A DNA stretch of 64,000 nt from Candidatus Nomurabacteria bacterium (GTDB lineage: Bacteria; Patescibacteriota; Saccharimonadia; JAGOAT01), in the NCBI GenBank assembly GCA_020639315.1, contig JACKGM010000001.1, positions 225,878 to 289,877 of the forward strand, read 5' to 3'. Positions 1 to 64,000 of the stretch are shown here, one piece after another. Numbering within the stretch: the first letter of the stretch is position 1; the number at the start of each line of letters is the position of its first letter. The translations under genes and the position numbers were made by a program. The notes under the pieces were generated by a model that was not told where the DNA came from, ran no database searches, and worked only from the letters and a program-made list of their open reading frames with translations.

Positions 1-3000
1 GGTGAGTCTTATGATCTGAAAAACTTATTACTTGTCAGGGAGGACCAAAATGCTTCATTGGTTGATAATCAAGACGGAACATATTCTTTTCGGGGTAGTG
101 ACGGGGTAGAGGTCGTAATCGATACTACTAGCAACTCGGGAGTTGTCACAGAGCTAAAATTATCTGGTAATACTTTGAGTTATACCAATCAGCTTGGGCA
201 GACAGTAGGATTTGATTTGACTGGTTTATCAACTGATAAAATTACTCATATCAATGTCAATAGTTCCAACCAACTAATTTCCTATACCAATGAGGCTGGC
301 ACTACCACCCAGATAGATATTCGTTCTCTTGAAACTACTACCAATCTTCAAGTCGATATTCCTGGTCAAAGTATTCGTTATATCAATGAAGAGGGGGCAG
401 TAGTGACCGCTGATATTACCTCCCTCGAGACCGTTTCAACCTTGGTCGATAACAATAATGGTACCTATACCTATACCAACGAAGATGGGGCTAGCCTGAC
501 TTTTGAAAATACTCTAAGTACTCTTAGCTGTACCAACGGTCAAAGTGTTGCTTGGAATACCGCTACACTTGGTTGGGAGTGTGTTAGCTCGGTGGGCCTG
601 GATGTTTTGACGATGATTAGCGCTAGTGGCTCAACTCTATCCTATCTTGATGAATTGGGTAATACAACAGATATTGATGTCAAAGATCTCGAATCCACCT
701 CCACCCTAGTCGACAACAATAATGGTACATATACATATACTGATGAAGATGGCACCACTACTACCATCACCGATACCCTAGCCACCCTCCTCTGTACTGA
801 TAACCAAGTAGCTTCCTGGGATAATACCAATTCAGTTTGGGTTTGTGCGGACGCTTCTGCCCTTGAAACCCTGACCTACCTCAGCCTCAGTGTTGATGGT
901 CATACTCTAGAGTATCAAGATGAAGATGGATCTACTACTCAAATCAATCTAGCAACAATCATTGATAATTTCGAAAGCCTGACCGCTCTTAGTGTCAACT
1001 CTCTAGCTGGTACTCTCAACTACACTGATGAAGACGGCACAGCCAACACTATCGATCTTAAGCCTCTAATCGCAGCCAACGAAACTCTGACCACCCTGAC
1101 TGTCTCTGGCTCTACTATCACCTATACTGATGAGGATGGGGGTACTACCAATATTGACATTAAGGATCTTGAGACCCTGACCACTGTAGCCCAATCAGGA
1201 CAAGGATCGTTTAGCTACACTGATGAAGCAGGCACAACTCACACTATTGATACAACTGATCTAATCAATTCATCAGGTGATATCACTATCACTGGCTCTG
1301 GTACTACTGCTGATCCTTACATAGTAAGTTTCACTGAAACCCATACTGTATTCACTGGTCTCAATGGAACTGGCAAGGTGATTGGTACATATACTAATGA
1401 AAATGGAGACACCTTTGACTTAAGAGAAACCGTCACCAACCTAGCAATCAATACTACCAATCAAACTATCACCTATACCGATGAACAGGGAAACACAGCC
1501 ACAGCCGACATCAAGCTCCTCGAATCCACCTCCACCCTAGTCGACAACAATAATGGTACATATACATATACTGATGAAGATGGCACCACTACTACCATCA
1601 CCGATACCCTAGCCACCCTCCTCTGTACTGATAACCAAGTAGCTTCCTGGGATAATACCAATTCAGTTTGGGTTTGTGCGGACGCTTCTGCCCTTGAAAC
1701 CCTGACCTACCTCAGCCTCAGTGTTGATGGTCATACTCTAGAGTATCAAGATGAAGATGGATCTACTACTCAAATCAATCTAGCAACAATCATTGATAAT
1801 TTCGAAAGCCTGACCGCTCTTAGTGTCAACTCTCTAGCTGGTACTCTCAACTACACTGATGAAGACGGCACAGCCAACACTATCGATCTTAAGCCTCTAA
1901 TCGCAGCCAACGAAACTCTGACCACCCTGACTGTCTCTGGCTCTACTATCACCTATACTGATGAGGATGGGGGTACTACCAATATTGACATTAAGGATCT
2001 TGAGACCCTGACCACTGTAGCCCAATCAGGACAAGGATCGTTTAGCTACACTGATGAAGCAGGCACAACTCACACTATTGATACAACTGATCTAATCAAT
2101 TCATCAGGTGATATCACTATCACTGGCTCTGGTACTACTGCTGATCCTTACATAGTAAGTTTCACTGAAACCCATACTGTATTCACTGGTCTCAATGGAA
2201 CTGGCAAGGTGATTGGTACATATACTAATGAAAATGGAGACACCTTTGACTTAAGAGAAACCGTCACCAACCTAGCAATCAATACTACCAATCAAACTAT
2301 CACCTATACCGATGAACAGGGAAACACAGCCACAGCCGACATCAAGCTCCTCGAATCCACCTCCACCCTAGTCGACAACAATAATGGTACATATACATAT
2401 ACTGATGAAGATGGCACCACTACTACCATCACCGATACCCTAGCCACCCTCCTCTGTACTGATAACCAAGTAGCTTCCTGGGATAATACCAATTCAGTTT
2501 GGGTTTGTGCGGACGCTTCTGCCCTTGAAACCCTGACCTACCTCAGCCTCAGTGTTGATGGTCATACTCTAGAGTATCAAGATGAAGATGGATCTACTAC
2601 TCAAATCAATCTAGCAACAATCATTGATAATTTCGAAAGCCTGACCGCTCTTAGTGTCAACTCTCTAGCTGGTACTCTCAACTACACTGATGAAGACGGC
2701 ACAGCCAACACTATCGATCTTAAGCCTCTAATCGCAGCCAACGAAACTCTGACCACCCTGACTGTCTCTGGCTCTACTATCACCTATACTGATGAGGATG
2801 GGGGTACTACCAATATTGACATTAAGGATCTTGAGACCCTGACCACTGTAGCCCAATCAGGACAAGGATCGTTTAGCTACACTGATGAAGCAGGCACAAC
2901 TCACACTATTGATACAACTGATCTAATCAATTCATCAGGTGATATCACTATCACTGGCTCTGGTACTACTGCTGATCCTTACATAGTAAGTTTCACTGAA

Positions 3001-6000
3001 ACCCATACTGTATTCACTGGTCTCAATGGAACTGGCAAGGTGATTGGTACATATACTAATGAAAATGGAGACACCTTTGACTTAAGAGAAACCGTCACCA
3101 ACCTAGCAATCAATACTACCAATCAAACTATCACCTATACCGATGAACAGGGAAACACAGCCACAGCCGACATCAAGCTCCTCGAATCCACCTCCACCCT
3201 AGTCGACAACAATAATGGTACATATACATATACTGATGAAGATGGCACCACTACTACCATCACCGATACCCTAGCCACCCTCCTCTGTACTGATAACCAA
3301 GTAGCTTCCTGGGATAATACCAATTCAGTTTGGGTTTGTGCGGACGCTTCTGCCCTTGAAACCCTGACCTACCTCAGCCTCAGTGTTGATGGTCATACTC
3401 TAGAGTATCAAGATGAAGATGGATCTACTACTCAAATCAATCTAGCAACAATCATTGATAATTTCGAAAGCCTGACCGCTCTTAGTGTCAACTCTCTAGC
3501 TGGTACTCTCAACTACACTGATGAAGACGGCACAGCCAACACTATCGATCTTAAGCCTCTAATCGCAGCCAACGAAACTCTGACCACCCTGACTGTCTCT
3601 GGCTCTACTATCACCTATACTGATGAGGATGGGGGTACTACCAATATTGACATTAAGGATCTTGAGACCCTGACCACTGTAGCCCAATCAGGACAAGGAT
3701 CGTTTAGCTACACTGATGAAGCAGGCACAACTCACACTATTGATACAACTGATCTAATCAATTCATCAGGTGATATCACTATCACTGGCTCTGGTACTAC
3801 TGCTGATCCTTACATAGTAAGTTTCACTGAAACCCATACTGTATTCACTGGTCTCAATGGAACTGGCAAGGTGATTGGTACATATACTAATGAAAATGGA
3901 GACACCTTTGACTTAAGAGAAACCGTCACCAACCTAGCAATCAATACTACCAATCAAACTATCACCTATACCGATGAACAGGGAAACACAGCCACAGCCG
4001 ACATCAAGCTCCTCGAATCCACCTCCACCCTAGTCGACAACAATAATGGTACATATACATATACTGATGAAGATGGCACCACTACTACCATCACCGATAC
4101 CCTAGCCACCCTCCTCTGTACTGATAACCAAGTAGCTTCCTGGGATAATACCAATTCAGTTTGGGTTTGTGCGGACGCTTCTGCCCTTGAAACCCTGACC
4201 TACCTCAGCCTCAGTGTTGATGGTCATACTCTAGAGTATCAAGATGAAGATGGATCTACTACTCAAATCAATCTAGCAACAATCATTGATAATTTCGAAA
4301 GCCTGACCGCTCTTAGTGTCAACTCTCTAGCTGGTACTCTCAACTACACTGATGAAGACGGCACAGCCAACACTATCGATCTTAAGCCTCTAATCGCAGC
4401 CAACGAAACTCTGACCACCCTGACTGTCTCTGGCTCTACTATCACCTATACTGATGAGGATGGGGGTACTACCAATATTGACATTAAGGATCTTGAGACC
4501 CTGACCACTGTAGCCCAATCAGGACAAGGATCGTTTAGCTACACTGATGAAGCAGGCACAACTCACACTATTGATACAACTGATCTAATCAATTCATCAG
4601 GTGATATCACTATCACTGGCTCTGGTACTACTGCTGATCCTTACATAGTAAGTTTCACTGAAACCCATACTGTATTCACTGGTCTCAATGGAACTGGCAA
4701 GGTGATTGGTACATATACTAATGAAAATGGAGACACCTTTGACTTAAGAGAAACCGTCACCAACCTAGCAATCAATACTACCAATCAAACTATCACCTAT
4801 ACCGATGAACAGGGAAACACAGCCACAGCCGACATCAAGCTCCTCGAATCCACCTCCACCCTAGTCGACAACAATAATGGTACATATACATATACTGATG
4901 AAGATGGCACCACTACTACCATCACCGATACCCTAGCCACCCTCCTCTGTACTGATAACCAAGTAGCTTCCTGGGATAATACCAATTCAGTTTGGGTTTG
5001 TGCGGACGCTTCAACGGCACCTAGTGTTAGTCAAGTTTATTTAGTTTCGGACCTCAGCCCAAATATTGGAGGAGTACCACAAGATGATCCAGATGATCCA
5101 GCAGAGGCTGCTATGGCCTATAGTGATGATGGTGAAATCTTTTTTAGTTGGAATGTTGCTACTCAGAGTTGGGATATAGTTGAGCAAATTTCTCCGACTG
5201 GCCTAGTCTGTTCGATTTATGATTTTATTTCTCAACCGACCTGGGGGAGTGGAGAGCCTTCTGCCAATAGGTTATTTCATGATTACTTATATAACCCTAC
5301 TACTCAGAGTTATTTACTCTGGAGTAATGATGATCAGCTATACAAGGAAGCACCTTTGCCTAGCTATGGGACATTTAATATCTCGGCAATCGATGACCCA
5401 AGTGCAGAATTTACCAACTATAGCTTGGTAGCAGGAGCAATGGAACCTGCTTGGTATTATACCCAGGCTACTACATCCTTTCAGCAGTCTCGACCTTCTT
5501 CGACTGATACCTTTGATATTGGGGAGAGTTTTATCTGGTCCGCTAGTGACCTAAGTCATATGGTCGGTGTCACCAGTAGCACTACTAACGATATTGCTTA
5601 TACAAATGCAGCGATGGATTTTGTATTTTATCCGTATTTAGCTGCTTGGTCTTCCATTTATACTCCAGCTGCTGGTACTACTGCCAATGGTAATAGTGGA
5701 ACCCTGACCCTTTCCGGTCAGACCAATACCGTGATGTCAAGAACAGACCAAAACGCTTTTACTGCCCCTACTGGTAGTGTCTGGGAGATCAGGAGGACAG
5801 GAAATTTGACCTATGAGATATACGAAGATGGGGCTAAGATAGTAGATGTAGTTACCACTACTGGTGGCACCAAATATATTACGCAAGGATCTGGAGCTAC
5901 TGTTGACTATTATGCAGTAGAACAGAATATGGAGGGTTACTATGGATATGGTAGTGATTCACATAAAGAGTTTTTGCCAAGTGCAAATACTGATACGCTT

Positions 6001-7305
6001 GAAGATGCCTTAGCCAATGGCTACTTTGTCTCAAACCACGAAGCAGATGAGAAGGCAGGATCTACCTGGGATATTACAGACAATTATATACAGGAGACTG
6101 GTGGGTCTGCCAATTATTCTACCTATCTGTCTCAGGTTTATTTGGATGTTGGAGACAAGTTTGTTTATACTCTTGAAGGAGATAATGATACATATGTCGG
6201 GCTTGGAAATACCCAGGTCCCAAATATAGCCTACACGGATGTCTATAATGTATACGGCTCGATACGCTACAACCCAGCCACACCATCGATTTCCTTCGAC
6301 AGTACAGTGGTCTTAAATCCAGCCAGCCAGGGGGGTAGCGGTTATATCTATGAAATAGAAAGAGTGGCAGACGATACAGCAGTGATGAGGATTTACGACA
6401 AGAATAACCCTTCAGTCGTACTAGTAGAATCACAAAATGTATCTAGTAAAGAAAAGTTGGATCGAGCTAGGATAGGTTTTTCAACCAATGTTGATAATGT
6501 CAAAATATTACCAGTCGAAATACCTGTCACTGCTAAGTTACAAGTGGACGGTACTTATTTAGGAGATAATGATCAGGTCTATACCGAGAGTGAGATTCTT
6601 AGTAGCAGTAATGTGAACTGTACACTAGCGGGAGTTGGTGGCGGATCTAACGGAGATTCTGACTGGCTTAAGACTAATGATTCTACGCCTACTGGTATTA
6701 GTGACGATATCTACACCCTTGGTAATGTTGGGATTGGAACCAATGCCCCAAGCGTTGCCTTAGAGATAGACTCGAATACAGTAGATCAGAGTGGACTTAA
6801 GTTGACCCAACTGACAAGAGATAGTGCGGTAGTAGACTGGTATTCACAACCGATCGGGGTAGATATAGCGGGTAATGTTGTCAGGGTACAGTCTGAAGTA
6901 TTACAGGTAGTAGATGCGGTTGGTGCGACCTATATTGCCCCGAGCAATGTGATATCTTTTGATAGTGTATTATCGGGCACCACCTGGATCACTGGTGGTT
7001 GGACTTCAAATCAAGTGGTGACAATCCCTGCCGGGATGAACGCTACCTTGGACGCAGAGGTAGTATTTGGCTTGACCCCAGCTCAGACTGGTACTATTCG
7101 CTACGCTTGGAGAGAAGTTGGCACTTCAAATTATTTTGGGACAGAAGGAGTGCAGACTGTGACCAATAAGACCAAAGGGGCTCGTTATGTTCATCTGGCA
7201 GAGACTACTAGCAAACAGTATGAGCTAGTGATCGTTGATTTTGGTGGAGCTTTGAGTGTCCAGTCAGTTCAGGGTAGCTCAGAGATCTTGGTGCAGGAGT
7301 TTTAA
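1..7305 (+). CDS. Giant repetitive surface/adhesin-like protein, 5'-partial. Frame 1 is open from base 1, so the gene starts upstream of the window. It contains 5.2 tandem copies of a 277-aa repeat built from ~27-aa TYTDEDG-type beta motifs, then a unique ~760-aa C-terminal region.
   Basis: Continuous ORF with no stop from nt 1 to the TAA at 7303-7305. The ORF-track start at 58 is a TTG inside an open frame. Internal 831-nt periodicity shows as antisense ORFs recurring at 642, 1473, 2304, 3135, 3966 and 4797. Protein is low-complexity and T/D/N-rich. Confidence 0.8.
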   Translation, partial: GESYDLKNLLLVREDQNASLVDNQDGTYSFRGSDGVEVVIDTTSNSGVVTELKLSGNTLSYTNQLGQTVGFDLTGLSTDKITHINVNSSNQLISYTNEAGTTTQIDIRSLETTTNLQVDIPGQSIRYINEEGAVVTADITSLETVSTLVDNNNGTYTYTNEDGASLTFENTLSTLSCTNGQSVAWNTATLGWECVSSVGLDVLTMISASGSTLSYLDELGNTTDIDVKDLESTSTLVDNNNGTYTYTDEDGTTTTITDTLATLLCTDNQVASWDNTNSVWVCADASALETLTYLSLSVDGHTLEYQDEDGSTTQINLATIIDNFESLTALSVNSLAGTLNYTDEDGTANTIDLKPLIAANETLTTLTVSGSTITYTDEDGGTTNIDIKDLETLTTVAQSGQGSFSYTDEAGTTHTIDTTDLINSSGDITITGSGTTADPYIVSFTETHTVFTGLNGTGKVIGTYTNENGDTFDLRETVTNLAINTTNQTITYTDEQGNTATADIKLLESTSTLVDNNNGTYTYTDEDGTTTTITDTLATLLCTDNQVASWDNTNSVWVCADASALETLTYLSLSVDGHTLEYQDEDGSTTQINLATIIDNFESLTALSVNSLAGTLNYTDEDGTANTIDLKPLIAANETLTTLTVSGSTITYTDEDGGTTNIDIKDLETLTTVAQSGQGSFSYTDEAGTTHTIDTTDLINSSGDITITGSGTTADPYIVSFTETHTVFTGLNGTGKVIGTYTNENGDTFDLRETVTNLAINTTNQTITYTDEQGNTATADIKLLESTSTLVDNNNGTYTYTDEDGTTTTITDTLATLLCTDNQVASWDNTNSVWVCADASALETLTYLSLSVDGHTLEYQDEDGSTTQINLATIIDNFESLTALSVNSLAGTLNYTDEDGTANTIDLKPLIAANETLTTLTVSGSTITYTDEDGGTTNIDIKDLETLTTVAQSGQGSFSYTDEAGTTHTIDTTDLINSSGDITITGSGTTADPYIVSFTETHTVFTGLNGTGKVIGTYTNENGDTFDLRETVTNLAINTTNQTITYTDEQGNTATADIKLLESTSTLVDNNNGTYTYTDEDGTTTTITDTLATLLCTDNQVASWDNTNSVWVCADASALETLTYLSLSVDGHTLEYQDEDGSTTQINLATIIDNFESLTALSVNSLAGTLNYTDEDGTANTIDLKPLIAANETLTTLTVSGSTITYTDEDGGTTNIDIKDLETLTTVAQSGQGSFSYTDEAGTTHTIDTTDLINSSGDITITGSGTTADPYIVSFTETHTVFTGLNGTGKVIGTYTNENGDTFDLRETVTNLAINTTNQTITYTDEQGNTATADIKLLESTSTLVDNNNGTYTYTDEDGTTTTITDTLATLLCTDNQVASWDNTNSVWVCADASALETLTYLSLSVDGHTLEYQDEDGSTTQINLATIIDNFESLTALSVNSLAGTLNYTDEDGTANTIDLKPLIAANETLTTLTVSGSTITYTDEDGGTTNIDIKDLETLTTVAQSGQGSFSYTDEAGTTHTIDTTDLINSSGDITITGSGTTADPYIVSFTETHTVFTGLNGTGKVIGTYTNENGDTFDLRETVTNLAINTTNQTITYTDEQGNTATADIKLLESTSTLVDNNNGTYTYTDEDGTTTTITDTLATLLCTDNQVASWDNTNSVWVCADASTAPSVSQVYLVSDLSPNIGGVPQDDPDDPAEAAMAYSDDGEIFFSWNVATQSWDIVEQISPTGLVCSIYDFISQPTWGSGEPSANRLFHDYLYNPTTQSYLLWSNDDQLYKEAPLPSYGTFNISAIDDPSAEFTNYSLVAGAMEPAWYYTQATTSFQQSRPSSTDTFDIGESFIWSASDLSHMVGVTSSTTNDIAYTNAAMDFVFYPYLAAWSSIYTPAAGTTANGNSGTLTLSGQTNTVMSRTDQNAFTAPTGSVWEIRRTGNLTYEIYEDGAKIVDVVTTTGGTKYITQGSGATVDYYAVEQNMEGYYGYGSDSHKEFLPSANTDTLEDALANGYFVSNHEADEKAGSTWDITDNYIQETGGSANYSTYLSQVYLDVGDKFVYTLEGDNDTYVGLGNTQVPNIAYTDVYNVYGSIRYNPATPSISFDSTVVLNPASQGGSGYIYEIERVADDTAVMRIYDKNNPSVVLVESQNVSSKEKLDRARIGFSTNVDNVKILPVEIPVTAKLQVDGTYLGDNDQVYTESEILSSSNVNCTLAGVGGGSNGDSDWLKTNDSTPTGISDDIYTLGNVGIGTNAPSVALEIDSNTVDQSGLKLTQLTRDSAVVDWYSQPIGVDIAGNVVRVQSEVLQVVDAVGATYIAPSNVISFDSVLSGTTWITGGWTSNQVVTIPAGMNATLDAEVVFGLTPAQTGTIRYAWREVGTSNYFGTEGVQTVTNKTKGARYVHLAETTSKQYELVIVDFGGALSVQSVQGSSEILVQEF
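690..5010. repeat. Tandem direct repeat, period 831 bp (277 codons), ~5.2 copies. Copies appear identical at nucleotide level. It lies inside the giant CDS.
   Basis: Identical strings (e.g. ctcgaatccacctccaccctagtcgacaacaataatggtacatatacatatactgatgaagatggc) recur at 690, 1521, 2352, 3183, 4014 and 4845. The last copy is truncated near 5010, where the sequence diverges (TAPSVSQVY). Confidence 0.9.
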
Positions 7306-7308
7306 GGC

Positions 7309-7944
7309 GTGAGACCCGACAACTCTCGTCGTCGCAATCTGGCTTGGGTGGGAGTGGCAATAGTGGTATTTATGGGGTATAGCTATGCTTATGATACGAT
7401 TATGGGTAGGTCTAGACAGAGTACAGGCTTAGATACAATTTACGACTTCCCATGGTATCTCAATGACAGTGGAGGTAAATCCCAAGATCTTAGTCCGGGA
7501 CAAGAAACAATTACATCAGAAAACTTGGATCAGATTAAGGATAGGCTGGACTCACAATTATTGGTCAAGGGAGATCAGGTGTTTGTCTTTACCAAGGCTA
7601 ATGTGGGGGTGGTTTATCGGCCTGAGGAAAATAAGATAGTGCATTTATTCACCCCTAGTGCAGTCAATGCTAGGAAAGTGGCATATCTCTATGGGGATGA
7701 TTTGGAATCATTAAAGGTGGCCAAGCAAAAGCTTACTCAAGCGTATGGTCTAGCTTTGATTATTAAGACCATAGACTCGTCAGGGCTGATAGATATGGGG
7801 GTAGCGAGAGTGGTTGATGTCAAGGGGGATGAGCCCGAGGCTACGAGGCAGATAGCTGGTAGTCTTGGATTGTCAGTGTCTGGTGAGACTCCTGGCAATC
7901 TGGATTTGCCTGAGGATGCTAGTTTTTTGGTGATCATTGATTAG
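7309..7944 (+). CDS. Hypothetical membrane-anchored protein (N-terminal TM/signal anchor), 211 aa. It starts 4 nt after the giant gene.
   Basis: ORF with GTG start at 7309. Hydrophobic segment LAWVGVAIVVFMGYSYA. No recognisable catalytic motif. Confidence 0.5.
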   Translation: MRPDNSRRRNLAWVGVAIVVFMGYSYAYDTIMGRSRQSTGLDTIYDFPWYLNDSGGKSQDLSPGQETITSENLDQIKDRLDSQLLVKGDQVFVFTKANVGVVYRPEENKIVHLFTPSAVNARKVAYLYGDDLESLKVAKQKLTQAYGLALIIKTIDSSGLIDMGVARVVDVKGDEPEATRQIAGSLGLSVSGETPGNLDLPEDASFLVIID

Positions 7945-8075
7945 AGAGAAATTTCGCTGGTGTTCATCCCAAGGTGTCACCGTACAAATTAAGTGATTTA
8001 TGTCATAATCCAGGTAGACGGTATCTTTTTGTATCAAAAATACCTGCAAGGTTTCACCTCAATAAACCTCAATAA

Positions 8076-8912
8076 AAATACTGGATCCCCCGTAAGTTCT
8101 CTGAACTTCGGAGGATGACAATGCTATGGATCCCCCGTAAACCCTTCGGGTTTCGGAGGATGACAAGACAAGGGACGGGTTTCGGAGGATGACAATGCCC
8201 TCTGTGTGTCATCTTCCAAATTTCCGTAGGAAATTATGGGAGATCCACCTCCCGTGTCATCTTCGGATTACCCGGAGGGTAATACCGGAGATCCAGTATT
8301 TGAATTGAATCCCAGTAATGCAAAATACTGGATCCCCCGTAAGTTCTCCGAACTTCGGAGGATGACAATGCTATGGATCCCCCGTAAACCCTTCGGGTTT
8401 CGGAGGATGACAAGACAAGGGACGGGTTTCGGAGGATGACAATGCCCTCTGTGTGTCATCTTCCAAATTTCCGTAGGAAATTATGGGAGATCCACCTCCC
8501 GTGTCATCTTCGGATTACCCGGAGGGTAATACCGGAGATCCAGTATTTGAATTGAATCCCAGTAATGCAAAATACTGGATCCCCCGTAAGTTCTCCGAAC
8601 TTCGGAGGATGACAATGCTATGGATCCCCCGTAAACCCTCTGGGTTTCGGAGGATGACAAGACAAGGGGCGGGTTTCGGAGGATGACAAGACAAGGGGCG
8701 GGTTTCGGAGGATGACAGGAGAAGGGTGGGTTTCGGAGGATGACAAGACAAGGGGCGGGTTTCGGAGGATGACAAGACAAGGGACGAGCTTCGGAGGATG
8801 ACAAGAGAGAGGCGGAGTTTCGGAGGATGACAAGAGAGAGGCGGAGTTTCGGAGGATGACAAGACAAGGGACGAGTTTCGGAGGATGACAAGAGAAAGGC
8901 GGGGTTTCGGAG
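8076..8912. mobile_element. Cluster of three abutting copies of the composite MITE/REP-like element (family 1). Approximate copy spans are 8076-8321, 8323-8568 and 8569-8912.
   Basis: Repeated AAATACTGGATCCCCCGTAAGTTCTCCGAACTTCGGAGGATGACA arm, inverted arm TGTCATCTTCGGATTACCCGGAGGGTAATACCGGAGATCCAGTATTT, and hairpins (tccgaa-c-ttcgga, attaccc-gga-gggtaat). No coding capacity. Confidence 0.75.
8644..8912. repeat. Tandem array of ~9 units of a 29-nt sub-repeat (GGAGGATGACAAGACAAGGGGCGGGTTTC and variants). It is a minisatellite embedded in the MITE-like element.
   Basis: Direct reading shows a 14-nt core TTCGGAGGATGACA alternating with a 15-nt semi-variable segment, nine times. Confidence 0.85.
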
Positions 8913-8918
8913 GTTATT

Positions 8919-8952
8919 TTGGACTAGTTTTGTTTGAAGATTGATATATAAT
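8919..8952 (+). promoter_or_regulatory. Putative sigma70-like promoter (TTGGAC-N17-TGATATATAAT) upstream of the giant gene at 8992. It is followed by a GGAGGG Shine-Dalgarno sequence.
   Basis: Hexamers read from the sequence. The SD ggaggg lies immediately upstream of ATG 8992. Confidence 0.3.
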
Positions 8953-8991
8953 ATTAGTTAAGCTTAAGGCAGATAGAATAGAGCTGGAGGG

Positions 8992-11900
8992 ATGGAAGAA
9001 AATAATAACAATCAAGTAGGAGCAAAAGCTAGAAAGCCAAGATTTACTCATTGGGTTCGTTCGGAGTGGCTGATTGCTGGGCTACTATTTGTGATTGGGT
9101 TGGGACTGTTCGCCTACCAAGGTAACAAACCAGAACAAATTACCGAGCAACCAGAACCAACTACTGTCCTGGAAGAAGGACAAGTCGCTATAGTCGGAGA
9201 CGAAATCCTGACCGAAGAAACCCTAGCAGGTTATGTTGAATACAATCAGATAGATCGAAATCAGGCAATCGATCAATGGGTGGATCTCAAGCGGATGCAA
9301 ATAGCAGCTGAACAGGTTGGGTTGGATCTAGTGACGGGATACACAACCCGAGTCGGGGATTACCCAGGAAGCTTTGATGATCGAGATATCGAGCTAGAAA
9401 ACCAGTTTTACAAAGAGGCATTGAGCGCAGAATTGGCAAGACAGCAAGCCGGTAAGCCAGTTGGTGGGGTAATGGTCTGGAATTTTATCAAATTGGGTAA
9501 TTCTGGTCAGTACGAGGTAGATCAAGAGACCAAAGACTATGCTTTTGCCCAAGCTAAAGACTATAAGTCAAGACTAGAATCGGGCGAAATCAAAATAGTG
9601 GATGCGGTTGCTGAGCAGTCACTTGATCCTAGAGTTAAGTTTCCGACTGTTGGTAGTATATCAGCAAGTTTTGGCTACTACCCAGATCAAGAGCTGGTAG
9701 ATACTCTAAGGTTTAATAGCAAAGAGGTATTTGATACAATTGGCTCTCAAGATATAGCTGGTATTAGTGAGATACTGACCTATTCAACCAGTCAATACCA
9801 AGAGAAGGATGGCAATATTGATGCTGGATATTACTTATACTATCTAGACAAAGCTAACCCAGCTAGACCCCAGATAGAGGAAGAATACAACAAGGCAGAT
9901 CAAGAGATTACAGTAACCATCAAGGATCGTGAGTCCCAAGAGACTGAAGCAGTGTCTTGGATCAGTGCCTTGGCACCAATAGCAGAAGCGGCAGATGCCA
10001 ATGGGATACCAACTCAGCAAGAACTCCATTGGCTTGTTCATTCCAACCCTACAGCTGCAGCTGCAGATTATGGAGTGGATCCAACAGTGTTAAACTTTGC
10101 CTTATATTTTGGGGTAGTGACTCTGGATGGTCAACTATATGATAGCGAGGTTCAATGGAAAATCGAAGGCTATCTTCCAGATCCGGAATATAAATATAAG
10201 GGTACTGATGTTTTAGAATGTCCGGACTGTGATGCTAGAATTTTCGGCGATGCTAGGAGTTTTGTCGCTCCCGACCCAAACAATATGTACCCGCCAGGGT
10301 ATGACCTGGGTCTACCTAGAATTGGTAATTCTGTCTCTACCACTACCTCGGATGGTAATTTTGACCTATTAAGAAATGACGGGTTAGTAATGGACTGCTT
10401 TGGGGCTGTCGCCCAGATCAAGGTGACGGCTACTATCCCAGCTATTGGTAAATCGATCACTACACCAGCTAGTGGTTTTAGAAATATTCTGAATACTACT
10501 ATTACTTATGATCGTTTTGACTTTACTTCTGATCCTGAGCCAGAAGAACCTGAACCAGCCGGGGACGCCGAGGTTGAGATCAAAAAATGGGTAATCAACG
10601 AGACAGAGACACCTGGTCAACCTCAAGATGCCAATACGGCTGATCGGGCAGTCAAGTTTGGTCCTGGTGAGTCTATTACCTATAAAATATCTGTTCAAAA
10701 TATCAGCCAGTATCAGGCAATCAATGTCCGTGTGACTGACAATGATTTGCCTACTCAGTATGCGGATTTTTCAGGCTGGAACGGGACTTGGTATGTCGGC
10801 AATTTGTCCCCAGGTACATATAAGAAGATTGAGATTAAGGGTACAATCAAGACTGAGTTTCAGGACTATGATTATTATACCAATACGGCTAGAGTGGATT
10901 ATCAATACAAGGTGCCTTGTACTGCTCAGGAAAAGTTGATACACGATATACCATATATATTAGCAAGCACATCGCCACCCCCTTGTCCCGATAAAATCCT
11001 ATCAGGTAGCGACGATGACCCAGCCAATATCAAGCCAAAATATGCTGATCTCAAGATCGTCAAGACCACCTATGACACTGACAATCAGACTGCCTATAAG
11101 GGCAAGCCAATCAAGTGGCGGATTAGTGTGACCAATAATGGCCCGGATTCAGCAGTTAGCCTAGTCAACGACCGTGGAGCAATTGTTCAAGACCGAGTAC
11201 CAGTCGAGAGTCTCCAGGGTGAAACAGCAAAATGGTATTGTAATCCCACAAACTATTGTCAACCCAATTCTGGTATAGTTACTAGAGCCAACCCAGTAAT
11301 TAAGACAGAAGTTTTTCTCAAGAATAGCTATGCCACGGTCGATATATTTATAGAGGGGGTAGTCGGTCCATATATCGATGGGGGTAGCAATGTCGAGACT
11401 ATTCCTACTCTTGAGATTTGTAACCCATCCAATGATTTGCTCGAAGTAGTCAGCGATACCTATGTACCATGGGACCCCAATGAAGAAGACAATACCTATG
11501 AACGCTCCTGTGTGCCGGTAGTGGTTTGTTATGACGAGGACGGTAATCAGCTGACCAATTATCCCGGTGTTCCCTTCCCTGATGAATATGTTCATATGGT
11601 CGGTGTGGACAATGAAGGAGATGACCTCTACAATCCAGATAATAGCAACCAAGTCTTTGATCTTAATGGCTATGATATTATCTGCCGATTGCCGGATCCA
11701 CCTCCCAAGGAACCGGGGACTAAGGTTTGTGATGTGATTGGATTTTATGAGGACGAAAAAGGCAACAAGACTGAGATCGAAGTCCATAGGGACTTATTCC
11801 AGGGGAGTGCCGCTGGTGCCGATACCACTGCGGTCGGCCACTATACTTTTGAGATTAGTTGCTATGAGACTACGGAGAGCCCGACTCATTCTAGTATCGA

Positions 11901-12921
11901 GTTTGAAGTCATCCGCCGTCTCTTCGGTCCCTACTTCGCGATCGAAGATGGTTCAGCCACAGTGCTCGGGGAAATAGTCAAAGGTGTCTATCCTGAAGAC
12001 AATGACCTAGACATCACTCGTCATACCCACATCCTGACCGCCACCAATGAAATCTCTTCAATCTTCTGCTCACTAACCGAGATCATGGCAGCCGGAGAGA
12101 GTGTAGACTGTACTAGTCCTAGTGACCTAGCTGGAGCCGGATACCCAATCCGTCTAGACGGAGGTAGCAAGGACAACTTTGTCAATGTACTTGACTCAAT
12201 AGAGAGTCTAATCGCAGAACCAGACTCCTCCCCCTATGAAGTAGTTACTATTAACAACCTAAACCAAATCCCCCTTGACCTCAGTGATGGTAAGAGCCCA
12301 GACTTCGAACCTGATCCCAACTCCACCACTACCCCAGTCCCTTACCCCACCCTCTATGTCTATGATGGAGATCTAGAGATCTCAGCTAGTCAAGCTATGC
12401 ACTACAATGCAGGTCTAGCTACTATCTACGTCAGGGGTAATGTCTACATCAATGGAGACATCATCAGAGATGACAATACAGTGATAGAAGACATAGATGA
12501 GTATCCCAACCTAGGTATTATCTCTACTGGCAATATCTACATCAGACCAGACACCTCCAAATCAGTAGAGACTCCCCAAGTAATTGACGCCAGTCTCTTC
12601 GCCCAAGGTATGATCGAAACAGCCTACCGTCAAACCACTCAAACCCCAATCCCCGAATACTATACCAACCAACCCCTAATCTTCCATGGTACAGTAGCCT
12701 CCAAGGGAGATGAGAGTGTCCCAGGAGTCAAAGACCCAATCACCAATCAAGTCTATGCCTTCAAACTAAACAGGACCAATGTCTCAGTCACCCTAGGACA
12801 AGACTGTAACAATACTCAAGTCTCTGAATGCTTTGCACCAGACAACTCAATCTTTATTGCTACTCCTCCGGGGTTTGAGGATCGGTTGGGGGAACTAAAT
12901 AGTGATGAGATAGTATATTAG
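8992..12921 (+). CDS. Giant modular surface protein paralog 1 (1309 aa). It has an N-terminal TM anchor, DUF11-like 'conserved repeat domain' modules, and the shared ~330-aa C-terminal beta-helix-like domain.
   Basis: ATG with GGAGGG RBS. TM helix WLIAGLLFVIGLGLFAY. DUF11-like motifs VKFGPGESITYKISVQNISQYQAINVRVTDNDLP and GKPIKWRISVTNNGPDSAVSLVND. The 3' ~1 kb is near-identical to three downstream genes. Confidence 0.85.
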   Translation: MEENNNNQVGAKARKPRFTHWVRSEWLIAGLLFVIGLGLFAYQGNKPEQITEQPEPTTVLEEGQVAIVGDEILTEETLAGYVEYNQIDRNQAIDQWVDLKRMQIAAEQVGLDLVTGYTTRVGDYPGSFDDRDIELENQFYKEALSAELARQQAGKPVGGVMVWNFIKLGNSGQYEVDQETKDYAFAQAKDYKSRLESGEIKIVDAVAEQSLDPRVKFPTVGSISASFGYYPDQELVDTLRFNSKEVFDTIGSQDIAGISEILTYSTSQYQEKDGNIDAGYYLYYLDKANPARPQIEEEYNKADQEITVTIKDRESQETEAVSWISALAPIAEAADANGIPTQQELHWLVHSNPTAAAADYGVDPTVLNFALYFGVVTLDGQLYDSEVQWKIEGYLPDPEYKYKGTDVLECPDCDARIFGDARSFVAPDPNNMYPPGYDLGLPRIGNSVSTTTSDGNFDLLRNDGLVMDCFGAVAQIKVTATIPAIGKSITTPASGFRNILNTTITYDRFDFTSDPEPEEPEPAGDAEVEIKKWVINETETPGQPQDANTADRAVKFGPGESITYKISVQNISQYQAINVRVTDNDLPTQYADFSGWNGTWYVGNLSPGTYKKIEIKGTIKTEFQDYDYYTNTARVDYQYKVPCTAQEKLIHDIPYILASTSPPPCPDKILSGSDDDPANIKPKYADLKIVKTTYDTDNQTAYKGKPIKWRISVTNNGPDSAVSLVNDRGAIVQDRVPVESLQGETAKWYCNPTNYCQPNSGIVTRANPVIKTEVFLKNSYATVDIFIEGVVGPYIDGGSNVETIPTLEICNPSNDLLEVVSDTYVPWDPNEEDNTYERSCVPVVVCYDEDGNQLTNYPGVPFPDEYVHMVGVDNEGDDLYNPDNSNQVFDLNGYDIICRLPDPPPKEPGTKVCDVIGFYEDEKGNKTEIEVHRDLFQGSAAGADTTAVGHYTFEISCYETTESPTHSSIEFEVIRRLFGPYFAIEDGSATVLGEIVKGVYPEDNDLDITRHTHILTATNEISSIFCSLTEIMAAGESVDCTSPSDLAGAGYPIRLDGGSKDNFVNVLDSIESLIAEPDSSPYEVVTINNLNQIPLDLSDGKSPDFEPDPNSTTTPVPYPTLYVYDGDLEISASQAMHYNAGLATIYVRGNVYINGDIIRDDNTVIEDIDEYPNLGIISTGNIYIRPDTSKSVETPQVIDASLFAQGMIETAYRQTTQTPIPEYYTNQPLIFHGTVASKGDESVPGVKDPITNQVYAFKLNRTNVSVTLGQDCNNTQVSECFAPDNSIFIATPPGFEDRLGELNSDEIVY
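11896..12892. repeat. Copy 1 of the ~1-kb near-identical 3' coding tract (EVIRRLFGPYFAIEDG...ATPPGFEDR) shared by four giant genes.
   Basis: Nucleotide strings are identical to 17118-18107, 24165-25152 and 32325-33315, apart from a handful of SNPs. Confidence 0.9.
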
Positions 12922-12982
12922 TATTGCTTATGGTAATATAAGGATATACTATATAGAAATGAATAGTTAAGGATGGAGGGAA

Positions 12983-15900
12983 ATGGACAAAGGTAATCGA
13001 CACGGTCATCATCGCAGTTTACTTGGATTGTTTGCTGGCAGTATGATGCTATTGCTACTTGCAGGAGTCTTCTTGATTGGCATTAGAATGCAACAAAACC
13101 AGTTGCCAGGAGGGATTGTCGCTCAGGTCGGTGACCAGAAGCTAGGTGAAGAGCAGTACAATGATTTGGTCAATGCTGGTCAAAATTATGGTAATGATGC
13201 CGAGACAGTCAAACAATCCTGGGAGGAGCTGAAGCGAATCGAGATTGCCAATAAGGAGATTGGTCTAGAAATACCAGACGAAAGTCTCAATCGACTGAGA
13301 GACGGGTTTGACCAGACCAACCTTGATACCAATATTGTTCTTCAAAAAAATCTTTACAAGGAGGCAACCGAGCTAGAGCTCAAACGCAAGTCGGAAGGAG
13401 AGTTTACGGGGGGAGTATTAGTCTTTGATGCTTTAGCTTTCACTGGAGACAGGATGGTGAGTGATCCAGATAAGTTAGCGGAGGCCAAGGCTTATGCCGA
13501 GGAAGTTCACCAGAAATTGGTCGATGGTACTTGGGATTTCGATCAGGCATATAGTGATCTAGTCGATGGGATTAAATTCAATTTCCCATCCTCACCGAAT
13601 AATAGTATTAAATTTTCCAAGGATAGTAGCTATACAGATTTAGAACAGGTTTATTATTATCAAGATCAAATTGTTGATTATCTCAAGCAGGGAAAAGAAG
13701 GGCTATCGGGTGTAATGGAGTATAAGTCTAATAATATCAACTCTGATGATACGGGAGAAGATACAACAGTAGGTTATTTTATAGCAGTAGTTGACAGTCA
13801 TACTTCCGCTCAATCAGATATTCAATCAAAGTACAATCAGCAGATTAGTTCTTTGACCCCTAATAATTACCTTGCCAAAATATTAAATTGGCTAGGTCAG
13901 TCAGCTGATGCCAATGTGATAACATATAATAACAGTTTATCTGGGGATAAACATAATATTAAAGGTGCCAACGACTTATTCGGTAATCTGGCAGGCAAAT
14001 ATAGAAACTTAAACGGGACTACATATAGCGGTCCAGTATTATGGACTGTTTCTTTGACTAAACAATCATCTCAGTTTTGGGATGCTAATACATCAAATGG
14101 TTTGAGGGGAAGTTTTAATCATAATGGCAAGGTCAACATGTTTAACTACAACAATGGATTGGTCAAAAGTGTCTTTGTTGATGTAAACAAATATAATTAC
14201 AAAGGTCTTACAATACCAACTACAAGTAATATATTTGATGAAGCAAGTGGATTTAACAATCCGGATTATTGTCAAGGAGTTTGCCCTTACTTGCCACCAG
14301 TAAATGCTGATAGTGCTGGGGCACCAAATAGCCTGGTCCTATTAACAAAGACTGGTGATATGAATATGTATCGTGATTTTGGTATTCGTTACCATTGTAA
14401 TGGGGGACAGACTAAGTTTATTGTGACTGCTAGGCCTGCTACTCCACAGAATATAGTTGCCAGTACGGTTGATGGAGGGAAAGTATTGGGTTTAACCGAT
14501 CATCTAATATCAAGGGTTTATGCAGAGGAAGCTGGATCTGGTGCAAGTGTAGGTGCCACTACTGACGCTGGAGTAGATGTAGTGTCAGGAGCAAACCAAC
14601 CTGGGCATCAGGGTGGTGGTAATCCCCCTACAGGTGAAGTAGCAGAGCCAAAACCTGGGCAAGAACCTCCCGAAGTTCCAGAGCCTGAAAACCCACTTCC
14701 ACCAGTTGAGCCACCAGTAATCAAGATGATCAAAGAAGTCAGAAACGCTAGTATTGAGGGCAGTGAATTCGTCGATGCCAATTTCGAGACATTGGAAGAA
14801 GCTAAGGCCAATGCTGAATCGGTCAGATTCCATCCCGGGGATACTATAGAGTACAAAATCACTGTCAACAATGAAGGTCCTGGTTTTGCTAGAGAAGTCA
14901 CAGTGACCGATGATGATTTGGCAGATTTTGCCGATTGGAATGAATTTGACGGGTATTTAGGGGATTTAGCAGAAGGGGAATCGAAAGAACTATTAATTAC
15001 TGGTAGGATTAAGTCAGATTATGATTTTAGTCAGGCTGCTGATTTGTACCAAAAGAATATCGCTAATACTACTTGCAAATATGATGGGCTAGCTGACAGC
15101 GTCAAGATTTTAGCCAATAGTGATTTAATATCCCAACTAACTAGTCAATTTGGAGTTGCACAAAATCAGATCGATGATTATTTAAATGAGAACGGATTAA
15201 CTGATAAGGTTAGTGGTGACCAGGACTGTCAGCCAGTCTCCGACCCAGCTCATATTTCACCAAAAGTAGTCGACCTCACCATACTCAAACAAGTAGCAAA
15301 CCTCACCGAAACCCCATTCCTCTCCCCAGGCACAAGTCCCTACTACCTCAGTGATGGTCCTATCTACTATGATGCAGATAGTATAGACAATGCAGTCTCC
15401 TTCGGTCCTAGTGAAGAGATAGAGTACCGTATAGAGATAATAAACAACGGTCCAGACGAAGCCACCTCTATCAGCTTCACTGATCCTGATCTCCCAGATG
15501 AGCTAGTAGACTGGGAGTCAGACGGCTGGATCAACGCTGAGACTGGTGAAACCGTATCCTCAGGAGATACCATCTTCCCAATCCCAGCCGAAGGAGCTCC
15601 GACTGAATTCCTCTGGCCTGAAGAGTCCAAGACGATTGATCCTGAGACCAAAGCAGAAACCACAGTCAACAATATCACTGAAGGTAAGAGAGTCAGAATA
15701 GTCCTAACCAAGAAAGGTAGAATCAAGAACGACCTAGCTAATACCGATTGGTTCCAGTCTAATACTGCTCACCAAAACACTGCAGAAGTCTCTACTATCA
15801 ATCCAGAAACCAACTATGACAACAATACCAACGATGCCTACATCGACCCCAAGGTCACAGACATCATCATCGGTAAAGTCGGTCAGACTGGTAATGACAC

Positions 15901-18136
15901 TGGTCTAGCAGGTAAAGAACTAACTTGGACGATTAGAGTAGTCAACAATGGCAAAGACTCAGCTATCTCTCTCGTAGACAATGGAGGAATCAAGCTAATC
16001 GACTACCTCAACCTCAAAGACACCTACAATGAAACAGTTACCTATCAATGTGTCCCTGCCTATGCCTGCAGTGTCCCAACCGGAGAAATCAACTCCACTG
16101 ACAATCCCGAAGGTATCCTAGACCTAGAACTCTACCTCGGCCCTGGCTTTGGAGACACCGAGCAAGTAGACTTCATCGATATCCTCTCAGATGAGGAGCT
16201 GTCAGCCAACCAAACCGACACTACCACCAACAACACCACCACCAACACTGACACCACCCAAACCACCAATACTGATCTAACCACCCTCCCCGTCTGTGAG
16301 ACTGGTAGATTCATCGGTATTAACAAGGCTACTGACACTACTACAGGCTTCAACCCCGATATCAACGAGGATGGCAATGGAGACCTCTATGTTCTCTTCA
16401 ATACCAATTGCTTTAGCTCCTACCCTGACCTCAGCCACTTCGAGCTAACAGACCTCTCCCTTAGCAGTGATGAAGTAGTCAACTACCTCACCCAGTATCA
16501 AGGTGGTAAAATTGCTTACTATCAAACCCCTACTCACCTAAACACCACCAATCAAGTAGACATCCAAATCACCGCTAGACTAGCTGACCATGTCACCTAT
16601 GGTGATGATGTCACTACTCAAGCAGTAGATGAGATCTGTAATCCTAGTGACAAGAACAACCCTGATCAAAAAGTCCATGTCGAAAAGACCGAAACCGTAG
16701 CCTGGGAATTGTCACTAGACAATAACACCGCTCCCCTAAGATGTATCCCAGTAATGCTCTGTTACAACGAAGATGGTCAAGCCTTAGCTAGCTATCCCGG
16801 TAAAGAAGGAGAAGACTTCTATCTCTCATTCGTCGGAGTAGACAATGAAGGTAACAAACTCTATGATCAATCTCTAGATGAACTAATCGCTAGAGATGAC
16901 TTAGCAGGACTAGATGTGATCTGTCGTAAGCCTACTACCTGTGAGCTTAAAGTAACGCGGACGATAGTACTAGCCAATGGTACAGAAGAAACCACTGATG
17001 TCGAAGTCACCGAACTATTTGATGGCTCAGCTGCTGGTGCTGATACCACTGACCTCGGATACTACAACTTTAGCCTAGAGTGTCAAAACCTCGAAGACGG
17101 ACAATCCCCCAACCTCACGATTGAAGTCATCCGCCGTCTCTTCGGTCCCTACTTCGCGATCGAAGATGGTTCAGCCACAGTGCTCGGGGAAATAGTCAAA
17201 GGTGTCTATCCTGAAGACAATGACCTAGACATCACTCGTCATACCCACATCCTGACCGCTACCAATGAAATCTCTTCAATCTTCTGCTCACTAACCGAGA
17301 TCATGGCAGCCGGAGAGAGTGTAGACTGTACTAGTCCTAGTGACCTAGCTGGAGCCGGATACCCAATCCGTCTAGACGGAGGTAGCAAGGACAACTTTGT
17401 CAATGTACTTGACTCAATAGAGAGTCTAATCGCAGAACCAGACTCCTCCCCCTATGAAGTAGTTACTATTAACAACCTAAACCAAATCCCCCTTGACCTC
17501 AGTGATGGTAAGAGCCCAGACTTCGAACCTGATCCCAACTCCACCACTACCCCAGTCCCTTACCCCACCCTCTATGTCTATGATGGAGATCTAGAGATCT
17601 CAGCTAGTCAAGCTATGCACTACAATGCAGGTCTAGCTACTATCTACGTCAGGGGTAATGTCTACATCAATGGAGACATCATCAGAGATGACAATACAGT
17701 GATAGAAGACATAGATGAGTATCCCAACCTAGGTATTATCTCTACTGGCAATATCTACATCAGACCAGACACCTCCAAATCAGTAGAGACTCCCCAAGTA
17801 ATTGACGCCAGTCTCTTCGCCCAAGGTATGATCGAAACAGCCTACCGTCAAACCACTCAAACCCCAATCCCCGAATACTATACCAACCAACCCCTAATCT
17901 TCCATGGTACAGTAGCCTCCAAGGGAGATGAGAGTGTCCCAGGAGTCAAAGACCCAATCACCAATCAAGTCTATGCCTTCAAACTAAACAGGACCAATGT
18001 CTCAGTCACCCTAGGACAAGACTGTAACAATACTCAAGTCTCTGAATGCTTTGCACCAGACAACTCAATCTTTATTGCTACTCCTCCGGGGTTTGAGGAT
18101 CGGTTGGGGGAGACTAATGGAGGGCTTAGCTACTAA
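12983..18136 (+). CDS. Giant modular surface protein paralog 2 (1717 aa). It has an N-terminal TM anchor, DUF11-like modules, a Thr/Asn-rich linker and the shared C-terminal domain.
   Basis: ATG with GGAGGG RBS. TM LLGLFAGSMMLLLLAGVFLIGI. DUF11-like motifs VRFHPGDTIEYKITVNNEGPGFAREVTVTDDDL and VSFGPSEEIEYRIEIINNGPDEATSISFTDPDLP. The last 2.9 kb is identical to tracts in the genes ending at 25163 and 33326. Confidence 0.85.
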   Translation: MDKGNRHGHHRSLLGLFAGSMMLLLLAGVFLIGIRMQQNQLPGGIVAQVGDQKLGEEQYNDLVNAGQNYGNDAETVKQSWEELKRIEIANKEIGLEIPDESLNRLRDGFDQTNLDTNIVLQKNLYKEATELELKRKSEGEFTGGVLVFDALAFTGDRMVSDPDKLAEAKAYAEEVHQKLVDGTWDFDQAYSDLVDGIKFNFPSSPNNSIKFSKDSSYTDLEQVYYYQDQIVDYLKQGKEGLSGVMEYKSNNINSDDTGEDTTVGYFIAVVDSHTSAQSDIQSKYNQQISSLTPNNYLAKILNWLGQSADANVITYNNSLSGDKHNIKGANDLFGNLAGKYRNLNGTTYSGPVLWTVSLTKQSSQFWDANTSNGLRGSFNHNGKVNMFNYNNGLVKSVFVDVNKYNYKGLTIPTTSNIFDEASGFNNPDYCQGVCPYLPPVNADSAGAPNSLVLLTKTGDMNMYRDFGIRYHCNGGQTKFIVTARPATPQNIVASTVDGGKVLGLTDHLISRVYAEEAGSGASVGATTDAGVDVVSGANQPGHQGGGNPPTGEVAEPKPGQEPPEVPEPENPLPPVEPPVIKMIKEVRNASIEGSEFVDANFETLEEAKANAESVRFHPGDTIEYKITVNNEGPGFAREVTVTDDDLADFADWNEFDGYLGDLAEGESKELLITGRIKSDYDFSQAADLYQKNIANTTCKYDGLADSVKILANSDLISQLTSQFGVAQNQIDDYLNENGLTDKVSGDQDCQPVSDPAHISPKVVDLTILKQVANLTETPFLSPGTSPYYLSDGPIYYDADSIDNAVSFGPSEEIEYRIEIINNGPDEATSISFTDPDLPDELVDWESDGWINAETGETVSSGDTIFPIPAEGAPTEFLWPEESKTIDPETKAETTVNNITEGKRVRIVLTKKGRIKNDLANTDWFQSNTAHQNTAEVSTINPETNYDNNTNDAYIDPKVTDIIIGKVGQTGNDTGLAGKELTWTIRVVNNGKDSAISLVDNGGIKLIDYLNLKDTYNETVTYQCVPAYACSVPTGEINSTDNPEGILDLELYLGPGFGDTEQVDFIDILSDEELSANQTDTTTNNTTTNTDTTQTTNTDLTTLPVCETGRFIGINKATDTTTGFNPDINEDGNGDLYVLFNTNCFSSYPDLSHFELTDLSLSSDEVVNYLTQYQGGKIAYYQTPTHLNTTNQVDIQITARLADHVTYGDDVTTQAVDEICNPSDKNNPDQKVHVEKTETVAWELSLDNNTAPLRCIPVMLCYNEDGQALASYPGKEGEDFYLSFVGVDNEGNKLYDQSLDELIARDDLAGLDVICRKPTTCELKVTRTIVLANGTEETTDVEVTELFDGSAAGADTTDLGYYNFSLECQNLEDGQSPNLTIEVIRRLFGPYFAIEDGSATVLGEIVKGVYPEDNDLDITRHTHILTATNEISSIFCSLTEIMAAGESVDCTSPSDLAGAGYPIRLDGGSKDNFVNVLDSIESLIAEPDSSPYEVVTINNLNQIPLDLSDGKSPDFEPDPNSTTTPVPYPTLYVYDGDLEISASQAMHYNAGLATIYVRGNVYINGDIIRDDNTVIEDIDEYPNLGIISTGNIYIRPDTSKSVETPQVIDASLFAQGMIETAYRQTTQTPIPEYYTNQPLIFHGTVASKGDESVPGVKDPITNQVYAFKLNRTNVSVTLGQDCNNTQVSECFAPDNSIFIATPPGFEDRLGETNGGLSY
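15265..18107. repeat. Copy 1 of the ~2.9-kb near-identical coding module (two DUF11-like domains, TN-rich linker, beta-rich domain and C-terminal domain).
   Basis: Matches 22215-25152 and 30385-33315 base for base, except for an in-frame ~81-nt shorter (ACC/AAC)-rich linker at about 16200-16265. Confidence 0.9.
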
Positions 18137-18150
18137 TATCTAGGTAAATA

Positions 18151-19980
18151 ATGTCAATCAAAACAAAAATATTAGCAGGAGGTTTGGTTGCTAGCCTGAT
18201 CTTAGTAGTGATTGGCTTTGGTTACTATAGCCAGTTGAGCCAAGGATTGATCAAGCTAGGGGCTAGCTATCTAGATCAAGCTTACCTTGCCAGTCGAGTA
18301 GAGCTAGCTGAAGATTACGGGGTTGATGCTAGGACTGCTCTAAGAGCCAGTGCAGATTTTGATCAGTATTATCAGATTTCTAGAGAATTAGGGCTCGAGA
18401 TTACAGAGCAAGATTTAAGGGACACCGGGTATTATCTAGAGCAAGAATATAGAGAAAACATTTTATTTAGGGCCAATACATTTAAAAGAGCCTTGGATAT
18501 TAAGGTAGAGGGTAGATCTAGGGGGCAGTACCAAGGAGCTCTTTTTACATTTCCAATCGTTAGCTATGACAACCAAGAAGGGGTGATTAGGAGCGCTACT
18601 GCTGCGTCCAAACAATATGCCCTAGACCAAGCAAACCAATACCGTGAAGCGATTGCTTCAGGAAAAGACCCCGAGGTCTTGATCGAGCAAATCAAGTCAG
18701 ATCCTAGGCTAGATTTGCCGATGGCGGATAATAGCTCAAGATTAGTAGGCTACAAAGAAAATGAAAGCTGGCAAAATATCCTTGGCGCTTATCATGAGGA
18801 TGTTATTGCTGAGCTGGAGAGAGGGGTAGATCCTGGACTAGGTGAAGTAAAGTTGGCCTATAGTTACCGGGAGGATCCAGCAGATCAAGAGGAGTTTATG
18901 TATTACTTTATCGATATCGCTGAGCACGAGCCAAAGGATTCGGAGATAGATCAACTCTACCAGAGCAAGCTAGCAGATAAGAGCTTGTTACTAAGCCTGC
19001 TAAATAAGCTTGATCATAGTGACCTAGAAATAGTACCAGAAGTCTATGCGGATGAGAGTAGTAACCATCAGGCCACAGAGTCGATACGCAATCAAATGAT
19101 TGCTGCTAATCCTAGAGCAAGATTGTTTGGTGATGTCCAGGGTCAGGTACTTGGTAGTGATAACAAAGGAGTATTTGGGGCTATTGTCAAAGTGACTTTT
19201 GAGATACAAGTATCAAATTGTCTAGAGTGTGACTGGGCTTTTGTTCGGGCTAAGGATATCTTGACACCGGCAGAAGTGGCAGCAGTCAAGCAGGGTACTC
19301 TCCAGTCTATCGGTAGTTCTGCCAATGAATTTGCCCCAAGGTACAAAGAGACAAGTATTGAACTAGTCACAGATGAGGAAGGCTGGTGGTCACTCAGTAG
19401 TATTGGGCTACTAGTCGACTGTAATACATCTGGAGGACACCCTCCGACTAAGATTAAGTACAAGGTATATGATATTTTTGATGGAGATATTTCGGATTTG
19501 CCTAGTAGTATCGGTGAGGCTGATCTCAACTATGTAGGGGTCAATTCGGTTACTAGTATAGTTGGCGGCTCTGCTCCTACCCAAAGTATCGGGACTAGCC
19601 AGGCGGGGATAGTCAATGTCGGTGGAATCAATGTAGCACAGTCGATTGCCGGTAATCTAGCTAAAATGCTTGATGCCGCCAAGGCCGACGGGGTCAATTT
19701 ATCAGGAGGTGGATATCGATCAAATGCGACCCAAGTACAGCTGAGGATAAGCCACTGTGGATCTTCAAACTATGCAATTTACCAGATGCCATCCAGCCAG
19801 TGTAGTCCACCGACTGCTAGGCCAGGTAAATCGAACCATGAGAAGGGCTTAGCAATCGATTTTAATAATTGTAGTAGTCGGAGTACTGCTTGCTATAGAT
19901 GGCTCAACGCTAACGCAAATCAGTATGGATTTTATAATTTGCCGAGTGAATCTTGGCACTGGTCGGTCAATGGCAAATAG
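18151..19980 (+). CDS. Membrane-anchored secreted protein (609 aa) with a C-terminal peptidase M15 (VanY / D-Ala-D-Ala carboxypeptidase-like, LAS superfamily) domain. Its N-terminal ~450 aa are homologous to the N-terminal module of the giant protein at 25278.
   Basis: TM LAGGLVASLILVVIGFGYY. Zinc-peptidase motifs SNHEKGLAIDF (SxHxxGxAxD) and ESWHWS in the last 90 aa. Protein-level similarity to ORF 25278 residues ~140-520 (NCLECDWAFV vs NCAECDSAFV; GWWSLSSIGLLVDCN vs GYFSLSAIDIVFDCN). Confidence 0.65.
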   Translation: MSIKTKILAGGLVASLILVVIGFGYYSQLSQGLIKLGASYLDQAYLASRVELAEDYGVDARTALRASADFDQYYQISRELGLEITEQDLRDTGYYLEQEYRENILFRANTFKRALDIKVEGRSRGQYQGALFTFPIVSYDNQEGVIRSATAASKQYALDQANQYREAIASGKDPEVLIEQIKSDPRLDLPMADNSSRLVGYKENESWQNILGAYHEDVIAELERGVDPGLGEVKLAYSYREDPADQEEFMYYFIDIAEHEPKDSEIDQLYQSKLADKSLLLSLLNKLDHSDLEIVPEVYADESSNHQATESIRNQMIAANPRARLFGDVQGQVLGSDNKGVFGAIVKVTFEIQVSNCLECDWAFVRAKDILTPAEVAAVKQGTLQSIGSSANEFAPRYKETSIELVTDEEGWWSLSSIGLLVDCNTSGGHPPTKIKYKVYDIFDGDISDLPSSIGEADLNYVGVNSVTSIVGGSAPTQSIGTSQAGIVNVGGINVAQSIAGNLAKMLDAAKADGVNLSGGGYRSNATQVQLRISHCGSSNYAIYQMPSSQCSPPTARPGKSNHEKGLAIDFNNCSSRSTACYRWLNANANQYGFYNLPSESWHWSVNGK

Positions 19981-20857
19981 AGGAGTGCAGGTCATCGCTA
20001 GCATTGTCCTGGTAGGCTTAACTATCCTAGGAGGATACCACTACTGGCGATCAAATCAATCAGTCAGTGCAAAATTGATCCTGGAGGAGTATCAGGACTT
20101 TTATCATTTAGAAGAAAATCGGTACCTTGGTGACAAAGGAGAGGGAAGGTTGGATTTGATCCAGTTGGACGGAGACAGGCCTAGGGTCGATCAGTCGATT
20201 GATTATATCAGCTATTTTGTAATCCCTAGTCAGGTGATTATTTTTGACCAGGCTGGAGTCAGTGCATACTCTACTAGAGACTTTTCTAAGCAGAACCAAG
20301 ACGGTCAGTATATTCTGGGCAATCTTGACGGGGATAATATTTACCTTGATCAAGCTGGGAGCAATGACGATGATACTCTGGTCAGACTAGATTATAGGCT
20401 CAGGGGTGAACTTGTCGGTGAAGAGTTGGTGACCAGCTTGGAGGTAGCACCGATTTTTGCTAATATCGGTACCAATCATTATAGGCTGGTCTTTGATCAG
20501 TTGACCGCTACACTTGCAGTCACCCCGATCGACAAAGACTTTGAAGCGTCTGGTCAGACTGTCAGCTACAACAATGTCAAGACTTGGCGAATCGAGCAAG
20601 ATTATCTCGCGATTGACTTGTTGGATGATAGTGGTCAGAGATTTGTGGCTGAAGATTTGCTTGAGCTAAACACTACACCCTTGATCGGGCTTTGTGTTGA
20701 TTATCAATTGGGCAAGGATTACCTTTATCTAGATTATAAGACTAGACTTGATTTGCCAGCTGAGATCGATAATCAGTCCAAAGTTTATTGTCATCAAGAT
20801 AATATTTATATTTGGCTTGGACAAAAGCTATATGAGGCAAAAAGAGATGAAGTCTAG
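19970..20857 (+). CDS. Hypothetical N-terminally anchored protein (295 aa). The start overlaps the upstream stop by 11 nt (ATGGCAAATAG).
   Basis: ORF in the track begins at 19925. The internal ATG at 19970 (MANRGVQVIASIVLVGLTILGG) gives a signal anchor and an 11-nt overlap, as seen at other junctions here. No recognisable domain. Confidence 0.5.
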   Translation: MANRGVQVIASIVLVGLTILGGYHYWRSNQSVSAKLILEEYQDFYHLEENRYLGDKGEGRLDLIQLDGDRPRVDQSIDYISYFVIPSQVIIFDQAGVSAYSTRDFSKQNQDGQYILGNLDGDNIYLDQAGSNDDDTLVRLDYRLRGELVGEELVTSLEVAPIFANIGTNHYRLVFDQLTATLAVTPIDKDFEASGQTVSYNNVKTWRIEQDYLAIDLLDDSGQRFVAEDLLELNTTPLIGLCVDYQLGKDYLYLDYKTRLDLPAEIDNQSKVYCHQDNIYIWLGQKLYEAKRDEV

Positions 20858-23800
20858 ACTGTTGATATTCGGTATCCTGATAGTCGGAGTTTTTGGTCTG
20901 ATGCAGATGGTTCGACCTAGCTTGGCTGGGACTGAGCCTCCAACCCCTGAGCTTAGCCAAGAGGCATTTGACAAGGCTTTTAATCTTGAGCCCGACCAGT
21001 TTGAAGACTTTAAGACAGTCTATGGCAAGAGTGAGTATAGCCCCTTTTATGCCAAGGTTAGCCCAGCGACTCCCGAAGTCGGAAATCTTTGCTGGAAAAC
21101 AGCGGAGGAGACTGATACTGAGGCAGAGCCAACCCAATCCCAGCTAGAAGATCCTGAGTATCAGCAGTCCTTGGAGGATTGTCAGGATTGGTTGATTTCT
21201 CTCAATCCGTATTTAGCTAGAGAGATTTACCGGGATTATCTCAAGACTACCGATTGGTTCAAGGGCAGCGAATCACTGTCGGACAATGATCTGATCTATG
21301 GCAAGATGGGGGTAATGGTTTACTGCCAGGTATTGGGTCAAGATTATCAATTGAGCTTTGACGATGATAAGCAGAAGTGTTTAGAATCGATTACTGACTA
21401 TGATCAGACTGACGAAGCAGGGGTTTGTAAGGATCTAGAAGAGTTTGGGTACAATTGGGAAGATCAAGCTTGTAAGTATAGTCTGGAGTCATCAGATAAT
21501 TCTGAGCTAGATCAAGCTATAGATCAGCTTGACTTAGACCAGAACTCTAGTGCCGACGCTGGTGGTGGCCCTCCTGCAGGTAAAGTTTTAGGCAGAATAA
21601 ACGCTAGTGGGGAGTGTGAAGTAGACAATCCAATCTTGCAGTGGTGTCCACCGGTAGTGCTTGATGCGGCTGCTCCGACTGGCACTAGTGTCAGTGGCCT
21701 AGGGACTGAACCGAGAAAGGGCATACCTGATCCGCCCCGTAGCTCTGAGATTAGTAACAAGCCTGACGATTTGGGTGAGCGAGAACGCCCCGTCATCTCG
21801 ATCAAAAAATACGTCGGTCACACAGTAGATGATCTCAGTGATGCCCAAGACTCAGCTACAGCTGTCAAGTTCTATCCTGGTCAATCGATAGTCTATCAAG
21901 TAGTAATTACTCATCAGTCTGGAGCAGATGCGACCAAAGTAGTCTGGTCTGATGAAAACCTTGATGGATTTGTCTCAGGTGGACTGATGGAACTAGGAGA
22001 TTGGACTAGTGATACTCAAGTAGATGACATCTTCTCCTTCCCTCTCAAACAAGGAGAAGAGATTACCTTCTTAAGAGAAGGCACAATCTCCCTAGATGCT
22101 GGTCTCTTCGGTCTAGATCAAGAATCAGTTCTTAACTCAACTGCTGCCCTTGAAAACATCGCCAGTGTCGATGAACTCAATGATGCTGATCCTGGGATTG
22201 CTAGTAGTGATCCCGCTAATATCTTACCAATGCTTTCAGACCTCACCCTCCGTAAGCAAGTCTCCAACCTCACCGAAACCCCATTCCTCTCCCCAGGCAC
22301 AAGTCCCTACTACCTCAGTGATGGTCCTATCTACTATGATGCAGATAGTATAGACAATGCAGTCTCCTTCGGTCCTAGTGAAGAGATAGAGTACCGTATA
22401 GAGATAATAAACAACGGTCCAGACGAAGCCACCTCTATCAGCTTCACTGATCCTGATCTCCCAGATGAGCTAGTAGACTGGGAGTCAGACGGCTGGATCA
22501 ACGCTGAGACTGGTGAAACCGTATCCTCAGGAGATACCATCTTCCCAATCCCAGCCGAAGGAGCTCCGACTGAATTCCTCTGGCCTGAAGAGTCCAAGAC
22601 GATTGATCCTGAGACCAAAGCAGAAACCACAGTCAACAATATCACTGAAGGTAAGAGAGTCAGAATAGTCCTAACCAAGAAAGGTAGAATCAAGAACGAC
22701 CTAGCTAATACCGATTGGTTCCAGTCTAATACTGCTCACCAAAACACTGCAGAAGTCTCTACTATCAATCCAGAAACCAACTATGACAACAATACCAACG
22801 ATGCCTACATCGACCCCAAGGTCACAGACATCATCATCGGTAAAGTCGGTCAGACTGGTAATGACACTGGTCTAGCAGGTAAAGAACTAACTTGGACGAT
22901 TAGAGTAGTCAACAATGGTAAAGACTCAGCTATCTCTCTCGTAGACAATGGAGGAATCAAGCTAACCGACTACCTCAACCTCAAAGACACCTACAATGAA
23001 ACAGTTACCTATCAATGTGTCCCTGCCTATGCCTGCAGTGTCCCAACCGGAGAAATCAACTCCACTGACAATCCCGAAGGTATCCTAGACCTAGAACTCT
23101 ACCTCGGCCCTGGCTTTGGAGACATGGAGCAAGTAGACTTCATCGATATCCTCTCAGATGAGGAGCTGTCAGCCAACCAAACCGACACTACCAACAACAA
23201 CACCACCACCAACAACAACACTAACACCACTAACACCAATAACACCAACACCACCACCAACACTAACACTACCAACAACACTACCAACAACACTGACACC
23301 ACCCAAACCACCAATACTGATCTAACCACCCTCCCCGTCTGTGAGACTGGTAGATTCATCGGTATTAACAAGGCTACTGACACTACTACAGGCTTCAACC
23401 CCGATATCAACGAGGATGGCAATGGAGACCTCTATGTTCTCTTCAATACCAATTGCTTTAGCTCCTACCCTGACCTCAGCCACTTCGAGCTAACAGACCT
23501 CTCCCTTAGCAGTGATGAAGTAGTCAACTACCTCACCCAGTATCAAGGTGGTAAAATTGCTTACTATCAAACCCCTACTCACCTAAACACCACCAATCAA
23601 GTAGACATCCAAATCACCGCTAGACTAGCTGACCATGTCACCTATGGTGATGATGTCACTACTCAAGCAGTAGATGAGATCTGTAATCCTAGTGACAAGA
23701 ACAACCCTGATCAAAAAGTCCATGTCGAAAAGACCGAAACCGTAGCCTGGGAATTGTCACTAGACAATAACACCGCTCCCCTAAGATGTATCCCAGTAAT

Positions 23801-25163
23801 GCTCTGTTACAACGAAGATGGTCAAGCCTTAGCTAGCTATCCCGGTAAAGAAGGAGAAGACTTCTATCTCTCATTCGTCGGAGTAGACAATGAAGGTAAC
23901 AAACTCTATGATCAATCTCTAGATGAACTAATCGCTAGAGATGACTTAGCAGGACTAGATGTGATCTGTCGTAAGCCTACTACCTGTGAGCTTAAAGTAA
24001 CGCGGACGATAGTACTAGCCAATGGTACAGAAGAAACCACTGATGTCGAAGTCACCGAACTATTTGATGGCTCAGCTGCTGGTGCTGATACCACTGACCT
24101 CGGATACTACAACTTTAGCCTAGAGTGTCAAAACCTCGAAGACGGACAATCCCCCAACCTCACGATTGAAGTCATCCGCCGTCTCTTCGGTCCCTACTTC
24201 GCGATCGAAGATGGTTCAGCCACAGTGCTCGGAGAAATAGTCAAAGGTGTCTATCCTGAAGACAATGACCTAGACATCACTCGTCATACCCACATCCTGA
24301 CCGCTACCAATGAAATCTCTTCAATCTTCTGCTCACTAACCGAGATCATGGCAGCCGGAGAGAGTGTAGACTGTACTAGTCCTAGTGACCTAGCTGGAGC
24401 CGGATACCCAATCCGTCTAGACGGAGGTAGCAAGGACAACTTTGTCAATGTACTTGACTCAATAGAGAGTCTAATCGCAGAACCAGACTCCTCCCCCTAT
24501 GAAGTAGTTACTATTAACAACCTAAACCAAATCCCCCTTGACCTCAGTGATGGTAAGAGCCCAGACTTCGAACCTGATCCCAACTCCACCACTACCCCAG
24601 TCCCTTACCCCACCCTCTATGTCTATGATGGAGATCTAGAGATCTCAGCTAGTCAAGCTATGCACTACAATGCAGGTCTAGCTACTATCTACGTCAGGGG
24701 TAATGTCTACATCAATGGAGACATCATCAGAGATGACAATACAGTGATAGAAGACATAGATGAGTATCCCAACCTAGGTATTATCTCTACTGGCAATATC
24801 TACATCAGACCAGACACCTCCAAATCAGTAGAGACTCCCCAAGTAATTGACGCCAGTCTCTTCGCCCAAGGTATGATCGAAACAGCCTACCGTCAAACCA
24901 CTCAAACCCCAATCCCCGAATACTATACCAACCAACCCCTAATCTTCCATGGTACAGTAGCCTCCAAGGGAGATGAGAGTGTCCCAGGAGTCAAAGACCC
25001 AATCACCAATCAAGTCTATGCCTTCAAACTAAACAGGACCAATGTCTCAGTCACCCTAGGACAAGACTGTAACAATACTCAAGTCTCTGAATGCTTTGCA
25101 CCAGACAACTCAATCTTTATTGCTACTCCTCCGGGGTTTGAGGATCGGCTTAGCTCAGAGTGA
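20847..25163 (+). CDS. Giant modular surface protein paralog 3 (~1438 aa). It has an N-terminal signal anchor, an acidic Cys-containing unique region, shared module A, the 2.9-kb shared module and the shared C-terminal domain.
   Basis: Start moved from 20748 to the ATG at 20847 (MKSRLLIFGILIVGVFGLMQMV), which overlaps the upstream stop by 11 nt. The sequence from 22215 onward is identical to 15265-18107 and 30385-33315. Confidence 0.8.
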   Translation: MKSRLLIFGILIVGVFGLMQMVRPSLAGTEPPTPELSQEAFDKAFNLEPDQFEDFKTVYGKSEYSPFYAKVSPATPEVGNLCWKTAEETDTEAEPTQSQLEDPEYQQSLEDCQDWLISLNPYLAREIYRDYLKTTDWFKGSESLSDNDLIYGKMGVMVYCQVLGQDYQLSFDDDKQKCLESITDYDQTDEAGVCKDLEEFGYNWEDQACKYSLESSDNSELDQAIDQLDLDQNSSADAGGGPPAGKVLGRINASGECEVDNPILQWCPPVVLDAAAPTGTSVSGLGTEPRKGIPDPPRSSEISNKPDDLGERERPVISIKKYVGHTVDDLSDAQDSATAVKFYPGQSIVYQVVITHQSGADATKVVWSDENLDGFVSGGLMELGDWTSDTQVDDIFSFPLKQGEEITFLREGTISLDAGLFGLDQESVLNSTAALENIASVDELNDADPGIASSDPANILPMLSDLTLRKQVSNLTETPFLSPGTSPYYLSDGPIYYDADSIDNAVSFGPSEEIEYRIEIINNGPDEATSISFTDPDLPDELVDWESDGWINAETGETVSSGDTIFPIPAEGAPTEFLWPEESKTIDPETKAETTVNNITEGKRVRIVLTKKGRIKNDLANTDWFQSNTAHQNTAEVSTINPETNYDNNTNDAYIDPKVTDIIIGKVGQTGNDTGLAGKELTWTIRVVNNGKDSAISLVDNGGIKLTDYLNLKDTYNETVTYQCVPAYACSVPTGEINSTDNPEGILDLELYLGPGFGDMEQVDFIDILSDEELSANQTDTTNNNTTTNNNTNTTNTNNTNTTTNTNTTNNTTNNTDTTQTTNTDLTTLPVCETGRFIGINKATDTTTGFNPDINEDGNGDLYVLFNTNCFSSYPDLSHFELTDLSLSSDEVVNYLTQYQGGKIAYYQTPTHLNTTNQVDIQITARLADHVTYGDDVTTQAVDEICNPSDKNNPDQKVHVEKTETVAWELSLDNNTAPLRCIPVMLCYNEDGQALASYPGKEGEDFYLSFVGVDNEGNKLYDQSLDELIARDDLAGLDVICRKPTTCELKVTRTIVLANGTEETTDVEVTELFDGSAAGADTTDLGYYNFSLECQNLEDGQSPNLTIEVIRRLFGPYFAIEDGSATVLGEIVKGVYPEDNDLDITRHTHILTATNEISSIFCSLTEIMAAGESVDCTSPSDLAGAGYPIRLDGGSKDNFVNVLDSIESLIAEPDSSPYEVVTINNLNQIPLDLSDGKSPDFEPDPNSTTTPVPYPTLYVYDGDLEISASQAMHYNAGLATIYVRGNVYINGDIIRDDNTVIEDIDEYPNLGIISTGNIYIRPDTSKSVETPQVIDASLFAQGMIETAYRQTTQTPIPEYYTNQPLIFHGTVASKGDESVPGVKDPITNQVYAFKLNRTNVSVTLGQDCNNTQVSECFAPDNSIFIATPPGFEDRLSSE
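22215..25152. repeat. Copy 2 of the ~2.9-kb near-identical coding module. It carries the expanded TN linker at about 23170-23300.
   Basis: Direct comparison with 15265-18107 and 30385-33315. Confidence 0.9.
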
Positions 25164-25185
25164 TTTTCTGGAATCAGGCTAATGA

Positions 25186-25250
25186 GGGGGGGCATTGTCA
25201 CCCTCCGAATTCTCCTTGTCCTGTCATTCTCCAAAATCCCCTATTCCCCT
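25186..25250. repeat. Degenerate remnant of the MITE-like family 1 element in the short spacer between two giant genes.
   Basis: gggcattgtcaccctccgaattctccttgtcctgtcattctcc matches the gggcattgtcatcctccgaattctccttgtcctgtcatcctccgaag unit seen at 33590 and 34880. Confidence 0.6.
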
Positions 25251-25277
25251 TGCCAAGACTATGGCGGTTGTGGTTAA

Positions 25278-28200
25278 ATGAAAAAGAGAAGTTTATATAA
25301 ACCAAATAAAAGTGAGGGAAAGTTGAGTAATACAAAGTTTAATTTGAGGCATTTACTACTAAGTCTAAGTGGTGTCTTGGTAGTCGTGGCTATCAGCATT
25401 GGGATAGTCAAATTCATCGACTATAGCAATCCCGTGGTCGTCAGTATTGACGGAGTCGAGATCCGAGAAAACACCTTTGACAAAAATATCGAGCTAGGTA
25501 AAGACTACGACAATGGTAGAGAAGACATAGTCAATGCCACAATCGACCTCGAAGCTTGGAAGAAAATCAACCAAAACCTCGGAGTTGTCCCTCCCGACTC
25601 CTTTATCATGGAGTATGCTAGTCGATATACCGAGCAGGCAGTCAAAGAAAACGTAATCCTCCAAAAGAACCTCTACAAATACGCCACCGAGCAAATGATG
25701 CTCAATCAATACTACGGGCTCTATGATGGCGCAGTATTTGTCTTCCCATATGCCAATTTTGATCAGGGAGCTACAACGGAAGAGCAAGCCTACGCCAAGC
25801 AAAAAGCTGAGGAGTACCTAGCGAGATTTTCTAGTGGCGAAGATCCCAGATCACTAATCGACGAGATCTATGCAGATAGGAGCCTAGAGCCAGCCGTCGA
25901 TGCCCAAAATCCATCGACAATCCTCGGATTTTACGAAGATCAGAGCCCCTATGATCAATACAGGATGGGCTACTCAGAGCTACTCAATGATATTTGGTCG
26001 ATCGAGAATCGTGGTACTAGTCAGATAGTCGATATCCCTGAAGATAGAGAAAATCGTTCTGGTGGATACTACTATTTCTACAATATCAATGATTATCAGT
26101 CTCCGAGGCTAGATATCCAAGAGAGCTATGATACAGAAGTCGAGAGAATAGCTACAGACTTGACTACCCAAGCAGACAAGATCAATCGAGTCGGTCAGAG
26201 TACGGTATCCTTCCTCGGTAATAAACTCAAGGATTTAGCAATCCAGCCAGCTTACGCCAAGGATACTGTCGAGGCTCATCAGTCTGGGCCAAGTGTGCTA
26301 TTAAAGCTGATGAACGATAAGAGCTATGAGGGTAGGACACTGATCGAGCGGTTCGCTGATGTCTCTGGTAGGGTATTGGGTAGCAATGGAGATCCTTACC
26401 CCAATGCTATCGTCAGGATTAAATACAAAGATGTGCTTAAGCAAAATTGTGCAGAGTGTGATAGTGCCTTTGTCGATGTCGGTAAGATTGGTTTGGGTTC
26501 ATCTACCAATGAAAACGCTCCTCGAGTAGACTACCGCAAGGCAGGTATAGGTAAGCTCCATGATACTCCTGAGATGCAGGGTTATCACGACTATGTCGAG
26601 GTGATTTCAGGGGAGAGTGGGTATTTCTCTCTATCTGCTATTGACATAGTGTTTGACTGTAATCGCGTCAAGACAGAGTACGGAGATGGTCATCCAATAG
26701 ATGTCAATATGGAAGCCTTGGATGTCTATAAAGATGCAGAGATATCACTGGGAGGGCTAGATAGTATCAACGATCAGATAGCGATAGTCGATACTGAGCA
26801 AGTAGGGGGTAATATCGACCTTGCTTTCGCCAAGCCAGAGCATGATAGTGGATACTTGGATCGACTAGCCAGCACAGTCGGAAGTATCTTCCAGCTCGCC
26901 CGGATACCTTTAGTCCAAGGGGCGCAAGGGGGTTATGGGGAGTTAAAACCCGATGAGAATAATCAACTTGTGGACCTAGAGGATAAGAGATTCGGCCATT
27001 ATAGGGATAAGATTCAATATTTTAGAGAGAAAAGTGAGATGAATCTTGACTCTAATTTCGCAGCTGAACAATATAATTCCTATGATCCAGCTGGAAACAT
27101 AGATAAAGAGACAATGGCTTCAATTTTACTTGATACAGTAAACGGATATCTTACAGACCCGGATTTCCAGATTAATAAAGATCAGGCGCAGGGTTTAGTA
27201 GGTCTTTTATTTGCATGTGATGTTATTTATCAGGAGGGGGATAATGAAAACTATTGGTACTATGCCAATCTTATAGACAGTGATGGTAATCATCCACTGG
27301 ACTGCATGTCGCATTTTGTAGTCGAGGATGTCTTGATGGCAATTGGGATGGACCTAAGGGTAGATAATGTCTATACCAACCCTACCTTCCCCCATGCTTT
27401 CCAGGTTGATTTTCGGGAACCCCCTGAGAATTGGCCTAATGATCGGGAAGGAACAGGATCAGCAAAGGATGGGTTTGTAGTATTTTGCGAGGCAACAGGT
27501 TACAAAACAAACGATGCTAGGGATAGGTGTATACTGGATAAGTCTGATACAGAGCAAGCAACCGACGAATCAGACGACGATAACTTTGCTGAACCTAACA
27601 AACTTGCAAGGCAATGTAGCTATTTTCTTTGGGAGTTAGACCAAGCAAGGTACGAAGCGCTAGAAGGTAGAGATTGTACGAGCCTTGTGGATAAGGGAGA
27701 AGTAGGTTCTCTTAATGGAATATCAAGACGGACATTATGTGTTGATCGTTGGGGGTATACGTTTGGTAGCAACCAATGTGTCCCACCTGATGGTGTAACA
27801 TACCCTTCTAGGCGGGAAAGTTTTTGTAAAAATATAACAAATTTCATATTTAGTAATAATAGATGCAATATGTCAGGATACGAGCAAGGCGCAAGTCTGG
27901 AGCTAGCAGAAGAGTATAAAAATGCAGTATTTGGAGATGCAGTTAATGCTTCTCCGGCTCAACTTTGCTCCGACTTTTACGTAGCATTAGAGATTATGCC
28001 ACCTGGGACATATAATAGTTATGAAATGCTTAGTCAATATGGGCTGACGAATGGGAAGTATGTCTGTGATCCTAACAATTATGAGTTTAACTCTGAGACA
28101 GAGAAATATCAACTTAAAGAGAGAGGCTCTTCCTCTGACAATGAGTCTCCTAACGACGGTGTTAGCCCTGAGGTAGGCTCTACTACAGAAGACCGCCGTT

Positions 28201-31200
28201 CTTCTCTTTGTTCACAGTATTTTATCGATAAGTTGGCAGGGAAGGACTTAGATGGGTACAATGACCTAGAGTGTAACTTGAAGGAGGCTTACGATAGCTC
28301 AGATGGTGGTGACGGTCTTTCGGTAAAAGAAACATGTGTATTAATCAATCTAACTTTAAATTCTACAATAAATGATGACGGTACAACCTGTAGTAATATT
28401 GGTACAACTGGAGCTAAGATATGTACTGGCTTGGGGGCTACCACATCAGACGATACTTGCGATATGGAAAAAATAAAGAGTATTAGTGACATCGAGAGAG
28501 GAAAGCTGTTTTTTTCAGCCTATTACGCTACGCTAGAAGACGATGAACGTAAGGAAGATTATATATGTATCGGTAAATATCGTCAGCTATATACTATGCC
28601 TCACGATAACTTAGAAGCAAGCGACTTTAATGCAATAGATTGTGTAGTCCCAGAGGACGGTGGTAATTCACAAGATAGTAATATTGAAACCCCACTGGTC
28701 TCCCCAAATGATAGTTTTACCGAGACAGAGGGAGATGACGGAGTCAAGTCAATTAAGTTGGCTGAAGGATTAGATGATTACCAATCTTATTGTGAACAGG
28801 GTCTGGAGGGAACCTATCTAGATACAGATACTGACGATGACAAGCCTGGGGTTTGTAATGGTATAGATTCTACAAAAATCGATCAGCAATTCTGTACTGC
28901 AGCCGGGGGGACAGTACTCACAGACGAAACCAACACCGAGACTGATAGTGAAGATGAGGATAGTAATGCAGAAGGCACCAATACTACTTGGATCGATAGG
29001 GTGATCGATAGGGTGTTTGCCGCTTCTGATGAAGAAGATGACGATAACTCTACAGGTAGTGGTGATACTACGGCTGAGACCTACGGCTGTGACTTTAGTG
29101 AGGCGGGAGATTTTGACAAAGATAAGATCGAGGCGGCTTTGACCGAGCTGGCTAATACCCCTACAACCCCCGCCAACCCAAACAGCTCCGCAGGTGGTAG
29201 CAATAGCTCCGCCAATGCCGGCGGTGCCCCCAACGGTGTTGCTATTAGTACTGCTACAGGTAAGCCATGTAACCAAAATGAAATAAGACTCAAGAGCAAT
29301 GGCTGTGGACAGAGACAAACACTGGCGACGAGACAACCCAACCAAATAAGGACAAACGGCAATTCCCCTACTCCCCAAACTCCACCACCAGGAGGAGGTA
29401 CTACTACAGGTGAGCCTCCTCAGGCTCCTGATGATGGCCTAGATCCCCCCGAGGGGCCCGATGTCCCTGATCAGCCCGATGACCTTCCAGAGAGACCTGT
29501 AGTCTCGATCAAAAAATACGTCGGTCACACAGTAGATGATCTCAGTGATGCCCAAGACTCAGCTACAGCTGTCAAGTTCTATCCTGGTCAATCGATAGTC
29601 TATCAAGTAGTAATTACTCATCAGTCTGGAGCAGATGCGACCAAAGTAGTCTGGTCTGACGAAAACCTTGATGGATTTGTCTCAGGTGGACTGATGGAAC
29701 TAGGAGATTGGACTAGTGATACTCAAGTAGATGACATCTTCTCATTCCCTCTCAAACAAGGAGAAGAGATCACCTTCTTAAGAGAAGGCACAATCTCCCT
29801 AGATGCTGGTCTCTTCGGTCTAGACCAAGAATCAGTTCTTAACTCAACTGCTGCCCTTGAAAACATCGCCAGTGTCGATGAACTCAATGATGCTGATCCT
29901 GGGATTGCTAGTGGTGATCCTGCTAATATCTTGCCGACGATAGCCGAAGTCAAGCTCGATAAGCTAGTCAGCAATATTAGTGACAATATCTTGGATCAGC
30001 CAGCCGATGACTTAGAACATACTGTCTTTTTCGGTCCTGGAGAAGAAATCGAATACAAAATGGTCATCACCAACGAGGGTCCAGACGGAGCAGTCGGTCT
30101 GATTTGGGCTGATGATAGTCTGCCGACTTTTGCTACCTTTGAAGGCTGGAAGCTTGAGGATGGCTCAGATGCTCCCGAGATGCTATTTGACCCTTCAGTA
30201 TCAGAAGATACACTAGAGTCAGGAGAATCAATTACCCTGATCAACCGTGGTCGGATCAATCCTGATGCTGGAGACTTCGGAGTCGGTACTAGCCTAGACC
30301 CCCGGGGTGGCTATGAGAATATAGCCTCAGTCGATCCTCTGACCCACGATAGCAACCTAGAAAACAATACCAACCCAGCCTGGATCTCCCCCAAGCTAGT
30401 CGACCTCACCATCAAAAAACAAGTCTCCAACCTCACCGAAACCCCATTCCTCTCCCCAGGCACAAGTCCCTACTACCTCAGTGATGGTCCTATCTACTAT
30501 GATGCAGATAGTATAGACAATGCAGTCTCCTTCGGTCCTAGTGAAGAGATAGAGTACCGTATAGAGATAATAAACAACGGTCCAGACGAAGCCACCTCTA
30601 TCAGCTTCACTGATCCTGATCTCCCAGATGAGCTAGTAGACTGGGAGTCAGACGGCTGGATCAACGCTGAGACTGGTGAAACCGTATCCTCAGGAGATAC
30701 CATCTTCCCAATCCCAGCCGAAGGAGCTCCGACTGAATTCCTCTGGCCTGAAGAGTCCAAGACGATTGATCCTGAGACCAAAGCAGAAACCACAGTCAAC
30801 AATATCACTGAAGGTAAGAGAGTCAGAATAGTCCTAACCAAGAAAGGTAGAATCAAGAACGACCTAGCTAATACCGATTGGTTCCAGTCTAATACTGCTC
30901 ACCAAAACACTGCAGAAGTCTCTACTATCAATCCAGAAACCAACTATGACAACAATACCAACGATGCCTACATCGACCCCAAGGTCACAGACATCATCAT
31001 CGGTAAAGTCGGTCAGACTGGTAATGACACTGGTCTAGCAGGTAAAGAACTAACTTGGACGATTAGAGTAGTCAACAATGGTAAAGACTCAGCTATCTCT
31101 CTCGTAGACAATGGAGGAATCAAGCTAACCGACTACCTCAACCTCAAAGACACCTACAATGAAACAGTTACCTATCAATGTGTCCCTGCCTATGCCTGCA

Positions 31201-33326
31201 GTGTCCCAACCGGAGAAATCAACTCCACTGACAATCCCGAAGGTATCCTAGACCTAGAACTCTACCTCGGCCCTGGCTTTGGAGACATGGAGCAAGTAGA
31301 CTTCATCGATATCCTCTCAGATGAGGAGCTGTCAGCCAACCAAACCGACACTACCAACAACAACACCACCACCAACAACAACACTAACACCACTAACACC
31401 AATAACACCAACACCACCACCAACACTAACACTACCAACAACACTACCAACAACACTGACACCACCCAAACCACCAATACTGATCTAACCACCCTCCCCG
31501 TCTGTGAGACTGGTAGATTCATCGGTATTAACAAGGCTACTGACACTACTACAGGCTTCAACCCCGATATCAACGAGGATGGCAATGGAGACCTCTATGT
31601 TCTCTTCAATACCAATTGCTTTAGCTCCTACCCTGACCTCAGCCACTTCGAGCTAACAGACCTCTCCCTTAGCAGTGATGAAGTAGTCAACTACCTCACC
31701 CAGTATCAAGGTGGTAAAATTGCTTACTATCAAACCCCTACTCACCTAAACACCACCAATCAAGTAGACATCCAAATCACCGCTAGACTAGCTGACCATG
31801 TCACCTATGGTGATGATGTCACTACTCAAGCAGTAGATGAGATCTGTAATCCTAGTGACAAGAACAACCCTGATCAAAAAGTCCATGTCGAAAAGACCGA
31901 AACCGTAGCCTGGGAATTGTCACTAGACAATAACACCGCTCCCCTAAGATGTATCCCAGTAATGCTCTGTTACAACGAAGATGGTCAAGCCTTAGCTAGC
32001 TATCCCGGTAAAGAAGGAGAAGACTTCTATCTCTCATTCGTCGGAGTAGACAATGAAGGTAACAAACTCTATGATCAATCTCTAGATGAACTAATCGCTA
32101 GAGATGACTTAGCAGGACTAGATGTGATCTGTCGTAAGCCTACTACCTGTGAGCTTAAAGTAACGCGGACGATAGTACTAGCCAATGGTACAGAAGAAAC
32201 CACTGATGTCGAAGTCACCGAACTATTTGATGGCTCAGCTGCTGGTGCTGATACCACTGACCTCGGATACTACAACTTTAGCCTAGAGTGTCAAAACCTC
32301 GAAGACGGACAATCCCCCAACCTCACGATTGAAGTCATCCGCCGTCTCTTCGGTCCCTACTTCGCGATCGAAGATGGTTCAGCCACAGTGCTCGGAGAAA
32401 TAGTCAAAGGTGTCTATCCTGAAGACAATGACCTAGACATCACTCGTCATACCCACATCCTGACCGCTACCAATGAAATCTCTTCAATCTTCTGCTCACT
32501 AACCGAGATCATGGCAGCCGGAGAGAGTGTAGACTGTACTAGTCCTAGTGACCTAGCTGGAGCCGGATACCCAATCCGTCTAGACGGAGGTAGCAAGGAC
32601 AACTTTGTCAATGTACTTGACTCAATAGAGAGTCTAATCGCAGAACCAGACTCCTCCCCCTATGAAGTAGTTACTATTAACAACCTAAACCAAATCCCCC
32701 TTGACCTCAGTGATGGTAAGAGCCCAGACTTCGAACCTGATCCCAACTCCACCACTACCCCAGTCCCTTACCCCACCCTCTATGTCTATGATGGAGATCT
32801 AGAGATCTCAGCTAGTCAAGCTATGCACTACAATGCAGGTCTAGCTACTATCTACGTCAGGGGTAATGTCTACATCAATGGAGACATCATCAGAGATGAC
32901 AATACAGTGATAGAAGACATAGATGAGTATCCCAACCTAGGTATTATCTCTACTGGCAATATCTACATCAGACCAGACACCTCCAAATCAGTAGAGACTC
33001 CCCAAGTAATTGACGCCAGTCTCTTCGCCCAAGGTATGATCGAAACAGCCTACCGTCAAACCACTCAAACCCCAATCCCCGAATACTATACCAACCAACC
33101 CCTAATCTTCCATGGTACAGTAGCCTCCAAGGGAGATGAGAGTGTCCCAGGAGTCAAAGACCCAATCACCAATCAAGTCTATGCCTTCAAACTAAACAGG
33201 ACCAATGTCTCAGTCACCCTAGGACAAGACTGTAACAATACCCAAGTCTCTGAATGTTTTGCACCGGACAACTCAATCTTTATCGCTACTCCTCCGGGGT
33301 TTGAGGATCGGCTTAGCTCGGAGTGA
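25278..33326 (+). CDS. Giant modular surface protein paralog 4 (2682 aa). Its N-terminal anchor and ~500-aa module are homologous to the M15-peptidase protein. It also has a long acidic Cys-rich region, module A, an extra DUF11-like module, the 2.9-kb shared module and the shared C-terminal domain.
   Basis: ATG at 25278. TM LLLSLSGVLVVVAISIGIV. DUF11-like motifs VKFYPGQSIVYQVVITHQSGADATKVVWSDENL and VFFGPGEEIEYKMVITNEGPDGAVGLIWADDSLP. Identical tracts as described above. Confidence 0.85.
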   Translation: MKKRSLYKPNKSEGKLSNTKFNLRHLLLSLSGVLVVVAISIGIVKFIDYSNPVVVSIDGVEIRENTFDKNIELGKDYDNGREDIVNATIDLEAWKKINQNLGVVPPDSFIMEYASRYTEQAVKENVILQKNLYKYATEQMMLNQYYGLYDGAVFVFPYANFDQGATTEEQAYAKQKAEEYLARFSSGEDPRSLIDEIYADRSLEPAVDAQNPSTILGFYEDQSPYDQYRMGYSELLNDIWSIENRGTSQIVDIPEDRENRSGGYYYFYNINDYQSPRLDIQESYDTEVERIATDLTTQADKINRVGQSTVSFLGNKLKDLAIQPAYAKDTVEAHQSGPSVLLKLMNDKSYEGRTLIERFADVSGRVLGSNGDPYPNAIVRIKYKDVLKQNCAECDSAFVDVGKIGLGSSTNENAPRVDYRKAGIGKLHDTPEMQGYHDYVEVISGESGYFSLSAIDIVFDCNRVKTEYGDGHPIDVNMEALDVYKDAEISLGGLDSINDQIAIVDTEQVGGNIDLAFAKPEHDSGYLDRLASTVGSIFQLARIPLVQGAQGGYGELKPDENNQLVDLEDKRFGHYRDKIQYFREKSEMNLDSNFAAEQYNSYDPAGNIDKETMASILLDTVNGYLTDPDFQINKDQAQGLVGLLFACDVIYQEGDNENYWYYANLIDSDGNHPLDCMSHFVVEDVLMAIGMDLRVDNVYTNPTFPHAFQVDFREPPENWPNDREGTGSAKDGFVVFCEATGYKTNDARDRCILDKSDTEQATDESDDDNFAEPNKLARQCSYFLWELDQARYEALEGRDCTSLVDKGEVGSLNGISRRTLCVDRWGYTFGSNQCVPPDGVTYPSRRESFCKNITNFIFSNNRCNMSGYEQGASLELAEEYKNAVFGDAVNASPAQLCSDFYVALEIMPPGTYNSYEMLSQYGLTNGKYVCDPNNYEFNSETEKYQLKERGSSSDNESPNDGVSPEVGSTTEDRRSSLCSQYFIDKLAGKDLDGYNDLECNLKEAYDSSDGGDGLSVKETCVLINLTLNSTINDDGTTCSNIGTTGAKICTGLGATTSDDTCDMEKIKSISDIERGKLFFSAYYATLEDDERKEDYICIGKYRQLYTMPHDNLEASDFNAIDCVVPEDGGNSQDSNIETPLVSPNDSFTETEGDDGVKSIKLAEGLDDYQSYCEQGLEGTYLDTDTDDDKPGVCNGIDSTKIDQQFCTAAGGTVLTDETNTETDSEDEDSNAEGTNTTWIDRVIDRVFAASDEEDDDNSTGSGDTTAETYGCDFSEAGDFDKDKIEAALTELANTPTTPANPNSSAGGSNSSANAGGAPNGVAISTATGKPCNQNEIRLKSNGCGQRQTLATRQPNQIRTNGNSPTPQTPPPGGGTTTGEPPQAPDDGLDPPEGPDVPDQPDDLPERPVVSIKKYVGHTVDDLSDAQDSATAVKFYPGQSIVYQVVITHQSGADATKVVWSDENLDGFVSGGLMELGDWTSDTQVDDIFSFPLKQGEEITFLREGTISLDAGLFGLDQESVLNSTAALENIASVDELNDADPGIASGDPANILPTIAEVKLDKLVSNISDNILDQPADDLEHTVFFGPGEEIEYKMVITNEGPDGAVGLIWADDSLPTFATFEGWKLEDGSDAPEMLFDPSVSEDTLESGESITLINRGRINPDAGDFGVGTSLDPRGGYENIASVDPLTHDSNLENNTNPAWISPKLVDLTIKKQVSNLTETPFLSPGTSPYYLSDGPIYYDADSIDNAVSFGPSEEIEYRIEIINNGPDEATSISFTDPDLPDELVDWESDGWINAETGETVSSGDTIFPIPAEGAPTEFLWPEESKTIDPETKAETTVNNITEGKRVRIVLTKKGRIKNDLANTDWFQSNTAHQNTAEVSTINPETNYDNNTNDAYIDPKVTDIIIGKVGQTGNDTGLAGKELTWTIRVVNNGKDSAISLVDNGGIKLTDYLNLKDTYNETVTYQCVPAYACSVPTGEINSTDNPEGILDLELYLGPGFGDMEQVDFIDILSDEELSANQTDTTNNNTTTNNNTNTTNTNNTNTTTNTNTTNNTTNNTDTTQTTNTDLTTLPVCETGRFIGINKATDTTTGFNPDINEDGNGDLYVLFNTNCFSSYPDLSHFELTDLSLSSDEVVNYLTQYQGGKIAYYQTPTHLNTTNQVDIQITARLADHVTYGDDVTTQAVDEICNPSDKNNPDQKVHVEKTETVAWELSLDNNTAPLRCIPVMLCYNEDGQALASYPGKEGEDFYLSFVGVDNEGNKLYDQSLDELIARDDLAGLDVICRKPTTCELKVTRTIVLANGTEETTDVEVTELFDGSAAGADTTDLGYYNFSLECQNLEDGQSPNLTIEVIRRLFGPYFAIEDGSATVLGEIVKGVYPEDNDLDITRHTHILTATNEISSIFCSLTEIMAAGESVDCTSPSDLAGAGYPIRLDGGSKDNFVNVLDSIESLIAEPDSSPYEVVTINNLNQIPLDLSDGKSPDFEPDPNSTTTPVPYPTLYVYDGDLEISASQAMHYNAGLATIYVRGNVYINGDIIRDDNTVIEDIDEYPNLGIISTGNIYIRPDTSKSVETPQVIDASLFAQGMIETAYRQTTQTPIPEYYTNQPLIFHGTVASKGDESVPGVKDPITNQVYAFKLNRTNVSVTLGQDCNNTQVSECFAPDNSIFIATPPGFEDRLSSE
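30385..33315. repeat. Copy 3 of the ~2.9-kb near-identical coding module. It carries the expanded TN linker at about 31340-31470.
   Basis: Direct comparison. A few SNPs near the end (e.g. aatacccaagtctctgaatgttttgcaccggac vs aatactcaagtctctgaatgctttgcaccagac). Confidence 0.9.
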
Positions 33327-33510
33327 TTTTCTGGAATCAGGCTATAAGGATTTAGACTCAGAATTGTTAGTTTACAAGGAGTCATAATAGCATTATGGCG
33401 AAGAAGTGAATTAGCAATTCTGGGCTAAATAATAGAGCGTGAGCCTGAAGGGTTACTTCGAGTTAGGCCGTTAGGTTGGGGGAGACTAACCAGGCTAACT
33501 AGGGGGGTAC

Positions 33511-33996
33511 TGTCATCCTCCAGTTAAATACTGGATCTCCGGTATTACCCTAAAGGGTAATCCGAAGATGACACGGGAAGGGCATTGTCATCCTCCGAAT
33601 TCTCCTTGTCCTGTCATCCTCCGAAGTTCGGAGAACTTACGGGGGATCCAGTATTTTACATCGTGCATTGTCATCCTCCGAAGATCCGAAGGAGCTTACG
33701 GGGGATCCAGTATTTTGCATTTCTGGGATTCAATTCAAATACTGGATCTCCGGTATTTCTCTCTGGGTAATCCGAAGATGACGCGGGAAGGGCATTGTCA
33801 TCCTCCGAAGTTCGGAGAACTTACAGGGGATCCAGTATCTTGCATTGCCTTGAGATTCAATTCAAATACTGGATCTCCGGTATTTCTCTAAAGAGAAATC
33901 CGAAGATGACAGGAGGAGGGCATTGTCATCCTCCGAAACTCCGAAGGAGTTTACGGGGGAACCAGTATTTTGCATCGTGCATTGTCATCCTCCGAA
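33511..33996. mobile_element. Cluster of MITE/REP-like family 1 elements in mixed orientations (at least 4 arm pairs). It ends about 30 nt upstream of miaA.
   Basis: Multiple AAATACTGGATCTCCGGTATT...CCGAAGATGAC arms and reversed TGTCATCCTCCGAAGTTCGGAGAACTTACGGGGGATCCAGTATTT arms. Confidence 0.75.
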
Positions 33997-34026
33997 TCTC
34001 TCTCCCTTTGTGCTACACTAGAGACA

Positions 34027-34764
34027 ATGAACCCCCTAAGGCTAATCGGCATTGTCGGACAGACTGGATCGGGCAAGACAAGCCTGAGTTACCAAATTGC
34101 TGATCATATTATCAAACAAGGTCTAAAGCCGGTAATTATACTAGCAGACTCAAGAACTCTTTTTAAGGAGCTAGATATTGCTAGCGCCAAGCCTAGCAAG
34201 TCTCAGCTATCAACTTATAAACACCAGATGGTAGATATCCTAAATCCTGGTCAAAAATATACAGTCTACCAGTATCAGCAAGCGGTCAAGACCATCTTTG
34301 GAAATCTAGCAGACAACGAGATTCCTATCTTGGTCGGCGGTAGTGGGCTGTATTTTGATGCTACTATTTACGACTACCAATTCCCTCAAGACAAGTCTGA
34401 TCGAGATAGAAATACTACCAAGTATCAGACTAAGATTTTTGGCTTTCATTACCCAAGGCAGGAATTGAGAGCAAGGCTTGCTGAGAGGCTAGATTTGATG
34501 ATTGAAGAGGGCTTGATCAAGGAAGTCGAGGAAATCATGGTAGCTTATGGGTCTAACTGTATTGCCCTGAGGTCTACTACAGCCAATCGAGCTCGGGATT
34601 ATTTGCTCGGCCTAGAGACTATGGAGGAGACTAGGAGACTGATTGTCCGTGACAATCTTAGCCTTGCCAAACGACAATTCACTTGGTTTAAAAGAAACCG
34701 GGAGATCAGTTGGAACCTACCTTTAGCTCAGATACTTGGTGAGGTTGATAGCTTGGTACAGTAA
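34027..34764 (+). CDS. miaA: tRNA dimethylallyltransferase (MiaA).
   Basis: N-terminal P-loop IGIVGQTGSGKTS. Overall MiaA-like length and motifs. Start placed at the ATG at 34027 (MNPLRL) rather than the track's 33970, which lies inside repeat sequence. Confidence 0.75.
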   Translation: MNPLRLIGIVGQTGSGKTSLSYQIADHIIKQGLKPVIILADSRTLFKELDIASAKPSKSQLSTYKHQMVDILNPGQKYTVYQYQQAVKTIFGNLADNEIPILVGGSGLYFDATIYDYQFPQDKSDRDRNTTKYQTKIFGFHYPRQELRARLAERLDLMIEEGLIKEVEEIMVAYGSNCIALRSTTANRARDYLLGLETMEETRRLIVRDNLSLAKRQFTWFKRNREISWNLPLAQILGEVDSLVQ

Positions 34765-34767
34765 TCA

Positions 34768-35079
34768 AGATTCAAATACTGGATCTCCGGTATTTCTCTA
34801 AAGAGAAATCCGAAGATGACAGGAGGAGGTGGATCTCCGGTATTACCCTCCGGGTAATCCGAAGATGACAGGAGGAGGGCATTGTCATCCTCCGAATTCT
34901 CCTTGTCCTGTCATCCTCCGAAGTTCGGAGAACTTACGGGGGATCCAGTATCCCTGTATTTACAGGTATTCAATTCAAATACTGGATCTCCGGTATTTCT
35001 CTTTTAGAGAAATCCGAAGATGACAAGAAGGGCATTGTCATCCTCCGAAGTTCGGAGAACTTACGGGGGATCCAGTATC
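34768..35079. mobile_element. MITE/REP-like family 1 cluster downstream of miaA.
   Basis: Same arm, hairpin and sub-repeat signatures in both orientations. Confidence 0.75.
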
Positions 35080-35230
35080 TCGAGGTTACTTATAGCAAGT
35101 TAAAAACAAAATCAGACATTTTTATCGATCACAATCCCTGACCTGGCACTAGAGTCCATTAGGCTGAGTTTCATCTTTCACCATATCATGAATATGATTC
35201 AGTAGAAGAACTCAACTACTGGTTCTCTAT

Positions 35231-35395
35231 TAGACTTGTTCCTTAAGTAAGGTTTCTGGCACCAGATCATCTATTTTGGACTATAATAATCTTTTCACTT
35301 TATCACCTTAACTCTGTTAGGGCTCTTTACGAAAAGACTATTCTAGTCTTAAACTAGGCAATTTTGGTCTCAAAAATTATTAAGGAACAAGTCTA
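35231..35395. mobile_element. 165-bp element bounded by perfect 16-bp terminal inverted repeats TAGACTTGTTCCTTAA...TTAAGGAACAAGTCTA (MITE-like family 3).
   Basis: TIRs read directly. A degenerate second copy lies at about 59810-59980. Confidence 0.55.
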
Positions 35396-35412
35396 TTATC
35401 TTAGTCAGGGAA

Positions 35413-35440
35413 TTGGATTTTGTTTTGAGCTTGCTATAAT
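35413..35440 (+). promoter_or_regulatory. Promoter TTGGAT-N16-TATAAT, with the ATG of murT exactly 6 nt downstream of the -10 hexamer. This predicts a leaderless mRNA.
   Basis: Hexamers at 35413-35418 and 35435-35440. ATG at 35447. No SD sequence. Confidence 0.45.
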
Positions 35441-35446
35441 AACCCT

Positions 35447-36754
35447 ATGAACCCAAGCATCATCCTGACTGTCTGGTTTGTAAAAATTTTTACAGTCTTG
35501 ACCAAACTCTTCGGCTATCAAGCCAGCACCCTCCCTGGCCTAATCGGATTCAGGCTAGACTCTCAGCTTCTAGACAAGTTGATCAAAAGCTACCAGGGCA
35601 AGTTGATCCTAATCTCCGGCACCAATGGCAAAACCACTACTACCAAGCTAATAGCAGACTTCCTAAGCTCAAGTGGCAAAACTCTGGTCACTAATAGTAG
35701 TGGATCCAATCTAGAAAGAGGGATTCTAGCGAGCTTGATCAAAGGGAGTAGCTGGAGAGCTAAGCTCGAGCAGGATTACCTGGTAATTGAGATCGATGAA
35801 GCAGAGCTTGCAAGGATTGTCTCTAGGTTAGACCCAAACTACCTCCTAGTAACCAACCTTAGCCGTGACCAGCTAGATCGTTATGGTGAAATCGATAGTC
35901 TAGCTACTAAGATTGGAGGGGCAATCCGTAGCCTAGATTGTCAGCTGATAATCAATGGGGATGACCCCTTGCTAGCTAGTCTCAAGACCACAAAACCAGC
36001 TATTTATTATGGGTTTAGCTTCGATAGTCAGCAGTTACCGACTAGCGGGTCAGAGCTTTCAGATATCCCCTATGACATCAAGACCAAGCAAAAAATCAAG
36101 TACCATAATCGCTATCTGGGACATCTTGGAGACTACTATACAGATAGCCATAGCTTGACTCGACCAAAGCTAGATTACCACTTGGACAAGCTAGATCTAG
36201 AGACTGGTAAGCTCCAAATCAATCATCAGCCACTTGATACCAAGCTTAGTGGAGTCTACAACTACTATAATATCCTAGCTAGTTATAGCTTGATTTGTAG
36301 TCTGGGATACAATGATAGCCAGTTTCAGTCTTTCTTGCCAAGCTTTGAACCAGCTCCAGGTCGCAGTCAATCTTTGAGGCTTGATGGTCGAGAGCTGACG
36401 ATTGCTCTAGCCAAAAATCCAGTCGGAATGAACCAGGTCATAAGCTATGTGATCAACTCAAAGCAGTATCAAAAAGTAATCATCTTGATCAATGACCAAA
36501 TAGCCGATGGCAGAGATGTCTCTTGGCTCTATGATTGTGACTTTCAAACAGTGTTACCTACTACAAAACTGTTTGCTGGAGGACTGAGGGCAAAAGACTT
36601 AAGGCTAAGACTGACGGTGGCAGGGCTTGAGTCAAGCCTGCTTGAGAAGCTTGATAAATCTAGCCTCCTAGCCAAAACTGACCCCGATGATCGGATCCTA
36701 ATAGTGCCAAACTATACTGCTATGCAAGATGTTTTTGAGGTAATTGGCCAATAG
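35447..36754 (+). CDS. murT: Lipid II isoglutaminyl synthase subunit MurT (Mur-ligase-family protein).
   Basis: Mur ligase ATP-binding motif ISGTNGKTTTTKLIADFL. Length ~435 aa. Immediately followed by a GatD homolog. Confidence 0.75.
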   Translation: MNPSIILTVWFVKIFTVLTKLFGYQASTLPGLIGFRLDSQLLDKLIKSYQGKLILISGTNGKTTTTKLIADFLSSSGKTLVTNSSGSNLERGILASLIKGSSWRAKLEQDYLVIEIDEAELARIVSRLDPNYLLVTNLSRDQLDRYGEIDSLATKIGGAIRSLDCQLIINGDDPLLASLKTTKPAIYYGFSFDSQQLPTSGSELSDIPYDIKTKQKIKYHNRYLGHLGDYYTDSHSLTRPKLDYHLDKLDLETGKLQINHQPLDTKLSGVYNYYNILASYSLICSLGYNDSQFQSFLPSFEPAPGRSQSLRLDGRELTIALAKNPVGMNQVISYVINSKQYQKVIILINDQIADGRDVSWLYDCDFQTVLPTTKLFAGGLRAKDLRLRLTVAGLESSLLEKLDKSSLLAKTDPDDRILIVPNYTAMQDVFEVIGQ

Positions 36755-36755
36755 T

Positions 36756-37466
36756 ATGAAGCTAAAACTGATTTATCTTTACCCAGAAATAATGAATACC
36801 TATGGTGATAGGGGCAATGTGATGCTGCTCGAAGCAAGGGCCAAAGATTATGGGATTGAAATATCGACTGACTATTATACCCTTGGTGACCAGCTTGACC
36901 TCACCCAGTATCAACTCTTATTTTTTGGAGGTGGACAGGATAAGGGGCAAAATCTGATTGCCAGAGATCTCATGTATCACAAAGCTCAATTGTCAGATGC
37001 GGTAAAGAGAGGGATTGCCGGCTTGCTGGTATGTGGTGGCTATCAGATGCTGGGGAGTGAGGTCGGGCTGGCAGATGGTGGGGTGCTGGAGGGTCTATCA
37101 ATCTTACCGGTTAAGACTCTAGTCGGCAAAAATCGCAAGATTGGTAATCTATTGGTGCAGTCTGAGCAGTTTGGGTCACTGGTTGGTTTTGAAAACCATA
37201 GTGGCAACACGATTCTTGATCAGTCAGGTAAGGCTCTTGCTCAAACTATCAAGGGTTATGGCAATAATGACTCTGCCATTGATGAGGGAATTATCTATCG
37301 CAATCTGATTGGCACCTATATGCATGGACCATTTTTACCTAAAAATATTCAAGTAGCGGACTGGCTACTTTCTAGAGCAGTCGGTAAAGACCTATTGACT
37401 AATACTCAGTCTAGCCTCTACAAGGTCTCTATCTCCGCTCGTGAGTCTGTGCTTGGTGCTTTATAG
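36756..37466 (+). CDS. gatD: Glutamine amidotransferase GatD (CobB/CobQ-like GATase1), partner of MurT for peptidoglycan D-Glu amidation.
   Basis: Conserved blocks LYPEIMNTYGDRGN, FFGGGQD, CGGYQMLG, GFENHSG, GYGNNDS and GTYMHGPFLPKN match the GatD family. Start set at ATG 36756, directly after the murT stop. Confidence 0.75.
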   Translation: MKLKLIYLYPEIMNTYGDRGNVMLLEARAKDYGIEISTDYYTLGDQLDLTQYQLLFFGGGQDKGQNLIARDLMYHKAQLSDAVKRGIAGLLVCGGYQMLGSEVGLADGGVLEGLSILPVKTLVGKNRKIGNLLVQSEQFGSLVGFENHSGNTILDQSGKALAQTIKGYGNNDSAIDEGIIYRNLIGTYMHGPFLPKNIQVADWLLSRAVGKDLLTNTQSSLYKVSISARESVLGAL

Positions 37467-37509
37467 GATTTTTGGGCAACTCCGAGATACTAGACTTCTA
37501 AGTAGTACG

Positions 37510-38050
37510 AAATACTGGATCCCCCGTAAGTTCTCCGAACTTCGGAGGATGACTAATGCGCGAAATACTGGTTCCCCCGTAAACTCCTTCGGAGTTTCGG
37601 AGGATGACAAGACAAGAGAGAGTGTCGGAGGATGACAATGCCCTTCCCGTGTCATCTTCGGATTTCTCTAAAAGAGAAATACTGGAGATCCACCCTCTCC
37701 TGTCATCTTCGGATTACCCGGAGGGGAATACCGGAGATCCACCTCCTCGTGTCATCTTCGGATTACCCGGAGGGTAATACCGGAGATCCAGTATTTGAAT
37801 TTGGTATTAAAGTAATGCGAAATACTGGATCCCCCGTAAGTTCTCCGAACTTCGGAGGATGACTAATGCGCGAAATACTGGTTCCCCCGTAAACTCCTTC
37901 GGAGTTTCGGAGGATGACAAGACAAGAGAGAGTTTCGGAGGATGACAAGACAAGAGAGAGTTTCGGAGGATGACAAAAGAAGGGTGGACTTCGGAGGATG
38001 ACAGGACGAGGGGTTTCGGAGGATGACAATGCAAAGCCTGGATTCGGAGG
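37510..38050. mobile_element. MITE/REP-like family 1 cluster. It includes a ~5-unit 29-nt sub-repeat array at about 37895-38040.
   Basis: Same signatures. The array reads ggaggatgacaagacaagagagagtttc repeated with variants. Confidence 0.75.
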
Positions 38051-38065
38051 GTGGTGAGGTCTTAT

Positions 38066-38228
38066 TAACCCTGTTGCCATATAACCTCACGGCTTCAAAA
38101 CTGCCATTTTTGCCCCAGACTAGCAAAACACTTCGCAGCGTAACTCCTGTTATGCTTTGTCGTGTTTTGGTATTCTGGAATAAAAATCATCAGCTTTGAC
38201 CTCGCAAGTTTATATGGCAACAGGGTTA
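38066..38228. mobile_element. 163-bp MITE-like element (family 2) bounded by perfect 17-bp TIRs AACCCTGTTGCCATATA...TATATGGCAACAGGGTT, flanked by TA.
   Basis: Read directly. A second copy at 45234-45396 is in opposite orientation, and a related uninterrupted (empty) site is at about 59590. Confidence 0.6.
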
Positions 38229-38244
38229 CTGAGCTAAAAATGTA

Positions 38245-38273
38245 TTCGCAAACAAGAAAATCACTGGTATAAT
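38245..38273 (+). promoter_or_regulatory. Promoter TTCGCA-N17-TATAAT, with the ATG 6 nt downstream (leaderless).
   Basis: Hexamers at 38245-38250 and 38268-38273. ATG at 38280. Confidence 0.4.
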
Positions 38274-38279
38274 AGAGTA

Positions 38280-38930
38280 ATGTTAGATCAATTGTTTGGC
38301 TCCAAAACCAGAGTGAAGTTATTAACCCTATTTTATAATAATGTCGATCGTCCATATTATGTCAGAGAGATCACAAGAAAAATCGATGAGCAAATCAATT
38401 CAGTCAGACGGGAGCTGCAAAACCTGCTTTCAATCGGTATTCTCAAGTCAGTTTCTCGTTCCAACCGACTATATTATGAGGTTGACCCCGGGTTCAAGTT
38501 CTTTAAGCAATTCGAGCAAATATTCCAAAATCTAGATCAGACAGATGCCACTGATGATAAGCTAAACAAAGAAGAAGAGAAAATCACTCGAATGATCCGG
38601 AGGACTGGCAATGTCAAATTGCTCTTCCTCAGCGGCTCGTTTGTCCGAGGTTCGAGGCAGATGATCGATATCTTTGTGGTCGGAGATGTCAATAAGACCC
38701 AGCTAGCAAACTCGGTCGAGATGCTAGAGCAAGACATGAATCGGGAACTCAACTATACCGCGATGAGAATCGAGGACTTTGACTACCGCCGCAACCTCAA
38801 TGATCGGTTTTTGACAGATATTTTAGATTCCAAAAAGATTGTTTTGATTGATGAGCTTGGTCTGTATCACAAATCAGTCGGGATCAAGGATCAATCAGAG
38901 GAAGATTCTAGTGAAAGAGATCAAGGTTAG
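38280..38930 (+). CDS. Winged-HTH DNA-binding protein fused to a nucleotidyltransferase-fold domain (putative regulator).
   Basis: N-terminal wHTH-like YYVREITRKIDEQINSVRRELQNLLSIGIL. Minimal NTase motif LFLSGSFVRGSRQMIDIFVVGD. Confidence 0.45.
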   Translation: MLDQLFGSKTRVKLLTLFYNNVDRPYYVREITRKIDEQINSVRRELQNLLSIGILKSVSRSNRLYYEVDPGFKFFKQFEQIFQNLDQTDATDDKLNKEEEKITRMIRRTGNVKLLFLSGSFVRGSRQMIDIFVVGDVNKTQLANSVEMLEQDMNRELNYTAMRIEDFDYRRNLNDRFLTDILDSKKIVLIDELGLYHKSVGIKDQSEEDSSERDQG

Positions 38931-39927
38931 TTTTTCGATCCCCTCGATCCTTCAGGTGATTGGCGTGCTGGTTGGGGTTGTGGTAGTCTGGAATCTTAGA
39001 TCAGTTTTAATTCCTTTGCTTATCAGTATCATCATAGCAGCAGCGCTTAATCCGATTGTCCAGATGATGACCAGGCGAAAGATTCCCAGACCCTTAGCTG
39101 TCTTGATCGTTTTCGCTATATTGATGGCTTTACTAATCACCTTGATTGGGCTAGTGATCCCCATCCTTGCCAGCCAAATTGGTGAGATTGTCAACCAGGG
39201 TCCAACAATTGCAACTCAGTTCAAGGATTTGCTGATCGAGATAGGGTTGCCGAATAGTGTAATCCAGGAAATTAATATCGAAAGGGTTGGGCACTATGCT
39301 AGCCAACTTGAAGGACAAATCAGTGGATCAGTCGGAGCTTTGGTCAATGGTTTAGCTCAGTTTGTTACAATCATTGTTTTTACCGTTTACTTACTGCTAG
39401 GTAGTAGTACGATTGGGGCTAGCTATGATCGAGTAGTCAAGGATTGGCCAATCCGTGAACGATTAGTCAGGATTGGTGATAAAATTAGCCAAAAACTAAG
39501 CTATTGGCTCAGGGGTCAGATTGTTTTATCATTTGTAATCTTTGGGTTCAGCTACATTGGGCTAAGGATTATCGGGGTTGAGAGCGCCTTTACTTTGGCA
39601 GTGATTGCTGGCATGACCGAGGCAATTCCAATCATTGGTCCTGTTATTGCCGGGGTTATTGCTGGACTTGTGGCTTTGGTGACCTCTCCGGTTCAGGCAC
39701 TCTTGGTAGTGCTATACTATATTGTCTTGCAACAGCTGGAGAATAATCTAATCGTACCCCTAGTCATGAGAAAAGCCTTGGGTTTGCCTCCACTCACTGT
39801 ATTATTTGCTCTGCTAGTCGGAGCAAAACTTCTGGGATTTGTTGGTGTAATCTTTGCAGTACCTTTGGCTTCTATTATTACAATTACTGTGGAGGAATTT
39901 TTGAGCAATGGCGAAGAAGCGGAATAG
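38911..39927 (+). CDS. AI-2E family transporter (PerM/UPF0118-like permease).
   Basis: Polytopic membrane protein with the conserved C-terminal block GLRIIGVESAFTLAVIAGMTEAIPIIGPVIAGVIAGLVAL. Start set at GTG 38911, preceded by a GAGGA RBS. The track ATG at 38848 would overlap the upstream gene by 83 nt. Confidence 0.6.
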   Translation: MKEIKVSFSIPSILQVIGVLVGVVVVWNLRSVLIPLLISIIIAAALNPIVQMMTRRKIPRPLAVLIVFAILMALLITLIGLVIPILASQIGEIVNQGPTIATQFKDLLIEIGLPNSVIQEINIERVGHYASQLEGQISGSVGALVNGLAQFVTIIVFTVYLLLGSSTIGASYDRVVKDWPIRERLVRIGDKISQKLSYWLRGQIVLSFVIFGFSYIGLRIIGVESAFTLAVIAGMTEAIPIIGPVIAGVIAGLVALVTSPVQALLVVLYYIVLQQLENNLIVPLVMRKALGLPPLTVLFALLVGAKLLGFVGVIFAVPLASIITITVEEFLSNGEEAE

Positions 39928-42064
39928 TACTAAGAAAGTATCAAAGCAGGCTAAAACCAAAGAGCTTACTTTTAACCCAATCAAGTACGAGATAATCGCT
40001 GTCTTGATTGGATTTTTGGCAATTATGCTGCTGGCTGCCAGTTTTAATTTGGCCGGAGGTTTGGGAGAAGCAATTCTTTCAGGGTTTAAGGTGATTTTTG
40101 GTTCAGCTGTCTATGCCTTTATTTTGATTTTGCTAGTCTATGCTTATCAGCTATTTCGACTGGAAGATTTTCCGAAAAAGTTTCGGTTTGTTGCGTTGTT
40201 TATTGTGCTAGTGAGCTTGTCGGGTATATTTGGAATTTTATCAGAAGATAAGGCCTTTAGTCTTAATGCAATTAGATCCCATGGTGGACTGGTTGGTTGG
40301 ACCCTTGATAGTATTTTGGTTGGGCTGATTGGTAAACCCTTGAGTATTCTACTAATGGTGATTACGGGGTTAATCGGACTAATCTTGGCAGCCAACAAAA
40401 GTATTAAAGATTTGTTTAGTAAGGAAAAAGCAACTAGTGACAAGAAGCAGGCTGATAGCATCGATAAGGATCCAAAGTCCCAAGACCTCAATCGTTTGGC
40501 GATTCGAGGGACGATTGACGCTAGTGGAGATAAAAAGTCTTCAAGTAGCAAGGAGCAAGAGCCAATCAAACCAAGCAAAACCCTTTCGGCGCTAGTACTT
40601 GAAAGCGATCCAGATTGGCAAGCACCGAAGCCAGAATTTCTCGAAGCTACCACTACCAAACCGGACGCAGGAGATGTCAAAGAAAATGCCAAGACTATCA
40701 AGAATACCTTTGCTGACTTCAATATAGCGGTCGAAATGCACGGAGTCAATATCGGTCCGACTGTCAGTCAATATAGCTTGAAACCGCCTCCTGGAGTCCG
40801 TTTGACCAAGCTAACCACTCTTGACCACAATTTGGCACTAGCTTTGGCGGCCCATCCGATCAGGATAGAAGCACCAATCCCAGGCAAGAGTTTGGTGGGA
40901 GTAGAGATGCCCAATAAGCGTCCGGCAGTAGTCAGAATGAGGGATAGTTTATTTGCTAAATCAATGCAATCCAACCCAGATCCTCTAAGCTTTGTGATTG
41001 GCCGAGATGTCAATGGGGAAGTAGTGACAGCCAATCTTGCCAAGATGCCCCATCTACTAATTGCTGGAGCGACTGGCTCGGGTAAGTCTGTCACAGTCAA
41101 TTCCTTGATAGTCAGTATGCTTTATCGCAACTCACCCAATCAACTCAAGCTGATCTTGGTCGATCCAAAACGAGTCGAGATGACACTTTATAATGATATC
41201 CCCCATTTGTTGACCCCAGTGATTGTAGAACCAGAAAAAACCGTTTCTGCTTTGCGTTGGGCAGTGGCTGAAATGGATAGACGCTATCGTACATTGTCTA
41301 GTCACAGAAAGCGTAATATTGATGAATACAATGAGATAGAAGATCAGGACAATATGCCTTATATCGTGATCGTAATTGATGAGTTGGCAGATTTGATGGC
41401 GGTGGCTGCCAATGAAGTCGAAGGCTTAATCGTTAGATTAGCCCAGATGGCGAGGGCAGTAGGGATTCACTTGGTGCTTGCTACCCAGAGGCCGAGTGTC
41501 GATGTGATTACTGGCCTAATCAAGGCAAACTTCCCGGCTCGGATTGCTCTATCTACTACTTCTCAGATTGATTCTAGGACAATTATCGATCAGGCTGGGG
41601 CTGAGAAATTGCTCGGCAAGGGGGATCTACTCTTGGTTACCCCAGATTTCCTGAAGCCAAGACGGGTGCAGGGGGTATTTCTCAGCGAGAAGGAGGTCAG
41701 TAGCGTAACCAACTTCTTAAGAGAACAAAGACCACCTAGCTATGACCAAGAAATCCTTGCTCAAGCGGCAAAATTGGGCAACAAAGGCTCGGCTAGCTTT
41801 GGCGGAGGAGAAGATCAAGATGATTTATACCAAGACGCACTTGAGGTAGTAATTAGCTCGGGCAATGCTTCGGCATCTATGCTCCAGAGAAGGTTAAGGG
41901 TTGGTTTTCAGAGAGCTTCGAGATTACTAGATATGATGGAAGAAAATGGCATCATCTCTCCGCAGGATGGACAAAGATCGAGAGAAGTTTTGGTGGATTC
42001 GATCGAGCAAGCCAATCAGCTCTCAGAGCTAGGGGATCAAGATTCAGAGCTGGATGAATACTAA
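39908..42064 (+). CDS. ftsK: DNA translocase FtsK/SpoIIIE.
   Basis: N-terminal TM segments. Walker A AGATGSGKSVTVNS, Walker B IVIVIDELADLM, and a C-terminal gamma-domain-like winged helix. Confidence 0.85.
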   Translation: MAKKRNSTKKVSKQAKTKELTFNPIKYEIIAVLIGFLAIMLLAASFNLAGGLGEAILSGFKVIFGSAVYAFILILLVYAYQLFRLEDFPKKFRFVALFIVLVSLSGIFGILSEDKAFSLNAIRSHGGLVGWTLDSILVGLIGKPLSILLMVITGLIGLILAANKSIKDLFSKEKATSDKKQADSIDKDPKSQDLNRLAIRGTIDASGDKKSSSSKEQEPIKPSKTLSALVLESDPDWQAPKPEFLEATTTKPDAGDVKENAKTIKNTFADFNIAVEMHGVNIGPTVSQYSLKPPPGVRLTKLTTLDHNLALALAAHPIRIEAPIPGKSLVGVEMPNKRPAVVRMRDSLFAKSMQSNPDPLSFVIGRDVNGEVVTANLAKMPHLLIAGATGSGKSVTVNSLIVSMLYRNSPNQLKLILVDPKRVEMTLYNDIPHLLTPVIVEPEKTVSALRWAVAEMDRRYRTLSSHRKRNIDEYNEIEDQDNMPYIVIVIDELADLMAVAANEVEGLIVRLAQMARAVGIHLVLATQRPSVDVITGLIKANFPARIALSTTSQIDSRTIIDQAGAEKLLGKGDLLLVTPDFLKPRRVQGVFLSEKEVSSVTNFLREQRPPSYDQEILAQAAKLGNKGSASFGGGEDQDDLYQDALEVVISSGNASASMLQRRLRVGFQRASRLLDMMEENGIISPQDGQRSREVLVDSIEQANQLSELGDQDSELDEY

Positions 42065-43025
42065 GACTGATCCAGTTGATTTGGTAGCGTTGGGAGCCAG
42101 ACTTGAGTCTGCTCGCAAAGCCAAGAAGCTTAGCTTGGCTCAGGCTGAAAAATCTACTAAGATTCGGGTGTCAATTCTTGAGAAGATAGAGTCTGGGCAG
42201 TACCAACTTGATGTTTATTGGTCAGGTTTGGTCAATAATTATGCCAAGTTTTTAAACCTTGATCCTGAGATTGATAATAGCCAAGGTGCAAGCTCGATTG
42301 AAACCTCAAAGATTTTTTCAGTAAGACCGATCAATGATCGACGTTTAATATTTACACCAAAGACATTCTTGTTTTTGGTGCTAAGCTTTATATTTGGGAC
42401 TATATCAGTATTCATCGCTATCCAGCTCAGGGCTCTATTGTCGAGTCCAAAGATTGAGCTAGATAATATTGATCAAGTGATTACAATCAATCAGAGAATA
42501 TTTGAGCTCAGTGGTAAGACGGATAATGATAGTGATGTTTTTATCAATGACTCACCGGTGCTGAGCAATCAGGACGGGAGCTTTAGTGAAATGATTACTT
42601 TGAGTCAAGGGTATAATAATCTGGTAGTTTCAGCAAGAAATAGACTGGGTAAGCAAACTGACAAGGGGATAACAATCATCGTCGATGCACCTGAAGTCGC
42701 CCAGAATACCCAAGAAGAACAAGAGGATAGTTTAGGAGACCCGGGAACAGGAGAGGTAATACTAAAACTCAAAGTAGGGGATAGTGCTACTTGGCTGGTA
42801 GTTACGGTAGACGGGGTAGAGGTGTTTAGAGGGACTTTACTGGCAGGAGTCGAACAGGAGTTTGTAGCACAGGAGCAGATTGGTATCACTACTGGTAATG
42901 CTAAGAGTACCCAGCTCACTCTGACCAATGATAAGGTGACAGATTATCAGATAGGTGAGCTGGGGGGAGAAGGGGAGGTCAAGCGCGATTTGATTTTTGG
43001 GCGGGATACTGAGTTTATTGAATAG
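42054..43025 (+). CDS. rodZ: RodZ-like protein with an XRE-type HTH, a single TM helix and a DUF4115-like C-terminal domain.
   Basis: N-terminal LGARLESARKAKKLSLAQAEKSTKIRVSILEKIESGQ. TM LFLVLSFIFGTISVFIAIQL. C-terminal KLKVGDSATWLVVTVDGVEVFRGTLLAGV pattern. The 11-nt overlap with the ftsK stop is ATGAATACTAA. Confidence 0.55.
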   Translation: MNTKTDPVDLVALGARLESARKAKKLSLAQAEKSTKIRVSILEKIESGQYQLDVYWSGLVNNYAKFLNLDPEIDNSQGASSIETSKIFSVRPINDRRLIFTPKTFLFLVLSFIFGTISVFIAIQLRALLSSPKIELDNIDQVITINQRIFELSGKTDNDSDVFINDSPVLSNQDGSFSEMITLSQGYNNLVVSARNRLGKQTDKGITIIVDAPEVAQNTQEEQEDSLGDPGTGEVILKLKVGDSATWLVVTVDGVEVFRGTLLAGVEQEFVAQEQIGITTGNAKSTQLTLTNDKVTDYQIGELGGEGEVKRDLIFGRDTEFIE

Positions 43026-43029
43026 AGGT

Positions 43030-43161
43030 AGTCATCCTCCGAAACCCGCCTCTCTTCTGTCATCCTCCGAAGTTCGGAGAACTTACGGGGGATCCAGTAT
43101 CCGGCATTGTGCATTGTCATCCTCCGAATCCTCATAGAGGATTACAGGGGATCCAGTATTT
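43030..43161. mobile_element. MITE/REP-like family 1 element (two reversed arms) between rodZ-like and recA.
   Basis: tgtcatcctccgaagttcggagaacttacgggggatccagtat and gtcatcctccgaatcctcatagaggattacaggggatccagtatttt. Confidence 0.7.
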
Positions 43162-43240
43162 TGCATTAGAGTTATGTTTGCTATATATTCGTATTTGTAT
43201 TACAATATAAATCAACAGTATATTTTAATCAGGAGGAGTT

Positions 43241-44239
43241 ATGAGTAATACAAAAGATCCAGCCAAGAGTAAGGCAATCGACATGGCTTTAGAGCAGATA
43301 GAGCGACAGTTTGGTTCTGGCGCAATCATGCGTTTTGGTCAAGGCCAGAAGGTACAAGTAGAAACCTTTTCTTCTGGTAGTCTCAACCTAGACGAAGCAC
43401 TTGGTGGTGGTTTGCCAAAAGGTAGAATTATCGAGATTTATGGTCCAGAGTCTAGTGGTAAGACTACCTTATCATTGCACGCAGTGGCTGAGGTTCAAAA
43501 ATCTGGTGGTACTGCTGCATTCATCGATGCAGAGCATGCTCTGGATCCAGAATACGCAAGCAAGATTGGGGTCAAACTCGATGAGCTACTGATCTCTCAG
43601 CCAGACAATGGTGAGCAGGCACTGGAGATCTGCGAGACTCTAGTCCGCTCAGCTGCCGTCGATTTGGTAGTAGTTGATTCAGTAGCAGCTTTGGTGCCAA
43701 AAGCTGAGATCGACGGCCTGATGGGGGATAGTCATGTCGGTCTGCAGGCTAGGCTAATGTCTCAGGCTTTGCGTAAGTTGACAGGCATTGTCTCCAAGTC
43801 TAATACAACAGTAATCTTTATCAATCAGTTGAGACTCAAGATAGGAGTGATGTTTGGTAACCCTGAGACCACACCTGGTGGTCAGGCCTTGAAGTTTTAT
43901 GCATCAGTCAGGCTAGACATCCGGAGAACCGAAAGACTTACTAAGGAGCAAGAACAGATAGGCAATCGGGTCAAGGTCAAGGTGATCAAGAATAAGATTG
44001 CTCCACCCTTCAAGATTGCTGAGTTTGATATCATGTACAATCAAGGGATTTCCAGGAGTGGCGAAGCTCTAGATATTGGTCTAAACTTAGGCTTAATCAA
44101 GAAATCAGGCTCTTGGTACAGCTATGGTGAAGACAAGATTGGCCAAGGAGCTCAGGCAGCCAAGGAATTTTTGGAAGCCAACCCAAAGGTGCTTAATAAA
44201 ATAGTAAATGAAGCGAAAGCCAAGTCCAAGTCTAAATAA
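43241..44239 (+). CDS. recA: Recombinase RecA.
   Basis: [39 protein letters not shown] and the remainder are canonical RecA. An AGGAGG RBS lies 7 nt upstream. Confidence 0.95.
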
Positions 44240-44705
44240 AAAATTACCTCATTATTTCTTGCATGAAGATGAGGTAGGTCTAGCCTTGTATCGACATTAT
44301 CCATTGAGGCTAAGGTGGCCTTTTTATGGGTTTTTTTTTAGTATCATTATTGCTATCTTGATTCAGACTTATACAGGATATACTTGGGAGTATTTAGCCT
44401 TGATCCCTGCTGGGATTATTTTTTTGAGAGGTCTGGTCGGTTGGTATTATAGCTACGTCTTGGTAACCAATTACCAGGTATTAAGTATTGAACAAAACGG
44501 CTTATTTGATCGAGAGATTCGTCAAATCCAGCTAAAAAATATTCAAAATGTCAATTTTGCCCAGAGGGGTCTGGTGGCTAGTATCCTAGGGTATGGTAAT
44601 ATTGAAGTGGTAGCGACATTTAGTAATGAGATATTTTATTTTAAGGCTATCATGAAGCCACAGGAGTTACAGAATACTCTGATGAGACTGATTAGTCAGA
44701 TTTAG
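44208..44705 (+). CDS. Membrane protein with a bacterial PH (bPH_2/DUF304, YdbS/YdbT-like) domain.
   Basis: Two TM helices followed by [47 protein letters not shown]. The start is uncertain, because the ORF overlaps the recA 3' end by 32 nt. Confidence 0.45.
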
Positions 44706-44720
44706 GAGAGTATAAATGCG

Positions 44721-45175
44721 AAATACTGGATCCCCCGTAAGTTCTCCGAACTTCGGAGGATGACAAGACAAGGGGCGGGTTTCGGAGGATGACAATCCTC
44801 TCCCTGTCATATTCCAAAATCCTGTAAGGATTTATGGGATATCCAGTATTTGAGTTGAATCCCCGGAAATGCAAAATACTGGATCCCCCGTAAGTTCTCC
44901 GAACTTCGGAGGATGACAAGACAAGGGGCGGGTTTCGGAGGATGACAATCCTCTCCCGTCATATTCCAAAATCCTGTAAGGATTTATGGGATATCCAGTA
45001 TTTGAGTTGAATCCCCGGAAATGCAAAATACTGGATCCCCCGTAAACCCTCTGGGTTTCGGAGGATGACAAGACTCTTCCTGTGTCATCTTCGGATTTCT
45101 CTAAAAGAGAAATACCGGAGATCCAGTATTTGAATTTGGTATTAAAGTAATGCGGAGATACTGGGTCCCCCGTAA
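44721..45175. mobile_element. MITE/REP-like family 1 cluster. A duplicated ~155-bp unit spans 44721-44875 and 44876-45030.
   Basis: Same signatures. The two units are near-identical. Confidence 0.75.
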
Positions 45176-45233
45176 TGACCCTCGTTATATAGCAAGTTAA
45201 AAACTAAACCAGACTTTTGACCCAACTCTAGAT

Positions 45234-45396
45234 TAACCCTGTTGCCATATAAACTTGCGAGGTCAAAGCTGATGATTTTTATTCTAGACTAGCAAAACAC
45301 GACAAAGCATAACAGGAGTTACGCTGCGAAGTGTTTTGCTAGTCTGGGGCAAAAATGGCAGTTTTGAAGCCGTGAGGTTATATGGCAACAGGGTTA
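45234..45396. mobile_element. Second copy of the 163-bp family-2 MITE-like element (TIR AACCCTGTTGCCATATA), in opposite orientation to the copy at 38066.
   Basis: The internal 129 bp is the reverse complement of the copy at 38066-38228. It also carries the perfect inner inverted repeat TAGACTAGCAAAACAC/GTGTTTTGCTAGTCTA. Confidence 0.6.
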
Positions 45397-45558
45397 GTTT
45401 ATAAAGCTAGTTTTCTTACTCACCATATCTATGGATATGGCTCTTAAGAAGAACTAGCTTTCTAGTTCTCTATAGTACAGCTCAAATTGTCCGGTTTTGT
45501 TTTGAGCTTGCTATAGGTTGAGTAAATTGAAACACTGGCAGTAAGTGCGAAAGTCCAG

Positions 45559-45564
45559 TATAAT
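45559..45564 (+). promoter_or_regulatory. TATAAT -10 hexamer 6 nt upstream of ATG 45571 (leaderless mRNA).
   Basis: Read directly. No SD sequence. Confidence 0.4.
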
Positions 45565-45570
45565 AAGCAC

Positions 45571-46773
45571 ATGAAGAATACTAAGTCAGATACCCCAAAA
45601 ACAAAGACCTCAACCAAAGCAAAAACTAAAGAGACTAAAAAAACCAAAGATACCGGTGATATCAAAACCGCGCCAAAGAAAATCAATTCGATTTCGATCA
45701 AAGAAAAAAGATTGTCATCAGTAGGCAGTAAAATCAACTTCCAAGACAAGCTCAGTAAAGTAAAAGCTAGGTCTAGGGTCAGTTTTCTCAAAAAACATAT
45801 GATTGTAATGGTTTCAGGTGTGATTGGGATCGCTATTGTGATAGTAGTTGGTATTGGTATAGCTATCTATGGCTTTAAGTCAGAAAGTAAATTGGTCTAT
45901 AGGATCAGCAGGATCATTAATTATCCAGTAGTGACAATTGATTCTAAGATTTTCCCTTGGTTTAGCACTAAGTCTGCTGGCTATGATCAATATTTGTATT
46001 ATCTTGAATCGACCAGACAAGGAGAGAAAACAGTTAGGGAAAAACAAGGCAATACCAATGAGATTAGTGAGGAAGATTACCTGACTCTTAAAACAGAGAT
46101 TCTAGATAATCTAGGTGATCGTTTGATTCTCGATGCCGAGGCTAAGAAGCGGGGGATTGAGATCAGTGATGAGGAAGTCCAGACTAGGTATACGCAATTG
46201 GTAGAGAGTTCTGGGGGTGAAGAGAAAGCAAGTGAATTTATTCGCGATTATTATGGCTGGTCGGTAGCTGAGTGGCAGGAAAATATCTTAAGAAAAGGTC
46301 TTTTGGAAGAGAAGCTAGCCGAAGCACTTTCAAACGACCAAGAGCTAGCAGATCAAGCAAGGGTCAAGGCCGAGGAAGTACTAGCCAAAGTGGAGGCAGG
46401 AGAAGATTTTGCTCAGCTAGCTCAAGAGTATTCAGAAGATGGTAGTGCTCAAAATGGTGGAGACCTTGGAGTGATTGAAAAAGGAGCGACAGTACAAAGC
46501 TTTGAGGATGCGGCTTTCGCCCTTGACAAGGGAGAGACTAGTGGGATAGTCGAGACAGAGTTTGGCTTCCATATCATCAAAGTGATGGATAAAAGCGATG
46601 ATGGCAAAATCAGAGTATCTCATATCTTGATCAAGAGAGTGGATTTTGATAGCTGGATGGAGCAGGCCAGAATTGATTATGACTTGAAGTTTATGATTAA
46701 TTTTGATCATAGTACAGATTCTTCAGACAATCCAGAGTCCAACGAAGCTCAAGCTTCGGAAGCCACGGAGTAG
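45571..46773 (+). CDS. Membrane-anchored PpiC/parvulin-type peptidyl-prolyl cis-trans isomerase (PrsA/PpiD/SurA-like chaperone).
   Basis: Lys-rich N-terminus, TM VMVSGVIGIAIVIVVGIGIAIYGF. Parvulin domain EDFAQLAQEYSEDGSAQNGGDLGVIEKGATVQSFEDAAFALDKGETSGIVETEFGFHIIKV. Confidence 0.75.
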   Translation: MKNTKSDTPKTKTSTKAKTKETKKTKDTGDIKTAPKKINSISIKEKRLSSVGSKINFQDKLSKVKARSRVSFLKKHMIVMVSGVIGIAIVIVVGIGIAIYGFKSESKLVYRISRIINYPVVTIDSKIFPWFSTKSAGYDQYLYYLESTRQGEKTVREKQGNTNEISEEDYLTLKTEILDNLGDRLILDAEAKKRGIEISDEEVQTRYTQLVESSGGEEKASEFIRDYYGWSVAEWQENILRKGLLEEKLAEALSNDQELADQARVKAEEVLAKVEAGEDFAQLAQEYSEDGSAQNGGDLGVIEKGATVQSFEDAAFALDKGETSGIVETEFGFHIIKVMDKSDDGKIRVSHILIKRVDFDSWMEQARIDYDLKFMINFDHSTDSSDNPESNEAQASEATE

Positions 46774-46777
46774 ATCA

Positions 46778-47155
46778 TTGCTTGGTGTAGTCAGCAGTAT
46801 TCGAGCTGCTTTCGCTAAGCTATTTTTGGATAAGGCAATATTTGGGCTTGCTATTACTGGATTTAGTATACTCACTTTGATCCTTGGGCTGGCATTTTTT
46901 AGAGTTCGACCAAGTGCGATTGAGATTCCACTTGGGTTTAACTCCTATCTCAAGGTAGATAATCTTGGGTCTTGGTATCAGATATTTTACTTGCCAGCAT
47001 TTGGTCTAGTATGTATCATGGCCAATCTAGCGCTGGTGATTAACCCAGATACGAGTAGGAGGTTGGCTCAGTATTTACTCTTGGCGACAAATTTGATTTT
47101 GATCCTGATTTTGGTCATTGTGATCAATCTAACTAGTCTAACCTTCATCCGATGA
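46778..47155 (+). CDS. Small polytopic membrane protein (hypothetical).
   Basis: Three predicted TM helices. Start placed at TTG 46778, 7 nt after a GGAG motif and directly after the upstream stop. The track ATG at 46703 would overlap the upstream gene by 70 nt. Confidence 0.35.
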   Translation: MLGVVSSIRAAFAKLFLDKAIFGLAITGFSILTLILGLAFFRVRPSAIEIPLGFNSYLKVDNLGSWYQIFYLPAFGLVCIMANLALVINPDTSRRLAQYLLLATNLILILILVIVINLTSLTFIR

Positions 47156-48063
47156 GAAAATATTTGGCTGGTATTATCTGGTCCCTGATGGTGGGGTTGG
47201 TAGTGGCAACAATTGCTAGTATATATTATATTTATATTCAAAATACCGATAAGTTGACCAAGGAAATATCTAGTGATTGGCAGAGTCTAATCGAGGGTTC
47301 AGACAAACTAATCCAAGATGTAGATCAGTCACTAGCTAGTTTTGATTATCAGGCGATTGGTCAGTATTTTACTCAGTACTATAAGCTGGTCGAGGCCCAG
47401 AAGAGTAGCTTGGCTGAGGATAGAGGTAGACTGGTTGATCAAAACCTGCTGATTAATTACCGAGATTTTTTGGATTATTATTGGAAGTATACTAGGCAGA
47501 TTGAGGCAATGGCTACCAACCTTGCTTTGCTCAAGAGTCAAGATTTTTCTGAGCTAAATATCGTCCGTGAGGATGCCAAAAATCGTAGTCTGGAGTTGGT
47601 GGGGGATTTTGAGATTATTAGTCCTGAATTACCAGAGAAAGTTTGGGATTTTGACTTGATATTTGATCAGGGCAAGGAGGCCTTGGATAAGCAAGTAGAT
47701 CAAGGTGAGATAACCCAAGAGCTGCAAGATAGCAATCTGGATACAATACGGGAGACCACCACTACTATTCTAGAAGCCTGGATTGATTCTGAGCTTTCGG
47801 TAGTCAAGGCTTACTATGCTGATGATCTGGCCAAAAAGATTGATTTTGACCAGATGATCAAGGGGTCTAGAAAGTATCAAATTCCTGAAAAGTTTAGTAT
47901 AGACTATATCGAGAGAGTAGACGACCAGTATCTGGTAGGGTTCAAGATGTTTTATGCTTTTCCGGGTGAGAATGGTCAGTACAGTGCGATTCAGTCTAGT
48001 GTATTTTATTTTGCGTATGATCAAGAGCTAGAGCTTTGGTTGATAGTTGATCAAAAAGTCTAA
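47152..48063 (+). CDS. Hypothetical N-terminally anchored protein (303 aa).
   Basis: ORF with TM IIWSLMVGLVVATIASIYYIYI. No recognisable domain. A 4-nt overlap with the upstream gene suggests coupling. Confidence 0.5.
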   Translation: MRKYLAGIIWSLMVGLVVATIASIYYIYIQNTDKLTKEISSDWQSLIEGSDKLIQDVDQSLASFDYQAIGQYFTQYYKLVEAQKSSLAEDRGRLVDQNLLINYRDFLDYYWKYTRQIEAMATNLALLKSQDFSELNIVREDAKNRSLELVGDFEIISPELPEKVWDFDLIFDQGKEALDKQVDQGEITQELQDSNLDTIRETTTTILEAWIDSELSVVKAYYADDLAKKIDFDQMIKGSRKYQIPEKFSIDYIERVDDQYLVGFKMFYAFPGENGQYSAIQSSVFYFAYDQELELWLIVDQKV

Positions 48064-48089
48064 GACTAGATTGAAAATTTAGAAATGCA

Positions 48090-48346
48090 AAATACTGGAT
48101 CCCCCGTAAGTTCTCCGAACTTCGGAGGATGACAAGACAAGGGGCGGGTTTCGGAGGATGACGATGCCTCCTCCCCGTGTCATCTTCGGATTTCTCTAAA
48201 AGAGAAATACCGGAGATCCAGTATTTGGATTGAATAATGAGGAATGCAAAATACTGGATCCCCCGTAAGTTCTCCGAACTTCGGAGGATGACAAGAGATG
48301 AGTCATATTCCAAAATCTCGCAGGGATTTATGGGATATCTAGTACT
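48090..48346. mobile_element. MITE/REP-like family 1 cluster.
   Basis: Same signatures, with forward arms at 48090 and 48252 and a reverse arm at about 48213. Confidence 0.75.
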
Positions 48347-48377
48347 ACAGTAATAAATAAGAGTTGTCAGTTTATAT

Positions 48378-48452
48378 TGGAGCGGGTGACGGGAATCGAA
48401 CCCGTATCCTCAGCTTGGAAGGCTGATATAATAGCCGTTATACAACACCCGC
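48378..48452 (-). tRNA. tRNA-Gly (anticodon UCC), 75 nt with encoded CCA. The alternative register would give Trp(CCA).
   Basis: Reverse complement GCGGGTGTTGTATAACGGCTATTATATCAGCCTTCCAAGCTGAGGATACGGGTTCGATTCCCGTCACCCGCTCCA. The 7-bp acceptor stem is GCGGGTG/CACCCGC. The anticodon stem TCAGC/GCTGA has loop CTTCCAA (U33, anticodon UCC, A37). The T-arm is ACGGG-TTCGATT-CCCGT. Discriminator U73 is typical of tRNA-Gly. Confidence 0.7.
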
Positions 48453-48512
48453 ATAGGTAATTTGTCCGTTAACAAGCCTGATTCTATAATACCTTATTTT
48501 GATAATATTTGC

Positions 48513-48518
48513 TATACT
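48513..48518 (+). promoter_or_regulatory. TATACT -10-like hexamer 6 nt upstream of valS ATG 48525 (leaderless).
   Basis: Read directly. This supports the downstream start for valS. Confidence 0.35.
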
Positions 48519-48524
48519 AATCTT

Positions 48525-51119
48525 ATGCTAGATAAAGTATACAAGCCCCAAGACTACGAAGATCAGATTTATCAGAAGTGGCAAGACTCAAGTGCTTTTG
48601 TCCCAAGTGACGATCAGAGCAAAGGAGTTTTTTCTATCCCGATGCCTCCTCCCAATGCTACTGGAGTATTGCATATTGGACACTGTCTAATGCTGGCAAT
48701 CCAGGATTCTTTAGTCAGATACAATCGGATGCAAGGCAAATCCACACTCTGGATACCGGGGACTGATCATGCTGGCTTGGCTACCAATGCAGTGATTGAA
48801 AAGCAATTAGCCGAGCAGGGGACAAACAAATATGAGTTGGGGCGTGAAGCCTTTGTCAAACGGACCAAAGAATTCGTCGAGAATAGTCGAGGGACCATTA
48901 ACGAGCAGATCAAGCTAATGGGGGCAAGCTGTGATTGGTCTAGAGAGCGTTATACTTTTGATCCCGCCATGAATCAGATTGTCAGCCGAGTCTTTGTCAA
49001 GATGTATCATGATGGTTTAATTTACAGAGGACATCGGATAGTCAATTGGGATCCCAATTTGATGACCAATGTTTCAGATGATGAGGTAGAGCACATCTTG
49101 GAAAAAGCTAATCTTTATTATTTCAAATTTGGCCCATTTGTGATCTCGACTGCTCGACCTGAGACAAAGTTTGGGGATAAGTATATAGTAGTTCACCCAG
49201 ATGATCCTAGATATCAAGATTACCAACATCGTCAGGAACTGGAGGTGGAGTGGATCTTCGGTAAGACCAAGATCACAGTGATCAAGGATTCAGCGATAGA
49301 TATGGAATTTGGAACTGGTGCGATGACTATTACTCCCTGGCATGATGCTCTAGACTTTGAGATAGCTGTTCGGCATGATTTGGATAAGGAGCAGGTGATT
49401 GACTTTGATGGCAAAATGCTTGGGATTGCGGGTGAATGCCAAGGGATGACTATCTTGGAGGCAAGAGAGCGGGTGGTGGAAATTCTGGATCATAAAGGGT
49501 TACTAGTCAAAGTCGATCCAAATTATCAACATAGTATTGCCATCAATTCTCGCAACAAAGGCATAATCGAGCCGCAAATTCGCTTGCAATGGTTTGTAGA
49601 TGTCAACCGTAAAGCTATTGACTGGAAAGGTCAAAAGCAAAGCTTGAAGGAAGTAATGCAAGTAGTGATCAGGGATCACTCGATTGAGATTATCCCGGAA
49701 TATTTTGATAAGACATATTTTGCCTGGATTGATAACCTTAAAGACTGGTGTATATCAAGGCAAATTTGGTGGGGACATCAGATACCAGTCTGGTATCGTG
49801 AGGGTCAAATCTATGTGGATACAGTACCGCCTAAGGATGACGATAAAGGTCAGTGGGAGCAAGATCCAGATACCCTAGATACATGGTTTAGCTCTGGTCT
49901 TTGGAGCTGGAGTACTTTGATTGATCAGGAGCTTGGGGCAGATTCAAATTTATCTCTTGACCAATTACTTGAGATGAGCAGTGATTACCAAAAATATCAT
50001 CCAGTTTCTTTGCTTGAGACTGGTTATGATATCATATTTTTCTGGGTCGCTAGGATGATACTTATGACCACCTATTCTACTGGTCAAATCCCCTTCAAAA
50101 AAGTCTATTTGCATGGTCTGGTTCGGACTAAATCAGGCAAGAAGATGAGTAAATCAGACCCATCAACAATTATTGACCCTCTGGAGGTAGTGCCAGAATA
50201 TGGTGCAGATGCTCTGAGGTTAGCGATGTTGGTCGGGCTAAGTCCAGGTAGTGATAGCAAGATCTATCTTGAAAAGATTGCCAAGCATCGTAATTTTTGT
50301 AATAAGCTTTGGAATGTAGCTAGATACTTGGAGTCACTGCCAGCTGACAAAAAGCAAGACGCTAGCATTCGTAGCTCTCATGACTACTATATCGTTCAGA
50401 GGTTAAATCAACTGATGGTTGAGGTCAATGCTGGTTTTGAGTCATATAACCTATCGGTAGTCGGCCAAAGCCTGGAAAGCTTTTTGTGGGATGATTTTGC
50501 AGATTGGTATATCGAGGCTTCTAAAGTCGAAGCCAATCCAACCTTGGCTAGAGCTATTTTGCTCGAATATTTGAAGCTCCTTCATCCTCTTGCACCATTT
50601 ATCACAGAGGTAATTTGGCTAGAGCTTGGTGGTCAAGGGCTACTTATCAGTGCAAATTGGCCAAAGACTTGGCCTAGTCATGCTAGTAGCCAGGTTGTCG
50701 ACTTTGGGCGAATTAGAGCTTTGGTCGAGGAAGTTCGTTCAATCAATGCTGAGCTGGAGAACTCAGAAGTATATATTGACTTTGGAGATTCTGATTTGGC
50801 TAGCGTTGGGTTACTGGTCAGATCTCTAGCTGGAGTTAGCGATCAGCGTCCAGATCAACCAGTCGTGCTGAAGTCTGTTACTAGTAATCTTGATTTGCTG
50901 CTTGGGTTAAACCAAGCTAAGTATCTTGATCAAAAACTGAAAGCAAAGCTTGCCCGCGAAGAAAAGGCGAAAAAAAGTTTGGAGACTAGACTGGAAAATG
51001 AGTCTTATCTAGATAAAGCTCCAGCTGAAAAAATAGTCGAGACCAAGCAAGATTTGGCCAAGACAAAACTAAATATTGATAGGCTAACAGCTCAGATTGG
51101 TCAGCTAGCTGAGCTCTGA
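48525..51119 (+). CDS. valS: Valine--tRNA ligase.
   Basis: HIGH motif PNATGVLHIGH and KMSKS motif KMSKS, with an editing domain and a C-terminal coiled coil. Start moved to ATG 48525 (MLDKVYKPQDYED). Confidence 0.9.
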   Translation: MLDKVYKPQDYEDQIYQKWQDSSAFVPSDDQSKGVFSIPMPPPNATGVLHIGHCLMLAIQDSLVRYNRMQGKSTLWIPGTDHAGLATNAVIEKQLAEQGTNKYELGREAFVKRTKEFVENSRGTINEQIKLMGASCDWSRERYTFDPAMNQIVSRVFVKMYHDGLIYRGHRIVNWDPNLMTNVSDDEVEHILEKANLYYFKFGPFVISTARPETKFGDKYIVVHPDDPRYQDYQHRQELEVEWIFGKTKITVIKDSAIDMEFGTGAMTITPWHDALDFEIAVRHDLDKEQVIDFDGKMLGIAGECQGMTILEARERVVEILDHKGLLVKVDPNYQHSIAINSRNKGIIEPQIRLQWFVDVNRKAIDWKGQKQSLKEVMQVVIRDHSIEIIPEYFDKTYFAWIDNLKDWCISRQIWWGHQIPVWYREGQIYVDTVPPKDDDKGQWEQDPDTLDTWFSSGLWSWSTLIDQELGADSNLSLDQLLEMSSDYQKYHPVSLLETGYDIIFFWVARMILMTTYSTGQIPFKKVYLHGLVRTKSGKKMSKSDPSTIIDPLEVVPEYGADALRLAMLVGLSPGSDSKIYLEKIAKHRNFCNKLWNVARYLESLPADKKQDASIRSSHDYYIVQRLNQLMVEVNAGFESYNLSVVGQSLESFLWDDFADWYIEASKVEANPTLARAILLEYLKLLHPLAPFITEVIWLELGGQGLLISANWPKTWPSHASSQVVDFGRIRALVEEVRSINAELENSEVYIDFGDSDLASVGLLVRSLAGVSDQRPDQPVVLKSVTSNLDLLLGLNQAKYLDQKLKAKLAREEKAKKSLETRLENESYLDKAPAEKIVETKQDLAKTKLNIDRLTAQIGQLAEL

Positions 51120-51149
51120 GCTGTAGGCACAAACGACTTAAAATGCGGG

Positions 51150-51343
51150 GATACTGGATCCCCCGTAAGTTCTCCGAACTTCGGAGGATGACAATCCTCT
51201 TCCCGTGTCATCTTCGGATTACCCGGAGGGTAATACCGGAGATCCAGTATTTGAATTGAATCCCATAAATGCAGAGATACTGGTTCCCCCGTAAACTCCT
51301 TCGGAGTTTCGGAGAATGGCAGGAGAGAAACGGGGGTTTCGGA
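51150..51343. mobile_element. MITE/REP-like family 1 element downstream of valS.
   Basis: gatactggatcccccgtaagttctccgaacttcggaggatgaca...tgtcatcttcggattacccggagggtaataccggagatccagtattt. Confidence 0.75.
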
Positions 51344-51389
51344 GAATAGCAAAAAAGAAATAGACTTAGAGGACTACAGTTGCCTCAGA

Positions 51390-52439
51390 TTAGCTATGCT
51401 GACGAAGCTTGTAGACAGATAGGATAATAGCAGTAGCTAAAATACTAAAAATTGCTACAGGAATACCAGCCTTGGGTAAGGTAGTGAGTGGGGTAACATC
51501 TTTGGTTTCTACCACAGTGTCAGATACACCTAAAACATTGACTGTCATAGTAGAAGTAGCTTGTCCACCATTACCATCATCGATGGTGTAACTGATCATA
51601 GTTGTGCCAGTGAAGCCATCAGTTGGTTGGTAGGTAAGGGTTCCGTCACTATTGATTGTAACAGTTCCTGACATATCACCAGAGGTGATTACTGCTGAAG
51701 TAACAGTAAAGCTATCATTATCAGGATCTGTATCATTAGCTAGTACATTAAAGGTCACTGCTTGATTTGCAGATACTTGAGTATTGTCTGGATTGGCTAC
51801 AGGTACTTGATTGGTGCAGTTATCGGTGACATTGAACACAATATTATTGATAGAGTATTCTACATCTATCACACCATCAGAGTCTTCCACCGCTAGTAAG
51901 AATAGGGTATCATTGGTCACCATGATGGGGGTAGCAAAAGTCTCAATACCGATAGCGGGATCAAGCTCAGGGTCGATTTCTCCAGTGCCGAAACCAGCTA
52001 AACCATAGGGTAGGCTAGCAGAAAAGGTTCCGTCGGTATTGAGTGTAGCACCGCTGTCTTCACTAAGACCGATGCCAAACCCCTGAATCATGCCGTCGTT
52101 TTGAATGATTTCAATTTCTATAGTTGCTTGGTTGAGATAGCGAGTACAATTACTAGCTGGTTGAGGGACTACAAAAGCAGTATCAAATCCGTCACCATTA
52201 CCCGTAGATGCACCTAGCAATCCCGAGCTGACAGGAAATGTTCCATCAAAGCTCAGCAAGAAATCATCAAATGTATCGTCAGGACCAGACCCATAAGGAT
52301 CACCCACGATTGTTTGATTTTGGGACGGTGATACATCCAGGGTGGTAGTAGCAGCTTGGGTACTAATGATCGGCACAAAACTCAATAGAGCAATGGCTGA
52401 GTAGCTCAAGGCTGTTATTTTTTTACTAATTTTTGACAT
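51390..52439 (-). CDS. Secreted surface protein with an Ig-like/VCBS-cadherin-like domain and a C-terminal LPXTG-like (LPKAG) sortase sorting signal.
   Basis: Signal peptide MSKISKKITALSYSAIALLSFVPIISTQA. Block VPVANPDNTQVSANQAVTFNVLANDTDPDNDSFTVTSAV...TYQPTDGFTGTTMISYTIDDGNGG. C-terminus TLPKAGIPVAIFSILATAIILSVYKLRQHS (motif, hydrophobic span, basic tail). AAGGAG RBS. Confidence 0.6.
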   Translation of the reverse strand: MSKISKKITALSYSAIALLSFVPIISTQAATTTLDVSPSQNQTIVGDPYGSGPDDTFDDFLLSFDGTFPVSSGLLGASTGNGDGFDTAFVVPQPASNCTRYLNQATIEIEIIQNDGMIQGFGIGLSEDSGATLNTDGTFSASLPYGLAGFGTGEIDPELDPAIGIETFATPIMVTNDTLFLLAVEDSDGVIDVEYSINNIVFNVTDNCTNQVPVANPDNTQVSANQAVTFNVLANDTDPDNDSFTVTSAVITSGDMSGTVTINSDGTLTYQPTDGFTGTTMISYTIDDGNGGQATSTMTVNVLGVSDTVVETKDVTPLTTLPKAGIPVAIFSILATAIILSVYKLRQHS

Positions 52440-52500
52440 TTTTGTTTCTCCTTTTGTAATTTAATGTCAGTTTACTCTTTGATTATAATGCTTAAGCCTA

Positions 52501-53712
52501 TTAATGTAAACTAAAAAATATCAGGATAGCATTAGCAATCAAAGCAAGGATTGGAATCCAGATTGATTTGCCCAAAGGCAATTTCTTGTCTAGGCTGAGC
52601 TTGATCAGACTTAAGTTGACCAGGCCAAAAATCGCTAAAAGAATTGTACTGGTAATACTTGCTAGGGTGGACAAGTCGAACAGGTTGGTCAGAATAAAGA
52701 TTATGATCGCTGAAGCCAAGGTGATCCTGGCTGGCACATTATTGCGATTGAGTTTTTGGAGTAGACTAAACCCCATCCAGGGATGGTCGCGATTAACCCC
52801 GTAGATTAGACGAGAGACCATAATGATTTGAATCAATACACCGTTGGTGATAGCAGCTAAACCAATCAACCCAAGGATATTAAAGTCTACCCCGGTAGCA
52901 AGCTTGAAGACATCACTCAGTGGGGCATTAGTTTTTGCCAGAGCTTCCGTGCCCAGGGTAGTCTGGGCGATTATGCCTACGAGGAGGTAAACAATCCCGG
53001 CAATAATTAATGAAATATAGATCCCTCTAGGCATGTTTTTTTCGGGGGACTTGACCTCTTCGGCGACATTGGACATATCTTCAAATCCCAAGTAGGCGTA
53101 AAAGGCAATAAAACTCCCCGAGATTATAATCCCAAGGTTACCAATAATATCATTTGGGTTCAGGTTGATATCCAAAGGTTTTTGGTTGCTCTTGATATAG
53201 AGGGTACCAAAGATAATTACCCCAATTAGGCCAATGATTTCAAGCCAGGTCATCGCCCCAGCTATCTTAATAGCGCGATCCACTTGATTGGTTGCAAATA
53301 TCGCCATCAGCCCAATCAGTCCGAATAGAATTACTACGGGGCTAAGGTCTGGAATAAACTGATGAAAATAGCCAATAAAACCCTTGGATAAGGTAGCAGA
53401 AGAGATGATGCCAGAAAGGGCAATCCCCAGACCTGTTACTAGGGGTAAGAGCTTATTTTTGAAAGCCGCCTGGACATAGGCCGCTTCACCTCCGCTAGTA
53501 GGATAGGCACTAGATAGTTTGGCAAAACTATAAGCACTAAGTGCTGCTACTAGATTGGCCAGGACAAATGATACTGGCAAAAAGCTTCCTGCCCGATTAG
53601 CAACCTCTCCAACCAACACATAAATACCTGCTCCTAGAATATTCCCTAGTCCGTATAAGACTAATAGATTTAGGCTCAGGCGTCTTCGCAATTTTTGTTT
53701 TGATTTAACCAT
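52501..53712 (-). CDS. Amino acid permease (APC superfamily).
   Basis: 12-TM protein with LVLYGLGNILGAGIYVLVGEVA. Start moved to the ATG at 53712 (MVKSKQK), which is preceded by TATACT-N6 (leaderless). Confidence 0.7.
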   Translation of the reverse strand: MVKSKQKLRRRLSLNLLVLYGLGNILGAGIYVLVGEVANRAGSFLPVSFVLANLVAALSAYSFAKLSSAYPTSGGEAAYVQAAFKNKLLPLVTGLGIALSGIISSATLSKGFIGYFHQFIPDLSPVVILFGLIGLMAIFATNQVDRAIKIAGAMTWLEIIGLIGVIIFGTLYIKSNQKPLDINLNPNDIIGNLGIIISGSFIAFYAYLGFEDMSNVAEEVKSPEKNMPRGIYISLIIAGIVYLLVGIIAQTTLGTEALAKTNAPLSDVFKLATGVDFNILGLIGLAAITNGVLIQIIMVSRLIYGVNRDHPWMGFSLLQKLNRNNVPARITLASAIIIFILTNLFDLSTLASITSTILLAIFGLVNLSLIKLSLDKKLPLGKSIWIPILALIANAILIFFSLH

Positions 53713-53718
53713 AACCAG

Positions 53719-53724
53719 AGTATA
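53719..53724 (-). promoter_or_regulatory. TATACT -10-like hexamer 6 nt upstream of the permease ATG (leaderless).
   Basis: The minus-strand reading is ...gctatactctggttATG. Confidence 0.35.
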
Positions 53725-53879
53725 GCATAACAATCCTGCAAGGTGTCACCGTACAAAACGAAGCATTCATGGTGTGGTTGAGGTAAGAGTAAGGTTTTCG
53801 GTCACAAAATGTCTGCAAGGTGTCACCTTATAGGGTGGGCCGGGGGAGGGTTGGTTTTTGTTTTGGGGGTGGCGTGGTG

Positions 53880-53885
53880 TATGAT
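53880..53885 (+). promoter_or_regulatory. TATGAT -10-like hexamer 6 nt upstream of ruvA ATG 53892 (leaderless).
   Basis: Read directly. Confidence 0.35.
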
Positions 53886-53891
53886 AGTTTT

Positions 53892-54458
53892 ATGTTCGCA
53901 TTTATTACTGGGAAAATTAGAGAGGTGTCGGCTGAAGGTAAGCTAATAGTGATGGTCGGGGGCTTAGGGTTCGAGGTTCAGCTCAACCAAAGAGATCAGC
54001 TTGGTCTGGAAATTGGTCAGATCGTAGAGCTATATATTTATGAGCATATTCGAGAGGATCAATTTGGACTTTATGGATTTGTCGATAGTGCAAGTAAAGA
54101 GATATTTGTTAGGTTGATTGGTGTAAGTGGAGTCGGACCCAAGGTCGCATTGGCGATCGTTTCAAGTAATCAGACTGATCAATTGGTAAGGGCGATTGAA
54201 GATGGAGACCCTAGGTTGTTTGAGCAGGTATCTGGGGTGGGTAAGCGTACAGCCCAGAAAATTATTCTGGACTTGCGAGGCAAGCTGGTGATTGCTGATC
54301 AGAAACAAGCCAGTAATAGTTTGACTCAACCCCTAGCCCAGGCTCTTGAGCAGCTTGGGTATAAGCCCGCTCAAATCAAACAGGTTACCGGGATAATTGA
54401 CCCAGAACTTAGTCTATCGGATCAGGTCAAGCAAGCTTTGAAGGAGCTCAGGCAATGA
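53892..54458 (+). CDS. ruvA: Holliday junction branch migration protein RuvA.
   Basis: MFAFITGKI... start typical of RuvA. HhH motifs [16 protein letters not shown]. Overlaps ruvB by 4 nt. The track's upstream TTG extension was rejected. Confidence 0.8.
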
Positions 54459-55450
54459 TTGACCATAGTAGTCCAAAGCTGGTAAATACTGAAGAGATTG
54501 AGTTTGAACTCAGTCTGAGGCCTCAAAGGTTCAATGAATACATTGGTCAAGAAAGAGTCAAGTCAAGTCTTGACTTGGCGATTCGAGCCGCCAAAAAGAG
54601 AAATCAGCCGATAGACCATGTGTTGCTCTATGGGCCTCCCGGTCTGGGTAAAACTACTCTAGCTCAGGTGATAGCCAATGAACTAGGGACTAGCATCAAG
54701 ATTACTAGTGGGCCAGCTATTGAGAAGGCGGGTGATTTAGCCGCAATTTTGACCAATCTCGAGCAGGGGGATGTCTTGTTTATCGATGAGATTCATCGAA
54801 TGCCTCGTCAAGTAGAGGAGATACTATATTCTGGCATGGAAGATTTTGTCTTGGATATTATGCTAGGTAAGGGGCCTTCAGCTCAAAGTGTTCGGGTCGA
54901 TCTGGCACCCTTCACAGTCGTAGCAGCTACTACCAAGTATGGAGGATTGTCGGCGCCTCTGAGGGATCGGTTTGGCTTGATTCATCATTTGGATTTTTAT
55001 TCTGAGTCAGAGATTGCTAGTATTTTGGAGCGTTCGAGTAAGATTCTTCAGGTAGATAGTGAACGCTCAGTCTTGGAAGTCCTTGCGGGTCGATCTAGAT
55101 TAACGCCACGGATTGCTAATAGACTTCTAAAGCGAATTAGAGATTATGCCGATGTTCATGGTCAGGGGAGGGCTACCCCAGATATCGTTAGGGACTGCCT
55201 GGATCTACTTGAGATTGATAGTCTGGGGTTAGACAAGAGAGACAGGAGACTAATGAAGGTCATAAGTGAATATTATGGAGGAGGCCCAGTCGGACTAAGT
55301 GCATTAGCAGCGACCATGCATGAGGAAACTCAAACTATTGAAGATGTTTATGAGCCTTATTTGATGCAGATTGGATTTATCAAGCGGACACCTCGAGGTA
55401 GGAGCTTAACCTCAAAAGGGGAAGATTATATTAAACTTGTTCTCCCCTAA
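54455..55450 (+). CDS. ruvB: Holliday junction ATPase RuvB.
   Basis: Walker [15 protein letters not shown], Walker [10 protein letters not shown] and the RuvB C-terminal winged helix. Confidence 0.9.
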
Positions 55451-56004
55451 GTTCTCCGAACTTTTGGGGTGATAATGCCTGAGATACTGGATCCCCCGTA
55501 AAATCCTTTGGATTTTCGGAGGATGACAAGACAAGGGGCGGGTTTCGGAGGATGACAATACCCCCTCCCGTGTCATCTTCGGATTACCCGAAGGGTAATA
55601 CCGGAGATCCAGTATTTGAATTGAATACCAGAAATGCAAGATACTGGATCCCCCGTAAGTTCTCCGAACTTCGGAGGATGACAATGCACGATGCAAGATA
55701 CTGGATCCCCCGTAATCCTCTATGAGGATTCGGAGGATGACAGGAGAGGGGCGGATTTTCGGAGGATGACAGGAGTTGGGTCACCAAACCAAATTTCCAG
55801 CTCCTCCTTGGGTCACCAAACCAAATTTCCAGCTCCTCCTTGTGTCATCTTCCAAAATCCCGCCCCCTCCTTCCCGTGTCATCTTCCAAAATCCCGCCCC
55901 CTCCTTCCCGTGTCATCTTCCAAAATCCCGTAGGGATTTATGGGAGATCCACCCCGCTGTCATCTTCGGATTACCCGAAGGGTAATACCGGAGATTCAGT
56001 ATTT
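55449..56004. mobile_element. MITE/REP-like family 1 cluster with a distinct sub-repeat set (31-nt gtcaccaaaccaaatttccagctcctccttg x2; 33-nt tgtcatcttccaaaatcccgccccctccttccc x3).
   Basis: Read directly. Confidence 0.75.
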
Positions 56005-56175
56005 ATAGACCCAACACCCTGGCTTACCACTAAATTCCTGACCTATACTAGTACTAGCCACCTTTACTCCTTCTTCATATCAAAGGATATGACTCAGTCT
56101 TAAAGAAGACTATTACTTAGTCCAGGACCAAGAATTTATTGGTGGCAAGACAAAGTGTTGGGTCTATAAGTATGC

Positions 56176-56181
56176 TATAAT
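56176..56181 (+). promoter_or_regulatory. TATAAT 6 nt upstream of ATG 56188 (leaderless).
   Basis: tgctataatttttttATG. Confidence 0.4.
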
Positions 56182-56187
56182 TTTTTT

Positions 56188-56736
56188 ATGGAAGCTGACA
56201 GACGGTATCACTACCCTGGGCAAAATGAGGATGAGATTGTCAAAAGAATTACCTATAGACATTGGGCATTTCTTTTGCCAGCTTTTGGCTTGTCGGTCAC
56301 TATTGTAGCAGTAGTAGCTTTTATTTTTGTCTACGCTTGGACATCATCACTTGGCAATGAGATGAAGCTAAATCTGGGCTTGCTAGCAGTATTTTTATTA
56401 TTATTCGTCGTAGGTTTTATGCTAGCTAGTATCTGGATCTGGCACAATAATAAGATCATTATTACCAATCAAAATTTGGTAGAAGTAGAGCAAAAGAGCC
56501 TGTTTAATAAATCAATTTCAACTTTGAGACTAGTCAATATCCAGGATGTCAGTGCAGATATTGAAGGTCCCGTCCAGTCTGCCCTGGGCTATGGCACAGT
56601 CACTGTCCAGTCGGCGGGTGAAAAACGGAATTTTGTCTTTCAATATATTCCTCAGGCCTATGAACTCAAGGATTATATAAGTGATTTGCATCTTTATGCG
56701 GCAACTGAGCAGGAAGATAAATTGCTAGATCGCTAG
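56188..56736 (+). CDS. Membrane protein with a bacterial PH (bPH_2/DUF304) domain. It is a paralog of the 44208 product.
   Basis: Two TM helices then IIITNQNLVEVEQKSLFNKSISTLRLVNIQDVSADIEGPVQSALGYGTVTVQSAG. Confidence 0.5.
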   Translation: MEADRRYHYPGQNEDEIVKRITYRHWAFLLPAFGLSVTIVAVVAFIFVYAWTSSLGNEMKLNLGLLAVFLLLFVVGFMLASIWIWHNNKIIITNQNLVEVEQKSLFNKSISTLRLVNIQDVSADIEGPVQSALGYGTVTVQSAGEKRNFVFQYIPQAYELKDYISDLHLYAATEQEDKLLDR

Positions 56737-57113
56737 CGGGCTGATTTAATAAGGTATTTGTTGCTACTGGAGTTTGATTGGTCTGGTTTTTCTAGTACTG
56801 CATATAGAGTGTATTTTGTGTAAGGTCCACCTGTAGGACTAGGTTGGTATATATAGTCGTTCCCTTGGGGGTCAACAGGTAGGTTTGCAATATAAGGTTG
56901 GTTTTGATCGGATAGTATCGCTAAAGATTCTGGGTATTCTCCCTTGTCTTCATAATAGTATTCTAGTGCTTGGCCAATTTTCGTAATATCCTCTATTCTC
57001 GCAGAGTCTCGACCATTGACTGGGATAGAAGAGATTTTTGGCACTACAAAGCTCAGTACCGTAATCACGGCAATTACAGTCAGGCTAAGCTTAAGAATCT
57101 TTTTGTGGTTCAT
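56733..57113 (-). CDS. Small secreted/anchored protein with a pseudopilin/ComGC-like motif (RDSARIEDITKIGQALEYYYEDKGEYP).
   Basis: N-terminal hydrophobic helix. The motif resembles the conserved RDxxRxxDLxxIxxALExYYxDNGxYP block of type IV pilin-like proteins. No canonical GFTLIE prepilin cleavage site is present. Confidence 0.35.
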   Translation of the reverse strand: MNHKKILKLSLTVIAVITVLSFVVPKISSIPVNGRDSARIEDITKIGQALEYYYEDKGEYPESLAILSDQNQPYIANLPVDPQGNDYIYQPSPTGGPYTKYTLYAVLEKPDQSNSSSNKYLIKSAR

Positions 57114-57513
57114 GGCGTTTACTCACTGTAATATTTGGTGCAGTTTGGTACTCTGGCTCCAAATATCCTTTTTCTAGTTTAACATTGTCTAGCTGGGTTA
57201 TGCCAGCTTCAATCCAATCGGGACCATTCGCGGAGATGACTGGCTGCTTGGAATAGTAGTGCCAGGTATTGGTTAGCACTCCAGCTATTCTGATACCAGT
57301 AAATGATCCAATTTTGTCCCTCAGAACTATCCCATCGATCTGATCTAAGTCTACAATGCTTTTGATTTTTGAAATCAGCTGATCCGTTAACTGCTTGCCA
57401 GTATGTGAGAGCAGGCTTTTTATCAGGATTGGATCTGGATGTTTGGACGAAGTTTGATAAACGGATAATTTTAGGTTTGGGCTAGTAGCATCGATAGCTA
57501 AGTAAGTTTTCAT
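57091..57513 (-). CDS. tsaB: tRNA threonylcarbamoyladenosine biosynthesis protein TsaB (YeaZ-like, short form).
   Basis: N-terminal MKTYLAIDATSPNLKLSV, typical of the YeaZ/Kae1 fold N-domain. Adjacent to tsaE. Confidence 0.55.
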   Translation of the reverse strand: MKTYLAIDATSPNLKLSVYQTSSKHPDPILIKSLLSHTGKQLTDQLISKIKSIVDLDQIDGIVLRDKIGSFTGIRIAGVLTNTWHYYSKQPVISANGPDWIEAGITQLDNVKLEKGYLEPEYQTAPNITVSKRHEPQKDS

Positions 57514-58011
57514 CTAGGAATATACTAGCTCAATATTACGAAATTGGTAATCCTGGCTCTCGGTTTTGTCAGGATAATCAAAGTGAATGGTAATCTGTTT
57601 CTCAAACGGCCAGTCAAATTTATCAAGCCACTCGATTGCCACTATCGTGTAAGCCGTCTCGACTTGCTCGGTAATAGTGTGGTAGAGATTAGGGTCTAGC
57701 CTAGATAGGCGATACAAATCCCAGTGCTCGAGAGTGAATCGATCTGCCTGATAACTTCGATTGAGATTGAAGCTAGGGCTAATCAAGGTCTTTGTGATAC
57801 CCAAGGCTTTGGCAAAGGCCTTCAAGAAGCTGGTCTTTCCAGCCCCTAGCGGGCCAACCAGCTTAATCACTAGGCCAGTTTCTTGAACCGATAAGGTTGA
57901 CTTTGGGGACTCTAAGGTTTGAGTTTGGATTGTCTGAGCTAGGGTTTGGGCTAAAGCTTGCATCTGACTTAGACCCAGGGAGTAACTTTCTGATTTCTTC
58001 TCGATATTCAT
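57514..58011 (-). CDS. tsaE: tRNA threonylcarbamoyladenosine biosynthesis ATPase TsaE (YjeE).
   Basis: P-loop LVGPLGAGKTSFLKAFAKALGI and the downstream WDLYRL motif typical of TsaE. Confidence 0.7.
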   Translation of the reverse strand: MNIEKKSESYSLGLSQMQALAQTLAQTIQTQTLESPKSTLSVQETGLVIKLVGPLGAGKTSFLKAFAKALGITKTLISPSFNLNRSYQADRFTLEHWDLYRLSRLDPNLYHTITEQVETAYTIVAIEWLDKFDWPFEKQITIHFDYPDKTESQDYQFRNIELVYS

Positions 58012-58810
58012 ATATTATATAACCTACTATAGCACCGATCAGACCAATAATTAAATAGTTTGGTTGGTTGGATTTGTTGGACTGGCTAGTCTTGGTGGGT
58101 TGGCTACCAGACTGATTAGTACCTATTTGGTTAGTATCTTGGCTATAGTTGAGCGGCTGATTGAATGGTTGGCTGGTAGAATTGAGGTTGCTAGCTAAGG
58201 AGCCATCTTCCCCAGTAGGGCTACTAGTCTTGTATTCATTAAGGCCGATCGATTGGTCAGAGCTAGATTGATCGGATTGACTGCCTGAACTATTAGACCC
58301 ACTACTGGATTTGGCACTATTATCGGAAGTCTGAGTAGCCTCAATCGATACTGGTAGGGCATTGGGCTGACTAGGAGTAGGGGTCTCCAGCCATTGCCAA
58401 CCAGTCTCGGACCAGCCCCAGCTAGCATCTGTCTGGGCATTTTGATAGCTAGTCTGATCGACTATTGTCCCAGTGGGATCGAGCAGGCTAATAGTCTCTT
58501 GGTCATTGTTGAGAGACAACTTGCTGGTGTCCTTGCCGATTGCCAGGTATTGACCGGGGTCAATTACAACTTTGTCAAAGGTGTAGGCCTTCTCGGATTG
58601 GTCTACAATCTGCCAACCCTCCAGGAACACTGGATGATCAAACAAGTTTTTGATTTCCACAAATTCCTGATTGCCATCGCTCGGTTTGCCGACTATTTCT
58701 GACAATACTATGGGCGGGTAGATGATGGATTGGGCATAGACCTGAGCTACTGATATAAATTTTATATTTGTAAAAATAATAAAAATTAGAGTACAAATCA
58801 ATCTCTGCAT
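57863..58810 (-). CDS. Lamin-tail-domain (LTD) containing secreted protein with a Ser/Gln-rich low-complexity region and a C-terminal TM anchor.
   Basis: Signal peptide. LTD signature LSEIVGKPSDGNQEFVEIKNLFDHPVFLEGWQIVD. AAGGAGG RBS. The 3' end overlaps the tsaE start by 149 nt, so a possible frameshift or mis-extension is flagged. Confidence 0.55.
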   Translation of the reverse strand: MQRLICTLIFIIFTNIKFISVAQVYAQSIIYPPIVLSEIVGKPSDGNQEFVEIKNLFDHPVFLEGWQIVDQSEKAYTFDKVVIDPGQYLAIGKDTSKLSLNNDQETISLLDPTGTIVDQTSYQNAQTDASWGWSETGWQWLETPTPSQPNALPVSIEATQTSDNSAKSSSGSNSSGSQSDQSSSDQSIGLNEYKTSSPTGEDGSLASNLNSTSQPFNQPLNYSQDTNQIGTNQSGSQPTKTSQSNKSNQPNYLIIGLIGAIVGYIIYEYREEIRKLLPGSKSDASFSPNPSSDNPNSNLRVPKVNLIGSRNWPSD

Positions 58811-58871
58811 AGCTACCTCCTTTGGTGTAATACACCTATTAATAAATCAAGCACAGGATTTTCACTTTTAC

Positions 58872-59452
58872 CGTCATTCCCCTTGTCCTGTCATCCTCCG
58901 AAACTCCTCCTCGCATCGTCATCCTCCGAAACTCGCCCCTTGTCTTGTCATCCTCCGAAACTCGCCCCTCTCCTGTCATCCTCCGAAACTCCGAAGGAGT
59001 TTACGGGGGATCCAGTATTTCGCGCATTTACAGGTATCCAACTCAAATACTGGATCTCCGGTATTACCCTCCGGGTAATCCGAAGATGACACGATAAGGG
59101 TCCTGTCATCCTCCGAAACCCACCCCTTGTCTTGTCATCCTCCGAAACTCCGAAGGAGTTTACGGGGGATCCAGTATTTCTGCATTAGTCATCCTCCGAA
59201 GTTCGGAGAACTTACGGGGGATCCAGTATTTTGCATTTGCTAATGTCCCAATCCCGGGATTCAATTCAAATACTGGATTTCCGGTATTTCTCTTTTAGAG
59301 AAATCCGAAGATGACAGGAGGGGGTGGGTCTCCCATAATTTCCTAAAGGAAATTATGGGAGATGACGTGAAGAGGGGGGCGGAATTTTGGAACATGACGA
59401 GAGAAGGCTAGGCCTCGTATAAATCCCTAAAGGAAACTTAAACTATGACAAT
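58872..59452. mobile_element. MITE/REP-like family 1 cluster. It includes a reversed array of GTCATCCTCCGAAAC cores separated by ~14-nt variable segments, and a perfect 15-bp palindrome TCTCCCATAATTTCC-taa-AGGAAATTATGGGAGA.
   Basis: Read directly. Confidence 0.75.
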
Positions 59453-59809
59453 GCAAGCCCGATTTTATTTTGAAATTGTATATATAGAATTGTAACAAAA
59501 TAGTATTTGCCTTAGCAAGCATGAGCAGTAATTATAGACCTAACACCCTGACTTATAGCAAGCTAAAAAAAACCAGACTTTTGACCCAACTCTAGAGTCT
59601 ATAAAGCTAGTTTTCTATAGTACAGCTCAAATTGTCCAGTTTTGGGTTGAGCTTGCTATATCTAAGGATAAGCCTCTCTTTAGAAAGAGAACTATTACTT
59701 AGTCTAGGGTCTAGGAATTTATTGTGGCAAGACAAAGTGTTAGGTCTATAAAGATTTGGTTTTATTGGTAGTCTAATATATAATCATTGGAGTAGCCTAG
59801 GCTACTGGT

Positions 59810-59980
59810 TAGACTTGTTCCTTAAGTAAGGTTTTCGGTCCCAAACCGTCTATCTTGGACTATAATAATCTTTTCGTTTTATCACCTTAACCATGTTAGG
59901 ACTCTTTATAGGAAAGATGATTCTAGTCCCAAACTAGACAATTTTGGTCTCAAAAATTACTAGGAGTAACTCTATTAGAC
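59810..59980. repeat. Degenerate copy of the family-3 element / conserved ~170-bp intergenic module (about 80% similar to 35231-35395).
   Basis: Shared strings tagacttgttccttaagtaaggttt...ttggactataataatctttt...attttggtctcaaaaatta. Confidence 0.5.
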
Positions 59981-60103
59981 TATTTTATTTTTATTTAACT
60001 TTTCTTAGAGCAATCAAACTTAAGAGGCAACTATTTTATAATCACACTAGTGAGGCTTTGAAATATTAAGCTAAAGCTTGGTCTAGGATAGAAGGGAATT
60101 ATT

Positions 60104-61609
60104 ATGTTTATCATATCGTTTATCATCGGTCTCTTGATAGGAGGGACCAGCTTATTTCTCTATGAAAAAAAGAATAGAGTCAAAGTCGATCATAAAGCTA
60201 ACAATCTACTAGATAAGGCTAAAGATCGAGCCAAAGATATCTTGCTCGAGGCCAAACAGCAATCTATCAAGGTGATTGACGATGCCAAAGAGGACGAGAA
60301 GTCTAGAAGAAAAGTCTTAGAGGAGCAGGAAACTTTGCTCAACCAGCGACAAACCAAGCTAGATGATCGGTCTGAACATCTGGAAAGTAAGCTAGCTGAT
60401 CTATCTGATAAAGAAAAAGCAGTAGTAATCCTCGAAGATAAGCTCAACCAGCTGATTGGTCAGGAGTCAGAAAAGCTGAGTAATATTGCAAAATTGAGTA
60501 AAGATCAGGCTAAGCAGGAGCTTTTGGAGCTGACCGAACAAGAAATCAAGCCAGAGCTGATGGGTCTAATCGCCAAGCTCAAGTCAGACGCCACTGATCA
60601 GGCAGAAGAATATGCCAAAGAGATAGTATCTGCTGCTATGCAAAGAATTGCATCCGAGCAAACTGCTGAGAGGACTGTGACTTCAATCTCTATTCCCTCA
60701 GATGATATCAAAGGTAAGATTATTGGCAAGGAAGGACGAAATATCCAGTCCCTTGAAGCTTTGAGTGGGGTAGATATTTTGATCGATGAGACACCGGGTA
60801 TGATTACTATATCAGGGTTTAACCCGATCAGACGGCAGATTGCCAAGGTAGCACTAGAGGATTTGATTAAAGATGGCCGGATTCATCCAGGTAAAATTGA
60901 AGAAGTTTATCGTAAAGCTGAGAAGAAACTTGACAAGATCATTATGGCGGCCGCTGAAGATGCTTGCAGGGAAGTCGGCGTGGTCGGTCTTCCAAAAGAG
61001 ATTATGAATTATCTTGGACAGTTGAAATTTCGTACTTCATATGGTCAAAATGTATTGAAGCACTCTGTAGAGATGAGTCTAATGGCTGTGGTGATAGCTA
61101 ATGAGATTGGTGCCGATGTCCAGGTAGCAAGGACGGCTGCTCTATTACACGACCTTGGCAAGGCGGTCACTCATGAATTTGAGGGTAAGCACCATCATCT
61201 CAGTAAAATGCTCTGTGACAAATATGGGATTGACCCAGCGATCGGTCACGCCGTAGAAGCTCATCATGATGATATCGAAGCCAATACGCCTGAGGCAATG
61301 ATTATTCGAGCAGTTGATGCGATTAGTGCTAGTAGACCGGGTGCTCGCAATGATAGTATTGAAGATTTTGGCAAAAGGATGGCTGATCTCGAAAATGTTG
61401 CTAAGAAATTCAGTGGGATTGATCGAGTCTATGCGATCTCGGCTGGTCGTGAGATTAGGGTCTTTGTCAGACCTGAGGAGGTGGATGATTTTTCTGCTAT
61501 TCGGATGGCTAGAGATATCGCCAACAAGATCGAGAGTACCCTAAAGTTTCCCGGTACGATCAAAGTCAATGTGATTCGCGAGACTCGGGCTGAAGAATAC
61601 GCTAAATAG
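60104..61609 (+). CDS. rny: Ribonuclease Y.
   Basis: N-terminal TM, coiled coil, KH domain (GKIIGKEGRNIQSLEALSGVDILID) and HD domain (LLHDLGKA...HHDD). GAAGGG RBS. Confidence 0.85.
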   Translation: MFIISFIIGLLIGGTSLFLYEKKNRVKVDHKANNLLDKAKDRAKDILLEAKQQSIKVIDDAKEDEKSRRKVLEEQETLLNQRQTKLDDRSEHLESKLADLSDKEKAVVILEDKLNQLIGQESEKLSNIAKLSKDQAKQELLELTEQEIKPELMGLIAKLKSDATDQAEEYAKEIVSAAMQRIASEQTAERTVTSISIPSDDIKGKIIGKEGRNIQSLEALSGVDILIDETPGMITISGFNPIRRQIAKVALEDLIKDGRIHPGKIEEVYRKAEKKLDKIIMAAAEDACREVGVVGLPKEIMNYLGQLKFRTSYGQNVLKHSVEMSLMAVVIANEIGADVQVARTAALLHDLGKAVTHEFEGKHHHLSKMLCDKYGIDPAIGHAVEAHHDDIEANTPEAMIIRAVDAISASRPGARNDSIEDFGKRMADLENVAKKFSGIDRVYAISAGREIRVFVRPEEVDDFSAIRMARDIANKIESTLKFPGTIKVNVIRETRAEEYAK

Positions 61610-61644
61610 TAGGTGATAGCCTCAGATTAGGCATAGACAATACA

Positions 61645-62096
61645 AGGTCCCCCGTAAACTCCATGGGTTTCGGAGGATGACTGGACCCTTATCGTGTCAT
61701 CTTCGGATTACCCGGAGGGTAATACCGGAGATCCACCCTCTCCTGTCATCTTCGGATTACCCGGAGGGTAATACCGGAGATCCAGTATTTGAGTTGGATA
61801 CCTGTAGATGCGGGATACTGGATCCCTCGTAAACCCTCCGGGTTTCGGAGGATGACAGGACAAGGGACGAGTTTCGGAGGATGACAGTACCCTTTTTGTG
61901 TCATATTCCAAAATCCAAGAGGGATTTATGGGATATCCAGTATTTGAATTGAATCCCAGAAATACAAAATGCTGGATCCCCCGTAAGTTCTCCGAACTTC
62001 GGAGGATGACAATGCGAGGACGAGTTTCGGAGGATGACGATGCGAGGAGGATTTTCGGAGGATGACGATGCCAAGGCTGATTTCAGAGGATGATTA
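61645..62096. mobile_element. MITE/REP-like family 1 cluster with ~4-5 29-nt sub-repeat units.
   Basis: Same signatures. Confidence 0.75.
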
Positions 62097-62173
62097 ATGT
62101 GAGAGATACAAGTCTATTGATTTTCTGATTTTAATAGTCTACTATAAAGCTAGTGCTAAAACAAAAATAAACT

Positions 62174-63292
62174 ATGATCAAGCTTAAATCACTATTTATC
62201 CCTCATCACGGGAACCTACACAAACCCCATTTGACTAGGTGGTCTATGCTATCCGTTTTTGGGCTAGTGATTATCGGTATGCAGTTGGCCTTCAATATAG
62301 CTGTGTCAGGTCATCCTGGGGTATTGGGTTATGCTACCAATATTGATACCAGTACTTTAAATTCACTAAGCAATGCTCAGCGAACTGCCAATGGCCTACC
62401 AGCCCTAGCCTACAATCAAACCTTGGCTAATAGTGCCTATCAAAAAGCTTTAGATATGATCAACAACAACTATTGGGCGCATGTTTCGCCGAGTGGTGTT
62501 AGCCCTTGGTATTGGTTTGGGGCTGCTGGATACAGCTATACAAGTGCTGGAGAAAATTTGGCAAAAGACTTCAATACTAGTAGTGGAGTAGTCAATGCCT
62601 GGATGGCAAGCCCTACTCATAGGGCAAATGTCTTGGGTAGCAATTTTACAGAAGTTGGTTACGCGGTGGTTAATGGGACTTTGCAAGGCCAACAGACTAC
62701 TCTAGTAGTAGCACATTATGCCACACCGGTCGCTATAACCACTCCGGCGGCTAGTCCAGTTCCAGCCCAGCCTGTGCCTGCTCCTGTGGTAACACCTCAG
62801 GTAGTACAGACCCCAGTCGTTACCCAGACCCCTATACCACAACCAGCTAATGAAACTCCAGTCGAAGAGACTCCAACACCAGTAGTAGAGCAGAAAGCTA
62901 GTGTACTTGAAGAGCCAGAGCTCAAGTATGATTTGTTGCAATATCTAAAGAATCCGACTAGTAGCTATGGGGTTTATAAAGATCAGCCTGCTTTGAGCTG
63001 GGATACTGACTCGGTGAGCCTGGATCCTGTCGATCTGAGTCAGAATAGTAGCTGGATGGATCAGACTGTTTCTAGACTAGAGGCTAACTTGGCTAGCTAT
63101 AATTGGGCAATCCGACTAAGTCTACTCTTGCTTTTGCCACTGCTTCTGATAATCTCTGTAGAGTTTGCTGTAGTCTATAGCAGAAGACATATCCATCGCT
63201 CAAATCATCATCACCACGCTTTTTTGAAGGCGACCTTGGTGATAGCACTGATTGTAACCTTGCTCCATAGTGGTAGCGGGGTGATCGGATAA
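62174..63292 (+). CDS. CAP/SCP/PR-1-like domain protein. It has an N-terminal TM, a Pro/Val/Thr-rich linker and a C-terminal TM anchor.
   Basis: CAP domain block YQKALDMINNNYWAHVSPSG...NAWMASPTHRANVLGSNFTEVGYAV. Confidence 0.65.
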   Translation: MIKLKSLFIPHHGNLHKPHLTRWSMLSVFGLVIIGMQLAFNIAVSGHPGVLGYATNIDTSTLNSLSNAQRTANGLPALAYNQTLANSAYQKALDMINNNYWAHVSPSGVSPWYWFGAAGYSYTSAGENLAKDFNTSSGVVNAWMASPTHRANVLGSNFTEVGYAVVNGTLQGQQTTLVVAHYATPVAITTPAASPVPAQPVPAPVVTPQVVQTPVVTQTPIPQPANETPVEETPTPVVEQKASVLEEPELKYDLLQYLKNPTSSYGVYKDQPALSWDTDSVSLDPVDLSQNSSWMDQTVSRLEANLASYNWAIRLSLLLLLPLLLIISVEFAVVYSRRHIHRSNHHHHAFLKATLVIALIVTLLHSGSGVIG

Positions 63293-63310
63293 TTCGGTTA
63301 CTGTATAAGG

Positions 63311-63362
63311 AATCCAGTATTTCAGGTATTAATCATCCTCCGAAACCCAAAGGGTTTAAGGG
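63311..63362. repeat. Solo fragment of the MITE-like family 1 element.
   Basis: ggaatccagtatttcaggtattaatcatcctccgaaacccaaagggttt. Confidence 0.5.
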
Positions 63363-63437
63363 GTCTTGCATTTTAAATCAAAAGGTTAATATGAAAAATC
63401 TATCAGGAAGTGCAAAAGTCTTATATAATGTGTACTG

Positions 63438-64000
63438 ATGTCAGCAATCTTGGAATACTTATTGTTTGTACTAGCCACATACCTAGTATTTTACCCTGTA
63501 GAAAGATTTGCTAGAAATTTGGGGGTACTTGATTATCCCAATCATCCCAGAAAGAGACATAAGACCCCAGTAACCTCATGGGGTGGTTTAGCTATCATGA
63601 TCAGTCTGAATGTTGCAGTATTGCTTACTGGCTTAATTGACCCAACCCAGCTGATGATTGTCAATGGGTTTGGTCTAGTCGGCTTAGTCGATGATTGGAA
63701 GGGGATTGATGGCAGAGTAAAGTTGGTATTATTGGTCTTACTTTCTGCTATGCTGGTCACTACTGGGATTAGGATCGATAGTGTTAGCAATCCTTTTAGC
63801 CCAGGGTTGTTGGCTTTTGGTGGAGTTACCGCTATCATAATAAGTATTGCCTGGCTGGTATCAATACCAGTTATTTTCAATTTCTTAGATGGGGTTGATG
63901 GTCTAGTCTCTGGAATGAGCGTGCTTAGTGGGATATTTATTGCAGCAATTTCCTCTATGACCTTAGTCAATCAACCGGATTTGGCTAGGTTTGGATTGAT
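63438..64000 (+). CDS. Glycosyltransferase family 4 phospho-sugar transferase (WecA/TagO/MraY family), 3'-partial at the window edge. It is not in the supplied ORF track.
   Basis: Frame is open from ATG 63438 to the window end. Motifs PNHPRKRHKTPVTSWGG (HxRKxHxxPxPxxGG), LVDDWKG (DDxxG) and FNFLDGVDGL (NxxDGxDGL). The antisense ORF 63542..63970 is therefore considered spurious. Confidence 0.7.
   Translation, partial: MSAILEYLLFVLATYLVFYPVERFARNLGVLDYPNHPRKRHKTPVTSWGGLAIMISLNVAVLLTGLIDPTQLMIVNGFGLVGLVDDWKGIDGRVKLVLLVLLSAMLVTTGIRIDSVSNPFSPGLLAFGGVTAIIISIAWLVSIPVIFNFLDGVDGLVSGMSVLSGIFIAAISSMTLVNQPDLARFGL

Follow-up and report, generated by a model that had tools for sequence, protein, structure and literature searches.

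Organization of the gene cluster

The 64,000-nucleotide stretch of DNA analysed here (the window) belongs to an uncultured, ultra-small CPR/Patescibacteria bacterium represented by a metagenome-assembled genome (MAG). Its taxon label differs between source records, which give either Candidatus Saccharibacteria or Candidatus Nomurabacteria. The window contains a cluster of genes arranged in the order D, A, a VanY-like peptidase gene, a small gene, B and C, all in the same orientation (Table 1). The proteins encoded by D, A, B and C are 1309–2682 amino acids long, and a simple hydropathy scan finds a single N-terminal hydrophobic segment in each of them. D is composed of an N-terminal hydrophobic anchor, an N-domain of about 300 amino acids shared with its paralogs, DUF11/CLIPPER domains, a Cys-rich region and a C-terminal domain (CTD). 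In C, the N-terminal anchor and the shared N-domain are followed by a long unique region, by two domains that we call x and y, and by the module described below. The VanY-like protein carries the same N-terminal anchor domain as D, A and C (19–26% identical). The true start of gene B is likely the ATG at 20832 or that at 20847, either of which yields a signal-peptide-like N-terminus.

A family search with the 310-residue product of the small gene returned no match. Promoter and terminator scans gave signals at the level of shuffled sequence and are uninformative on operon structure. We considered whether the inverted arrays of a short repeat on either side of the cluster mark the ends of a mobile island. 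This idea was dropped, as the motif also occupies most of the window's larger intergenic regions.

Table 1 Features of the cluster and their positions in the window
Feature	Positions	Strand	Description
Gene D	8992–12921	+	1309 aa; exact match to NCBI MCB9834603.1
CTD tract copy in D	11903–12885	+	Last 983 nt of the module; 1, 2 and 6 differences from A, B and C
Gene A	12983–18136	+	1717 aa; N-terminally anchored giant DUF11/CLIPPER protein; MCB9834604.1
Module copy in A	15299–18103	+	2805 nt
Short Thr/Asn linker in A	16214–16267	+	18 aa, TDTTTNNTTTNTDTTQTT; 78-nt indel site after 16242
VanY-like gene	18151–19980	+	609 aa; VanY/M15 D-Ala-D-Ala carboxypeptidase domain at the C-terminus; inside the cluster
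Small gene	19925–20857	+	Hypothetical protein of 310 aa; a single N-terminal hydrophobic segment; between the VanY-like gene and B
Gene B	20748–25163	+	ORF from TTG 20748; without the paralog-shared N-domain
Tract x in B	21796–22230	+	One CLIPPER-like domain; equals C 29503–29937
Module copy in B	22266–25148	+	2883 nt
Long Thr/Asn linker in B	23181–23312	+	44 aa with 10 N-x-S/T sequons
Gene C	25278–33326	+	2682 aa; largest paralog
Tract x in C	29503–29937	+	Equals B 21796–22230
Domain y	29938–30416	+	Extra CLIPPER-like domain, C only, between tract x and the module
Module copy in C	30429–33311	+	2883 nt
Long Thr/Asn linker in C	31344–31475	+	Base-identical to the B linker
C-private substitution cluster	33242–33284	+	33242, 33257, 33266 and 33284; 4/4 synonymous
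recA	43241–44239	+	Homologous-recombination enzyme, same window; MCB9834616.1

A near-identical 3′ module in A, B and C

Self-BLAST and MAFFT alignments bear out the claim of the initial annotation that three near-identical module copies lie at this locus: genes A, B and C have in common a 3′ module of 2.8–2.9 kb that is 99.6–99.9% identical between copies. A repeat of such length and identity cannot have originated by chance. The module encodes a CLIPPER domain, a DUF11-like second domain, a Thr/Asn linker, a Cys-rich region and the CTD, and it contains 14 Cys residues, an even number. There are 6 substitutions between A and B, 10 between A and C, and 4 between B and C; besides these, an indel in the linker is the only difference. 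The identity between B and C reaches wider than the module, from about 22254 and 30417 to 25181 and 33344, respectively, which is 18 nt beyond the stop codon.

The module starts given in the initial annotation (15265, 22215 and 30385) precede the true edge by 34–51 nt and fall in sequence of partial similarity. It also described a conserved string at the start, and such a string is found near the edge in all three genes, with Ser as the third residue in B and C (QVSNLTETPF) and Ala in A (QVANLTETPF). The copies become perfectly identical within this string, at the L-T-E codons.

Domain content and topology of the proteins

All four proteins match the DUF11/CLIPPER family (PF01345) with 27–49 bits against a cut-off of 24.6, and they also match TIGR01451. 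The two DUF11-like domains previously attributed to the module differ in this respect: domain 1 lies above the Pfam threshold (28.2 bits), whereas domain 2 is sub-threshold (17.2 bits). With regard to the Lys-Asn isopeptide bond and the catalytic Asp/Glu of the CnaA-like Ig fold, six CLIPPER copies were aligned: the Asp residue D74 of a TDxDL motif is invariant, five copies have a Lys in the first strand, and about four contain the motif N-[TI]-A-x-V. The AF2 model of CLIPPER domain 1, calculated with five paralogous domains, has a pLDDT of 56, and a Foldseek search with it against the PDB gave no match at E<0.2. The proteins are very acidic: the ratio of D and E to K and R residues is about 2.2–3 for the four proteins at full length and 3.2 for the module segments.

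No C-terminal sorting signal of the LPXTG/sortase, T9SS CTD or PEP-CTERM types was found with Pfam or NCBIfam, and no hydrophobic window is present at the C-termini, which end in …PPGFEDRLSSE or …GELNSDEIVY. As the sole anchor is N-terminal and a C-terminal sorting signal is lacking, the CTD should be the end farthest from the cell, so that the tip of the protein should point outward. Alternatively, the CTD could be a cell-envelope attachment or partner-binding domain. The proteins do not fit the polymorphic toxins of the Rhs/CdiA type, because the polarity is reversed (the N-terminal parts are variable and the C-terminus is identical), and they gave no matches to toxin or immunity families.

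The CTD, about 330 amino acids long, is an orphan domain. At E values up to 10, the only Pfam match of the Cys-rich region was Fibrinogen_aC (E = 0.53) and the CTD had none; NCBIfam searches with the whole proteins (E up to 0.1) returned DUF11-type repeats only; PHROGs contained no match for either region, and the best PDB chain had an E value of 1.3. A phmmer search against 1.84 billion representative sequences yielded only five matches. Two are fragments from the same or a sister organism (P0002 and P0003), two cover 80–90 amino acids of the beta-rich part (P0004 and P0006, 41% and 39%), and the fifth, a VWA/SEA repeat protein (P0005), was rejected because its score was inflated by six repeats. 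An AF2 model of the 610-residue region that follows the linker has no usable fold (pLDDT 32, pTM 0.24).

The Thr/Asn linker

The initial annotation quoted the linker peptides correctly as 18 and 44 amino acids. As it had claimed, the difference between them preserves the reading frame, and all genes remain open, but the length is 78 nt (26 codons) instead of about 81. In the linker, A is separated from B and C by this single indel and one substitution, and two length states are seen (short in A, long in B and C). The additional nucleotides of B are 23210–23287 or, equivalently, a segment starting at any position up to 23215, since the junction has a 5-nt microhomology (CAACA) that creates six equivalent break positions. 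This microhomology fits a slipped-strand or microhomology-mediated deletion or duplication.

The same tract had been regarded as an imperfect (ACC/AAC)n repeat at which slippage could vary stalk length. Our analysis does not support a hypermutable simple repeat. The tract is an imperfect mixture of ACC, ACT, AAC and AAT, in which TRF finds only 66–78% matches and no trinucleotide is repeated perfectly more than 3 times in a row, so it lacks the extended perfect repetition by which hypermutable contingency tracts are defined. The long version has an internal periodicity of 42–48 nt that suggests past duplications. Because the B and C tracts are base-identical and one event separates them from A, nothing points to recurrent length change. 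Metagenome scans with peptide patterns and a linker-adjacent 30-mer, together with a word-indexed protein search, found no other assembly spanning the linker; the sole match in the scan of genome contigs was a chance one in a Desulfovibrionaceae MAG. The matches of another word-indexed protein search were dominated by the low-complexity linker.

Gene D and nested tracts of identity

The initial annotation did not mention gene D, the tract x of B and C, or the extra domain y in C. D is colinear with the entire module. Upstream of position 11903 its identity to the module is 27–37% at the amino acid level (27% over the CLIPPER pair and 37% over the Cys-rich region), whereas its final 983 nt are 99.4–99.9% identical to those of A, B and C, which corresponds to 99.7% over the last 329 amino acids. 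This indicates that the 3′ block was overwritten in a pre-existing homolog and not newly attached. The tracts of identity are thus nested: about 2.85 kb is common to A, B and C, 983 nt are also found in D, and the 435-nt tract x is restricted to B and C. Tract x has 7 mismatches (1.6%), 6 of which are synonymous, and is older than the module tract, where the divergence is 0.1–0.36%. Polishing of a long-read assembly with short reads, if applied here, could have lowered this apparent divergence slightly. Domain y is 28% identical to domain 1 of the module at the amino acid level. All six variable sites of the CTD are synonymous. The four substitutions private to C are clustered near the 3′ edge, and the probability that four random sites among 2883 fall within 43 nt is about 5e-6.

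Every tract edge that we found coincides with a protein-domain junction: the start of the module, both ends of tract x, the start of the CTD in D, and a position about 10 codons before the stops. The module starts had earlier been proposed to be a recombination hot spot, for which there are just two independent comparisons; tracts ending at domain junctions are a better description. This placement is equally explained by conserved junction motifs that provide homology and by selection against chimeras that break domains.

Gene conversion as the probable source of module identity

The sequence comparisons argue that the identity of the module is probably due to gene conversion, or concerted evolution, among old adhesin-like paralogs. 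In 50-codon windows, identity at third codon positions is 0.24–0.50 upstream of the module and 1.00 inside it for every pair, with a step from about 0.35 to 1.00 at each edge. Purifying selection alone was rejected as the cause of the identity because synonymous sites are identical too. The contig that carries the D ortholog of a related MAG (L002, GCA_017983775.1) ends 127 nt into the CTD. Over this stretch, the four paralogs differ from each other at no more than one site, whereas the ortholog differs at 10. In the D-specific part, identity between the two genomes is about 76%. The recombination idea of the initial annotation therefore stands insofar as recombination between paralogs is strongly indicated, but it had not named gene conversion reaching a fourth gene.

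In the mechanism that we propose, D, A, B and C are old paralogs whose synonymous sites are saturated outside of the module. Non-reciprocal homologous recombination, presumably RecA-dependent, would have transferred the 3′ part of one gene onto the others, in recent time and more than once; recA is located in the same window and represents the recombination machinery that gene conversion would need. The linker indel may have arisen in A, or in the B/C lineage, in which case it would have been subsequently copied between B and C. The outcome would be concerted evolution, in which the distal stalk/tip module is kept the same in four proteins while their membrane-proximal parts stay different. 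A point against this proposal is that diversifying adhesins usually show the opposite arrangement, whereas here the tip is conserved and the membrane-proximal parts vary.

A recent copy-and-paste event would also create near-identical 3′ ends. Here, a 2.9-kb block would have been duplicated once or twice and grafted by illegitimate recombination (domain shuffling or segmental duplication) onto unrelated 5′ parts, with no ongoing conversion. The 5′ parts of B and of A and C are indeed very different, and the three upstream edges lie within about 45 nt of each other, resembling a single ancestral junction. However, (i) D is homologous to the entire module and yet near-identical in its last 983 nt only, (ii) the tracts differ in extent and age, as seen from the divergence of tract x and the clustered private SNPs of C, and (iii) the sequence just upstream of every edge, the CLIPPER junction motif, is homologous but diverged, as would be left by conversion between existing homologs. 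We regard the grafting of a block as distinctly unlikely. Programmed or high-frequency variation, with the (ACC/AAC)n tract serving as a contingency locus that tunes stalk length and the edges as dedicated hot spots, is less probable again. The short perfect runs, the identity of the B and C tracts, for which one event explains all, and the failure of the metagenome and protein scans to find a second assembly with a different linker length speak against it, and so do edges at domain junctions, which selection alone can produce; these outweigh the in-frame, microhomology-flanked indel, the periodicity of the long tract and the precedent of length-variable repeats in surface proteins such as the Ser-Asp repeats of Clf/Sdr.

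An assembly artefact, in which the assembler or a polishing step generated the copies or made them alike, is the least credible explanation, and we give it hardly any weight. The sequence does come from a MAG, where repeats of 1–3 kb are typical trouble spots, but each copy is in frame with different unique sequence on both sides and has private SNPs or an indel. Furthermore, other datasets contain contigs that run through the unique sequence between D and A (L003, 12809–15626) or between A and B (L006, 18715–21902; L008, 18074–21855; L009, 18082–21812) and stop inside the repeats. That independent short-read contigs end at repeat edges argues against an artefact and backs the existence of three separate copies, as opposed to an assembly duplication. 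Another contig, L007 (32980–33521), reproduces the C-private SNPs together with the C downstream flank, and the MAG of the related species, GCA_017983775.1, also breaks 127 nt into the module. One contig could be counted on the other side: L005 (JGI 3300009772) joins D-specific sequence to a CTD of 100% C type, including the C-private SNPs, and the C downstream flank. It is either a real recombinant or deletion product or an assembly chimera.

Discussion

Gene conversion is a well-known route by which adhesin families evolve, and it is probably at work here in an unusual organism. In Helicobacter pylori, the bab (babA/babB/babC) and hom adhesin paralogs have homologous 3′ (and 5′) regions, and intragenomic recombination or gene conversion makes chimeras and keeps the shared regions alike (PMC4552749, PMC2795765). 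The likeness to the present locus lies in adhesin or adhesin-like paralogs whose common 3′ regions are, here probably, kept alike by recombination. The bab genes, however, occupy dispersed loci and encode proteins of about 700 amino acids with a C-terminal beta-barrel anchor, whereas the genes described here are adjacent, 4–8 kb long, and encode proteins that are anchored N-terminally and share the distal end. Phase variation of bab proceeds via perfect CT dinucleotide repeats that shift the frame, but the sole repeat tract here is imperfect and in frame. The vomp locus of Bartonella quintana is a highly conserved tandem array of four adhesin paralogs with conserved regions, and deletions within the array account for gene loss in isolates (PMC10936683). 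If the D/C hybrid contig L005 is real, it would be an analogous deletion product. The Vomps have no homology to the proteins of this cluster and differ from them in being trimeric autotransporters, whose 5′ regions are conserved and whose membrane anchor is C-terminal.

Low-complexity, in-frame codon-repeat spacers between functional domains also occur in the staphylococcal Clf/Sdr proteins, in which the Ser-Asp repeat region differs in length between genes or alleles and consists of long, fairly regular 18-nt units. The Thr/Asn tract differs from these in comprising only 18–44 irregular codons in two length states. As long secreted proteins in which CLIPPER stalk domains are combined with other domains, the four proteins resemble DUF11/CLIPPER fibrillar adhesins, but they have only 1–3 CLIPPER domains each instead of long tandem arrays, no recognised adhesive or sorting domain, an N-terminal anchor, and a terminal region of 600 amino acids that belongs to no described family. 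CLIPPER is a CnaA-like, often isopeptide-bonded stalk domain of such adhesins (PMC12617251). Giant DUF11-bearing membrane proteins of the CPR bacterium Vampirococcus have been proposed to be host-attachment factors (PMC8080830), and the epibiosis of Saccharibacteria requires adhesins (PMC10633639). By analogy, the proteins of this cluster may help the bacterium to adhere to its host or to other cells.

CPR/Patescibacteria live attached to other microbes, and giant surface proteins are prime candidates for host recognition, but the evolution of their genes is barely known. If the interpretation as gene conversion is correct, four giant proteins of a reduced genome are kept alike in their distal part by ordinary homologous recombination. 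The locus also draws attention to a lineage-restricted region of 600 amino acids as the one most strongly constrained to remain unchanged, which makes it a sensible first target for binding or structural work. As short-read MAGs of this organism shatter exactly at the module, such gene families must be systematically under-represented in public protein sets.

A more far-reaching conjecture, which we consider to have a rather low chance of being right, is that the CTD and the Cys-rich region form the host-binding head of a CPR epibiont, held constant by conversion on stalks and anchors of proteins of 1309–2682 amino acids. Recombination between the direct repeats would then be active in populations, producing L005-like D/C hybrids and linker alleles, and would vary reach and gene number while receptor specificity stays the same. 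Should this hold, a common head combined with recombining repeats would amount to a surface repertoire driven by recombination, a kind so far not described in Patescibacteria.

Gene cluster and shared tracts

Six genes, all in the same orientation, occupy 8992-33326, and the four giant surface-protein genes among them (D, A, B and C) share long stretches of sequence towards their 3′ ends. Coordinates of genes and repeats are based on an ORF listing and a self-comparison of the window, and the three repeat regions reported in the initial annotation are real. Each copy of this module comprises a CLIPPER (DUF11) domain, a second DUF11-like domain, a Thr/Asn linker, a Cys-rich region and a C-terminal domain (CTD); substitutions number six between A and B, ten between A and C and four between B and C, and the identity of B and C extends 18 nt beyond the stop codons. 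That annotation lacked the module end in D, a 983-nt stretch that differs at one position from A, two from B and six from C; an upstream B/C tract (x) with 7 mismatches, six of them synonymous; and an additional CLIPPER-like domain that separates x from the module in C. Identity ends about ten codons ahead of the stop in all four genes, where the final codons of D resemble those of A, and B's those of C.

Features of the cluster, intergenic arrays and matching public contigs (genes from the ORF listing)
Feature	Position	Size	Remark
D	8992-12921	1309 aa	
A	12983-18136	1717 aa	
VanY/M15 peptidase-domain protein	18151-19980	609 aa	
Hypothetical protein	19925-20857	310 aa	
B	20748-25163		
C	25278-33326	2682 aa	
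Module, A	15299-18103	2805 nt	near-perfect identity
Module, B	22266-25148	2883 nt	near-perfect identity
Module, C	30429-33311	2883 nt	near-perfect identity
Module end, D	11903-12885	983 nt	
x tract, B	21796-22230	435 nt	
x tract, C	29503-29937	435 nt	
CLIPPER-like domain, C	29938-30416		
Antisense ORF in D	11161-11787 (-)	208 aa	
Antisense ORF in C	28818-29378 (-)	186 aa	
TTCGGAGGATGACA arrays	8107-8890, 25196-25235, 33586-35049, 37541-38028, 43030-43128, 44752-45070		
TTCGGAGGATGACA arrays, continued	48121-48293, 51180-51321, 55515-55924, 58889-59200, 61669-62067		
L003	12809-15626		MAG GCA_020428505.1, labelled Ca. Saccharibacteria
L006	18715-21902		GCA_020428505.1
L008	18074-21855		Logan SRR28385527
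L009	18082-21812		Logan SRR12358676
L007	32980-33521		GCA_020428505.1; C's four private substitutions and downstream flank

Homologous N-terminal domains of ~300 aa, just 19-26% identical, occur in D, A, C and the VanY-like protein, which suggests a general membrane-proximal module of exported proteins in this organism. In the VanY-like protein, encoded mid-cluster, this anchor domain type is fused to a D-Ala-D-Ala carboxypeptidase domain; NCBI annotates a 419-aa version only. The antisense ORFs are most likely spurious by-products of skewed codon composition.

Probable gene conversion among the paralogs

Third-position identity in 50-codon windows is 0.24-0.50 upstream of every tract edge and 1.00 inside. 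Selection alone was ruled out as the cause, as synonymous sites are identical too. D aligns colinearly along the full length of the module, with amino acid identity of 27% across the CLIPPER pair, 37% across the Cys-rich region and 99.7% thereafter, which indicates that the 3′ end was overwritten in a pre-existing, anciently diverged homolog. Over the 127 nt comparable with a related species, the four paralogs show at most one variable site versus ten in the ortholog. Divergence in the x tract is roughly tenfold that in the module, C has four private changes, each of them synonymous, inside a 43-nt stretch (P about 5e-6), and the tracts are nested; together, these properties point to several events differing in age and extent. 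The explanation in keeping with all these observations is gene conversion (concerted evolution), which would have copied 3′ sequence over anciently diverged paralogs in several events. The window also encodes recA.

An assembly duplication is countered by contigs from other datasets, which cover the unique stretches between copies and end just within the repeats. The syntenic contig of the related species (L002, MAG GCA_017983775.1, 76-85% identical) likewise ends 127 nt into the module. The repeat is thus real, and short-read assemblies break there. Every edge coincides with a domain junction: the D-L-T-x-x-K-Q-V first strand of a CLIPPER domain, either boundary of domain x, the E-V-I-R-R-L-F-G motif opening the CTD, and a position shortly ahead of the C-terminus. 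Either short homology patches in conserved junction motifs or loss of domain-breaking chimeras suffices to explain this, and the edges demonstrate no specific sequence behind the recombination hot spot initially suggested.

One further contig, L005 (JGI 3300009772 Ga0116162_10111745, 1234 nt), joins D-specific 11733-11902 to 32329-33392, the latter being a 100% C-type C-terminal block with C's downstream flank. It is either an assembly chimera or a genuine D/C recombinant; if real, it would be a direct-repeat recombination product lacking ~20.4 kb, with A, B and the VanY-like gene lost along with most of C.

Identical DNA bears two NCBI labels, Candidatus Nomurabacteria bacterium (proteins MCB9834602-616, locus tags H6792_...) and Candidatus Saccharibacteria bacterium (GCA_020428505.1), so that its placement by label within CPR/Patescibacteria is unreliable. 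A search of the GTDB-representative genome collection did not find the species.

Thr/Asn linker

The in-frame length change reported in the Thr/Asn tract stands, at 78 nt (26 codons) rather than ~81. This single gap, with an adjoining substitution, is the sole length difference between module copies, and a CAACA microhomology allows six equivalent placements. The tract mixes ACC, ACT, AAC and AAT, no perfect triplet run in it exceeds three units, and the B and C linkers are base-identical. Variable stalk length by slippage is possible, the one indel being its sole support. The long linker (23181-23312, 31344-31475) carries 10 N-x-S/T sequons versus 2 in A's short one; were the tract glycosylated, which is pure speculation from sequence, glycan load would change along with linker length.

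Other repeats

With up to two mismatches, the 14-mer TTCGGAGGATGACA occurs 73 times in the window (0.5 expected). Its arrays, built on a ~29-nt unit with higher-order units of 127/247 nt, fill most larger intergenic regions and flip strand between regions; the motif recurs in the related MAG (L002 9834-9916) and resembles a genome-wide repeat of REP/MITE type. Upstream of the cluster, a giant ORF entering from the window edge (58-7305, 2415 aa) has five perfectly identical tandem copies of an 831-nt (277-aa) unit and a partial sixth (688-5012). Its L002 counterpart has one unit and is broken into ORFs of 731 and 777 aa, a case of copy-number variation in a second surface-protein gene.

Protein architecture and proposed role

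DUF11 is the only domain recognised in the four proteins; renamed CLIPPER, it is CnaA-like, often carries an isopeptide bond and serves as a stalk domain in fibrillar adhesins (PMC12617251). Each protein has a single N-terminal hydrophobic segment and none has a C-terminal sorting signal, a topology that should put the module at the distal end. The module is strongly acidic, with 14 Cys. The Cys-rich region and the 332-aa CTD have no Pfam, NCBIfam, PHROG or PDB match; a search of 1.84 billion representatives gave five matches, of which two are same-lineage fragments; with so few homologs, structure prediction gave no usable result. The only distant CTD relatives, P0004 (stand-alone, 417 aa, ENA ERZ1426531) and P0006 (a 150-aa fragment), share the motif ...ATIYV.G.VYI.G...IP.L.I...G.IYI.P... 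(39-41% over 80-90 aa), a hint of a small beta-rich domain family that has yet to be described. By analogy with giant CPR surface proteins (PMC8080830) and with the adhesins on which Saccharibacteria epibiosis depends (PMC10633639), we infer the module to be the functional end of adhesin-like proteins.

Common 3′ regions and gene-conversion chimeras are found among the H. pylori bab/hom paralogs (PMC4552749, PMC2795765), and deletions between paralogs in Bartonella quintana's tandem vomp array (PMC10936683); the cluster's behaviour resembles both. The present cluster differs from both in organism, N-terminal anchor and identical distal end, and in having no true phase-variable repeat. Its evolutionary behaviour matches that of known adhesin gene families and the mechanism is ordinary; what is notable is its occurrence in Patescibacteria and the orphan domain that it brings to light.

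Follow-up and report, generated by a model that had tools for sequence, protein, structure and literature searches.

The window analysed here is the whole 64,000-nucleotide stretch of DNA, which comes from a member of the Saccharibacteria/CPR, a tiny parasitic bacterium, and it holds five giant open reading frames of 2415, 1309, 1717, 1471 and 2682 aa. Among these lies the complete gene of an anchored M15B peptidase, a 609-aa open reading frame with an ATG start at 18151..19980 on the + strand. The frame described in the earlier note is real, and the 609-aa version is called with exactly this sequence in Logan assemblies. The GenBank entry MCB9834605.1, named M15 / D-Ala-D-Ala carboxypeptidase family protein, comprises the last 419 aa only and starts at M191; since it is truncated by 190 residues, the N-terminal module is missing from that model. 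Residues 1-190 are homologous to the related protein P0002, to three of the giants and to a family of stand-alone proteins, and the long start is therefore right. Read from its N-terminus, the protein would be composed of a signal-anchor, a PrsA/PpiD-like module, a beta-rich spacer, a flexible linker of ~40 residues and a compact M15B zinc peptidase.

The signal-anchor covers residues ~5-27 (18163..18231, + strand). It is defined by a Kyte-Doolittle maximum that is confined to residues 1-30 and by an AF2 helix at residues 3-30, in line with the single N-terminal transmembrane anchor proposed before. Lys residues lie upstream of the anchor helix, an N-in/C-out orientation is predicted, and no obvious signal-peptidase site was found in the anchor of the 609-aa protein.

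At the opposite end, residues 487-609 plus the stop codon (19609..19980, + strand) encode the compact VanY/LdcB-type zinc-peptidase domain, as delimited by Pfam and by invariant columns. The expected M15/VanY match is obtained with the Pfam family VanY (PF02557) at 48.0 bits (E 1.3e-12), the gathering score being 25, and it spans residues 494-604 and model positions 3-127 of 132. The zinc ligands H563 and D570 (SxHxxGxAxD) and H603 (ExWH) are invariant in a 25-sequence alignment, so that the H-D-H set is intact; equally invariant are E600, which we take from LdcB/VanY structures to be the catalytic Glu, and R523 of the GYR motif, presumably the substrate-carboxylate Arg. The quoted motifs SNHEKGLAIDF (561-571) and ESWHWS (600-605) occur as claimed, and so does ALFTFPI (130-136) in the N-terminal module, while Cys536 and Cys551 are invariant within the compact M15B subfamily. 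Judged by this full set of catalytic residues the domain is an M15B/VanY-type LAS peptidase, as the earlier note had it. Anchor and domain together make the 609-aa protein very probably a type-II membrane-anchored, extracytoplasmic peptidase of peptidoglycan stem peptides.

Which known enzymes does this domain resemble? Its sequence and profile matches in the PDB are VanY_B and LdcB/DacB only. A role as a VanY glycopeptide-resistance enzyme was rejected on the curated NCBIfam cut-offs (NF000473/NF000472, 34 bits vs 400 and 16.7 vs 425), and the 64-kb window shows no van operon context in the form of vanH/A/X/R/S-like genes. Assignment as an LdcB equivalog was rejected as well, the LdcB/DacB model NF041194 scoring 24.5 bits, far below its cut-off of 275. 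LdcB/DacB and VanY, M15B enzymes whose domains lie outside the cytoplasm, are either anchored in the membrane or lipoproteins. That the sole PDB relatives are themselves tethered suggests a simple alternative, namely a housekeeping LdcB/DacB-like carboxypeptidase for cell-wide maturation or recycling of the cell's own peptidoglycan, in which the N-terminal module would serve only as an unusual means of anchoring or spacing, and its gene would stand next to those of the giants without functional significance. The NCBI name agrees with such a role, and so do the genes of an own Gram-positive-style wall, with MurT/GatD at 35447..37466 and RodZ and FtsK nearby; the LdcB score speaks against it. 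The specificity of the domain may be that of a D,D- or L,D-carboxypeptidase or of an endopeptidase.

The part that sets this protein apart is the PrsA/PpiD-like module of residues 32-292 (18244..19026, + strand), delimited by AF2, Foldseek and a family profile. It is built from a beta-hairpin, a helical N domain (43-124), a parvulin-like domain (126-260) and C-terminal helices (266-287), the parvulin-like domain having the topology beta-alpha3-beta-alpha-beta2 with ALFTFPI as beta1. The AF2 model (pLDDT 88.6, pTM 0.82) finds L. lactis PrsA as its best Foldseek match (6vj2, E 2.4e-3, prob 0.84; runner-up E 0.44), a weak one at TM ~0.25 and rmsd 10 A; with the first AF2 model, PrsA 5tvl was near the top of the list. 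PrsA is the monoderm member of the SurA/PpiD group of chaperones. The SurA/PpiD-like region suggested earlier thus gains moderately from PrsA as fold match of two models and from a SurA_N_3/SurA_N_2 signal at E<0.01 in 6 of 52 module homologues, one of which (P0130) exceeds the gathering score of SurA_N (30.3 bits vs GA 27.2). It loses in that SurA_N and Rotamase are undetectable by Pfam in the 609-aa protein even at E 10. The module has no NCBIfam match either, and the 1717-aa giant gives a faint SurA_N_3 match (E 0.054). A PDB profile search brought up SurA in register and without significance (E 2.4-4.5), and hhalign against the genome's own Rotamase protein reached 6-24% probability over one helix only. 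A canonical PPIase is encoded at 45571..46773.

Across 100 members of the module family there are no conserved His or Cys columns and the parvulin catalytic set is absent; the module is therefore probably no isomerase. Conservation instead falls on G129, F134, P135, Y156, A157, D184, S196 and YYF251-253. Inactive parvulin domains occur in bona fide members of the chaperone group, and PpiD combines one with an N-terminal transmembrane anchor. The module profile yields 197 matches, mostly proteins of 290-390 aa aligned end to end, which include ~190 stand-alone homologues. This is a family of ~260 residues without a Pfam or NCBIfam model, absent from annotation and from the searchable literature.

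The same module heads three of the five giants. BLASTP connects it to the 2682-aa giant (gene 25278..33326) at E 2e-33 with 26% identity over ~447 columns, to the 1717-aa giant (MCB9834604.1, gene 12983..18136) at E 1e-10 and to the 1309-aa giant (gene 8992..12921) at E 3e-6, and the similarity that the earlier note had made decisive is significant. The corresponding regions, all on the + strand, are residues ~30-490 (25365..26747), ~16-307 (13028..13903) and ~27-313 (9070..9930), respectively. In the 2682-aa giant a second BLASTP comparison (E 2.6e-30) covers the PrsA-like part together with the beta-rich extension; what all module carriers have in common extends no further than the first ~290 residues. 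The ~450-aa homology with this giant holds, then, but its position does not: it was placed at residues ~140-520 and actually lies at ~30/71-490. No similarity to the module was found by BLASTP in the 1471-aa and 2415-aa proteins. The statement that all four giants share the region is wrong, because the four motifs quoted for it come from three giants and the peptidase.

Beyond the window, a Saccharibacterial protein (P0124) joins the module to GDSL esterase and SLT transglycosylase domains, its N-module being 41% identical to that of the 2682-aa giant. The idea of a shared module that is joined to various cargoes is thus borne out by three giants, the peptidase and P0124. These carriers also bear on the housekeeping alternative, against which speaks a conserved, folded 260-residue domain that is shared specifically with giants and with the proteins of pilus operons described below.

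Between module and enzyme lie two further segments. The beta-rich extension, residues ~310-445 (19078..19485, + strand), is supported by BLASTP, where it aligns to residues ~330-490 of the 2682-aa giant, by the module profile, whose positions up to 433 are matched in P0124, and by AF2 strands at 330-442 (pLDDT 56-81). These ~150 residues are common only to the peptidase, the 2682-aa giant, P0002 and P0124. In the peptidase they contain Cys357, Cys360 and Cys424; Foldseek gives weak matches to MG/Ig-like domains, a Pfam search gives none, and no function can be assigned. The Gly/Ser/Val-rich linker that follows, residues ~449-486 (19495..19608, + strand), is predicted to be disordered, with pLDDT <50 at residues 449-480 and poor conservation relative to P0002.

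Hints at what the module might do come from its stand-alone relatives. In all four informative contigs the gene order is the same: a stand-alone module, then a large protein whose signal peptide is cleavable, and then PilM/N/O/B/T. Together with the module, the large secreted proteins (760-1250 aa) thus open type IV pilus (T4P) operons, and one such stand-alone protein (contig L085) matches the module of the 1309-aa giant at E 3.5e-14. No function can be assigned to these large proteins. They share a C-terminal module with the giants (BLASTP ~1e-6; hhalign probability 91%, E 1e-6), and for this reason the three giants that carry both modules look like fusions of the stand-alone gene pair, an escort with its client. 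The N-module would then sit close to the membrane and serve very large surface proteins exported by Sec as an escort or holdase. We infer the escort role from gene order alone, and we consider a PrsA-like escort or scaffold the probable nature of the module.

A different reading of the same gene order is that the module docks or oligomerises into T4P or type IV secretion system (T4SS) machinery and that the peptidase, like VirB1/PrgK, cuts the wall as an associate of such a machine. The NC domain of PrsA mediates its dimerisation, which would fit, as would the first position of the stand-alone module in the pilus operons. The gene of P0124 follows a T4SS cluster at a distance of ~500 bp, and VirB1-like multi-domain hydrolases are encoded in patescibacterial T4SS clusters (PMC12102498). 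The 64-kb window itself is devoid of pilus and T4SS genes, however, and in S. epibionticum the T4P1 operon runs from YchF directly to PilM, with no module gene between (PMC10633639), so that the module is no core part of the machine. The results presented here agree with docking and escort alike; as an account of the whole protein, we regard the docking reading as improbable. Either way, a module that heads T4P operons in environmental Saccharibacteria and is fused to giants and wall enzymes offers a handle on how giant proteins are exported and mounted in the CPR.

The escort reading gains from the immediate neighbours of the peptidase gene. Downstream, at 19970..20857 on the + strand, follows a single-pass membrane protein of 295 aa, defined from the junction sequence and annotated by NCBI at this length (310 aa if the start is at 19925). 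It has no Pfam or NCBIfam match, and an orthologue with 45% identity is found directly behind P0002 in L001/L002. The third gene, 20847..25163 on the + strand, encodes the 1471-aa giant, or ~1438 aa when counted from the ATG at 20847. This giant has a cleavable-looking Sec signal peptide (…SLA/G), DUF11 and the C-terminal module shared with the T4P-operon proteins, and it is without a PrsA-like module. In L001 the peptidase is again followed by the 295/310-aa orthologue and, as third gene, by an orthologue of the 1471-aa giant (55% at the N-terminus). By gene content and order, peptidase, small membrane protein and signal-peptide giant are a conserved triad in the sole orthologous locus found; the synteny rests on this one independent locus because the architecture is so rare.

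The junctions within this group are tight, with a 14-nt gap at 18136/18151 and 11-nt overlaps at 19980/19970, where the small protein starts within the end of the peptidase gene, and at 20857/20847. No terminators were detected at the gene junctions, and the promoter/terminator scan was otherwise uninformative. From gap, overlap and absent terminators we infer that the peptidase is probably co-transcribed with its neighbours. It would thereby adjoin a small membrane protein and the only giant of the DUF11 cluster that has a signal peptide and lacks an N-module of its own. We propose that this giant may be the client of the peptidase's N-module, and that the 609-aa protein would join an escort function to a tethered wall enzyme. 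Such an enzyme would remove terminal D-Ala from stem peptides and so lower cross-linking locally in the epibiont's own wall, acting where giant proteins are threaded through it. The contribution would be indirect, through reduced cross-linking, because a carboxypeptidase trims termini and leaves existing cross-links uncut. Local remodelling of the own wall for the giants is a tentative proposal that we hold at somewhat less than even odds.

Wall enzymes recur as cargo of envelope proteins in this group, as the GDSL and SLT domains of P0124 illustrate. A 1012-aa protein of a T4SS cluster (L004:3469-6507) carries a C-terminal VanY domain and corresponds by gene order to SEML1_0007, whose M15B domain belongs to a protein found essential by Tn-seq for epibiotic growth (PMC10633639). 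The full architecture of the 609-aa protein is nonetheless very rare. Among 5.8 billion proteins it forms two 90% clusters, and these were also the only ones returned by word-indexed searches with the full protein and the module alignment. Full-protein patterns found no relative among 185k species representatives (GTDB), and a JGI contig scan lacked the architecture, its metagenome matches being relatives of the catalytic domain only. For a housekeeping enzyme, absence from nearly all Saccharibacteria would be odd, and a conserved triad with a giant would be unexpected. This explanation we judge unlikely, while still deserving some weight.

The origin of the catalytic domain adds another facet. 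It is 55-75% identical to enzymes of Acidimicrobiia/Actinomycetota encoded on contigs of 65-74% GC, and only 56% identical to the other Saccharibacterial M15B domain (that of the L004 protein), which suggests an inter-phylum transfer. Among the best 80 of 538 loci retrieved from 185k representative genomes there are no Patescibacteria; the labels are Actinomycetota, chiefly Acidimicrobiia, with three labelled otherwise. A word-indexed search that also yielded such relatives is non-exhaustive, as P0001 and P0002 are not listed in it. Of 25 metagenome loci with the domain, 24 have 64-76% GC, compared with 44% for the window. In a neighbour-joining tree the 609-aa protein pairs with P0002 in 99/100 bootstrap replicates, and all three Saccharibacterial domains come together in 1/100. 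With a GC3 of 0.50, the domain differs little from the rest of the gene (0.36-0.40, slightly lower), so that any transfer is old. Even the best phage matches do not exceed 35% identity across most of the domain, and a phage-endolysin origin was rejected. Horizontal exchange between Actinomycetota and Saccharibacteria, in either direction, is the most likely history of the domain as seen from these comparisons, and points to gene exchange between epibionts and their (potential) host lineages.

Could the enzyme then be aimed at the host? In this scenario the tethered peptidase would trim or cut the stem peptides of an attached host where the two cells touch, thereby weakening the host wall or setting nutrients free, by means of a domain captured from the host's own lineage and hence suited to actinobacterial wall chemistry. 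The Acidimicrobiia-like domain makes the host-related speculation of the earlier note less far-fetched, as it is nearer to these enzymes than to the other Saccharibacterial M15B domain. M15 domains also occur as lytic modules of phage endolysins, and a long spacer plus linker would add reach. Cultivated Saccharibacteria grow on Actinomycetota, and in one of them an M15B-bearing protein belongs to the T4SS cluster on which epibiotic growth depends (PMC10633639); an attack on host walls has been proposed for the wall hydrolases of predators of the CPR (PMC8080830). Set against this are the uncleaved-looking anchor, which would require the enzyme to span the epibiont's own wall, the lack of any visible secretion signal or effector-type feature, and the old age of any transfer implied by GC3. 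No immunity gene was identified, the 295/310-aa neighbour matching neither Pfam nor NCBIfam. We consider a host-directed enzyme rather unlikely. A bolder combination, in which isomerase-dead, membrane-anchored PrsA-like modules of environmental Saccharibacteria are private escorts of giant surface proteins linked to pilus operons and one of them captured a peptidase from an Acidimicrobiia host lineage for use against the host wall at the attachment site, appears quite doubtful; if true, it would be a case of a host-derived enzyme turned into a tethered tool for host interaction.

The best explanation of the whole remains, at a probability of roughly 45%, an anchored M15B peptidase with a PrsA-like escort that would trim the own wall locally for the giants. 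The enzyme class as such is ordinary. What is new are the module family, the giants as putative escort-client fusions and a catalytic domain shared with Acidimicrobiia.

How does this protein compare with known systems? With the L,D-carboxypeptidases LdcB/DacB and the D,D-carboxypeptidase VanY_B (MEROPS M15B; 4ox3, 4ox5, 4mph, 5hnm, 5zhf) it has in common PF02557, the motifs GYR, SxHxxGxAxD and ExWH, and the character of a membrane-tethered, extracytoplasmic enzyme for peptidoglycan stem peptides. Identity is only ~30%, however, and the NCBIfam equivalog cut-offs are missed widely. Its domain is shorter, ends after ExWHWSxNG and has the Cys pairs of its subfamily; it follows a PrsA-like and beta-rich scaffold of 480 residues that these enzymes lack, and there is no van operon. 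The M15 peptidases of Acidimicrobiia (Iamia, Aquihabitans, Microthrixaceae; P0003-P0122, L005-L084) share the same C-terminal end, the invariant Cys and the catalytic residues. They are small, secreted or lipoprotein enzymes of 120-240 aa, encoded on DNA of 65-76% GC, some of which also bear SLT_2 or peptidoglycan-binding domains; in contrast to the 609-aa protein, they never have a PrsA-like module.

The module itself would resemble PrsA/PpiD/SurA in its membrane-proximal, extracytoplasmic site and, as modelled, in the order of helical N domain, parvulin-like domain and C-terminal helices. It differs from them in lacking the catalytic His/Cys/Asp set, in a TM-score of only ~0.25 and in being fused to its cargo rather than free. 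VirB1, PrgK and TraG of pIP501 embody the same concept of a wall enzyme that is encoded with, and local to, a large apparatus (PMC12102498). Glycan strands or cross-links are the targets of these enzymes, which are lytic transglycosylases, CHAP enzymes or amidases, whereas here the enzyme is an M15B peptidase and the window holds no recognised secretion machine. SEML1_0007 of Southlakia epibionticum and its L004 counterpart differ in their N-terminal scaffold, which has no PrsA-like module, in their T4SS context and in a catalytic domain that, at the 56% identity given above, is not sister to that of the peptidase in the neighbour-joining tree. Like the 609-aa protein, they are Saccharibacterial envelope proteins encoded together with surface or secretion machinery, and they end in an M15B domain that follows a long non-enzymatic scaffold.

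An ATG-initiated plus-strand ORF of 609 aa lies at 18151..19980, precisely as the earlier note had it, with strong hydrophobicity confined to its first ~30 residues, the single N-terminal anchor, and with the quoted motifs ALFTFPI (residues 130-136), SNHEKGLAIDF (561-571) and ESWHWS (600-605) all in place. Its GenBank entry MCB9834605.1, named 'D-alanyl-D-alanine carboxypeptidase family protein', comprises 419 aa: it begins at M191, so that residues 1-190 (18151..18720) are left out, and with them the membrane anchor and half the N-terminal module (N-module). Logan gene calls contain the full-length 609-aa peptidase, and this reading is correct because residues 1-190 are homologous to the orthologue P0002, to giants (the large ORFs of the window) and to a family of stand-alone proteins. 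MCB9834604.1 (H6792_01055), in a record labelled Ca. Nomurabacteria, has the same sequence as the 1717-aa neighbour; near-identical fragments carry the label Ca. Saccharibacteria, and relatives as well as synteny point to a Saccharibacterial affiliation.

The catalytic domain is an intact M15B domain. Pfam finds a single domain in the peptidase, VanY (PF02557), at residues 494-604 (48 bits, with the gathering score at 25; E 1.3e-12), and the PDB matches, whether by sequence or by profile, are M15B enzymes only: the VanY_B structures 5hnm, 6a6a and 5zhf at E 2e-9 to 2e-14, and the LdcB/DacB structures 4ox3, 4nt9, 4d0y, 4mph, 4ox5 and 4jid at E 1e-7 to 2e-5. When the domain is aligned with 24 relatives, R523 of the GYR motif, H563, D570, E600 and H603 are invariant, as are Cys536 and Cys551, and all 25 domains stop a few residues past ExWHWSxNG. 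With a VanY match and intact H-D-H, the proposed M15 assignment stands. The NCBIfam models VanY-B/G (34 bits against a cut-off of 400), VanY-A (16.7 against 425) and LdcB (24.5 against 275) match weakly and far below their cut-offs; the peptidase is therefore a family member without being an orthologue of the characterised VanY/LdcB enzymes.

How widely is the N-module shared? The earlier note had placed it in four giants. BLASTP of the peptidase against each of the five giant ORFs shows the homology to be real, but for three: peptidase residues 50-448 align with 71-490 of the 2682-aa giant (E 2e-33), not with ~140-520 as first thought, residues 7-290 with 16-307 of the 1717-aa giant (E 1e-10), and residues 12-286 with 27-313 of the 1309-aa giant (E 3e-6). 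The same comparison found no similarity to the 1471-aa or the 2415-aa giant. The module is two-layered, with a ~260-residue core in every carrier and a ~150-residue beta-rich extension only in the peptidase, the 2682-aa giant, P0002 and the Saccharibacterial protein P0124. This N-terminal domain family is significant, modular and widely distributed. When 1.84 billion representatives were searched with a profile, 197 relatives came up; leaving aside truncated copies of the window giants, nearly all of them are stand-alone proteins of 290-390 aa that match end to end.

Pfam and NCBIfam detect nothing in the N-module of the peptidase, and SurA_N_3/SurA_N_2 match 6 of 52 homologues, one of them above the gathering score. 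AlphaFold models of residues 1-480 (pLDDT 76) and 32-292 (pLDDT 88.6, pTM 0.82) predict a TM helix, then a helical domain and a beta-alpha3-beta-alpha-beta2 domain in which ALFTFPI forms the first strand; a pair of helices closes the module. For both models, Foldseek against the PDB ranks PrsA foldases first (6vj2 and 5tvl; E 4.7e-3 and 2.4e-3, probability 0.75-0.84 over ~290 columns, with a TM-score of only ~0.25), and the runner-up in the second search is at E 0.44. These models suggest a PrsA-like fold. Isomerase activity is unlikely, since no His or Cys is conserved among 100 sequences of the parvulin-like part. At 45571..46773 lies the gene for a canonical PPIase (domains Rotamase and SurA_N_3/SurA_N_2); distinct from the degenerate N-module family, it is probably the general PrsA/PpiD-type foldase of the cell.

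Stand-alone homologues occur in type IV pilus (T4P) operons. On all four contigs long enough to read gene order, the sequence is identical: the stand-alone module gene, a large protein, PilM, PilN, PilO, a small ORF and PilB, followed by PilT and PilC wherever the contig extends that far; a fifth, short contig is in keeping with this order. The large protein (763-1253 aa) abuts or overlaps the module gene, and the pairs lie at L085:7880-11546, L086:1976-5186, L087:4606-8018 and L089:940-5691. A conserved pair heads Saccharibacterial T4P operons, one member anchored and PrsA-like, the other a secreted protein of 763-1253 aa; in the cultivated Southlakia epibionticum, the T4P1 operon directly follows YchF and the pair is absent (PMC10633639 supplement). 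The large proteins have classical cleavable signal peptides and no Pfam domain, and over their last ~150-300 residues they are homologous to the C-terminal module that the giants have in common (BLASTP about 1e-6 from two independent proteins; hhalign 91% probability, E 1e-6, terminal PPG[FL][DE] motif included). Because these C-terminal modules are shared, the 1309-, 1717- and 2682-aa giants resemble fusions between an anchored module and a secreted large protein. From gene order, we infer an escort role for the N-module.

Among the giants themselves, the 1717-, 1471- and 2682-aa proteins (12983..18136, 20847..25163 and 25278..33326) are 84-91% identical over their C-terminal ~1130-1170 residues, and the 1309-aa giant (8992..12921) is 75% identical to them over its last ~530. 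These duplications are very recent and look like cassette-style recombination between surface-protein genes. The ~1 kb intergenic stretch upstream of the cluster's first giant (7945..8990) holds repeat arrays (8075..8689 and 8642..8913), with a 247-nt unit in 2.5 copies at 98% match and a 29-nt unit, GGGTTTCGGAGGATGACAAGACAAGGGGC, in 9.4 copies; they may be regulatory or serve phase variation. The 2415-aa ORF (58..7305), with ~277-residue repeats and six DUF903 matches, is unrelated to the other giants and may extend beyond the left end of the window; 3 nt past it lies a 211-aa membrane protein (7309..7944) with no family match.

A gap of 14 nt separates the peptidase gene from the 1717-aa gene ahead of it. 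At its other end it runs 11 nt into the next gene, which begins with the ATG at 19970 and encodes a 295-aa single-pass membrane protein; the end of that gene in turn overlaps the likely start of the 1471-aa giant (20847; GAGG ahead). A scan found no terminator-like sites at these junctions, an arrangement that suggests co-transcription of the peptidase with its flanking genes. In the 1471-aa giant, a signal peptide (…SLA|G) is present and an N-module is absent. A single orthologue of the peptidase was found, P0002, with 596 aa and 64% identity, on Logan contigs L001/L002; the gene after it encodes a 309-aa protein 45% identical to the membrane protein (310 aa in its longer form), followed by a giant N-terminus 55% identical to the 1471-aa giant. 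The order recurs, and the triad is therefore conserved. It mirrors the pilus-operon logic of a module gene followed by a secreted large protein, with a wall enzyme added.

The catalytic domain is of actinobacterial affinity. Among the matches listed, its closest database proteins are M15 proteins of 120-240 aa at 55-75% identity, all but one of those with a named taxon being Actinomycetota, chiefly Acidimicrobiia; the candidate set is incomplete, as the best 120 matches of this word-indexed search lack P0001 (100% identical) and P0002. Three top-match contigs have 65%, 67% and 74% GC, against 44% in the window, and one carries Tad-pilus genes. Relatives are encoded at 538 loci across 185,579 species-representative genomes. 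Of the best 80, with 55-69% identity and a median GC of 69%, all but three bear an Actinomycetota label, for the most part Acidimicrobiia, and none is from Patescibacteria. The sole clearly lower-GC locus among these 80, L037:2680-3420, codes for a protein of 246 aa that at its C-terminus shares 61% identity with the VanY domain, on a 47.6% GC contig with a Gammaproteobacteria MAG label; it may be a further transfer or a mis-binned contig. Of 25 loci from a metagenome scan, 24 lie at 64-76% GC. A bootstrapped NJ tree pairs the peptidase with P0002 in 99 of 100 replicates and unites the three Saccharibacterial domains as one clade in 1 of 100. Abundance, rather than a rooted tree, would suggest the direction of transfer. 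Any transfer is not recent, because GC3 of the catalytic domain (0.50) is only mildly above that of the other gene parts (0.36-0.40).

What would such an enzyme do? We infer local remodelling of the cell's own wall, although a pure carboxypeptidase lowers cross-linking only and does not open the wall; the enzyme may instead be directed at the host or serve plain housekeeping. A MurT/GatD pair at 35447..37466 (stem-peptide iso-glutamate amidation) indicates that the peptidoglycan of this organism is amidated in Gram-positive style, a point of relevance to the substrates that its own wall would offer the peptidase.

Wall enzymes are found as cargo more than once. In P0124 (MCA9349426.1, Ca. Saccharibacteria), a truncated giant, the long PrsA-like module precedes GDSL esterase and SLT_2 domains. 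It lies at L004:10001-13056 (GCA_020428505.1), just downstream of a type IV secretion system (T4SS) cluster with PrgI, TraC-like, VirB4-like and glucosaminidase genes and ~500 bp past the last plus-strand gene of that cluster. A 1012-aa protein of this T4SS cluster (L004:3469-6507) has at its C-terminus a VanY domain (46.8 bits) that shares 56% identity with the one in the peptidase and is missing from the precomputed Pfam table. By gene order this protein corresponds to SEML1_0007 of S. epibionticum, which has 1113 aa; ECOD assigns a Hedgehog/DD-peptidase domain to its residues 951-1105, and the structure that it matches best is 'Peptidase M15B' (PMC10633639 supplements); it scores GD/ES/ES by Tn-seq inside the essential T4SS cluster (PMC10633639). 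Long envelope scaffolds with an M15B domain at the C-terminus thus recur in Saccharibacteria, and epibiotic growth needs at least one such protein. The enzyme class is already known; what is new is the architecture, the module family and the relationship between phyla.

Follow-up and report, generated by a model that had tools for sequence, protein, structure and literature searches.

Introduction

CPR bacteria, Saccharibacteria among them, live on host bacteria, to which they attach by proteins that are mostly unknown. Gene conversion among paralogs is a well-known route of adhesin-family evolution, and the bab/sab/alp outer-membrane adhesin paralogs of Helicobacter pylori evolve in concert in this way. 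In the Rib/alpha-C and SasG/Aap proteins, domain number is polymorphic as a result of in-register recombination between repeats that are near-identical in DNA and slip often. The DUF11 domain is now called CLIPPER; it is an isopeptide-bond domain of CnaA-like type and builds the stalks of fibrillar adhesins, with some DUF11 domains lacking the isopeptide bond (PMC12617251). Giant CPR membrane proteins with DUF11 have been proposed to function in host attachment in Vampirococcus lugosii (PMC8080830). For gene conversion between paralogous surface-protein genes in H. pylori, compare PMC5971833.

We analysed a 64,000-nucleotide stretch (the window) of a Candidatus Saccharibacteria (CPR) chromosome in which four neighbouring giant surface-protein genes carry near-identical blocks behind different front ends. 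The reading that we favour, with a probability of roughly 75%, is that genes 1–4 are an old tandem family resembling fibrillar adhesins that evolves in concert by gene conversion, a mechanism that we infer from the distribution of identity among the copies.

Results

Four tandem genes with their own front ends and common back ends

The four genes and the two genes between genes 2 and 3 are arranged as follows.

8992..12921, + strand: gene 1, 1309 aa; only the last ~1 kb (11903-12898) is common block, at 99.4-99.8% identity
12983..18136, + strand: gene 2, 1717 aa; own 5' half and own first DUF11 unit, common from U2 to the end (~15272-18103)
18151-19980, + strand: gA, transmembrane (TM) protein with an N-module like gene 4 aa 34-512 and a VanY/M15 peptidase
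19985-20857, + strand: gB, TM protein, no family assigned
20847..25163, + strand: gene 3, 1438 aa, from the ORF and its translation
25278..33326, + strand: gene 4, 2682 aa

In all four genes a long reading frame stays intact across every junction, opening with the gene's own start codon and a signal peptide or TM anchor at the N-terminus. In three of the proteins this is a TM anchor, joined to an N-module of ~300 aa with weak likeness to parvulin/PrsA (hhalign probability 46%). The 5' part of each gene is its own and is followed by 2–4 DUF11/CLIPPER Ig-like units, which would form a stalk, a Thr/Asn-rich linker and the C-terminal region. The extent of sharing differs by block: module A is common to genes 3 and 4, the sequence from U2 to the end to genes 2, 3 and 4, and the last ~1 kb to all four, with flanks on both sides of the shared blocks at a random 19-26% identity. 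The C-terminal region of ~600 aa, of which the last ~330 aa are common to genes 1–4, is almost without relatives; we found no annotated relative of it, and its AlphaFold model has a pLDDT of 30. Outside the window, recognisable family members were present in only two Saccharibacteria MAGs, and scans of genome collections found no further loci.

Taking as thresholds for DUF11/CLIPPER membership the gathering cut-off of Pfam PF01345 (24.6 bits) and the cut-off of NCBIfam TIGR01451 (24), the whole proteins scored 27-49 bits and 27-53 bits, respectively. Like DUF11/CLIPPER (PF01345) fibrillar adhesins such as Acinetobacter silvestris B9T28_05395 (PDB 9IFR; PMC12617251), they are long, predicted to be secreted and equipped with a signal peptide or anchor, with several tandem DUF11 units in the middle of the protein, non-repeat ends, and a unit number that varies among related proteins. 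Unlike in those adhesins, the units in the window are long, at 149-196 aa, and share only 25-33% identity with one another, module A scores below the Pfam cut-off, there is no known adhesive or sorting domain, and the C-terminal ~600 aa have almost no counterpart elsewhere. The TM anchor and N-module with which three of the proteins start are also unusual for adhesins generally. Genes 1–4 thus appear to encode secreted or membrane-anchored proteins that resemble fibrillar adhesins, with surface adhesion suggested by domain type only.

Gene 3 joins a 5' region of its own to modules shared with gene 4

Gene 3 encodes, in order, a signal peptide, a unique N-terminal region, module A, U2, U3, a Thr/Asn-rich linker and the C-terminal region. 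Gene 4 encodes a TM anchor and N-module, a gA-like middle, a long Cys-rich acidic region, module A, unit X, U2, U3, the linker and the C-terminal region. The parts that distinguish or unite the two genes upstream of U2 are the following.

20847..21795, + strand: gene-3-specific 5' region, 949 bp; signal peptide and Cys-containing acidic region
21796..22225, + strand: gene 3 copy of module A (protein unit aa 313-461), a divergent DUF11/CLIPPER-like unit
29503..29932, + strand: module A, gene 4 copy, from blastn and alignment to the gene 3 copy
29937..30392 (approximately), + strand: unit X, aa 1554-1705, 152 aa; extra DUF11/CLIPPER unit of gene 4 only

The ATG of gene 3 at 20847 overlaps the gB stop by 11 nt, and both this start and the signal peptide are annotated likewise in two other assemblies (P0007, P0008), ruling out that gene 3 is a frameshifted fragment; it is a complete gene. 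Gene 4 has nothing that corresponds to the first 949 bp of gene 3 (blastp E>1), apart from a low-complexity linker. The same region is 58% identical at the amino acid level in a second Saccharibacteria species, with Cys residues and motifs conserved in the alignment with P0008.

By blastn, 21796-22262 pairs with 29503-29969 at 95.7% identity over 467 bp, far beyond chance. The preliminary description had reported a ~450-bp repeat, 21790-22235 identical to 29500-29940. Its position holds to within ~10 bp and the peptide quoted for it is present in the translations of both genes, but the copies are not identical, which that description had made the test of its claim: the core (21796-22225 versus 29503-29932) contains 6 mismatches in 430 bp (98.6% identity), five of them synonymous and one changing Ser to Gly. 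Immediately left of 21796, ungapped identity between genes 3 and 4 drops to 26%, a random level. We found no third copy of either module A or X in the window by blastn. Scanned alone, module A scored 18.8 bits against Pfam DUF11 (E=0.002, profile positions 8-103 of 114), below the 24.6-bit cut-off, and its link to the family runs through 32% identity to X and shared motifs; module A is therefore best called DUF11-like.

Gene 4 contains one additional, old DUF11 unit

Downstream of module A, the offset of gene 4 relative to gene 3 rises from +7707 to +8163, a difference of exactly 456 bp (152 codons) that is extra in gene 4, in frame and in register with domain boundaries. This segment, unit X, contains VFFGPGEEIEYKMVITNEGPDGAVGLIWADDSLP and scored 32.9 bits against Pfam DUF11, above the cut-off, bearing out the earlier proposal of an extra DUF11-like unit at 29940-30385 in gene 4 only; U2 scanned alone scored 25.7 bits. 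X is 30-33% identical to A, U2, g1_U1 and g2_U1 (about 32% at best versus any unit), and an identity of only ~30% to all other units argues against a recent insertion by duplication. As judged from this divergence, X has long been a unit in its own right and did not arise by fresh duplication. The difference between the two genes would represent one stalk domain added or removed in register, either by a gain of X in gene 4 or by its loss from gene 3. In this respect the genes resemble Rib/alpha-C and SasG/Aap, in that they differ by one Ig-like unit, in frame, with breakpoints at domain boundaries. Unlike in those systems, X is ~30% identical to its neighbours and the junction has diverged, suggesting that the indel is old and is not a product of slippage.

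The AlphaFold2 model of X is an all-beta sandwich with a weak pLDDT of 60.5. In a Foldseek search of the PDB with this weak model, the best match had E=0.0097 and none reached E<=0.001; CLIPPER 9IFR ranked 8th (E=0.03, TM 0.30-0.35). In the unit alignment, candidate motifs for a Lys-Asn isopeptide bond with a catalytic Asp are visible in A, X and U2: xIKKxV supplies the Lys of the first strand, (T/S/A)Dx(D/N/S)L the Asp and xNxAxV the Asn.

The shared 3' block and its edges

Downstream of module A, genes 3 and 4 share a longer block, separated from A in gene 3 by a short junction.

22226..22265, + strand: A/U2 junction of gene 3, 40 bp; encodes the first strand of U2 (MLSDLTLRKQVSN)
22266..25181, + strand: gene 3 copy of the shared 3' block, spanning U2, U3, the linker and the C-terminal region and ending 18 bp beyond the stop codon
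30429..33344, + strand: shared 3' block, gene 4 copy, matching the gene 3 copy
23155..23360, + strand: Thr/Asn-rich linker, 6-9-bp ACC/AAC repeats

The gene 3 junction has 16 mismatches in 40 positions to the A-X side of gene 4 and 12 in 40 to the X-U2 side (60-70% identity); being unlike both gene 4 junctions, it does not look like a fresh deletion product. Over 2813 bp, 22266-25078 and 30429-33241 match without a single mismatch; the final 85 bp contain 5. The gene 2 copy of the block differs from that of gene 3 by 6 substitutions and a 78-bp indel in the linker. Gene 4 has the same linker as gene 3 (31318-31523), and that of gene 2 is shorter by 78 bp; the linker repeats are in frame. Overall, once X is left out, the 3' 48% of gene 4 is the counterpart of the 3' 78% of gene 3 (21796-25163).

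Divergence among the copies is uneven. Module A has 6 differences in 430 bp, versus none in 2813 bp downstream (Fisher p=5e-6), and the 3' tail has 5 in 85 bp versus the same 2813 bp (p=2e-8). Sites at which gene 2 is the odd one out all lie before 24233 (6/6), and the sites at which gene 4 alone differs from genes 1–3 all lie at 25079-25121 (4/4; p=0.005 for the ordering, jointly with the gene 2 sites). The closest paralog of gene 3 consequently changes near the 3' end, from gene 4 for 2813 bp to genes 1 and 2 in the tail. Mismatches between copies are T/C, C/A and A/G, and mostly synonymous.

An old gene family with copies most alike within the window

We compared the window with GCA_017983775.1, a second species whose proteins are 58-72% identical to those of the window. 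One of its contigs (L002) carries a gene 1 ortholog (P0003, 72% amino acid identity) that runs into the C-block. A second (L004) carries the end of a C-block, gA, gB, a gene 3 ortholog (58%) and module A, so that the junction between the unique 5' end and A, the order gA-gB-gene 3, with gA and gB directly 5' of gene 3, and the 11-nt gene overlap are all kept. By this comparison, the paralogs are older than a speciation.

Despite this age, the window copies are more similar to one another than to the second species. The between-species DNA comparison spans only 112-127 bp at block edges. The first 112 bp of module A show 0 differences between the window copies versus 16 to the second species (p=2e-5), and the first 127 bp of the C-block show 0-1 differences within the window versus 9-10 to the second species. 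In the last 118 bp of the C-block there are 8 fixed differences to the second species, common to all four window copies; the protein is the same in both species, and all differences are synonymous, indicating that selection on the protein cannot account for the DNA identity. Overall, window paralogs are 98.6-100% identical and the second-species copy is 86-93% identical.

The preliminary description had seen in gene 3 a recombinant of a gene-4-type 3' part and a different 5' end, and in this direct evidence of cassette shuffling. The composite anatomy stands. That gene 3 is a recent recombinant, made from a gene-4-type 3' part minus X and an unrelated 5' end, with near-identity reflecting youth, would fit the perfect match over 2813 bp and the 98.6% identity of module A, the lack of any relationship between the 5' 949 bp and gene 4, and the tandem direct orientation, which would permit unequal crossing-over. 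We nevertheless consider this origin improbable. The junction of the 5' end to A and the gA-gB-gene 3 order occur in a species in which the gene 3 N-terminus is 58% identical, indicating that the fusion is old. In addition, the levels of divergence in A and in the 3' block are significantly different, which a single event cannot explain, the gene 3 A/U2 junction fits neither gene 4 junction, and the gene 3 tail agrees with genes 1 and 2 and not with gene 4. Shuffling as a recent event is thus unsupported.

Three contig ends of GCA_017983775.1 lie 112, 118 and 127 bp inside shared blocks, and in GCA_020428505.1, a MAG of the same species as the window, contig L003 stops 107 bp into module A. 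Contig ends within blocks are the expected short-read break at repeats, and these positions make it probable that those genomes also carry the blocks more than once. That same-species short-read MAGs break exactly at these repeats might also point to an assembly or polishing artefact, with repeats collapsed, chimerically joined or homogenised by read mis-mapping. We regard this as very unlikely. The 5' 4.6 kb of gene 4 are matched at 99.8% in an independent MAG contig (L001), and both transitions from a unique 5' end to A are confirmed in an independent assembly (L001, 99.8%; L003, 100%); intact long reading frames pass through every junction in four genes; the differences between copies are clustered and mostly synonymous, unlike random errors; and the X indel comprises exactly one domain and keeps the reading frame. 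The perfect 2.8-kb identity could be partly exaggerated by assembly polishing, and the A-U2 junction in gene 3, like the A-X-U2 path in gene 4, is known from this one assembly.

Programmed antigenic or phase variation (pilE/pilS, vlsE or msp2 type), or a diversity-generating retroelement target, would account for surface-protein paralogs with common cassettes, signs of conversion and a short-repeat linker of varying length, but is most unlikely, since all four copies are full-length ORFs with no promoterless partial cassette, recombination homogenises the common blocks instead of diversifying them, mismatches are not adenine-specific, the in-frame linker repeat provides no frameshift switch, and no reverse transcriptase was found among window ORFs scanned against Pfam.

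Discussion

The block map, the uneven divergence, the architecture in the second species and the excess of within-genome over between-species identity are direct observations. They correspond to what gene conversion is expected to leave: paralogs that predate speciation, greater likeness within than between genomes, including at synonymous sites, and mosaic tracts. Under concerted evolution, repeated non-reciprocal homologous recombination (gene conversion, possibly together with unequal crossing-over) between direct-repeat paralogs would keep the blocks alike. Conversion tracts would end where homology ends, which is at the left boundary of module A, at the 456-bp indel of X and shortly after the stop codon, and these limits would leave the unique 5' ends and X as stable differences between genes. 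Gene 3 would then be a long-standing composite, its 3' 78% continually overwritten by, or overwriting, its neighbours.

The locus resembles H. pylori bab/sab/alp in its divergent 5' parts, on the receptor side in those adhesins, its near-identical 3' parts, its mosaic tracts with sharp edges, and an identity that is higher within a genome than between lineages. Unlike in H. pylori, the window copies are adjacent and in direct orientation, the homogenised part is soluble with no beta-barrel, and the organism is a CPR episymbiont. Between tandem paralogs, gene conversion accompanied by an in-register domain indel is a textbook mechanism, so that known biology is here extended to a new lineage and not changed. 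Like the V. lugosii proteins (PMC8080830), those of the window are very large, membrane-localised by prediction, contain adhesion-type domains including DUF11, and are encoded by a reduced, episymbiont-type genome. Unlike those proteins, they are tandem paralogs with common near-identical cassettes, which are not described there, and the DUF11 domain type is the only sequence relationship between the two.

Near-identical blocks of 0.4-3 kb break short-read MAG assemblies, suggesting that CPR genome catalogues probably contain too few such families. We consider it a speculative and improbable extension that the cluster is a host-attachment diversification locus, in which recombination swaps and resizes CLIPPER cassettes and 5' recognition parts while a C-terminal 'tip or anchor' of new fold stays constant. 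If this were true, strains would differ in front ends joined to a common back end, governing host range, and the conserved coupling of gene 3 to the VanY-type peptidoglycan peptidase gA would hint at a cell-wall-directed attack or attachment module. The locus provides a concrete candidate family, almost without relatives elsewhere, whose variable front ends, variable-length stalk and strictly homogenised back end resemble the adhesin families of pathogens.

A cluster of genes for giant, predicted surface proteins

ORF calling and translation placed module A and the extra unit X, both putative stalk units, of the DUF11/CLIPPER type (X) or resembling it (A), within a cluster of very large ORFs that all lie on the same strand.

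Genes of the cluster, with the shared N-terminal module where present
8992-12921, gene 1, giant surface protein, 1309 aa; N-terminal module 8992-9981
12983-18136, gene 2, giant surface protein, 1717 aa; N-terminal module 12983-13972
18151-19980, gA, 609 aa; N-terminal module 18151-19140
19985-20857, gB, 290 aa
20847-25163, gene 3, giant surface protein, 1438 aa
25278-33326, gene 4, giant surface protein, 2682 aa; N-terminal module 25278-26267

Genes 1, 2 and 4 and gA have in common an N-terminal TM anchor and a ~300-aa module, with 20-25% identity. In gA, the anchor and module (25% identical to gene 4 aa 34-512) are followed by a C-terminal VanY/M15 D-Ala-D-Ala carboxypeptidase domain. The N-terminal module weakly matched the parvulin PPIase part of a PpiC/SurA-like ORF at 45571-46773 (hhalign probability 46%, E=2e-4), and could be a foldase module, PrsA-like and degenerate, that the giant surface proteins have gained by fusion. 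The front end of gene 3 consists of a signal peptide that looks cleavable and an acidic, Cys-containing region of its own, which shows no similarity to gene 4 except for a short Pro/Asp linker directly before module A. Distant homology of the gene 3 N-terminus or gB to the middle of gene 4 was rejected, the sole match being a low-complexity linker (E=0.003-0.01). A promoter and terminator scan of the cluster gave nothing above chance.

Because ORFs 18151-19980 and 19925-20857 abut gene 3 in shifted frames, we examined the possibility that gene 3 is the frameshifted 3' piece of a larger gene starting at 18151. The structure of the three genes rules this out: the VanY domain of gA is complete and the protein ends naturally, gB begins with a TM segment, and gene 3 begins with a signal peptide, its ATG at 20847 leaving an 11-nt overlap with the end of gB. 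Two other assemblies carry annotations of all three genes. The overlapping trio, conserved in two species, suggests that a predicted peptidoglycan peptidase is co-expressed with gene 3.

Extent and identity of the shared blocks

We mapped the shared blocks by self-blastn of the window. Positions 21796-22262 matched 29503-29969 (95.7% over 467 bp), and 22239-25181 matched 30402-33344 (99.66% over 2943 bp). Gene 2 enters the shared 3' block from ~15272, and gene 1 shares just its last ~1 kb (11903-12898, 99.4-99.8%). The preliminary description had reported module A as identical in genes 3 and 4; the repeat is real and was correctly placed, but in ungapped register (+7707) its core (21796-22225 vs 29503-29932) has 6 mismatches in 430 bp, five synonymous and one changing Ser to Gly, and is therefore near-identical. 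To the left of module A, identity between the two genes falls to 26%, as in random sequence. To its right, gene 3 carries a 40-bp stretch that mismatches gene 4 at 16/40 positions on the A-X side and at 12/40 on the X-U2 side, after which the register shifts by exactly 456 bp. Beyond this junction, 22266-25078 and 30429-33241 are identical at all 2813 positions, followed by 5 mismatches in the last 85 bp, 18 identical bases past the stop codon, and then random sequence. The extra unit of gene 4 was borne out as a segment of 152 codons that contains the peptide originally quoted for it, and the anatomy first proposed for gene 3 also held: leaving X aside, its 3' 78% corresponds to the 3' 48% of gene 4, and it is preceded by a 5' end that gene 4 does not have.

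A Thr/Asn-rich linker, coded by 6-9-bp ACC/AAC repeats, lies 3' of the units. It is identical in genes 3 and 4 and shorter by 78 bp in gene 2, an in-frame, microsatellite-like length polymorphism between paralogs.

Thr/Asn-rich linkers
~16206-16345, linker of gene 2
23155-23360, linker of gene 3
31318-31523, linker of gene 4

Identity of the putative stalk units

DUF11 repeats, recently renamed CLIPPER (PMC12617251), were the sole Pfam/NCBIfam domains found in genes 1-4. Scored as single units against Pfam DUF11 (cut-off 24.6 bits), X reached 32.9 and U2 25.7, with module A below the cut-off at 18.8. The aligned units have a common frame, from an xDLxIxKxV-like start to a DPAxIxP end, and their alignment showed that X accounts for a difference of exactly one unit, in register, between genes 3 and 4.

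Putative stalk units of each gene
Gene 1: U1, U3'
Gene 2: U1, U2, U3
Gene 3: A, U2, U3
Gene 4: A, X, U2, U3

Mutual identity among A, X, U2 and the first units of genes 1 and 2 is only 25-33%, indicating that X is an old unit and not a fresh duplicate; recent tandem duplication of A or U2 was ruled out by the 31-32% identity of X to each. An AF2 model of X was an all-beta sandwich of low confidence (pLDDT 60.5) with no significant match among PDB folds, 9IFR ranking eighth at E=0.03. With the model this weak and its fold unmatched, the putative assignment of the units to the DUF11/CLIPPER fold comes from sequence profiles only.

Relatives in other genomes

Recognisable family members were found only in Candidatus Saccharibacteria MAGs. 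Two scans of an assembled-genome contig collection and two of a metagenome contig collection revealed no members or other module combinations. A protein homology query with the middle of gene 4 plus module A also returned none; this query, which missed the known protein match P0001 as well, was probably swamped by low-complexity words.

Assembly GCA_020428505.1 represents the same species as the window. Its contig L003 is 100% identical to 18715-21902 and ends 107 bp inside module A, and its contig L001 is 99.8% identical to 25245-29880 and also ends inside module A; together they provide independent confirmation of the two places where a unique 5' end passes into module A. Between the strains, gene 4 differs at 4/378 bp in module A (L001 4259-4636 vs 29503-29880) and at 6/4258 bp in the unique 5' part. 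At one of these module A sites, gene 4 of L001 has the state of gene 3 in the window, which could reflect exchange between paralogs, or a chimeric consensus where the short-read contig ends.

Assembly GCA_017983775.1 represents a different species. On its contig L002 lie orthologs of the upstream genes and, at 72% aa identity, of gene 1; the contig breaks off 127 bp inside the block that genes 1-4 have in common. Its contig L004 picks up with the final 118 bp of that block, continues into orthologs of gA and gB (L004 164-2831) and of gene 3 (58% aa identity, same 11-nt overlap), and ends 112 bp into module A. The composite architecture of gene 3 and its operon-like coupling to gA and gB are therefore older than the species split. 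K-mer assemblers break contigs at repeats, and contig ends 107-127 bp inside the blocks fit this behaviour; from these ends we infer that the shared blocks are repeated in both other assemblies too.

Probable homogenisation of the paralogs

Wherever the second species could be compared, the paralog copies of the window agreed with one another and differed jointly from GCA_017983775.1, including in the C-block, the 3' region (last ~1 kb) common to genes 1-4.

Differences among window copies and from the second species
Module A, first 112 bp: 0 among window copies; 16 from the other species (Fisher p=2e-5)
C-block, first 127 bp: 0-1 among window copies; 9-10 from the other species
C-block, last 118 bp: 4 polymorphic sites among window copies; 8 differences from the other species fixed in all four

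The protein coded by the last 118 bp is identical between the species, so the DNA differences there are synonymous, and the identity of the paralogs at the DNA level cannot be put down to selection on the protein. Divergence between genes 3 and 4 is also uneven, both module A (6/430, p=5e-6) and the 3' tail (5/85, p=2e-8) exceeding the 0/2813 of the intervening block. The closest paralog of gene 3 changes along the block, being gene 4 for 2.8 kb and genes 1 and 2 in the tail (ordering test, p=0.005); in the tail, gene 4 alone differs from genes 1-3 at 4 clustered synonymous sites, 2 of which match the other species. The simplest account is that old tandem paralogs undergo repeated gene conversion, with tracts that would end at heterology, namely at the left edge of module A, at the X indel and shortly beyond the stop codon. 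The anatomy of gene 3 had been taken as direct evidence of domain-cassette shuffling; modules were indeed combined differently in the past, but the near-identity of the blocks in genes 3 and 4 probably reflects ongoing homogenisation, not a recent join.

An assembly or polishing artefact behind the A-U2 and A-X-U2 paths, or behind the exact 100% figure, keeps a small probability, but the reading frames are intact, the differences between copies are mostly synonymous and clustered, and independent contigs agree. Three observations contradict an origin of gene 3 in one recent recombination: contig L004, the uneven divergence along the block and the diverged A/U2 junction. A simple recent deletion from gene 4 is likewise ruled out, since this junction differs from each of the two in gene 4. 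Every copy is a complete gene with its own start and a signal peptide or TM anchor, which does not fit antigenic variation of the cassette type. Nor does a diversity-generating retroelement fit, since the differences between copies are not confined to adenines and the window ORFs scanned contained no reverse transcriptase.

The C-terminal region

Relatives of the last ~600 aa of the proteins are all but absent. When the C-terminal 613 aa were searched exhaustively with HMMER against 1.84 billion representatives, 5 matches came up, of which only P0003, the gene 1 ortholog of the second species, is a true family member. PDB sequence searches gave no significant match, and tblastn against phage and plasmid collections found no family members. 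A Pfam scan of the last 339 aa and the weak protein matches P0004-P0006 left their shared motif without any match reaching the cut-off; the only relevant one was a sub-threshold DUF7305 match in P0006 (E=0.03), and the strong VWA/SEA domains of P0005 are unrelated to this surface-protein family. The AF2 model of the region was unusable (pLDDT 30).

Other features of the surroundings

The core TTCGGAGGATGAC characterises a dispersed family of intergenic repeats, which had 66 matches in 64 kb (0.03 expected), all between genes, and flanks the cluster on both sides. The repeats often form 28-29-bp tandem arrays (e.g. 8642-8913, 9.4 copies) with inverted-repeat partners, and matched no Rfam family; the other species also has the family upstream of its gene 1 ortholog (L002 9828-9892).

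Repeats with the core TTCGGAGGATGAC
8071-8913, repeats
25197-25209 (-), degenerate copy in the gene 3-gene 4 spacer
33519-35080, repeats
37500-38050, repeats
43031-43167, repeats
44711-45175, repeats
48080-48296, repeats
51180-51347, repeats
55435-56004, repeats
58879-59324, repeats
61640-62093, repeats

Upstream of the cluster, a 2415-aa ORF (58-7305) contains an 831-bp tandem repeat (688-5012) of ~5.2 copies that are mutually 100% identical. In the other species, the orthologous region (L002 5770-6726) contains just one unit, with 85.5% identity, indicating that the expansion is lineage-specific and very recent, or that the copies have been homogenised. Further predicted surface or secreted proteins lie nearby, amid the housekeeping genes murT/gatD, ftsK, recA, valS, ruvAB and rny.

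Nearby predicted surface or secreted proteins
51390-52439 (-), cadherin-like/Big_9
56733-57113 (-), T2SS-G (pilin-like)
57863-58810 (-), lamin-tail-domain
62174-63292 (+), CAP-domain

Function and significance

A role in host attachment has been proposed for giant CPR membrane proteins that contain DUF11 (PMC8080830). Judging from their domain types, the products of genes 1-4 are likely to lie on the surface of a CPR bacterium that lives as an episymbiont and to resemble fibrillar adhesins, in which case the CLIPPER units would form a predicted stalk of 2-4 domains behind front ends that differ by gene; we infer that the common C-terminal region is a working tip or retention module. Concerted evolution of adhesin paralogs, together with in-register domain indels, is well known, for example in the bab/sab/alp families of Helicobacter. 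The lineage that carries genes 1-4 has been little studied, and their large C-terminal region is almost without relatives.

Follow-up and report, generated by a model that had tools for sequence, protein, structure and literature searches.

Promoter-like hexamers six nucleotides upstream of ATG suggest leaderless mRNAs beside Shine-Dalgarno-led genes in a Saccharibacteria-like genome

The stretch of DNA analyzed here (64,000 nucleotides, hereafter the window) raises the question of whether a set of its genes, which carry a -10-like hexamer right before the start codon, are transcribed from the start codon itself and translated without a Shine-Dalgarno (SD) sequence. The window comes from an uncultured, Saccharibacteria-like bacterium of the Patescibacteria, which NCBI labels 'Candidatus Nomurabacteria bacterium' and whose genome has a GC content of 44%. 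Judging from sequence and its conservation, the coexistence of leaderless mRNAs with SD-led genes is the best reading of these data and a probable one. Roughly 30 genes lie in the window, and some 10-11 of them (about a third), apparently mostly at the head of transcription units, seem to be organized in this way.

Start-codon contexts in the window

The original prediction placed a -10-like hexamer (TATAAT, TATACT or TATGAT) exactly 6 nt before the ATG of seven genes, and all seven sites are as described. Pfam and NCBIfam confirmed the gene identities at these sites.

35432..35449, plus strand: murT, TGC-TATAAT-N6-ATG, hexamer at 35435-35440, ATG at 35447; TGCTATAAT-AACCCT-ATG
38245..38282, plus strand: wHTH gene, -35 element TTCGCA, 17-nt spacer including TGG, TATAAT at 38268-38273, N6, ATG at 38280; TGGTATAAT-AGAGTA-ATG
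45556..45573, plus strand: PPIase gene, TATAAT at 45559-45564, N6, ATG at 45571, no TGn, -35-like CTGGCA at 45535-45540; CAGTATAAT-AAGCAC-ATG
48510..48527, plus strand: valS, TGC-TATACT (48513-48518)-N6-ATG at 48525; TGCTATACT-AATCTT-ATG
48378-48452, minus strand: tRNA-Gly, divergent from valS, the common spacer containing TATAAT at 48485-48490
53710..53727, minus strand: amino-acid permease gene, TGC-TATACT-N6-ATG, A of the ATG at 53712, divergent from ruvA; TGCTATACT-CTGGTT-ATG
53877..53894, plus strand: ruvA, TATGAT (53880-53885)-N6-ATG at 53892; GTGTATGAT-AGTTTT-ATG
56173..56190, plus strand: bPH-domain gene, TGC-TATAAT (56176-56181)-N6-ATG at 56188; TGCTATAAT-TTTTTT-ATG

Four further starts are candidates for the same arrangement, and one additional motif match is a probable false positive.

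34011..34029, plus strand: miaA, TGC-TACACT-N7-ATG at 34027
44194..44210, plus strand: first bPH gene, TAAAAT-N5-ATG at 44208, within the recA 3' end
57511..57527, minus strand: tsaB, TATATT-N5-ATG, A of the ATG at 57513, directly behind tsaE
63421..63440, plus strand: glycosyltransferase family 4 gene (Pfam Glycos_transf_4), TATAAT-N8-ATG at 63438, which would leave a leader of about 2 nt
7387..7404, plus strand: TATGAT-N6-ATG at 7402, probable false positive

Gene calls and protein profiles agree with these start codons. At the murT (35447), wHTH, PPIase and bPH (56188) sites the ATG is the first start codon in the ORF, and in 10 genes the NCBI calls open at exactly these ATGs. The called products measure 435 aa for murT (from 35447), 216 aa for the wHTH gene (from 38280), 400 aa for the PPIase gene, 864 aa for valS, 403 aa for the permease (from 53712, in both NCBI and Logan), 188 aa for ruvA, 182 aa for the bPH-domain gene at 56188, 245 aa for miaA, 140 aa for tsaB and 165 aa for the first bPH gene (from 44208). 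Profile coordinates back the leaderless-type starts of five genes: position 1 of both RuvA_N and TIGR00084 falls on the Met at 53892, position 2 of the ValS equivalog profile on residue 4 counted from ATG 48525, and position 2 of the MiaA profile on residue 7 counted from ATG 34027, and the MurT and TsaB profiles align from residues 12 and 5 on, respectively. As originally expected, the pattern shortens naive ORFs that extend too far at the N terminus, taking the ruvA product from 212 to 188 aa, ValS from 885 to 864 aa and the permease from 410 to 403 aa; the NCBI calls already have the short starts, and one public Logan call has a 212-aa RuvA.

The predicted lack of an SD sequence at the cited sites is borne out by the best anti-SD duplex, which ranges from +1.4 to -2.9 kcal/mol at six of the seven (murT, -1.9) and at nine leaderless-type starts overall, with ruvA reaching -5.3 kcal/mol due to a G-rich stretch upstream. 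In clearly SD-led genes the duplex lies between -7 and -11.4 kcal/mol.

43231..43243, plus strand: recA, SD AGGAGGAG located 5 nt before ATG 43241, duplex -10.0 kcal/mol
8992, 12983, 39908, 52439 (minus) and 58810 (minus): other SD-led starts

A canonical GGAGG SD precedes recA, ftsK and the genes for the giant surface proteins, the LTD protein and the cadherin-like proteins. The strong GGAGG-type SDs originally assigned to recA, the giant genes and the LTD gene were found, but rny has a weak one (AAGGGA, -4.0). In a third class, comprising few genes (e.g. 62174), both an SD and an adjacent -10 box are absent.

Two of the candidates call for particular care. The tsaB hexamer sits directly behind tsaE, so that a leaderless reading requires a promoter within the upstream gene, and the first bPH gene is weaker than the other candidates because recA coding sequence could explain part of its conservation. 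The ATG at 7402 probably lies within a gene that opens at GTG 7309, with GGAG 9 nt upstream, for which NCBI calls a 211-aa form; the ORF from this GTG encodes a basic N-terminal segment followed by a hydrophobic anchor.

Spacing, promoter marks and conservation

Enrichment over shuffled sequence, proposed as a check of the arrangement, is mild when raw motif counts in the 64-kb window are considered, with 4 TATAAT-N6-ATG matches observed against 0.95 expected and 8 TATRMT-N6-ATG matches against 3.4. All eight TATRMT-N6-ATG matches (both strands) nevertheless begin ORFs of 180 codons or more, compared with just 9.8% of all ATGs opening ORFs of at least 150 codons. In a gene-call-free scan of 21 spacings upstream of ATGs near ORF 5' ends, the enrichment is pronounced: the window yields 8 matches at spacing 6, whereas the 20 remaining spacings average 0.45 (Poisson 3e-8). 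The same peak is seen in six Saccharimonadia-like loci (15 vs 1.1) and in other Patescibacteria loci (15 vs 4.3), with a Poisson probability of 1e-12 in relatives, and there is no spacing-6 peak in 60 control loci from other bacteria, mostly Firmicutes (9 vs 11.6). In the window and in relatives the peak is specific to ATG; in the window, spacing 6 is occupied at 8 of 49 ATG candidates versus none of 117 GTG/TTG candidates. Leaderless translation depends on a 5' AUG, and an ATG-only peak fits this dependence.

The sample consists of the 64-kb window plus ~0.35 Mb from related loci; in both, the stringent class has its peak at exactly N6, with N5 and N7 nearly empty. The claim of a fixed 6-nt spacing stands for the seven cited sites, but not beyond them: the further candidates show N7 (miaA), N8 (glycosyltransferase family 4) and N5 (tsaB and the first bPH gene), the overall range once the relative is included is N5 to N9, and at least three orthologs of the relative have N7. 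Given this non-rigid spacing, some transcripts may have leaders of 1-3 nt.

The hexamers bear additional promoter marks. Although N6 sites were picked without regard to TGn, this element lies immediately 5' of the hexamer in five of the eight N6 matches of the window but at none of the 41 remaining candidate starts (Fisher 3e-5), and in 7/15 N6 matches versus 9/138 other starts in relatives. Adding miaA (N7) brings the window count to six, and TGn is present in 6 of 10 orthologous promoters. At most sites, -35 elements are weak or absent. Every one of the eight N6 sites in the window follows a gap of at least 97 nt or lies at a divergent junction. Hexamers located directly behind an upstream gene, which occur both in the window (tsaB, first bPH gene) and in the relative (bPH2, tsaB), would require a promoter within coding sequence.

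Conservation was assessed against a syntenic relative (GCA_017983775.1), whose RuvA is 60% identical. Ten of 11 leaderless-type genes have retained a -10 box at a distance of 5-9 nt from the start codon, and across orthologous promoters hexamer identity amounts to 53/60 (88%), versus 114/300 (38%) in the 30 nt upstream and 19/50 in the spacer. The ruvA ortholog carries an identical hexamer and spacing (GTG-TATGAT-N6-ATG). The wHTH ortholog (relative L123) reads TGA-TATAAT-N6-ATG and also conserves the -35 region. The PPIase ortholog (relative L120) retains TGC-TATAAT-N7-ATG despite just 5/30 identical upstream bases, and the ortholog of the bPH-domain gene at 56188, matching at only 4/30 upstream bases, shows TGT-TATAAT-N6-ATG, in which the hexamer and the ruvB stop codon overlap. 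The remaining orthologs present TGA-TATACT-N7-ATG (valS), TGG-TAATAT-N7-ATG (permease), TGC-TAAAAT-N7-ATG (miaA), TAAAAT-N6-ATG (tsaB), TAAAAT-N5-ATG (first bPH gene) and TATAAT-N9-ATG (glycosyltransferase family 4). For murT, a Saccharimonadia locus (L118) has TATACT-N6-ATG, and in the closest relative the gene is instead SD-coupled to miaA. SD-led genes likewise keep their class, with recA (whose SD is conserved), ftsK, the LTD gene and the cadherin-like genes being SD-led in both window and relative.

At larger distances, five of eight Patescibacteria ruvA loci, with protein identity of 35-40%, show a -10-N6-ATG arrangement; these five Saccharibacteria-like loci carry TAGAAT, TATAAT, TAAAAT or TACAAT at N6 before the ATG. 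In the non-Patescibacteria compared, mostly Firmicutes, ruvA nearly always has a leader and an SD, as in a Firmicutes example in which TGGTATAAT is followed by ~10 nt, AGGTGAT and then the ATG.

Transcription start and competing readings

The dual initiation regime originally proposed is supported by the ATG-specific N6 peak, the TGn element, the conservation of the hexamers and the SD-led contrast genes. Under such a regime, the hexamers would belong to promoters of the sigma-70 type, for the most part with an extended -10 (TGnTATAAT), from which RNA polymerase would start on the A of the ATG or within 1-2 nt. The canonical transcription start is the 7th base after the -10 hexamer (PMC12641261), and with a 6-nt gap this base is the A of the ATG. 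The resulting mRNA would have neither a 5' leader nor an SD, and the ribosome would initiate on the 5'-terminal AUG. Where precisely transcription starts and how the ribosome loads are both inferred.

A first alternative is that the hexamers are real promoters with a loose start point, giving mostly leaders of 1-5 nt and translation that is still SD-independent. The N5, N7, N8 and N9 spacings among further candidates and orthologs, together with published group C spacers of 6-8 nt, are compatible with this reading, which we consider unlikely in view of a stringent class that peaks at exactly N6 and of a canonical +1 that, at N6, coincides with the A of the ATG and hence with a purine. Leaders of up to 5 nt usually still count as leaderless, and this alternative therefore differs from leaderless initiation at the ATG in degree only.

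The TA-rich hexamer might otherwise act as an RNA element, either a non-SD ribosome-binding site or an unstructured AU-rich segment, on longer or polycistronic transcripts originating at upstream promoters. The hexamers found behind or inside an upstream gene would suit such a role, as would the few genes of the third class, which lack both signals, and the second plus-strand TATAAT of valS, 34 nt 5' of its ATG. Several observations nonetheless make an RNA element quite improbable. The TG dinucleotide, enriched one base 5' of the hexamer, is contacted as DNA by sigma region 3 and is not known to have a role in RNA; the wHTH promoter includes a -35 hexamer at a 17-nt distance, also conserved in the relative; the eight N6 sites follow long gaps or divergent junctions; the ribosomes of this organism evidently use GGAGG wherever an SD is present; and A2 and T6 are retained in the hexamer consensus, in the manner of a Pribnow box.

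Chance pairing of AT-rich hexamers with ATG in AT-rich intergenic DNA, to which raw counts just 2-4 times the shuffle expectation and one accidental-looking match in eight (7402) might point, is extremely improbable and effectively refuted by the spacing scan, with its low Poisson probabilities and peak-free, mostly Firmicutes controls, and by the ortholog comparison, in which hexamers far exceed their flanks in identity.

Relation to known leaderless systems

Leaderless initiation at the ATG, the reading we favor, has well-described counterparts. A TANNNT motif with its first T ~12 nt before the start codon has been described for leaderless genes (PMC3160421), the Pribnow box of group C genomes lies 6-8 nt from the start (PMC6028130), and the leaderless signature has been validated experimentally in Deinococcus radiodurans (PMC12340547). 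The TA-led genes of Deinococcus-Thermus (D. deserti, D. radiodurans, T. thermophilus) likewise have TANNNT ~6-7 bp upstream of the ORF, and the likeness extends to the presence of TA-led beside GGAG-type SD genes, to a motif on about a third of ORFs and to the importance of its spacing to the start (PMC12340547, PMC3160421). The systems differ in that the window hexamer is near full TATAAT, often with TGn, at 44% GC, whereas high-GC Deinococcus shows only TAnnnT; Deinococcus-Thermus is, moreover, another lineage than the Patescibacteria, for which the arrangement is predicted here from sequence.

The same pattern characterizes GeneMarkS-2 group C (Actinobacteria such as M. tuberculosis, Streptomyces and Corynebacterium), and NCBI starts in the window coincide with the leaderless ATGs. 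Mycobacterial leaderless genes use GTG too, unlike the window and its relatives, where the spacing-6 peak is ATG-only. Extended -10 promoters of Gram-positive bacteria and E. coli likewise have TGn one base upstream, and the -35 is mostly weak or absent here; in the Firmicutes loci examined such promoters lie 15-25 nt upstream of an SD-led start, unlike those of the window. Archaeal leaderless genes (GeneMarkS-2 group D) reach the same outcome, an mRNA that begins at the start codon and SD-free initiation, but from a TATA box ~26 nt upstream, in contrast to the sigma-70 -10 box at -12 to -7 in the window.

The mechanism is thus already known, and the lineage is what is new: we found no paper describing a leaderless arrangement in the Saccharibacteria-like lineage. 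For Saccharibacteria as a group, the only transcription start data we found come from Nanosynbacter lyticus, where 188 sites were deduced from the coverage of RNA-seq reads. We tentatively suggest, as a possibility somewhat short of even, that extended -10 leaderless initiation is a conserved major mode of expression across Saccharibacteria, perhaps Patescibacteria, used by about a third of genes and by half of those that head a transcription unit. If this were true, the Patescibacteria, with their reduced ribosomes, would join Actinobacteria and Deinococcus-Thermus as a third large bacterial lineage rich in leaderless genes. Intergenic repeat arrays that split operons, as at murT, may create new leaderless promoters.

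Spacing between -10-like hexamers and start codons

Re-reading of the sequence confirmed that all seven sites of the original prediction are exact, with TATAAT, TATACT or TATGAT ending 6 nt before an ATG. The fixed 6-nt spacing claimed for the arrangement holds throughout this core set, but candidates elsewhere range from N5 to N9, where N is the number of nucleotides between hexamer and ATG. Gene identities were assigned with Pfam and NCBIfam (MurT/GatD, AI-2E transporter, FtsK, RodZ-like, RecA, PPIase, ValS, amino-acid permease, RuvA/RuvB, bPH, TsaB/TsaE, LTD protein and RNase Y).

Hexamers, start codons and spacings in the window and in the syntenic relative GCA_017983775.1
murT: TATAAT, ATG 35447; window N6
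wHTH gene: TATAAT, ATG 38280; window N6, relative N6
PPIase gene: TATAAT, ATG 45571; window N6, relative N7
valS: TATACT, ATG 48525; window N6, relative N7
permease gene: TATACT, ATG 53712, minus strand; window N6, relative N7
ruvA: TATGAT, ATG 53892; window N6, relative N6
bPH gene: TATAAT, ATG 56188; window N6, relative N6
miaA: window N7, relative N7
first bPH gene: window N5, relative N5
tsaB: window N5, relative N6
glycosyltransferase family 4 (GT4) gene: window N8, relative N9

The expected enrichment over shuffled sequence, checked on the window only, proved modest in raw terms, with 4 occurrences of TATAAT-N6-ATG against 0.95 in shuffles and 8 of TATRMT-N6-ATG against 3.4. The tie between motif and gene starts is strong: each of the eight TATRMT-N6-ATG matches on the two strands begins an ORF of 180 codons or more, whereas only 9.8% of all ATGs in the window begin one of 150 codons or more. 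In a scan independent of gene calls, the hexamer was sought at spacings of 0-20 from ATGs lying at most 40 codons from the 5′ boundary of their ORF and followed by an open frame of 100 codons or more; spacing 6 yielded 8 matches in the window, and the other spacings a mean of 0.45 (Poisson, 3e-8). An excess of TATACT at N1 and N7 stems from an 831-bp tandem repeat within the first giant gene and is irrelevant here. That gene (window 1-7305) exits the left edge, frame 1 being open from base 1.

We read the hexamers as promoters because several features not used in site selection agree. The TGn of an extended -10 element precedes 5 of the 8 N6 matches in the window and is missing from all 41 of the other candidates (Fisher, 3e-5), the corresponding fractions in relatives being 7/15 and 9/138. 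The peak is specific to ATG, spacing-6 GTG/TTG candidates amounting to 0/117 in the window and 2/239 in relatives. A consensus scan for full -35/-10 promoters placed the wHTH and PPIase sites among its best matches, and the base profile upstream of first ATGs in the window and Saccharibacteria-like loci is topped by T at -12, A at -11 and T at -7, as against a G run at -12 to -8 in control loci, mostly Firmicutes. Judging from gene order, some candidates located behind upstream genes would need promoters within those genes.

With the hexamer at -12 to -7, the six intervening bases would place +1 on the A of the ATG (PMC12641261); the transcript would then start with AUG and be translated without an SD. 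The signature matches that published for TA-led leaderless genes, in which the first T of TANNNT lies ~12 nt from the start (PMC3160421), and GeneMarkS-2 group C, in which a Pribnow box 6-8 nt from the start occurs alongside SD genes (PMC6028130); experiments have validated such a leaderless signature in Deinococcus radiodurans (PMC12340547). The analysis, covering the window and related loci, does not reveal a new mechanism: the arrangement is well known, and it is the lineage that appears to be new for it. Our literature search found no paper linking leaderless genes to Saccharibacteria or the candidate phyla radiation; a TM7x transcriptome preprint and a Southlakia genetics paper do not discuss transcription start sites (TSSs) or leaders, and the sole TSS set found for Saccharibacteria was inferred from coverage. 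The signature provides a practical rule for gene-start and promoter calling in Saccharibacteria and other Patescibacteria genomes, may help the design of expression cassettes (TGnTATAAT, 6 nt and ATG, with no RBS) for newly tractable organisms such as Southlakia and Nanosynbacter, and brings a deep-branching lineage with reduced ribosomes into the discussion of whether leaderless initiation is an ancestral trait. Of these organisms, S. epibionticum takes up DNA by natural transformation (PMC10633639).

The spacer between valS and a divergent tRNA gene, the sole match in an Rfam scan at gathering thresholds, is only 72 bp long and must accommodate both promoters. It holds a second plus-strand TATAAT, at 48485-48490 and 34 nt before the valS ATG, which overlaps a minus-strand TATTATAGAAT.

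48378-48452, minus strand, tRNA-Gly (TCC), divergent from valS

Conservation in a syntenic relative and start codon assignment

The window comes from a rare lineage, which searches with RuvB and MurT placed among Saccharibacteria/Patescibacteria; a RuvA search retrieved the fully syntenic genome GCA_017983775.1 (loci L120-L123). Protein identity with this relative is very uneven: 95% for wHTH, 92% for FtsK and 96% for RecA (window 38280-38930, 39908-42064 and 43241-44239 against L123), with lower values for RuvA (60%), MiaA (61%), MurT (64%) and PPIase (68%).

The relative retains a -10 box beside the ATG for ten genes. Across these ortholog pairs, identity reaches 53/60 in the hexamer, against 114/300 in the 30 nt upstream and 19/50 in the spacer. 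The SD-led recA, ftsK, cadherin-like and LTD genes are also SD-led in the relative, which keeps the weak rny SD too. The one exception is murT, which in the relative overlaps miaA and carries GGAG; in the window it follows miaA after a 682-bp repeat-filled insertion and has its own TGCTATAAT-N6-ATG.

Several lines of evidence support the assigned start codons. Position 1 of RuvA_N and TIGR00084 falls on Met 53892, position 2 of the ValS profile on residue 4 as numbered from ATG 48525, and the MurT, MiaA and TsaB profiles are consistent with their ATGs; for murT, wHTH, PPIase and bPH, no earlier start codon exists in the ORF. NCBI gene calls (proteins MCB98346xx, locus tags H6792_) begin at the same ATGs for ten genes (murT, wHTH, PPIase, valS, permease, ruvA, bPH, miaA, tsaB and the first bPH gene). 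In genomes of this kind, callers based on ORFs or trained on SDs make genes too long. The proposed correction of over-extended calls holds for naive ORFs and for a single Logan assembly call, a 212-aa RuvA, but not for the NCBI annotation, which already uses these ATGs.

Downstream in-frame, SD-preceded starts offered no convincing replacement for the ATGs; the sole SD-like alternative, valS 48642, would remove a conserved N-terminal stretch of the ValS profile. We did not accept ATG 7402 as an eighth leaderless start: the in-frame segment upstream of it, from GTG 7309, encodes a basic and hydrophobic membrane anchor. This ATG is probably internal to a gene starting at GTG 7309, where NCBI also places the start.

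SD-led genes and wider Patescibacteria

In the candidate leaderless class, anti-SD duplex energies range from +1.4 to -2.9 kcal/mol, apart from ruvA, whose -5.3 is due to G-rich sequence upstream of the gene. Values of -7 to -11.4 were obtained for recA, ftsK, gatD, giant genes 2 and 3 and the genes of the cadherin-like and LTD proteins, with ruvB intermediate (-6.3). The strong GGAGG-type SDs predicted elsewhere are borne out for recA, giant genes 2 and 3 and LTD, but not for rny, which has only AAGGGA (-4.0). Genes 62174, 18151 and 25278 have neither an SD nor an adjoining -10 box. The first of these encodes a CAP-domain protein (ATG 62174), and the 35 nt preceding it (TATAAAGCTAGTGCTAAAACAAAAATAAA) are almost unchanged in the relative, which suggests a conserved leader lacking an SD and argues for a third class of leadered, non-SD genes.

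62130-62176, CAP-domain gene leader region (L120 16190-16236)

The signature extends to more distant genomes. A -10-N6-ATG arrangement precedes ruvA in 5 of 8 distant Patescibacteria loci (35-40% protein identity), and TATACT-N6-ATG precedes murT in a Saccharimonadia contig of 59% GC. Saccharimonadia-like loci also show the spacing-6 peak (15 vs 1.1), as do other Patescibacteria loci (15 vs 4.3); 60 other, mostly Firmicutes, loci processed identically do not (9 vs 11.6). RuvB was too conserved for its genome scan to be selective, and the mostly Firmicutes loci recovered served as negative control, with ~20 Patescibacteria loci retained. A permease metagenome scan was discarded for promoter comparison: its 35 loci (31-47% identity, GC up to 68%, no common neighbours) are not the same lineage.

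In four distant Saccharibacteria-like loci (L001, L004, L005 and L011), a conserved GTCTAC or GTATAC, with TT before it in three cases, stands ~37-44 nt ahead of the ruvA -10 box; the window lacks this motif. Too far upstream to serve as a -35 element, it might be bound by a regulator.

Intergenic repeats

The murT promoter lies within a ~50-nt block ending TTTTGTTTTGAGCTTGCTATA, of which two further copies exist; these carry TATAGG and TATATC with no gene directly after, and of the three copies just the one at murT runs on into TATAAT-N6-ATG. The relative has murT SD-coupled to miaA, so the murT promoter in the window may have arrived with the inserted repeat material. Two longer blocks, one of 170 nt, non-coding and 87% identical between its copies upstream of murT and rny (including TTGGACTATAATAATC), the other of 82 nt, partly palindromic and upstream of both wHTH and PPIase genes, had no Rfam match at gathering thresholds; they may represent small RNA genes, MITEs or regulatory regions that were duplicated.

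35385-35438, 45462-45515 and 59607-59660, copies of the murT-promoter block
35200-35370 and 59779-59949, 170-nt block
38106-38187 and 45275-45356, 82-nt block

A dense family of ~50-nt hairpin repeats, with core GTCATC[CT]TC[CG] and a tail like GGGGGATCCAGTATTT, fills the intergenic regions of the window with ~90 core copies in both orientations. Its units share a 15-bp stem with compensatory sequence variants, and every cluster listed falls in gaps separating called genes.

8100-8900, 33500-35100, 37500-38060, 43000-43190 and 44700-45170, hairpin repeat clusters
48080-48330, 51150-51350, 55430-56010, 58880-59340 and 61680-62070, further hairpin repeat clusters

The repeat is almost absent from L120-L123, where intergenic gaps are 140-1000 nt shorter. 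The family has the appearance of REP- or MITE-like elements that expanded recently, in a genome that is supposed to be streamlined, and may merit separate study.
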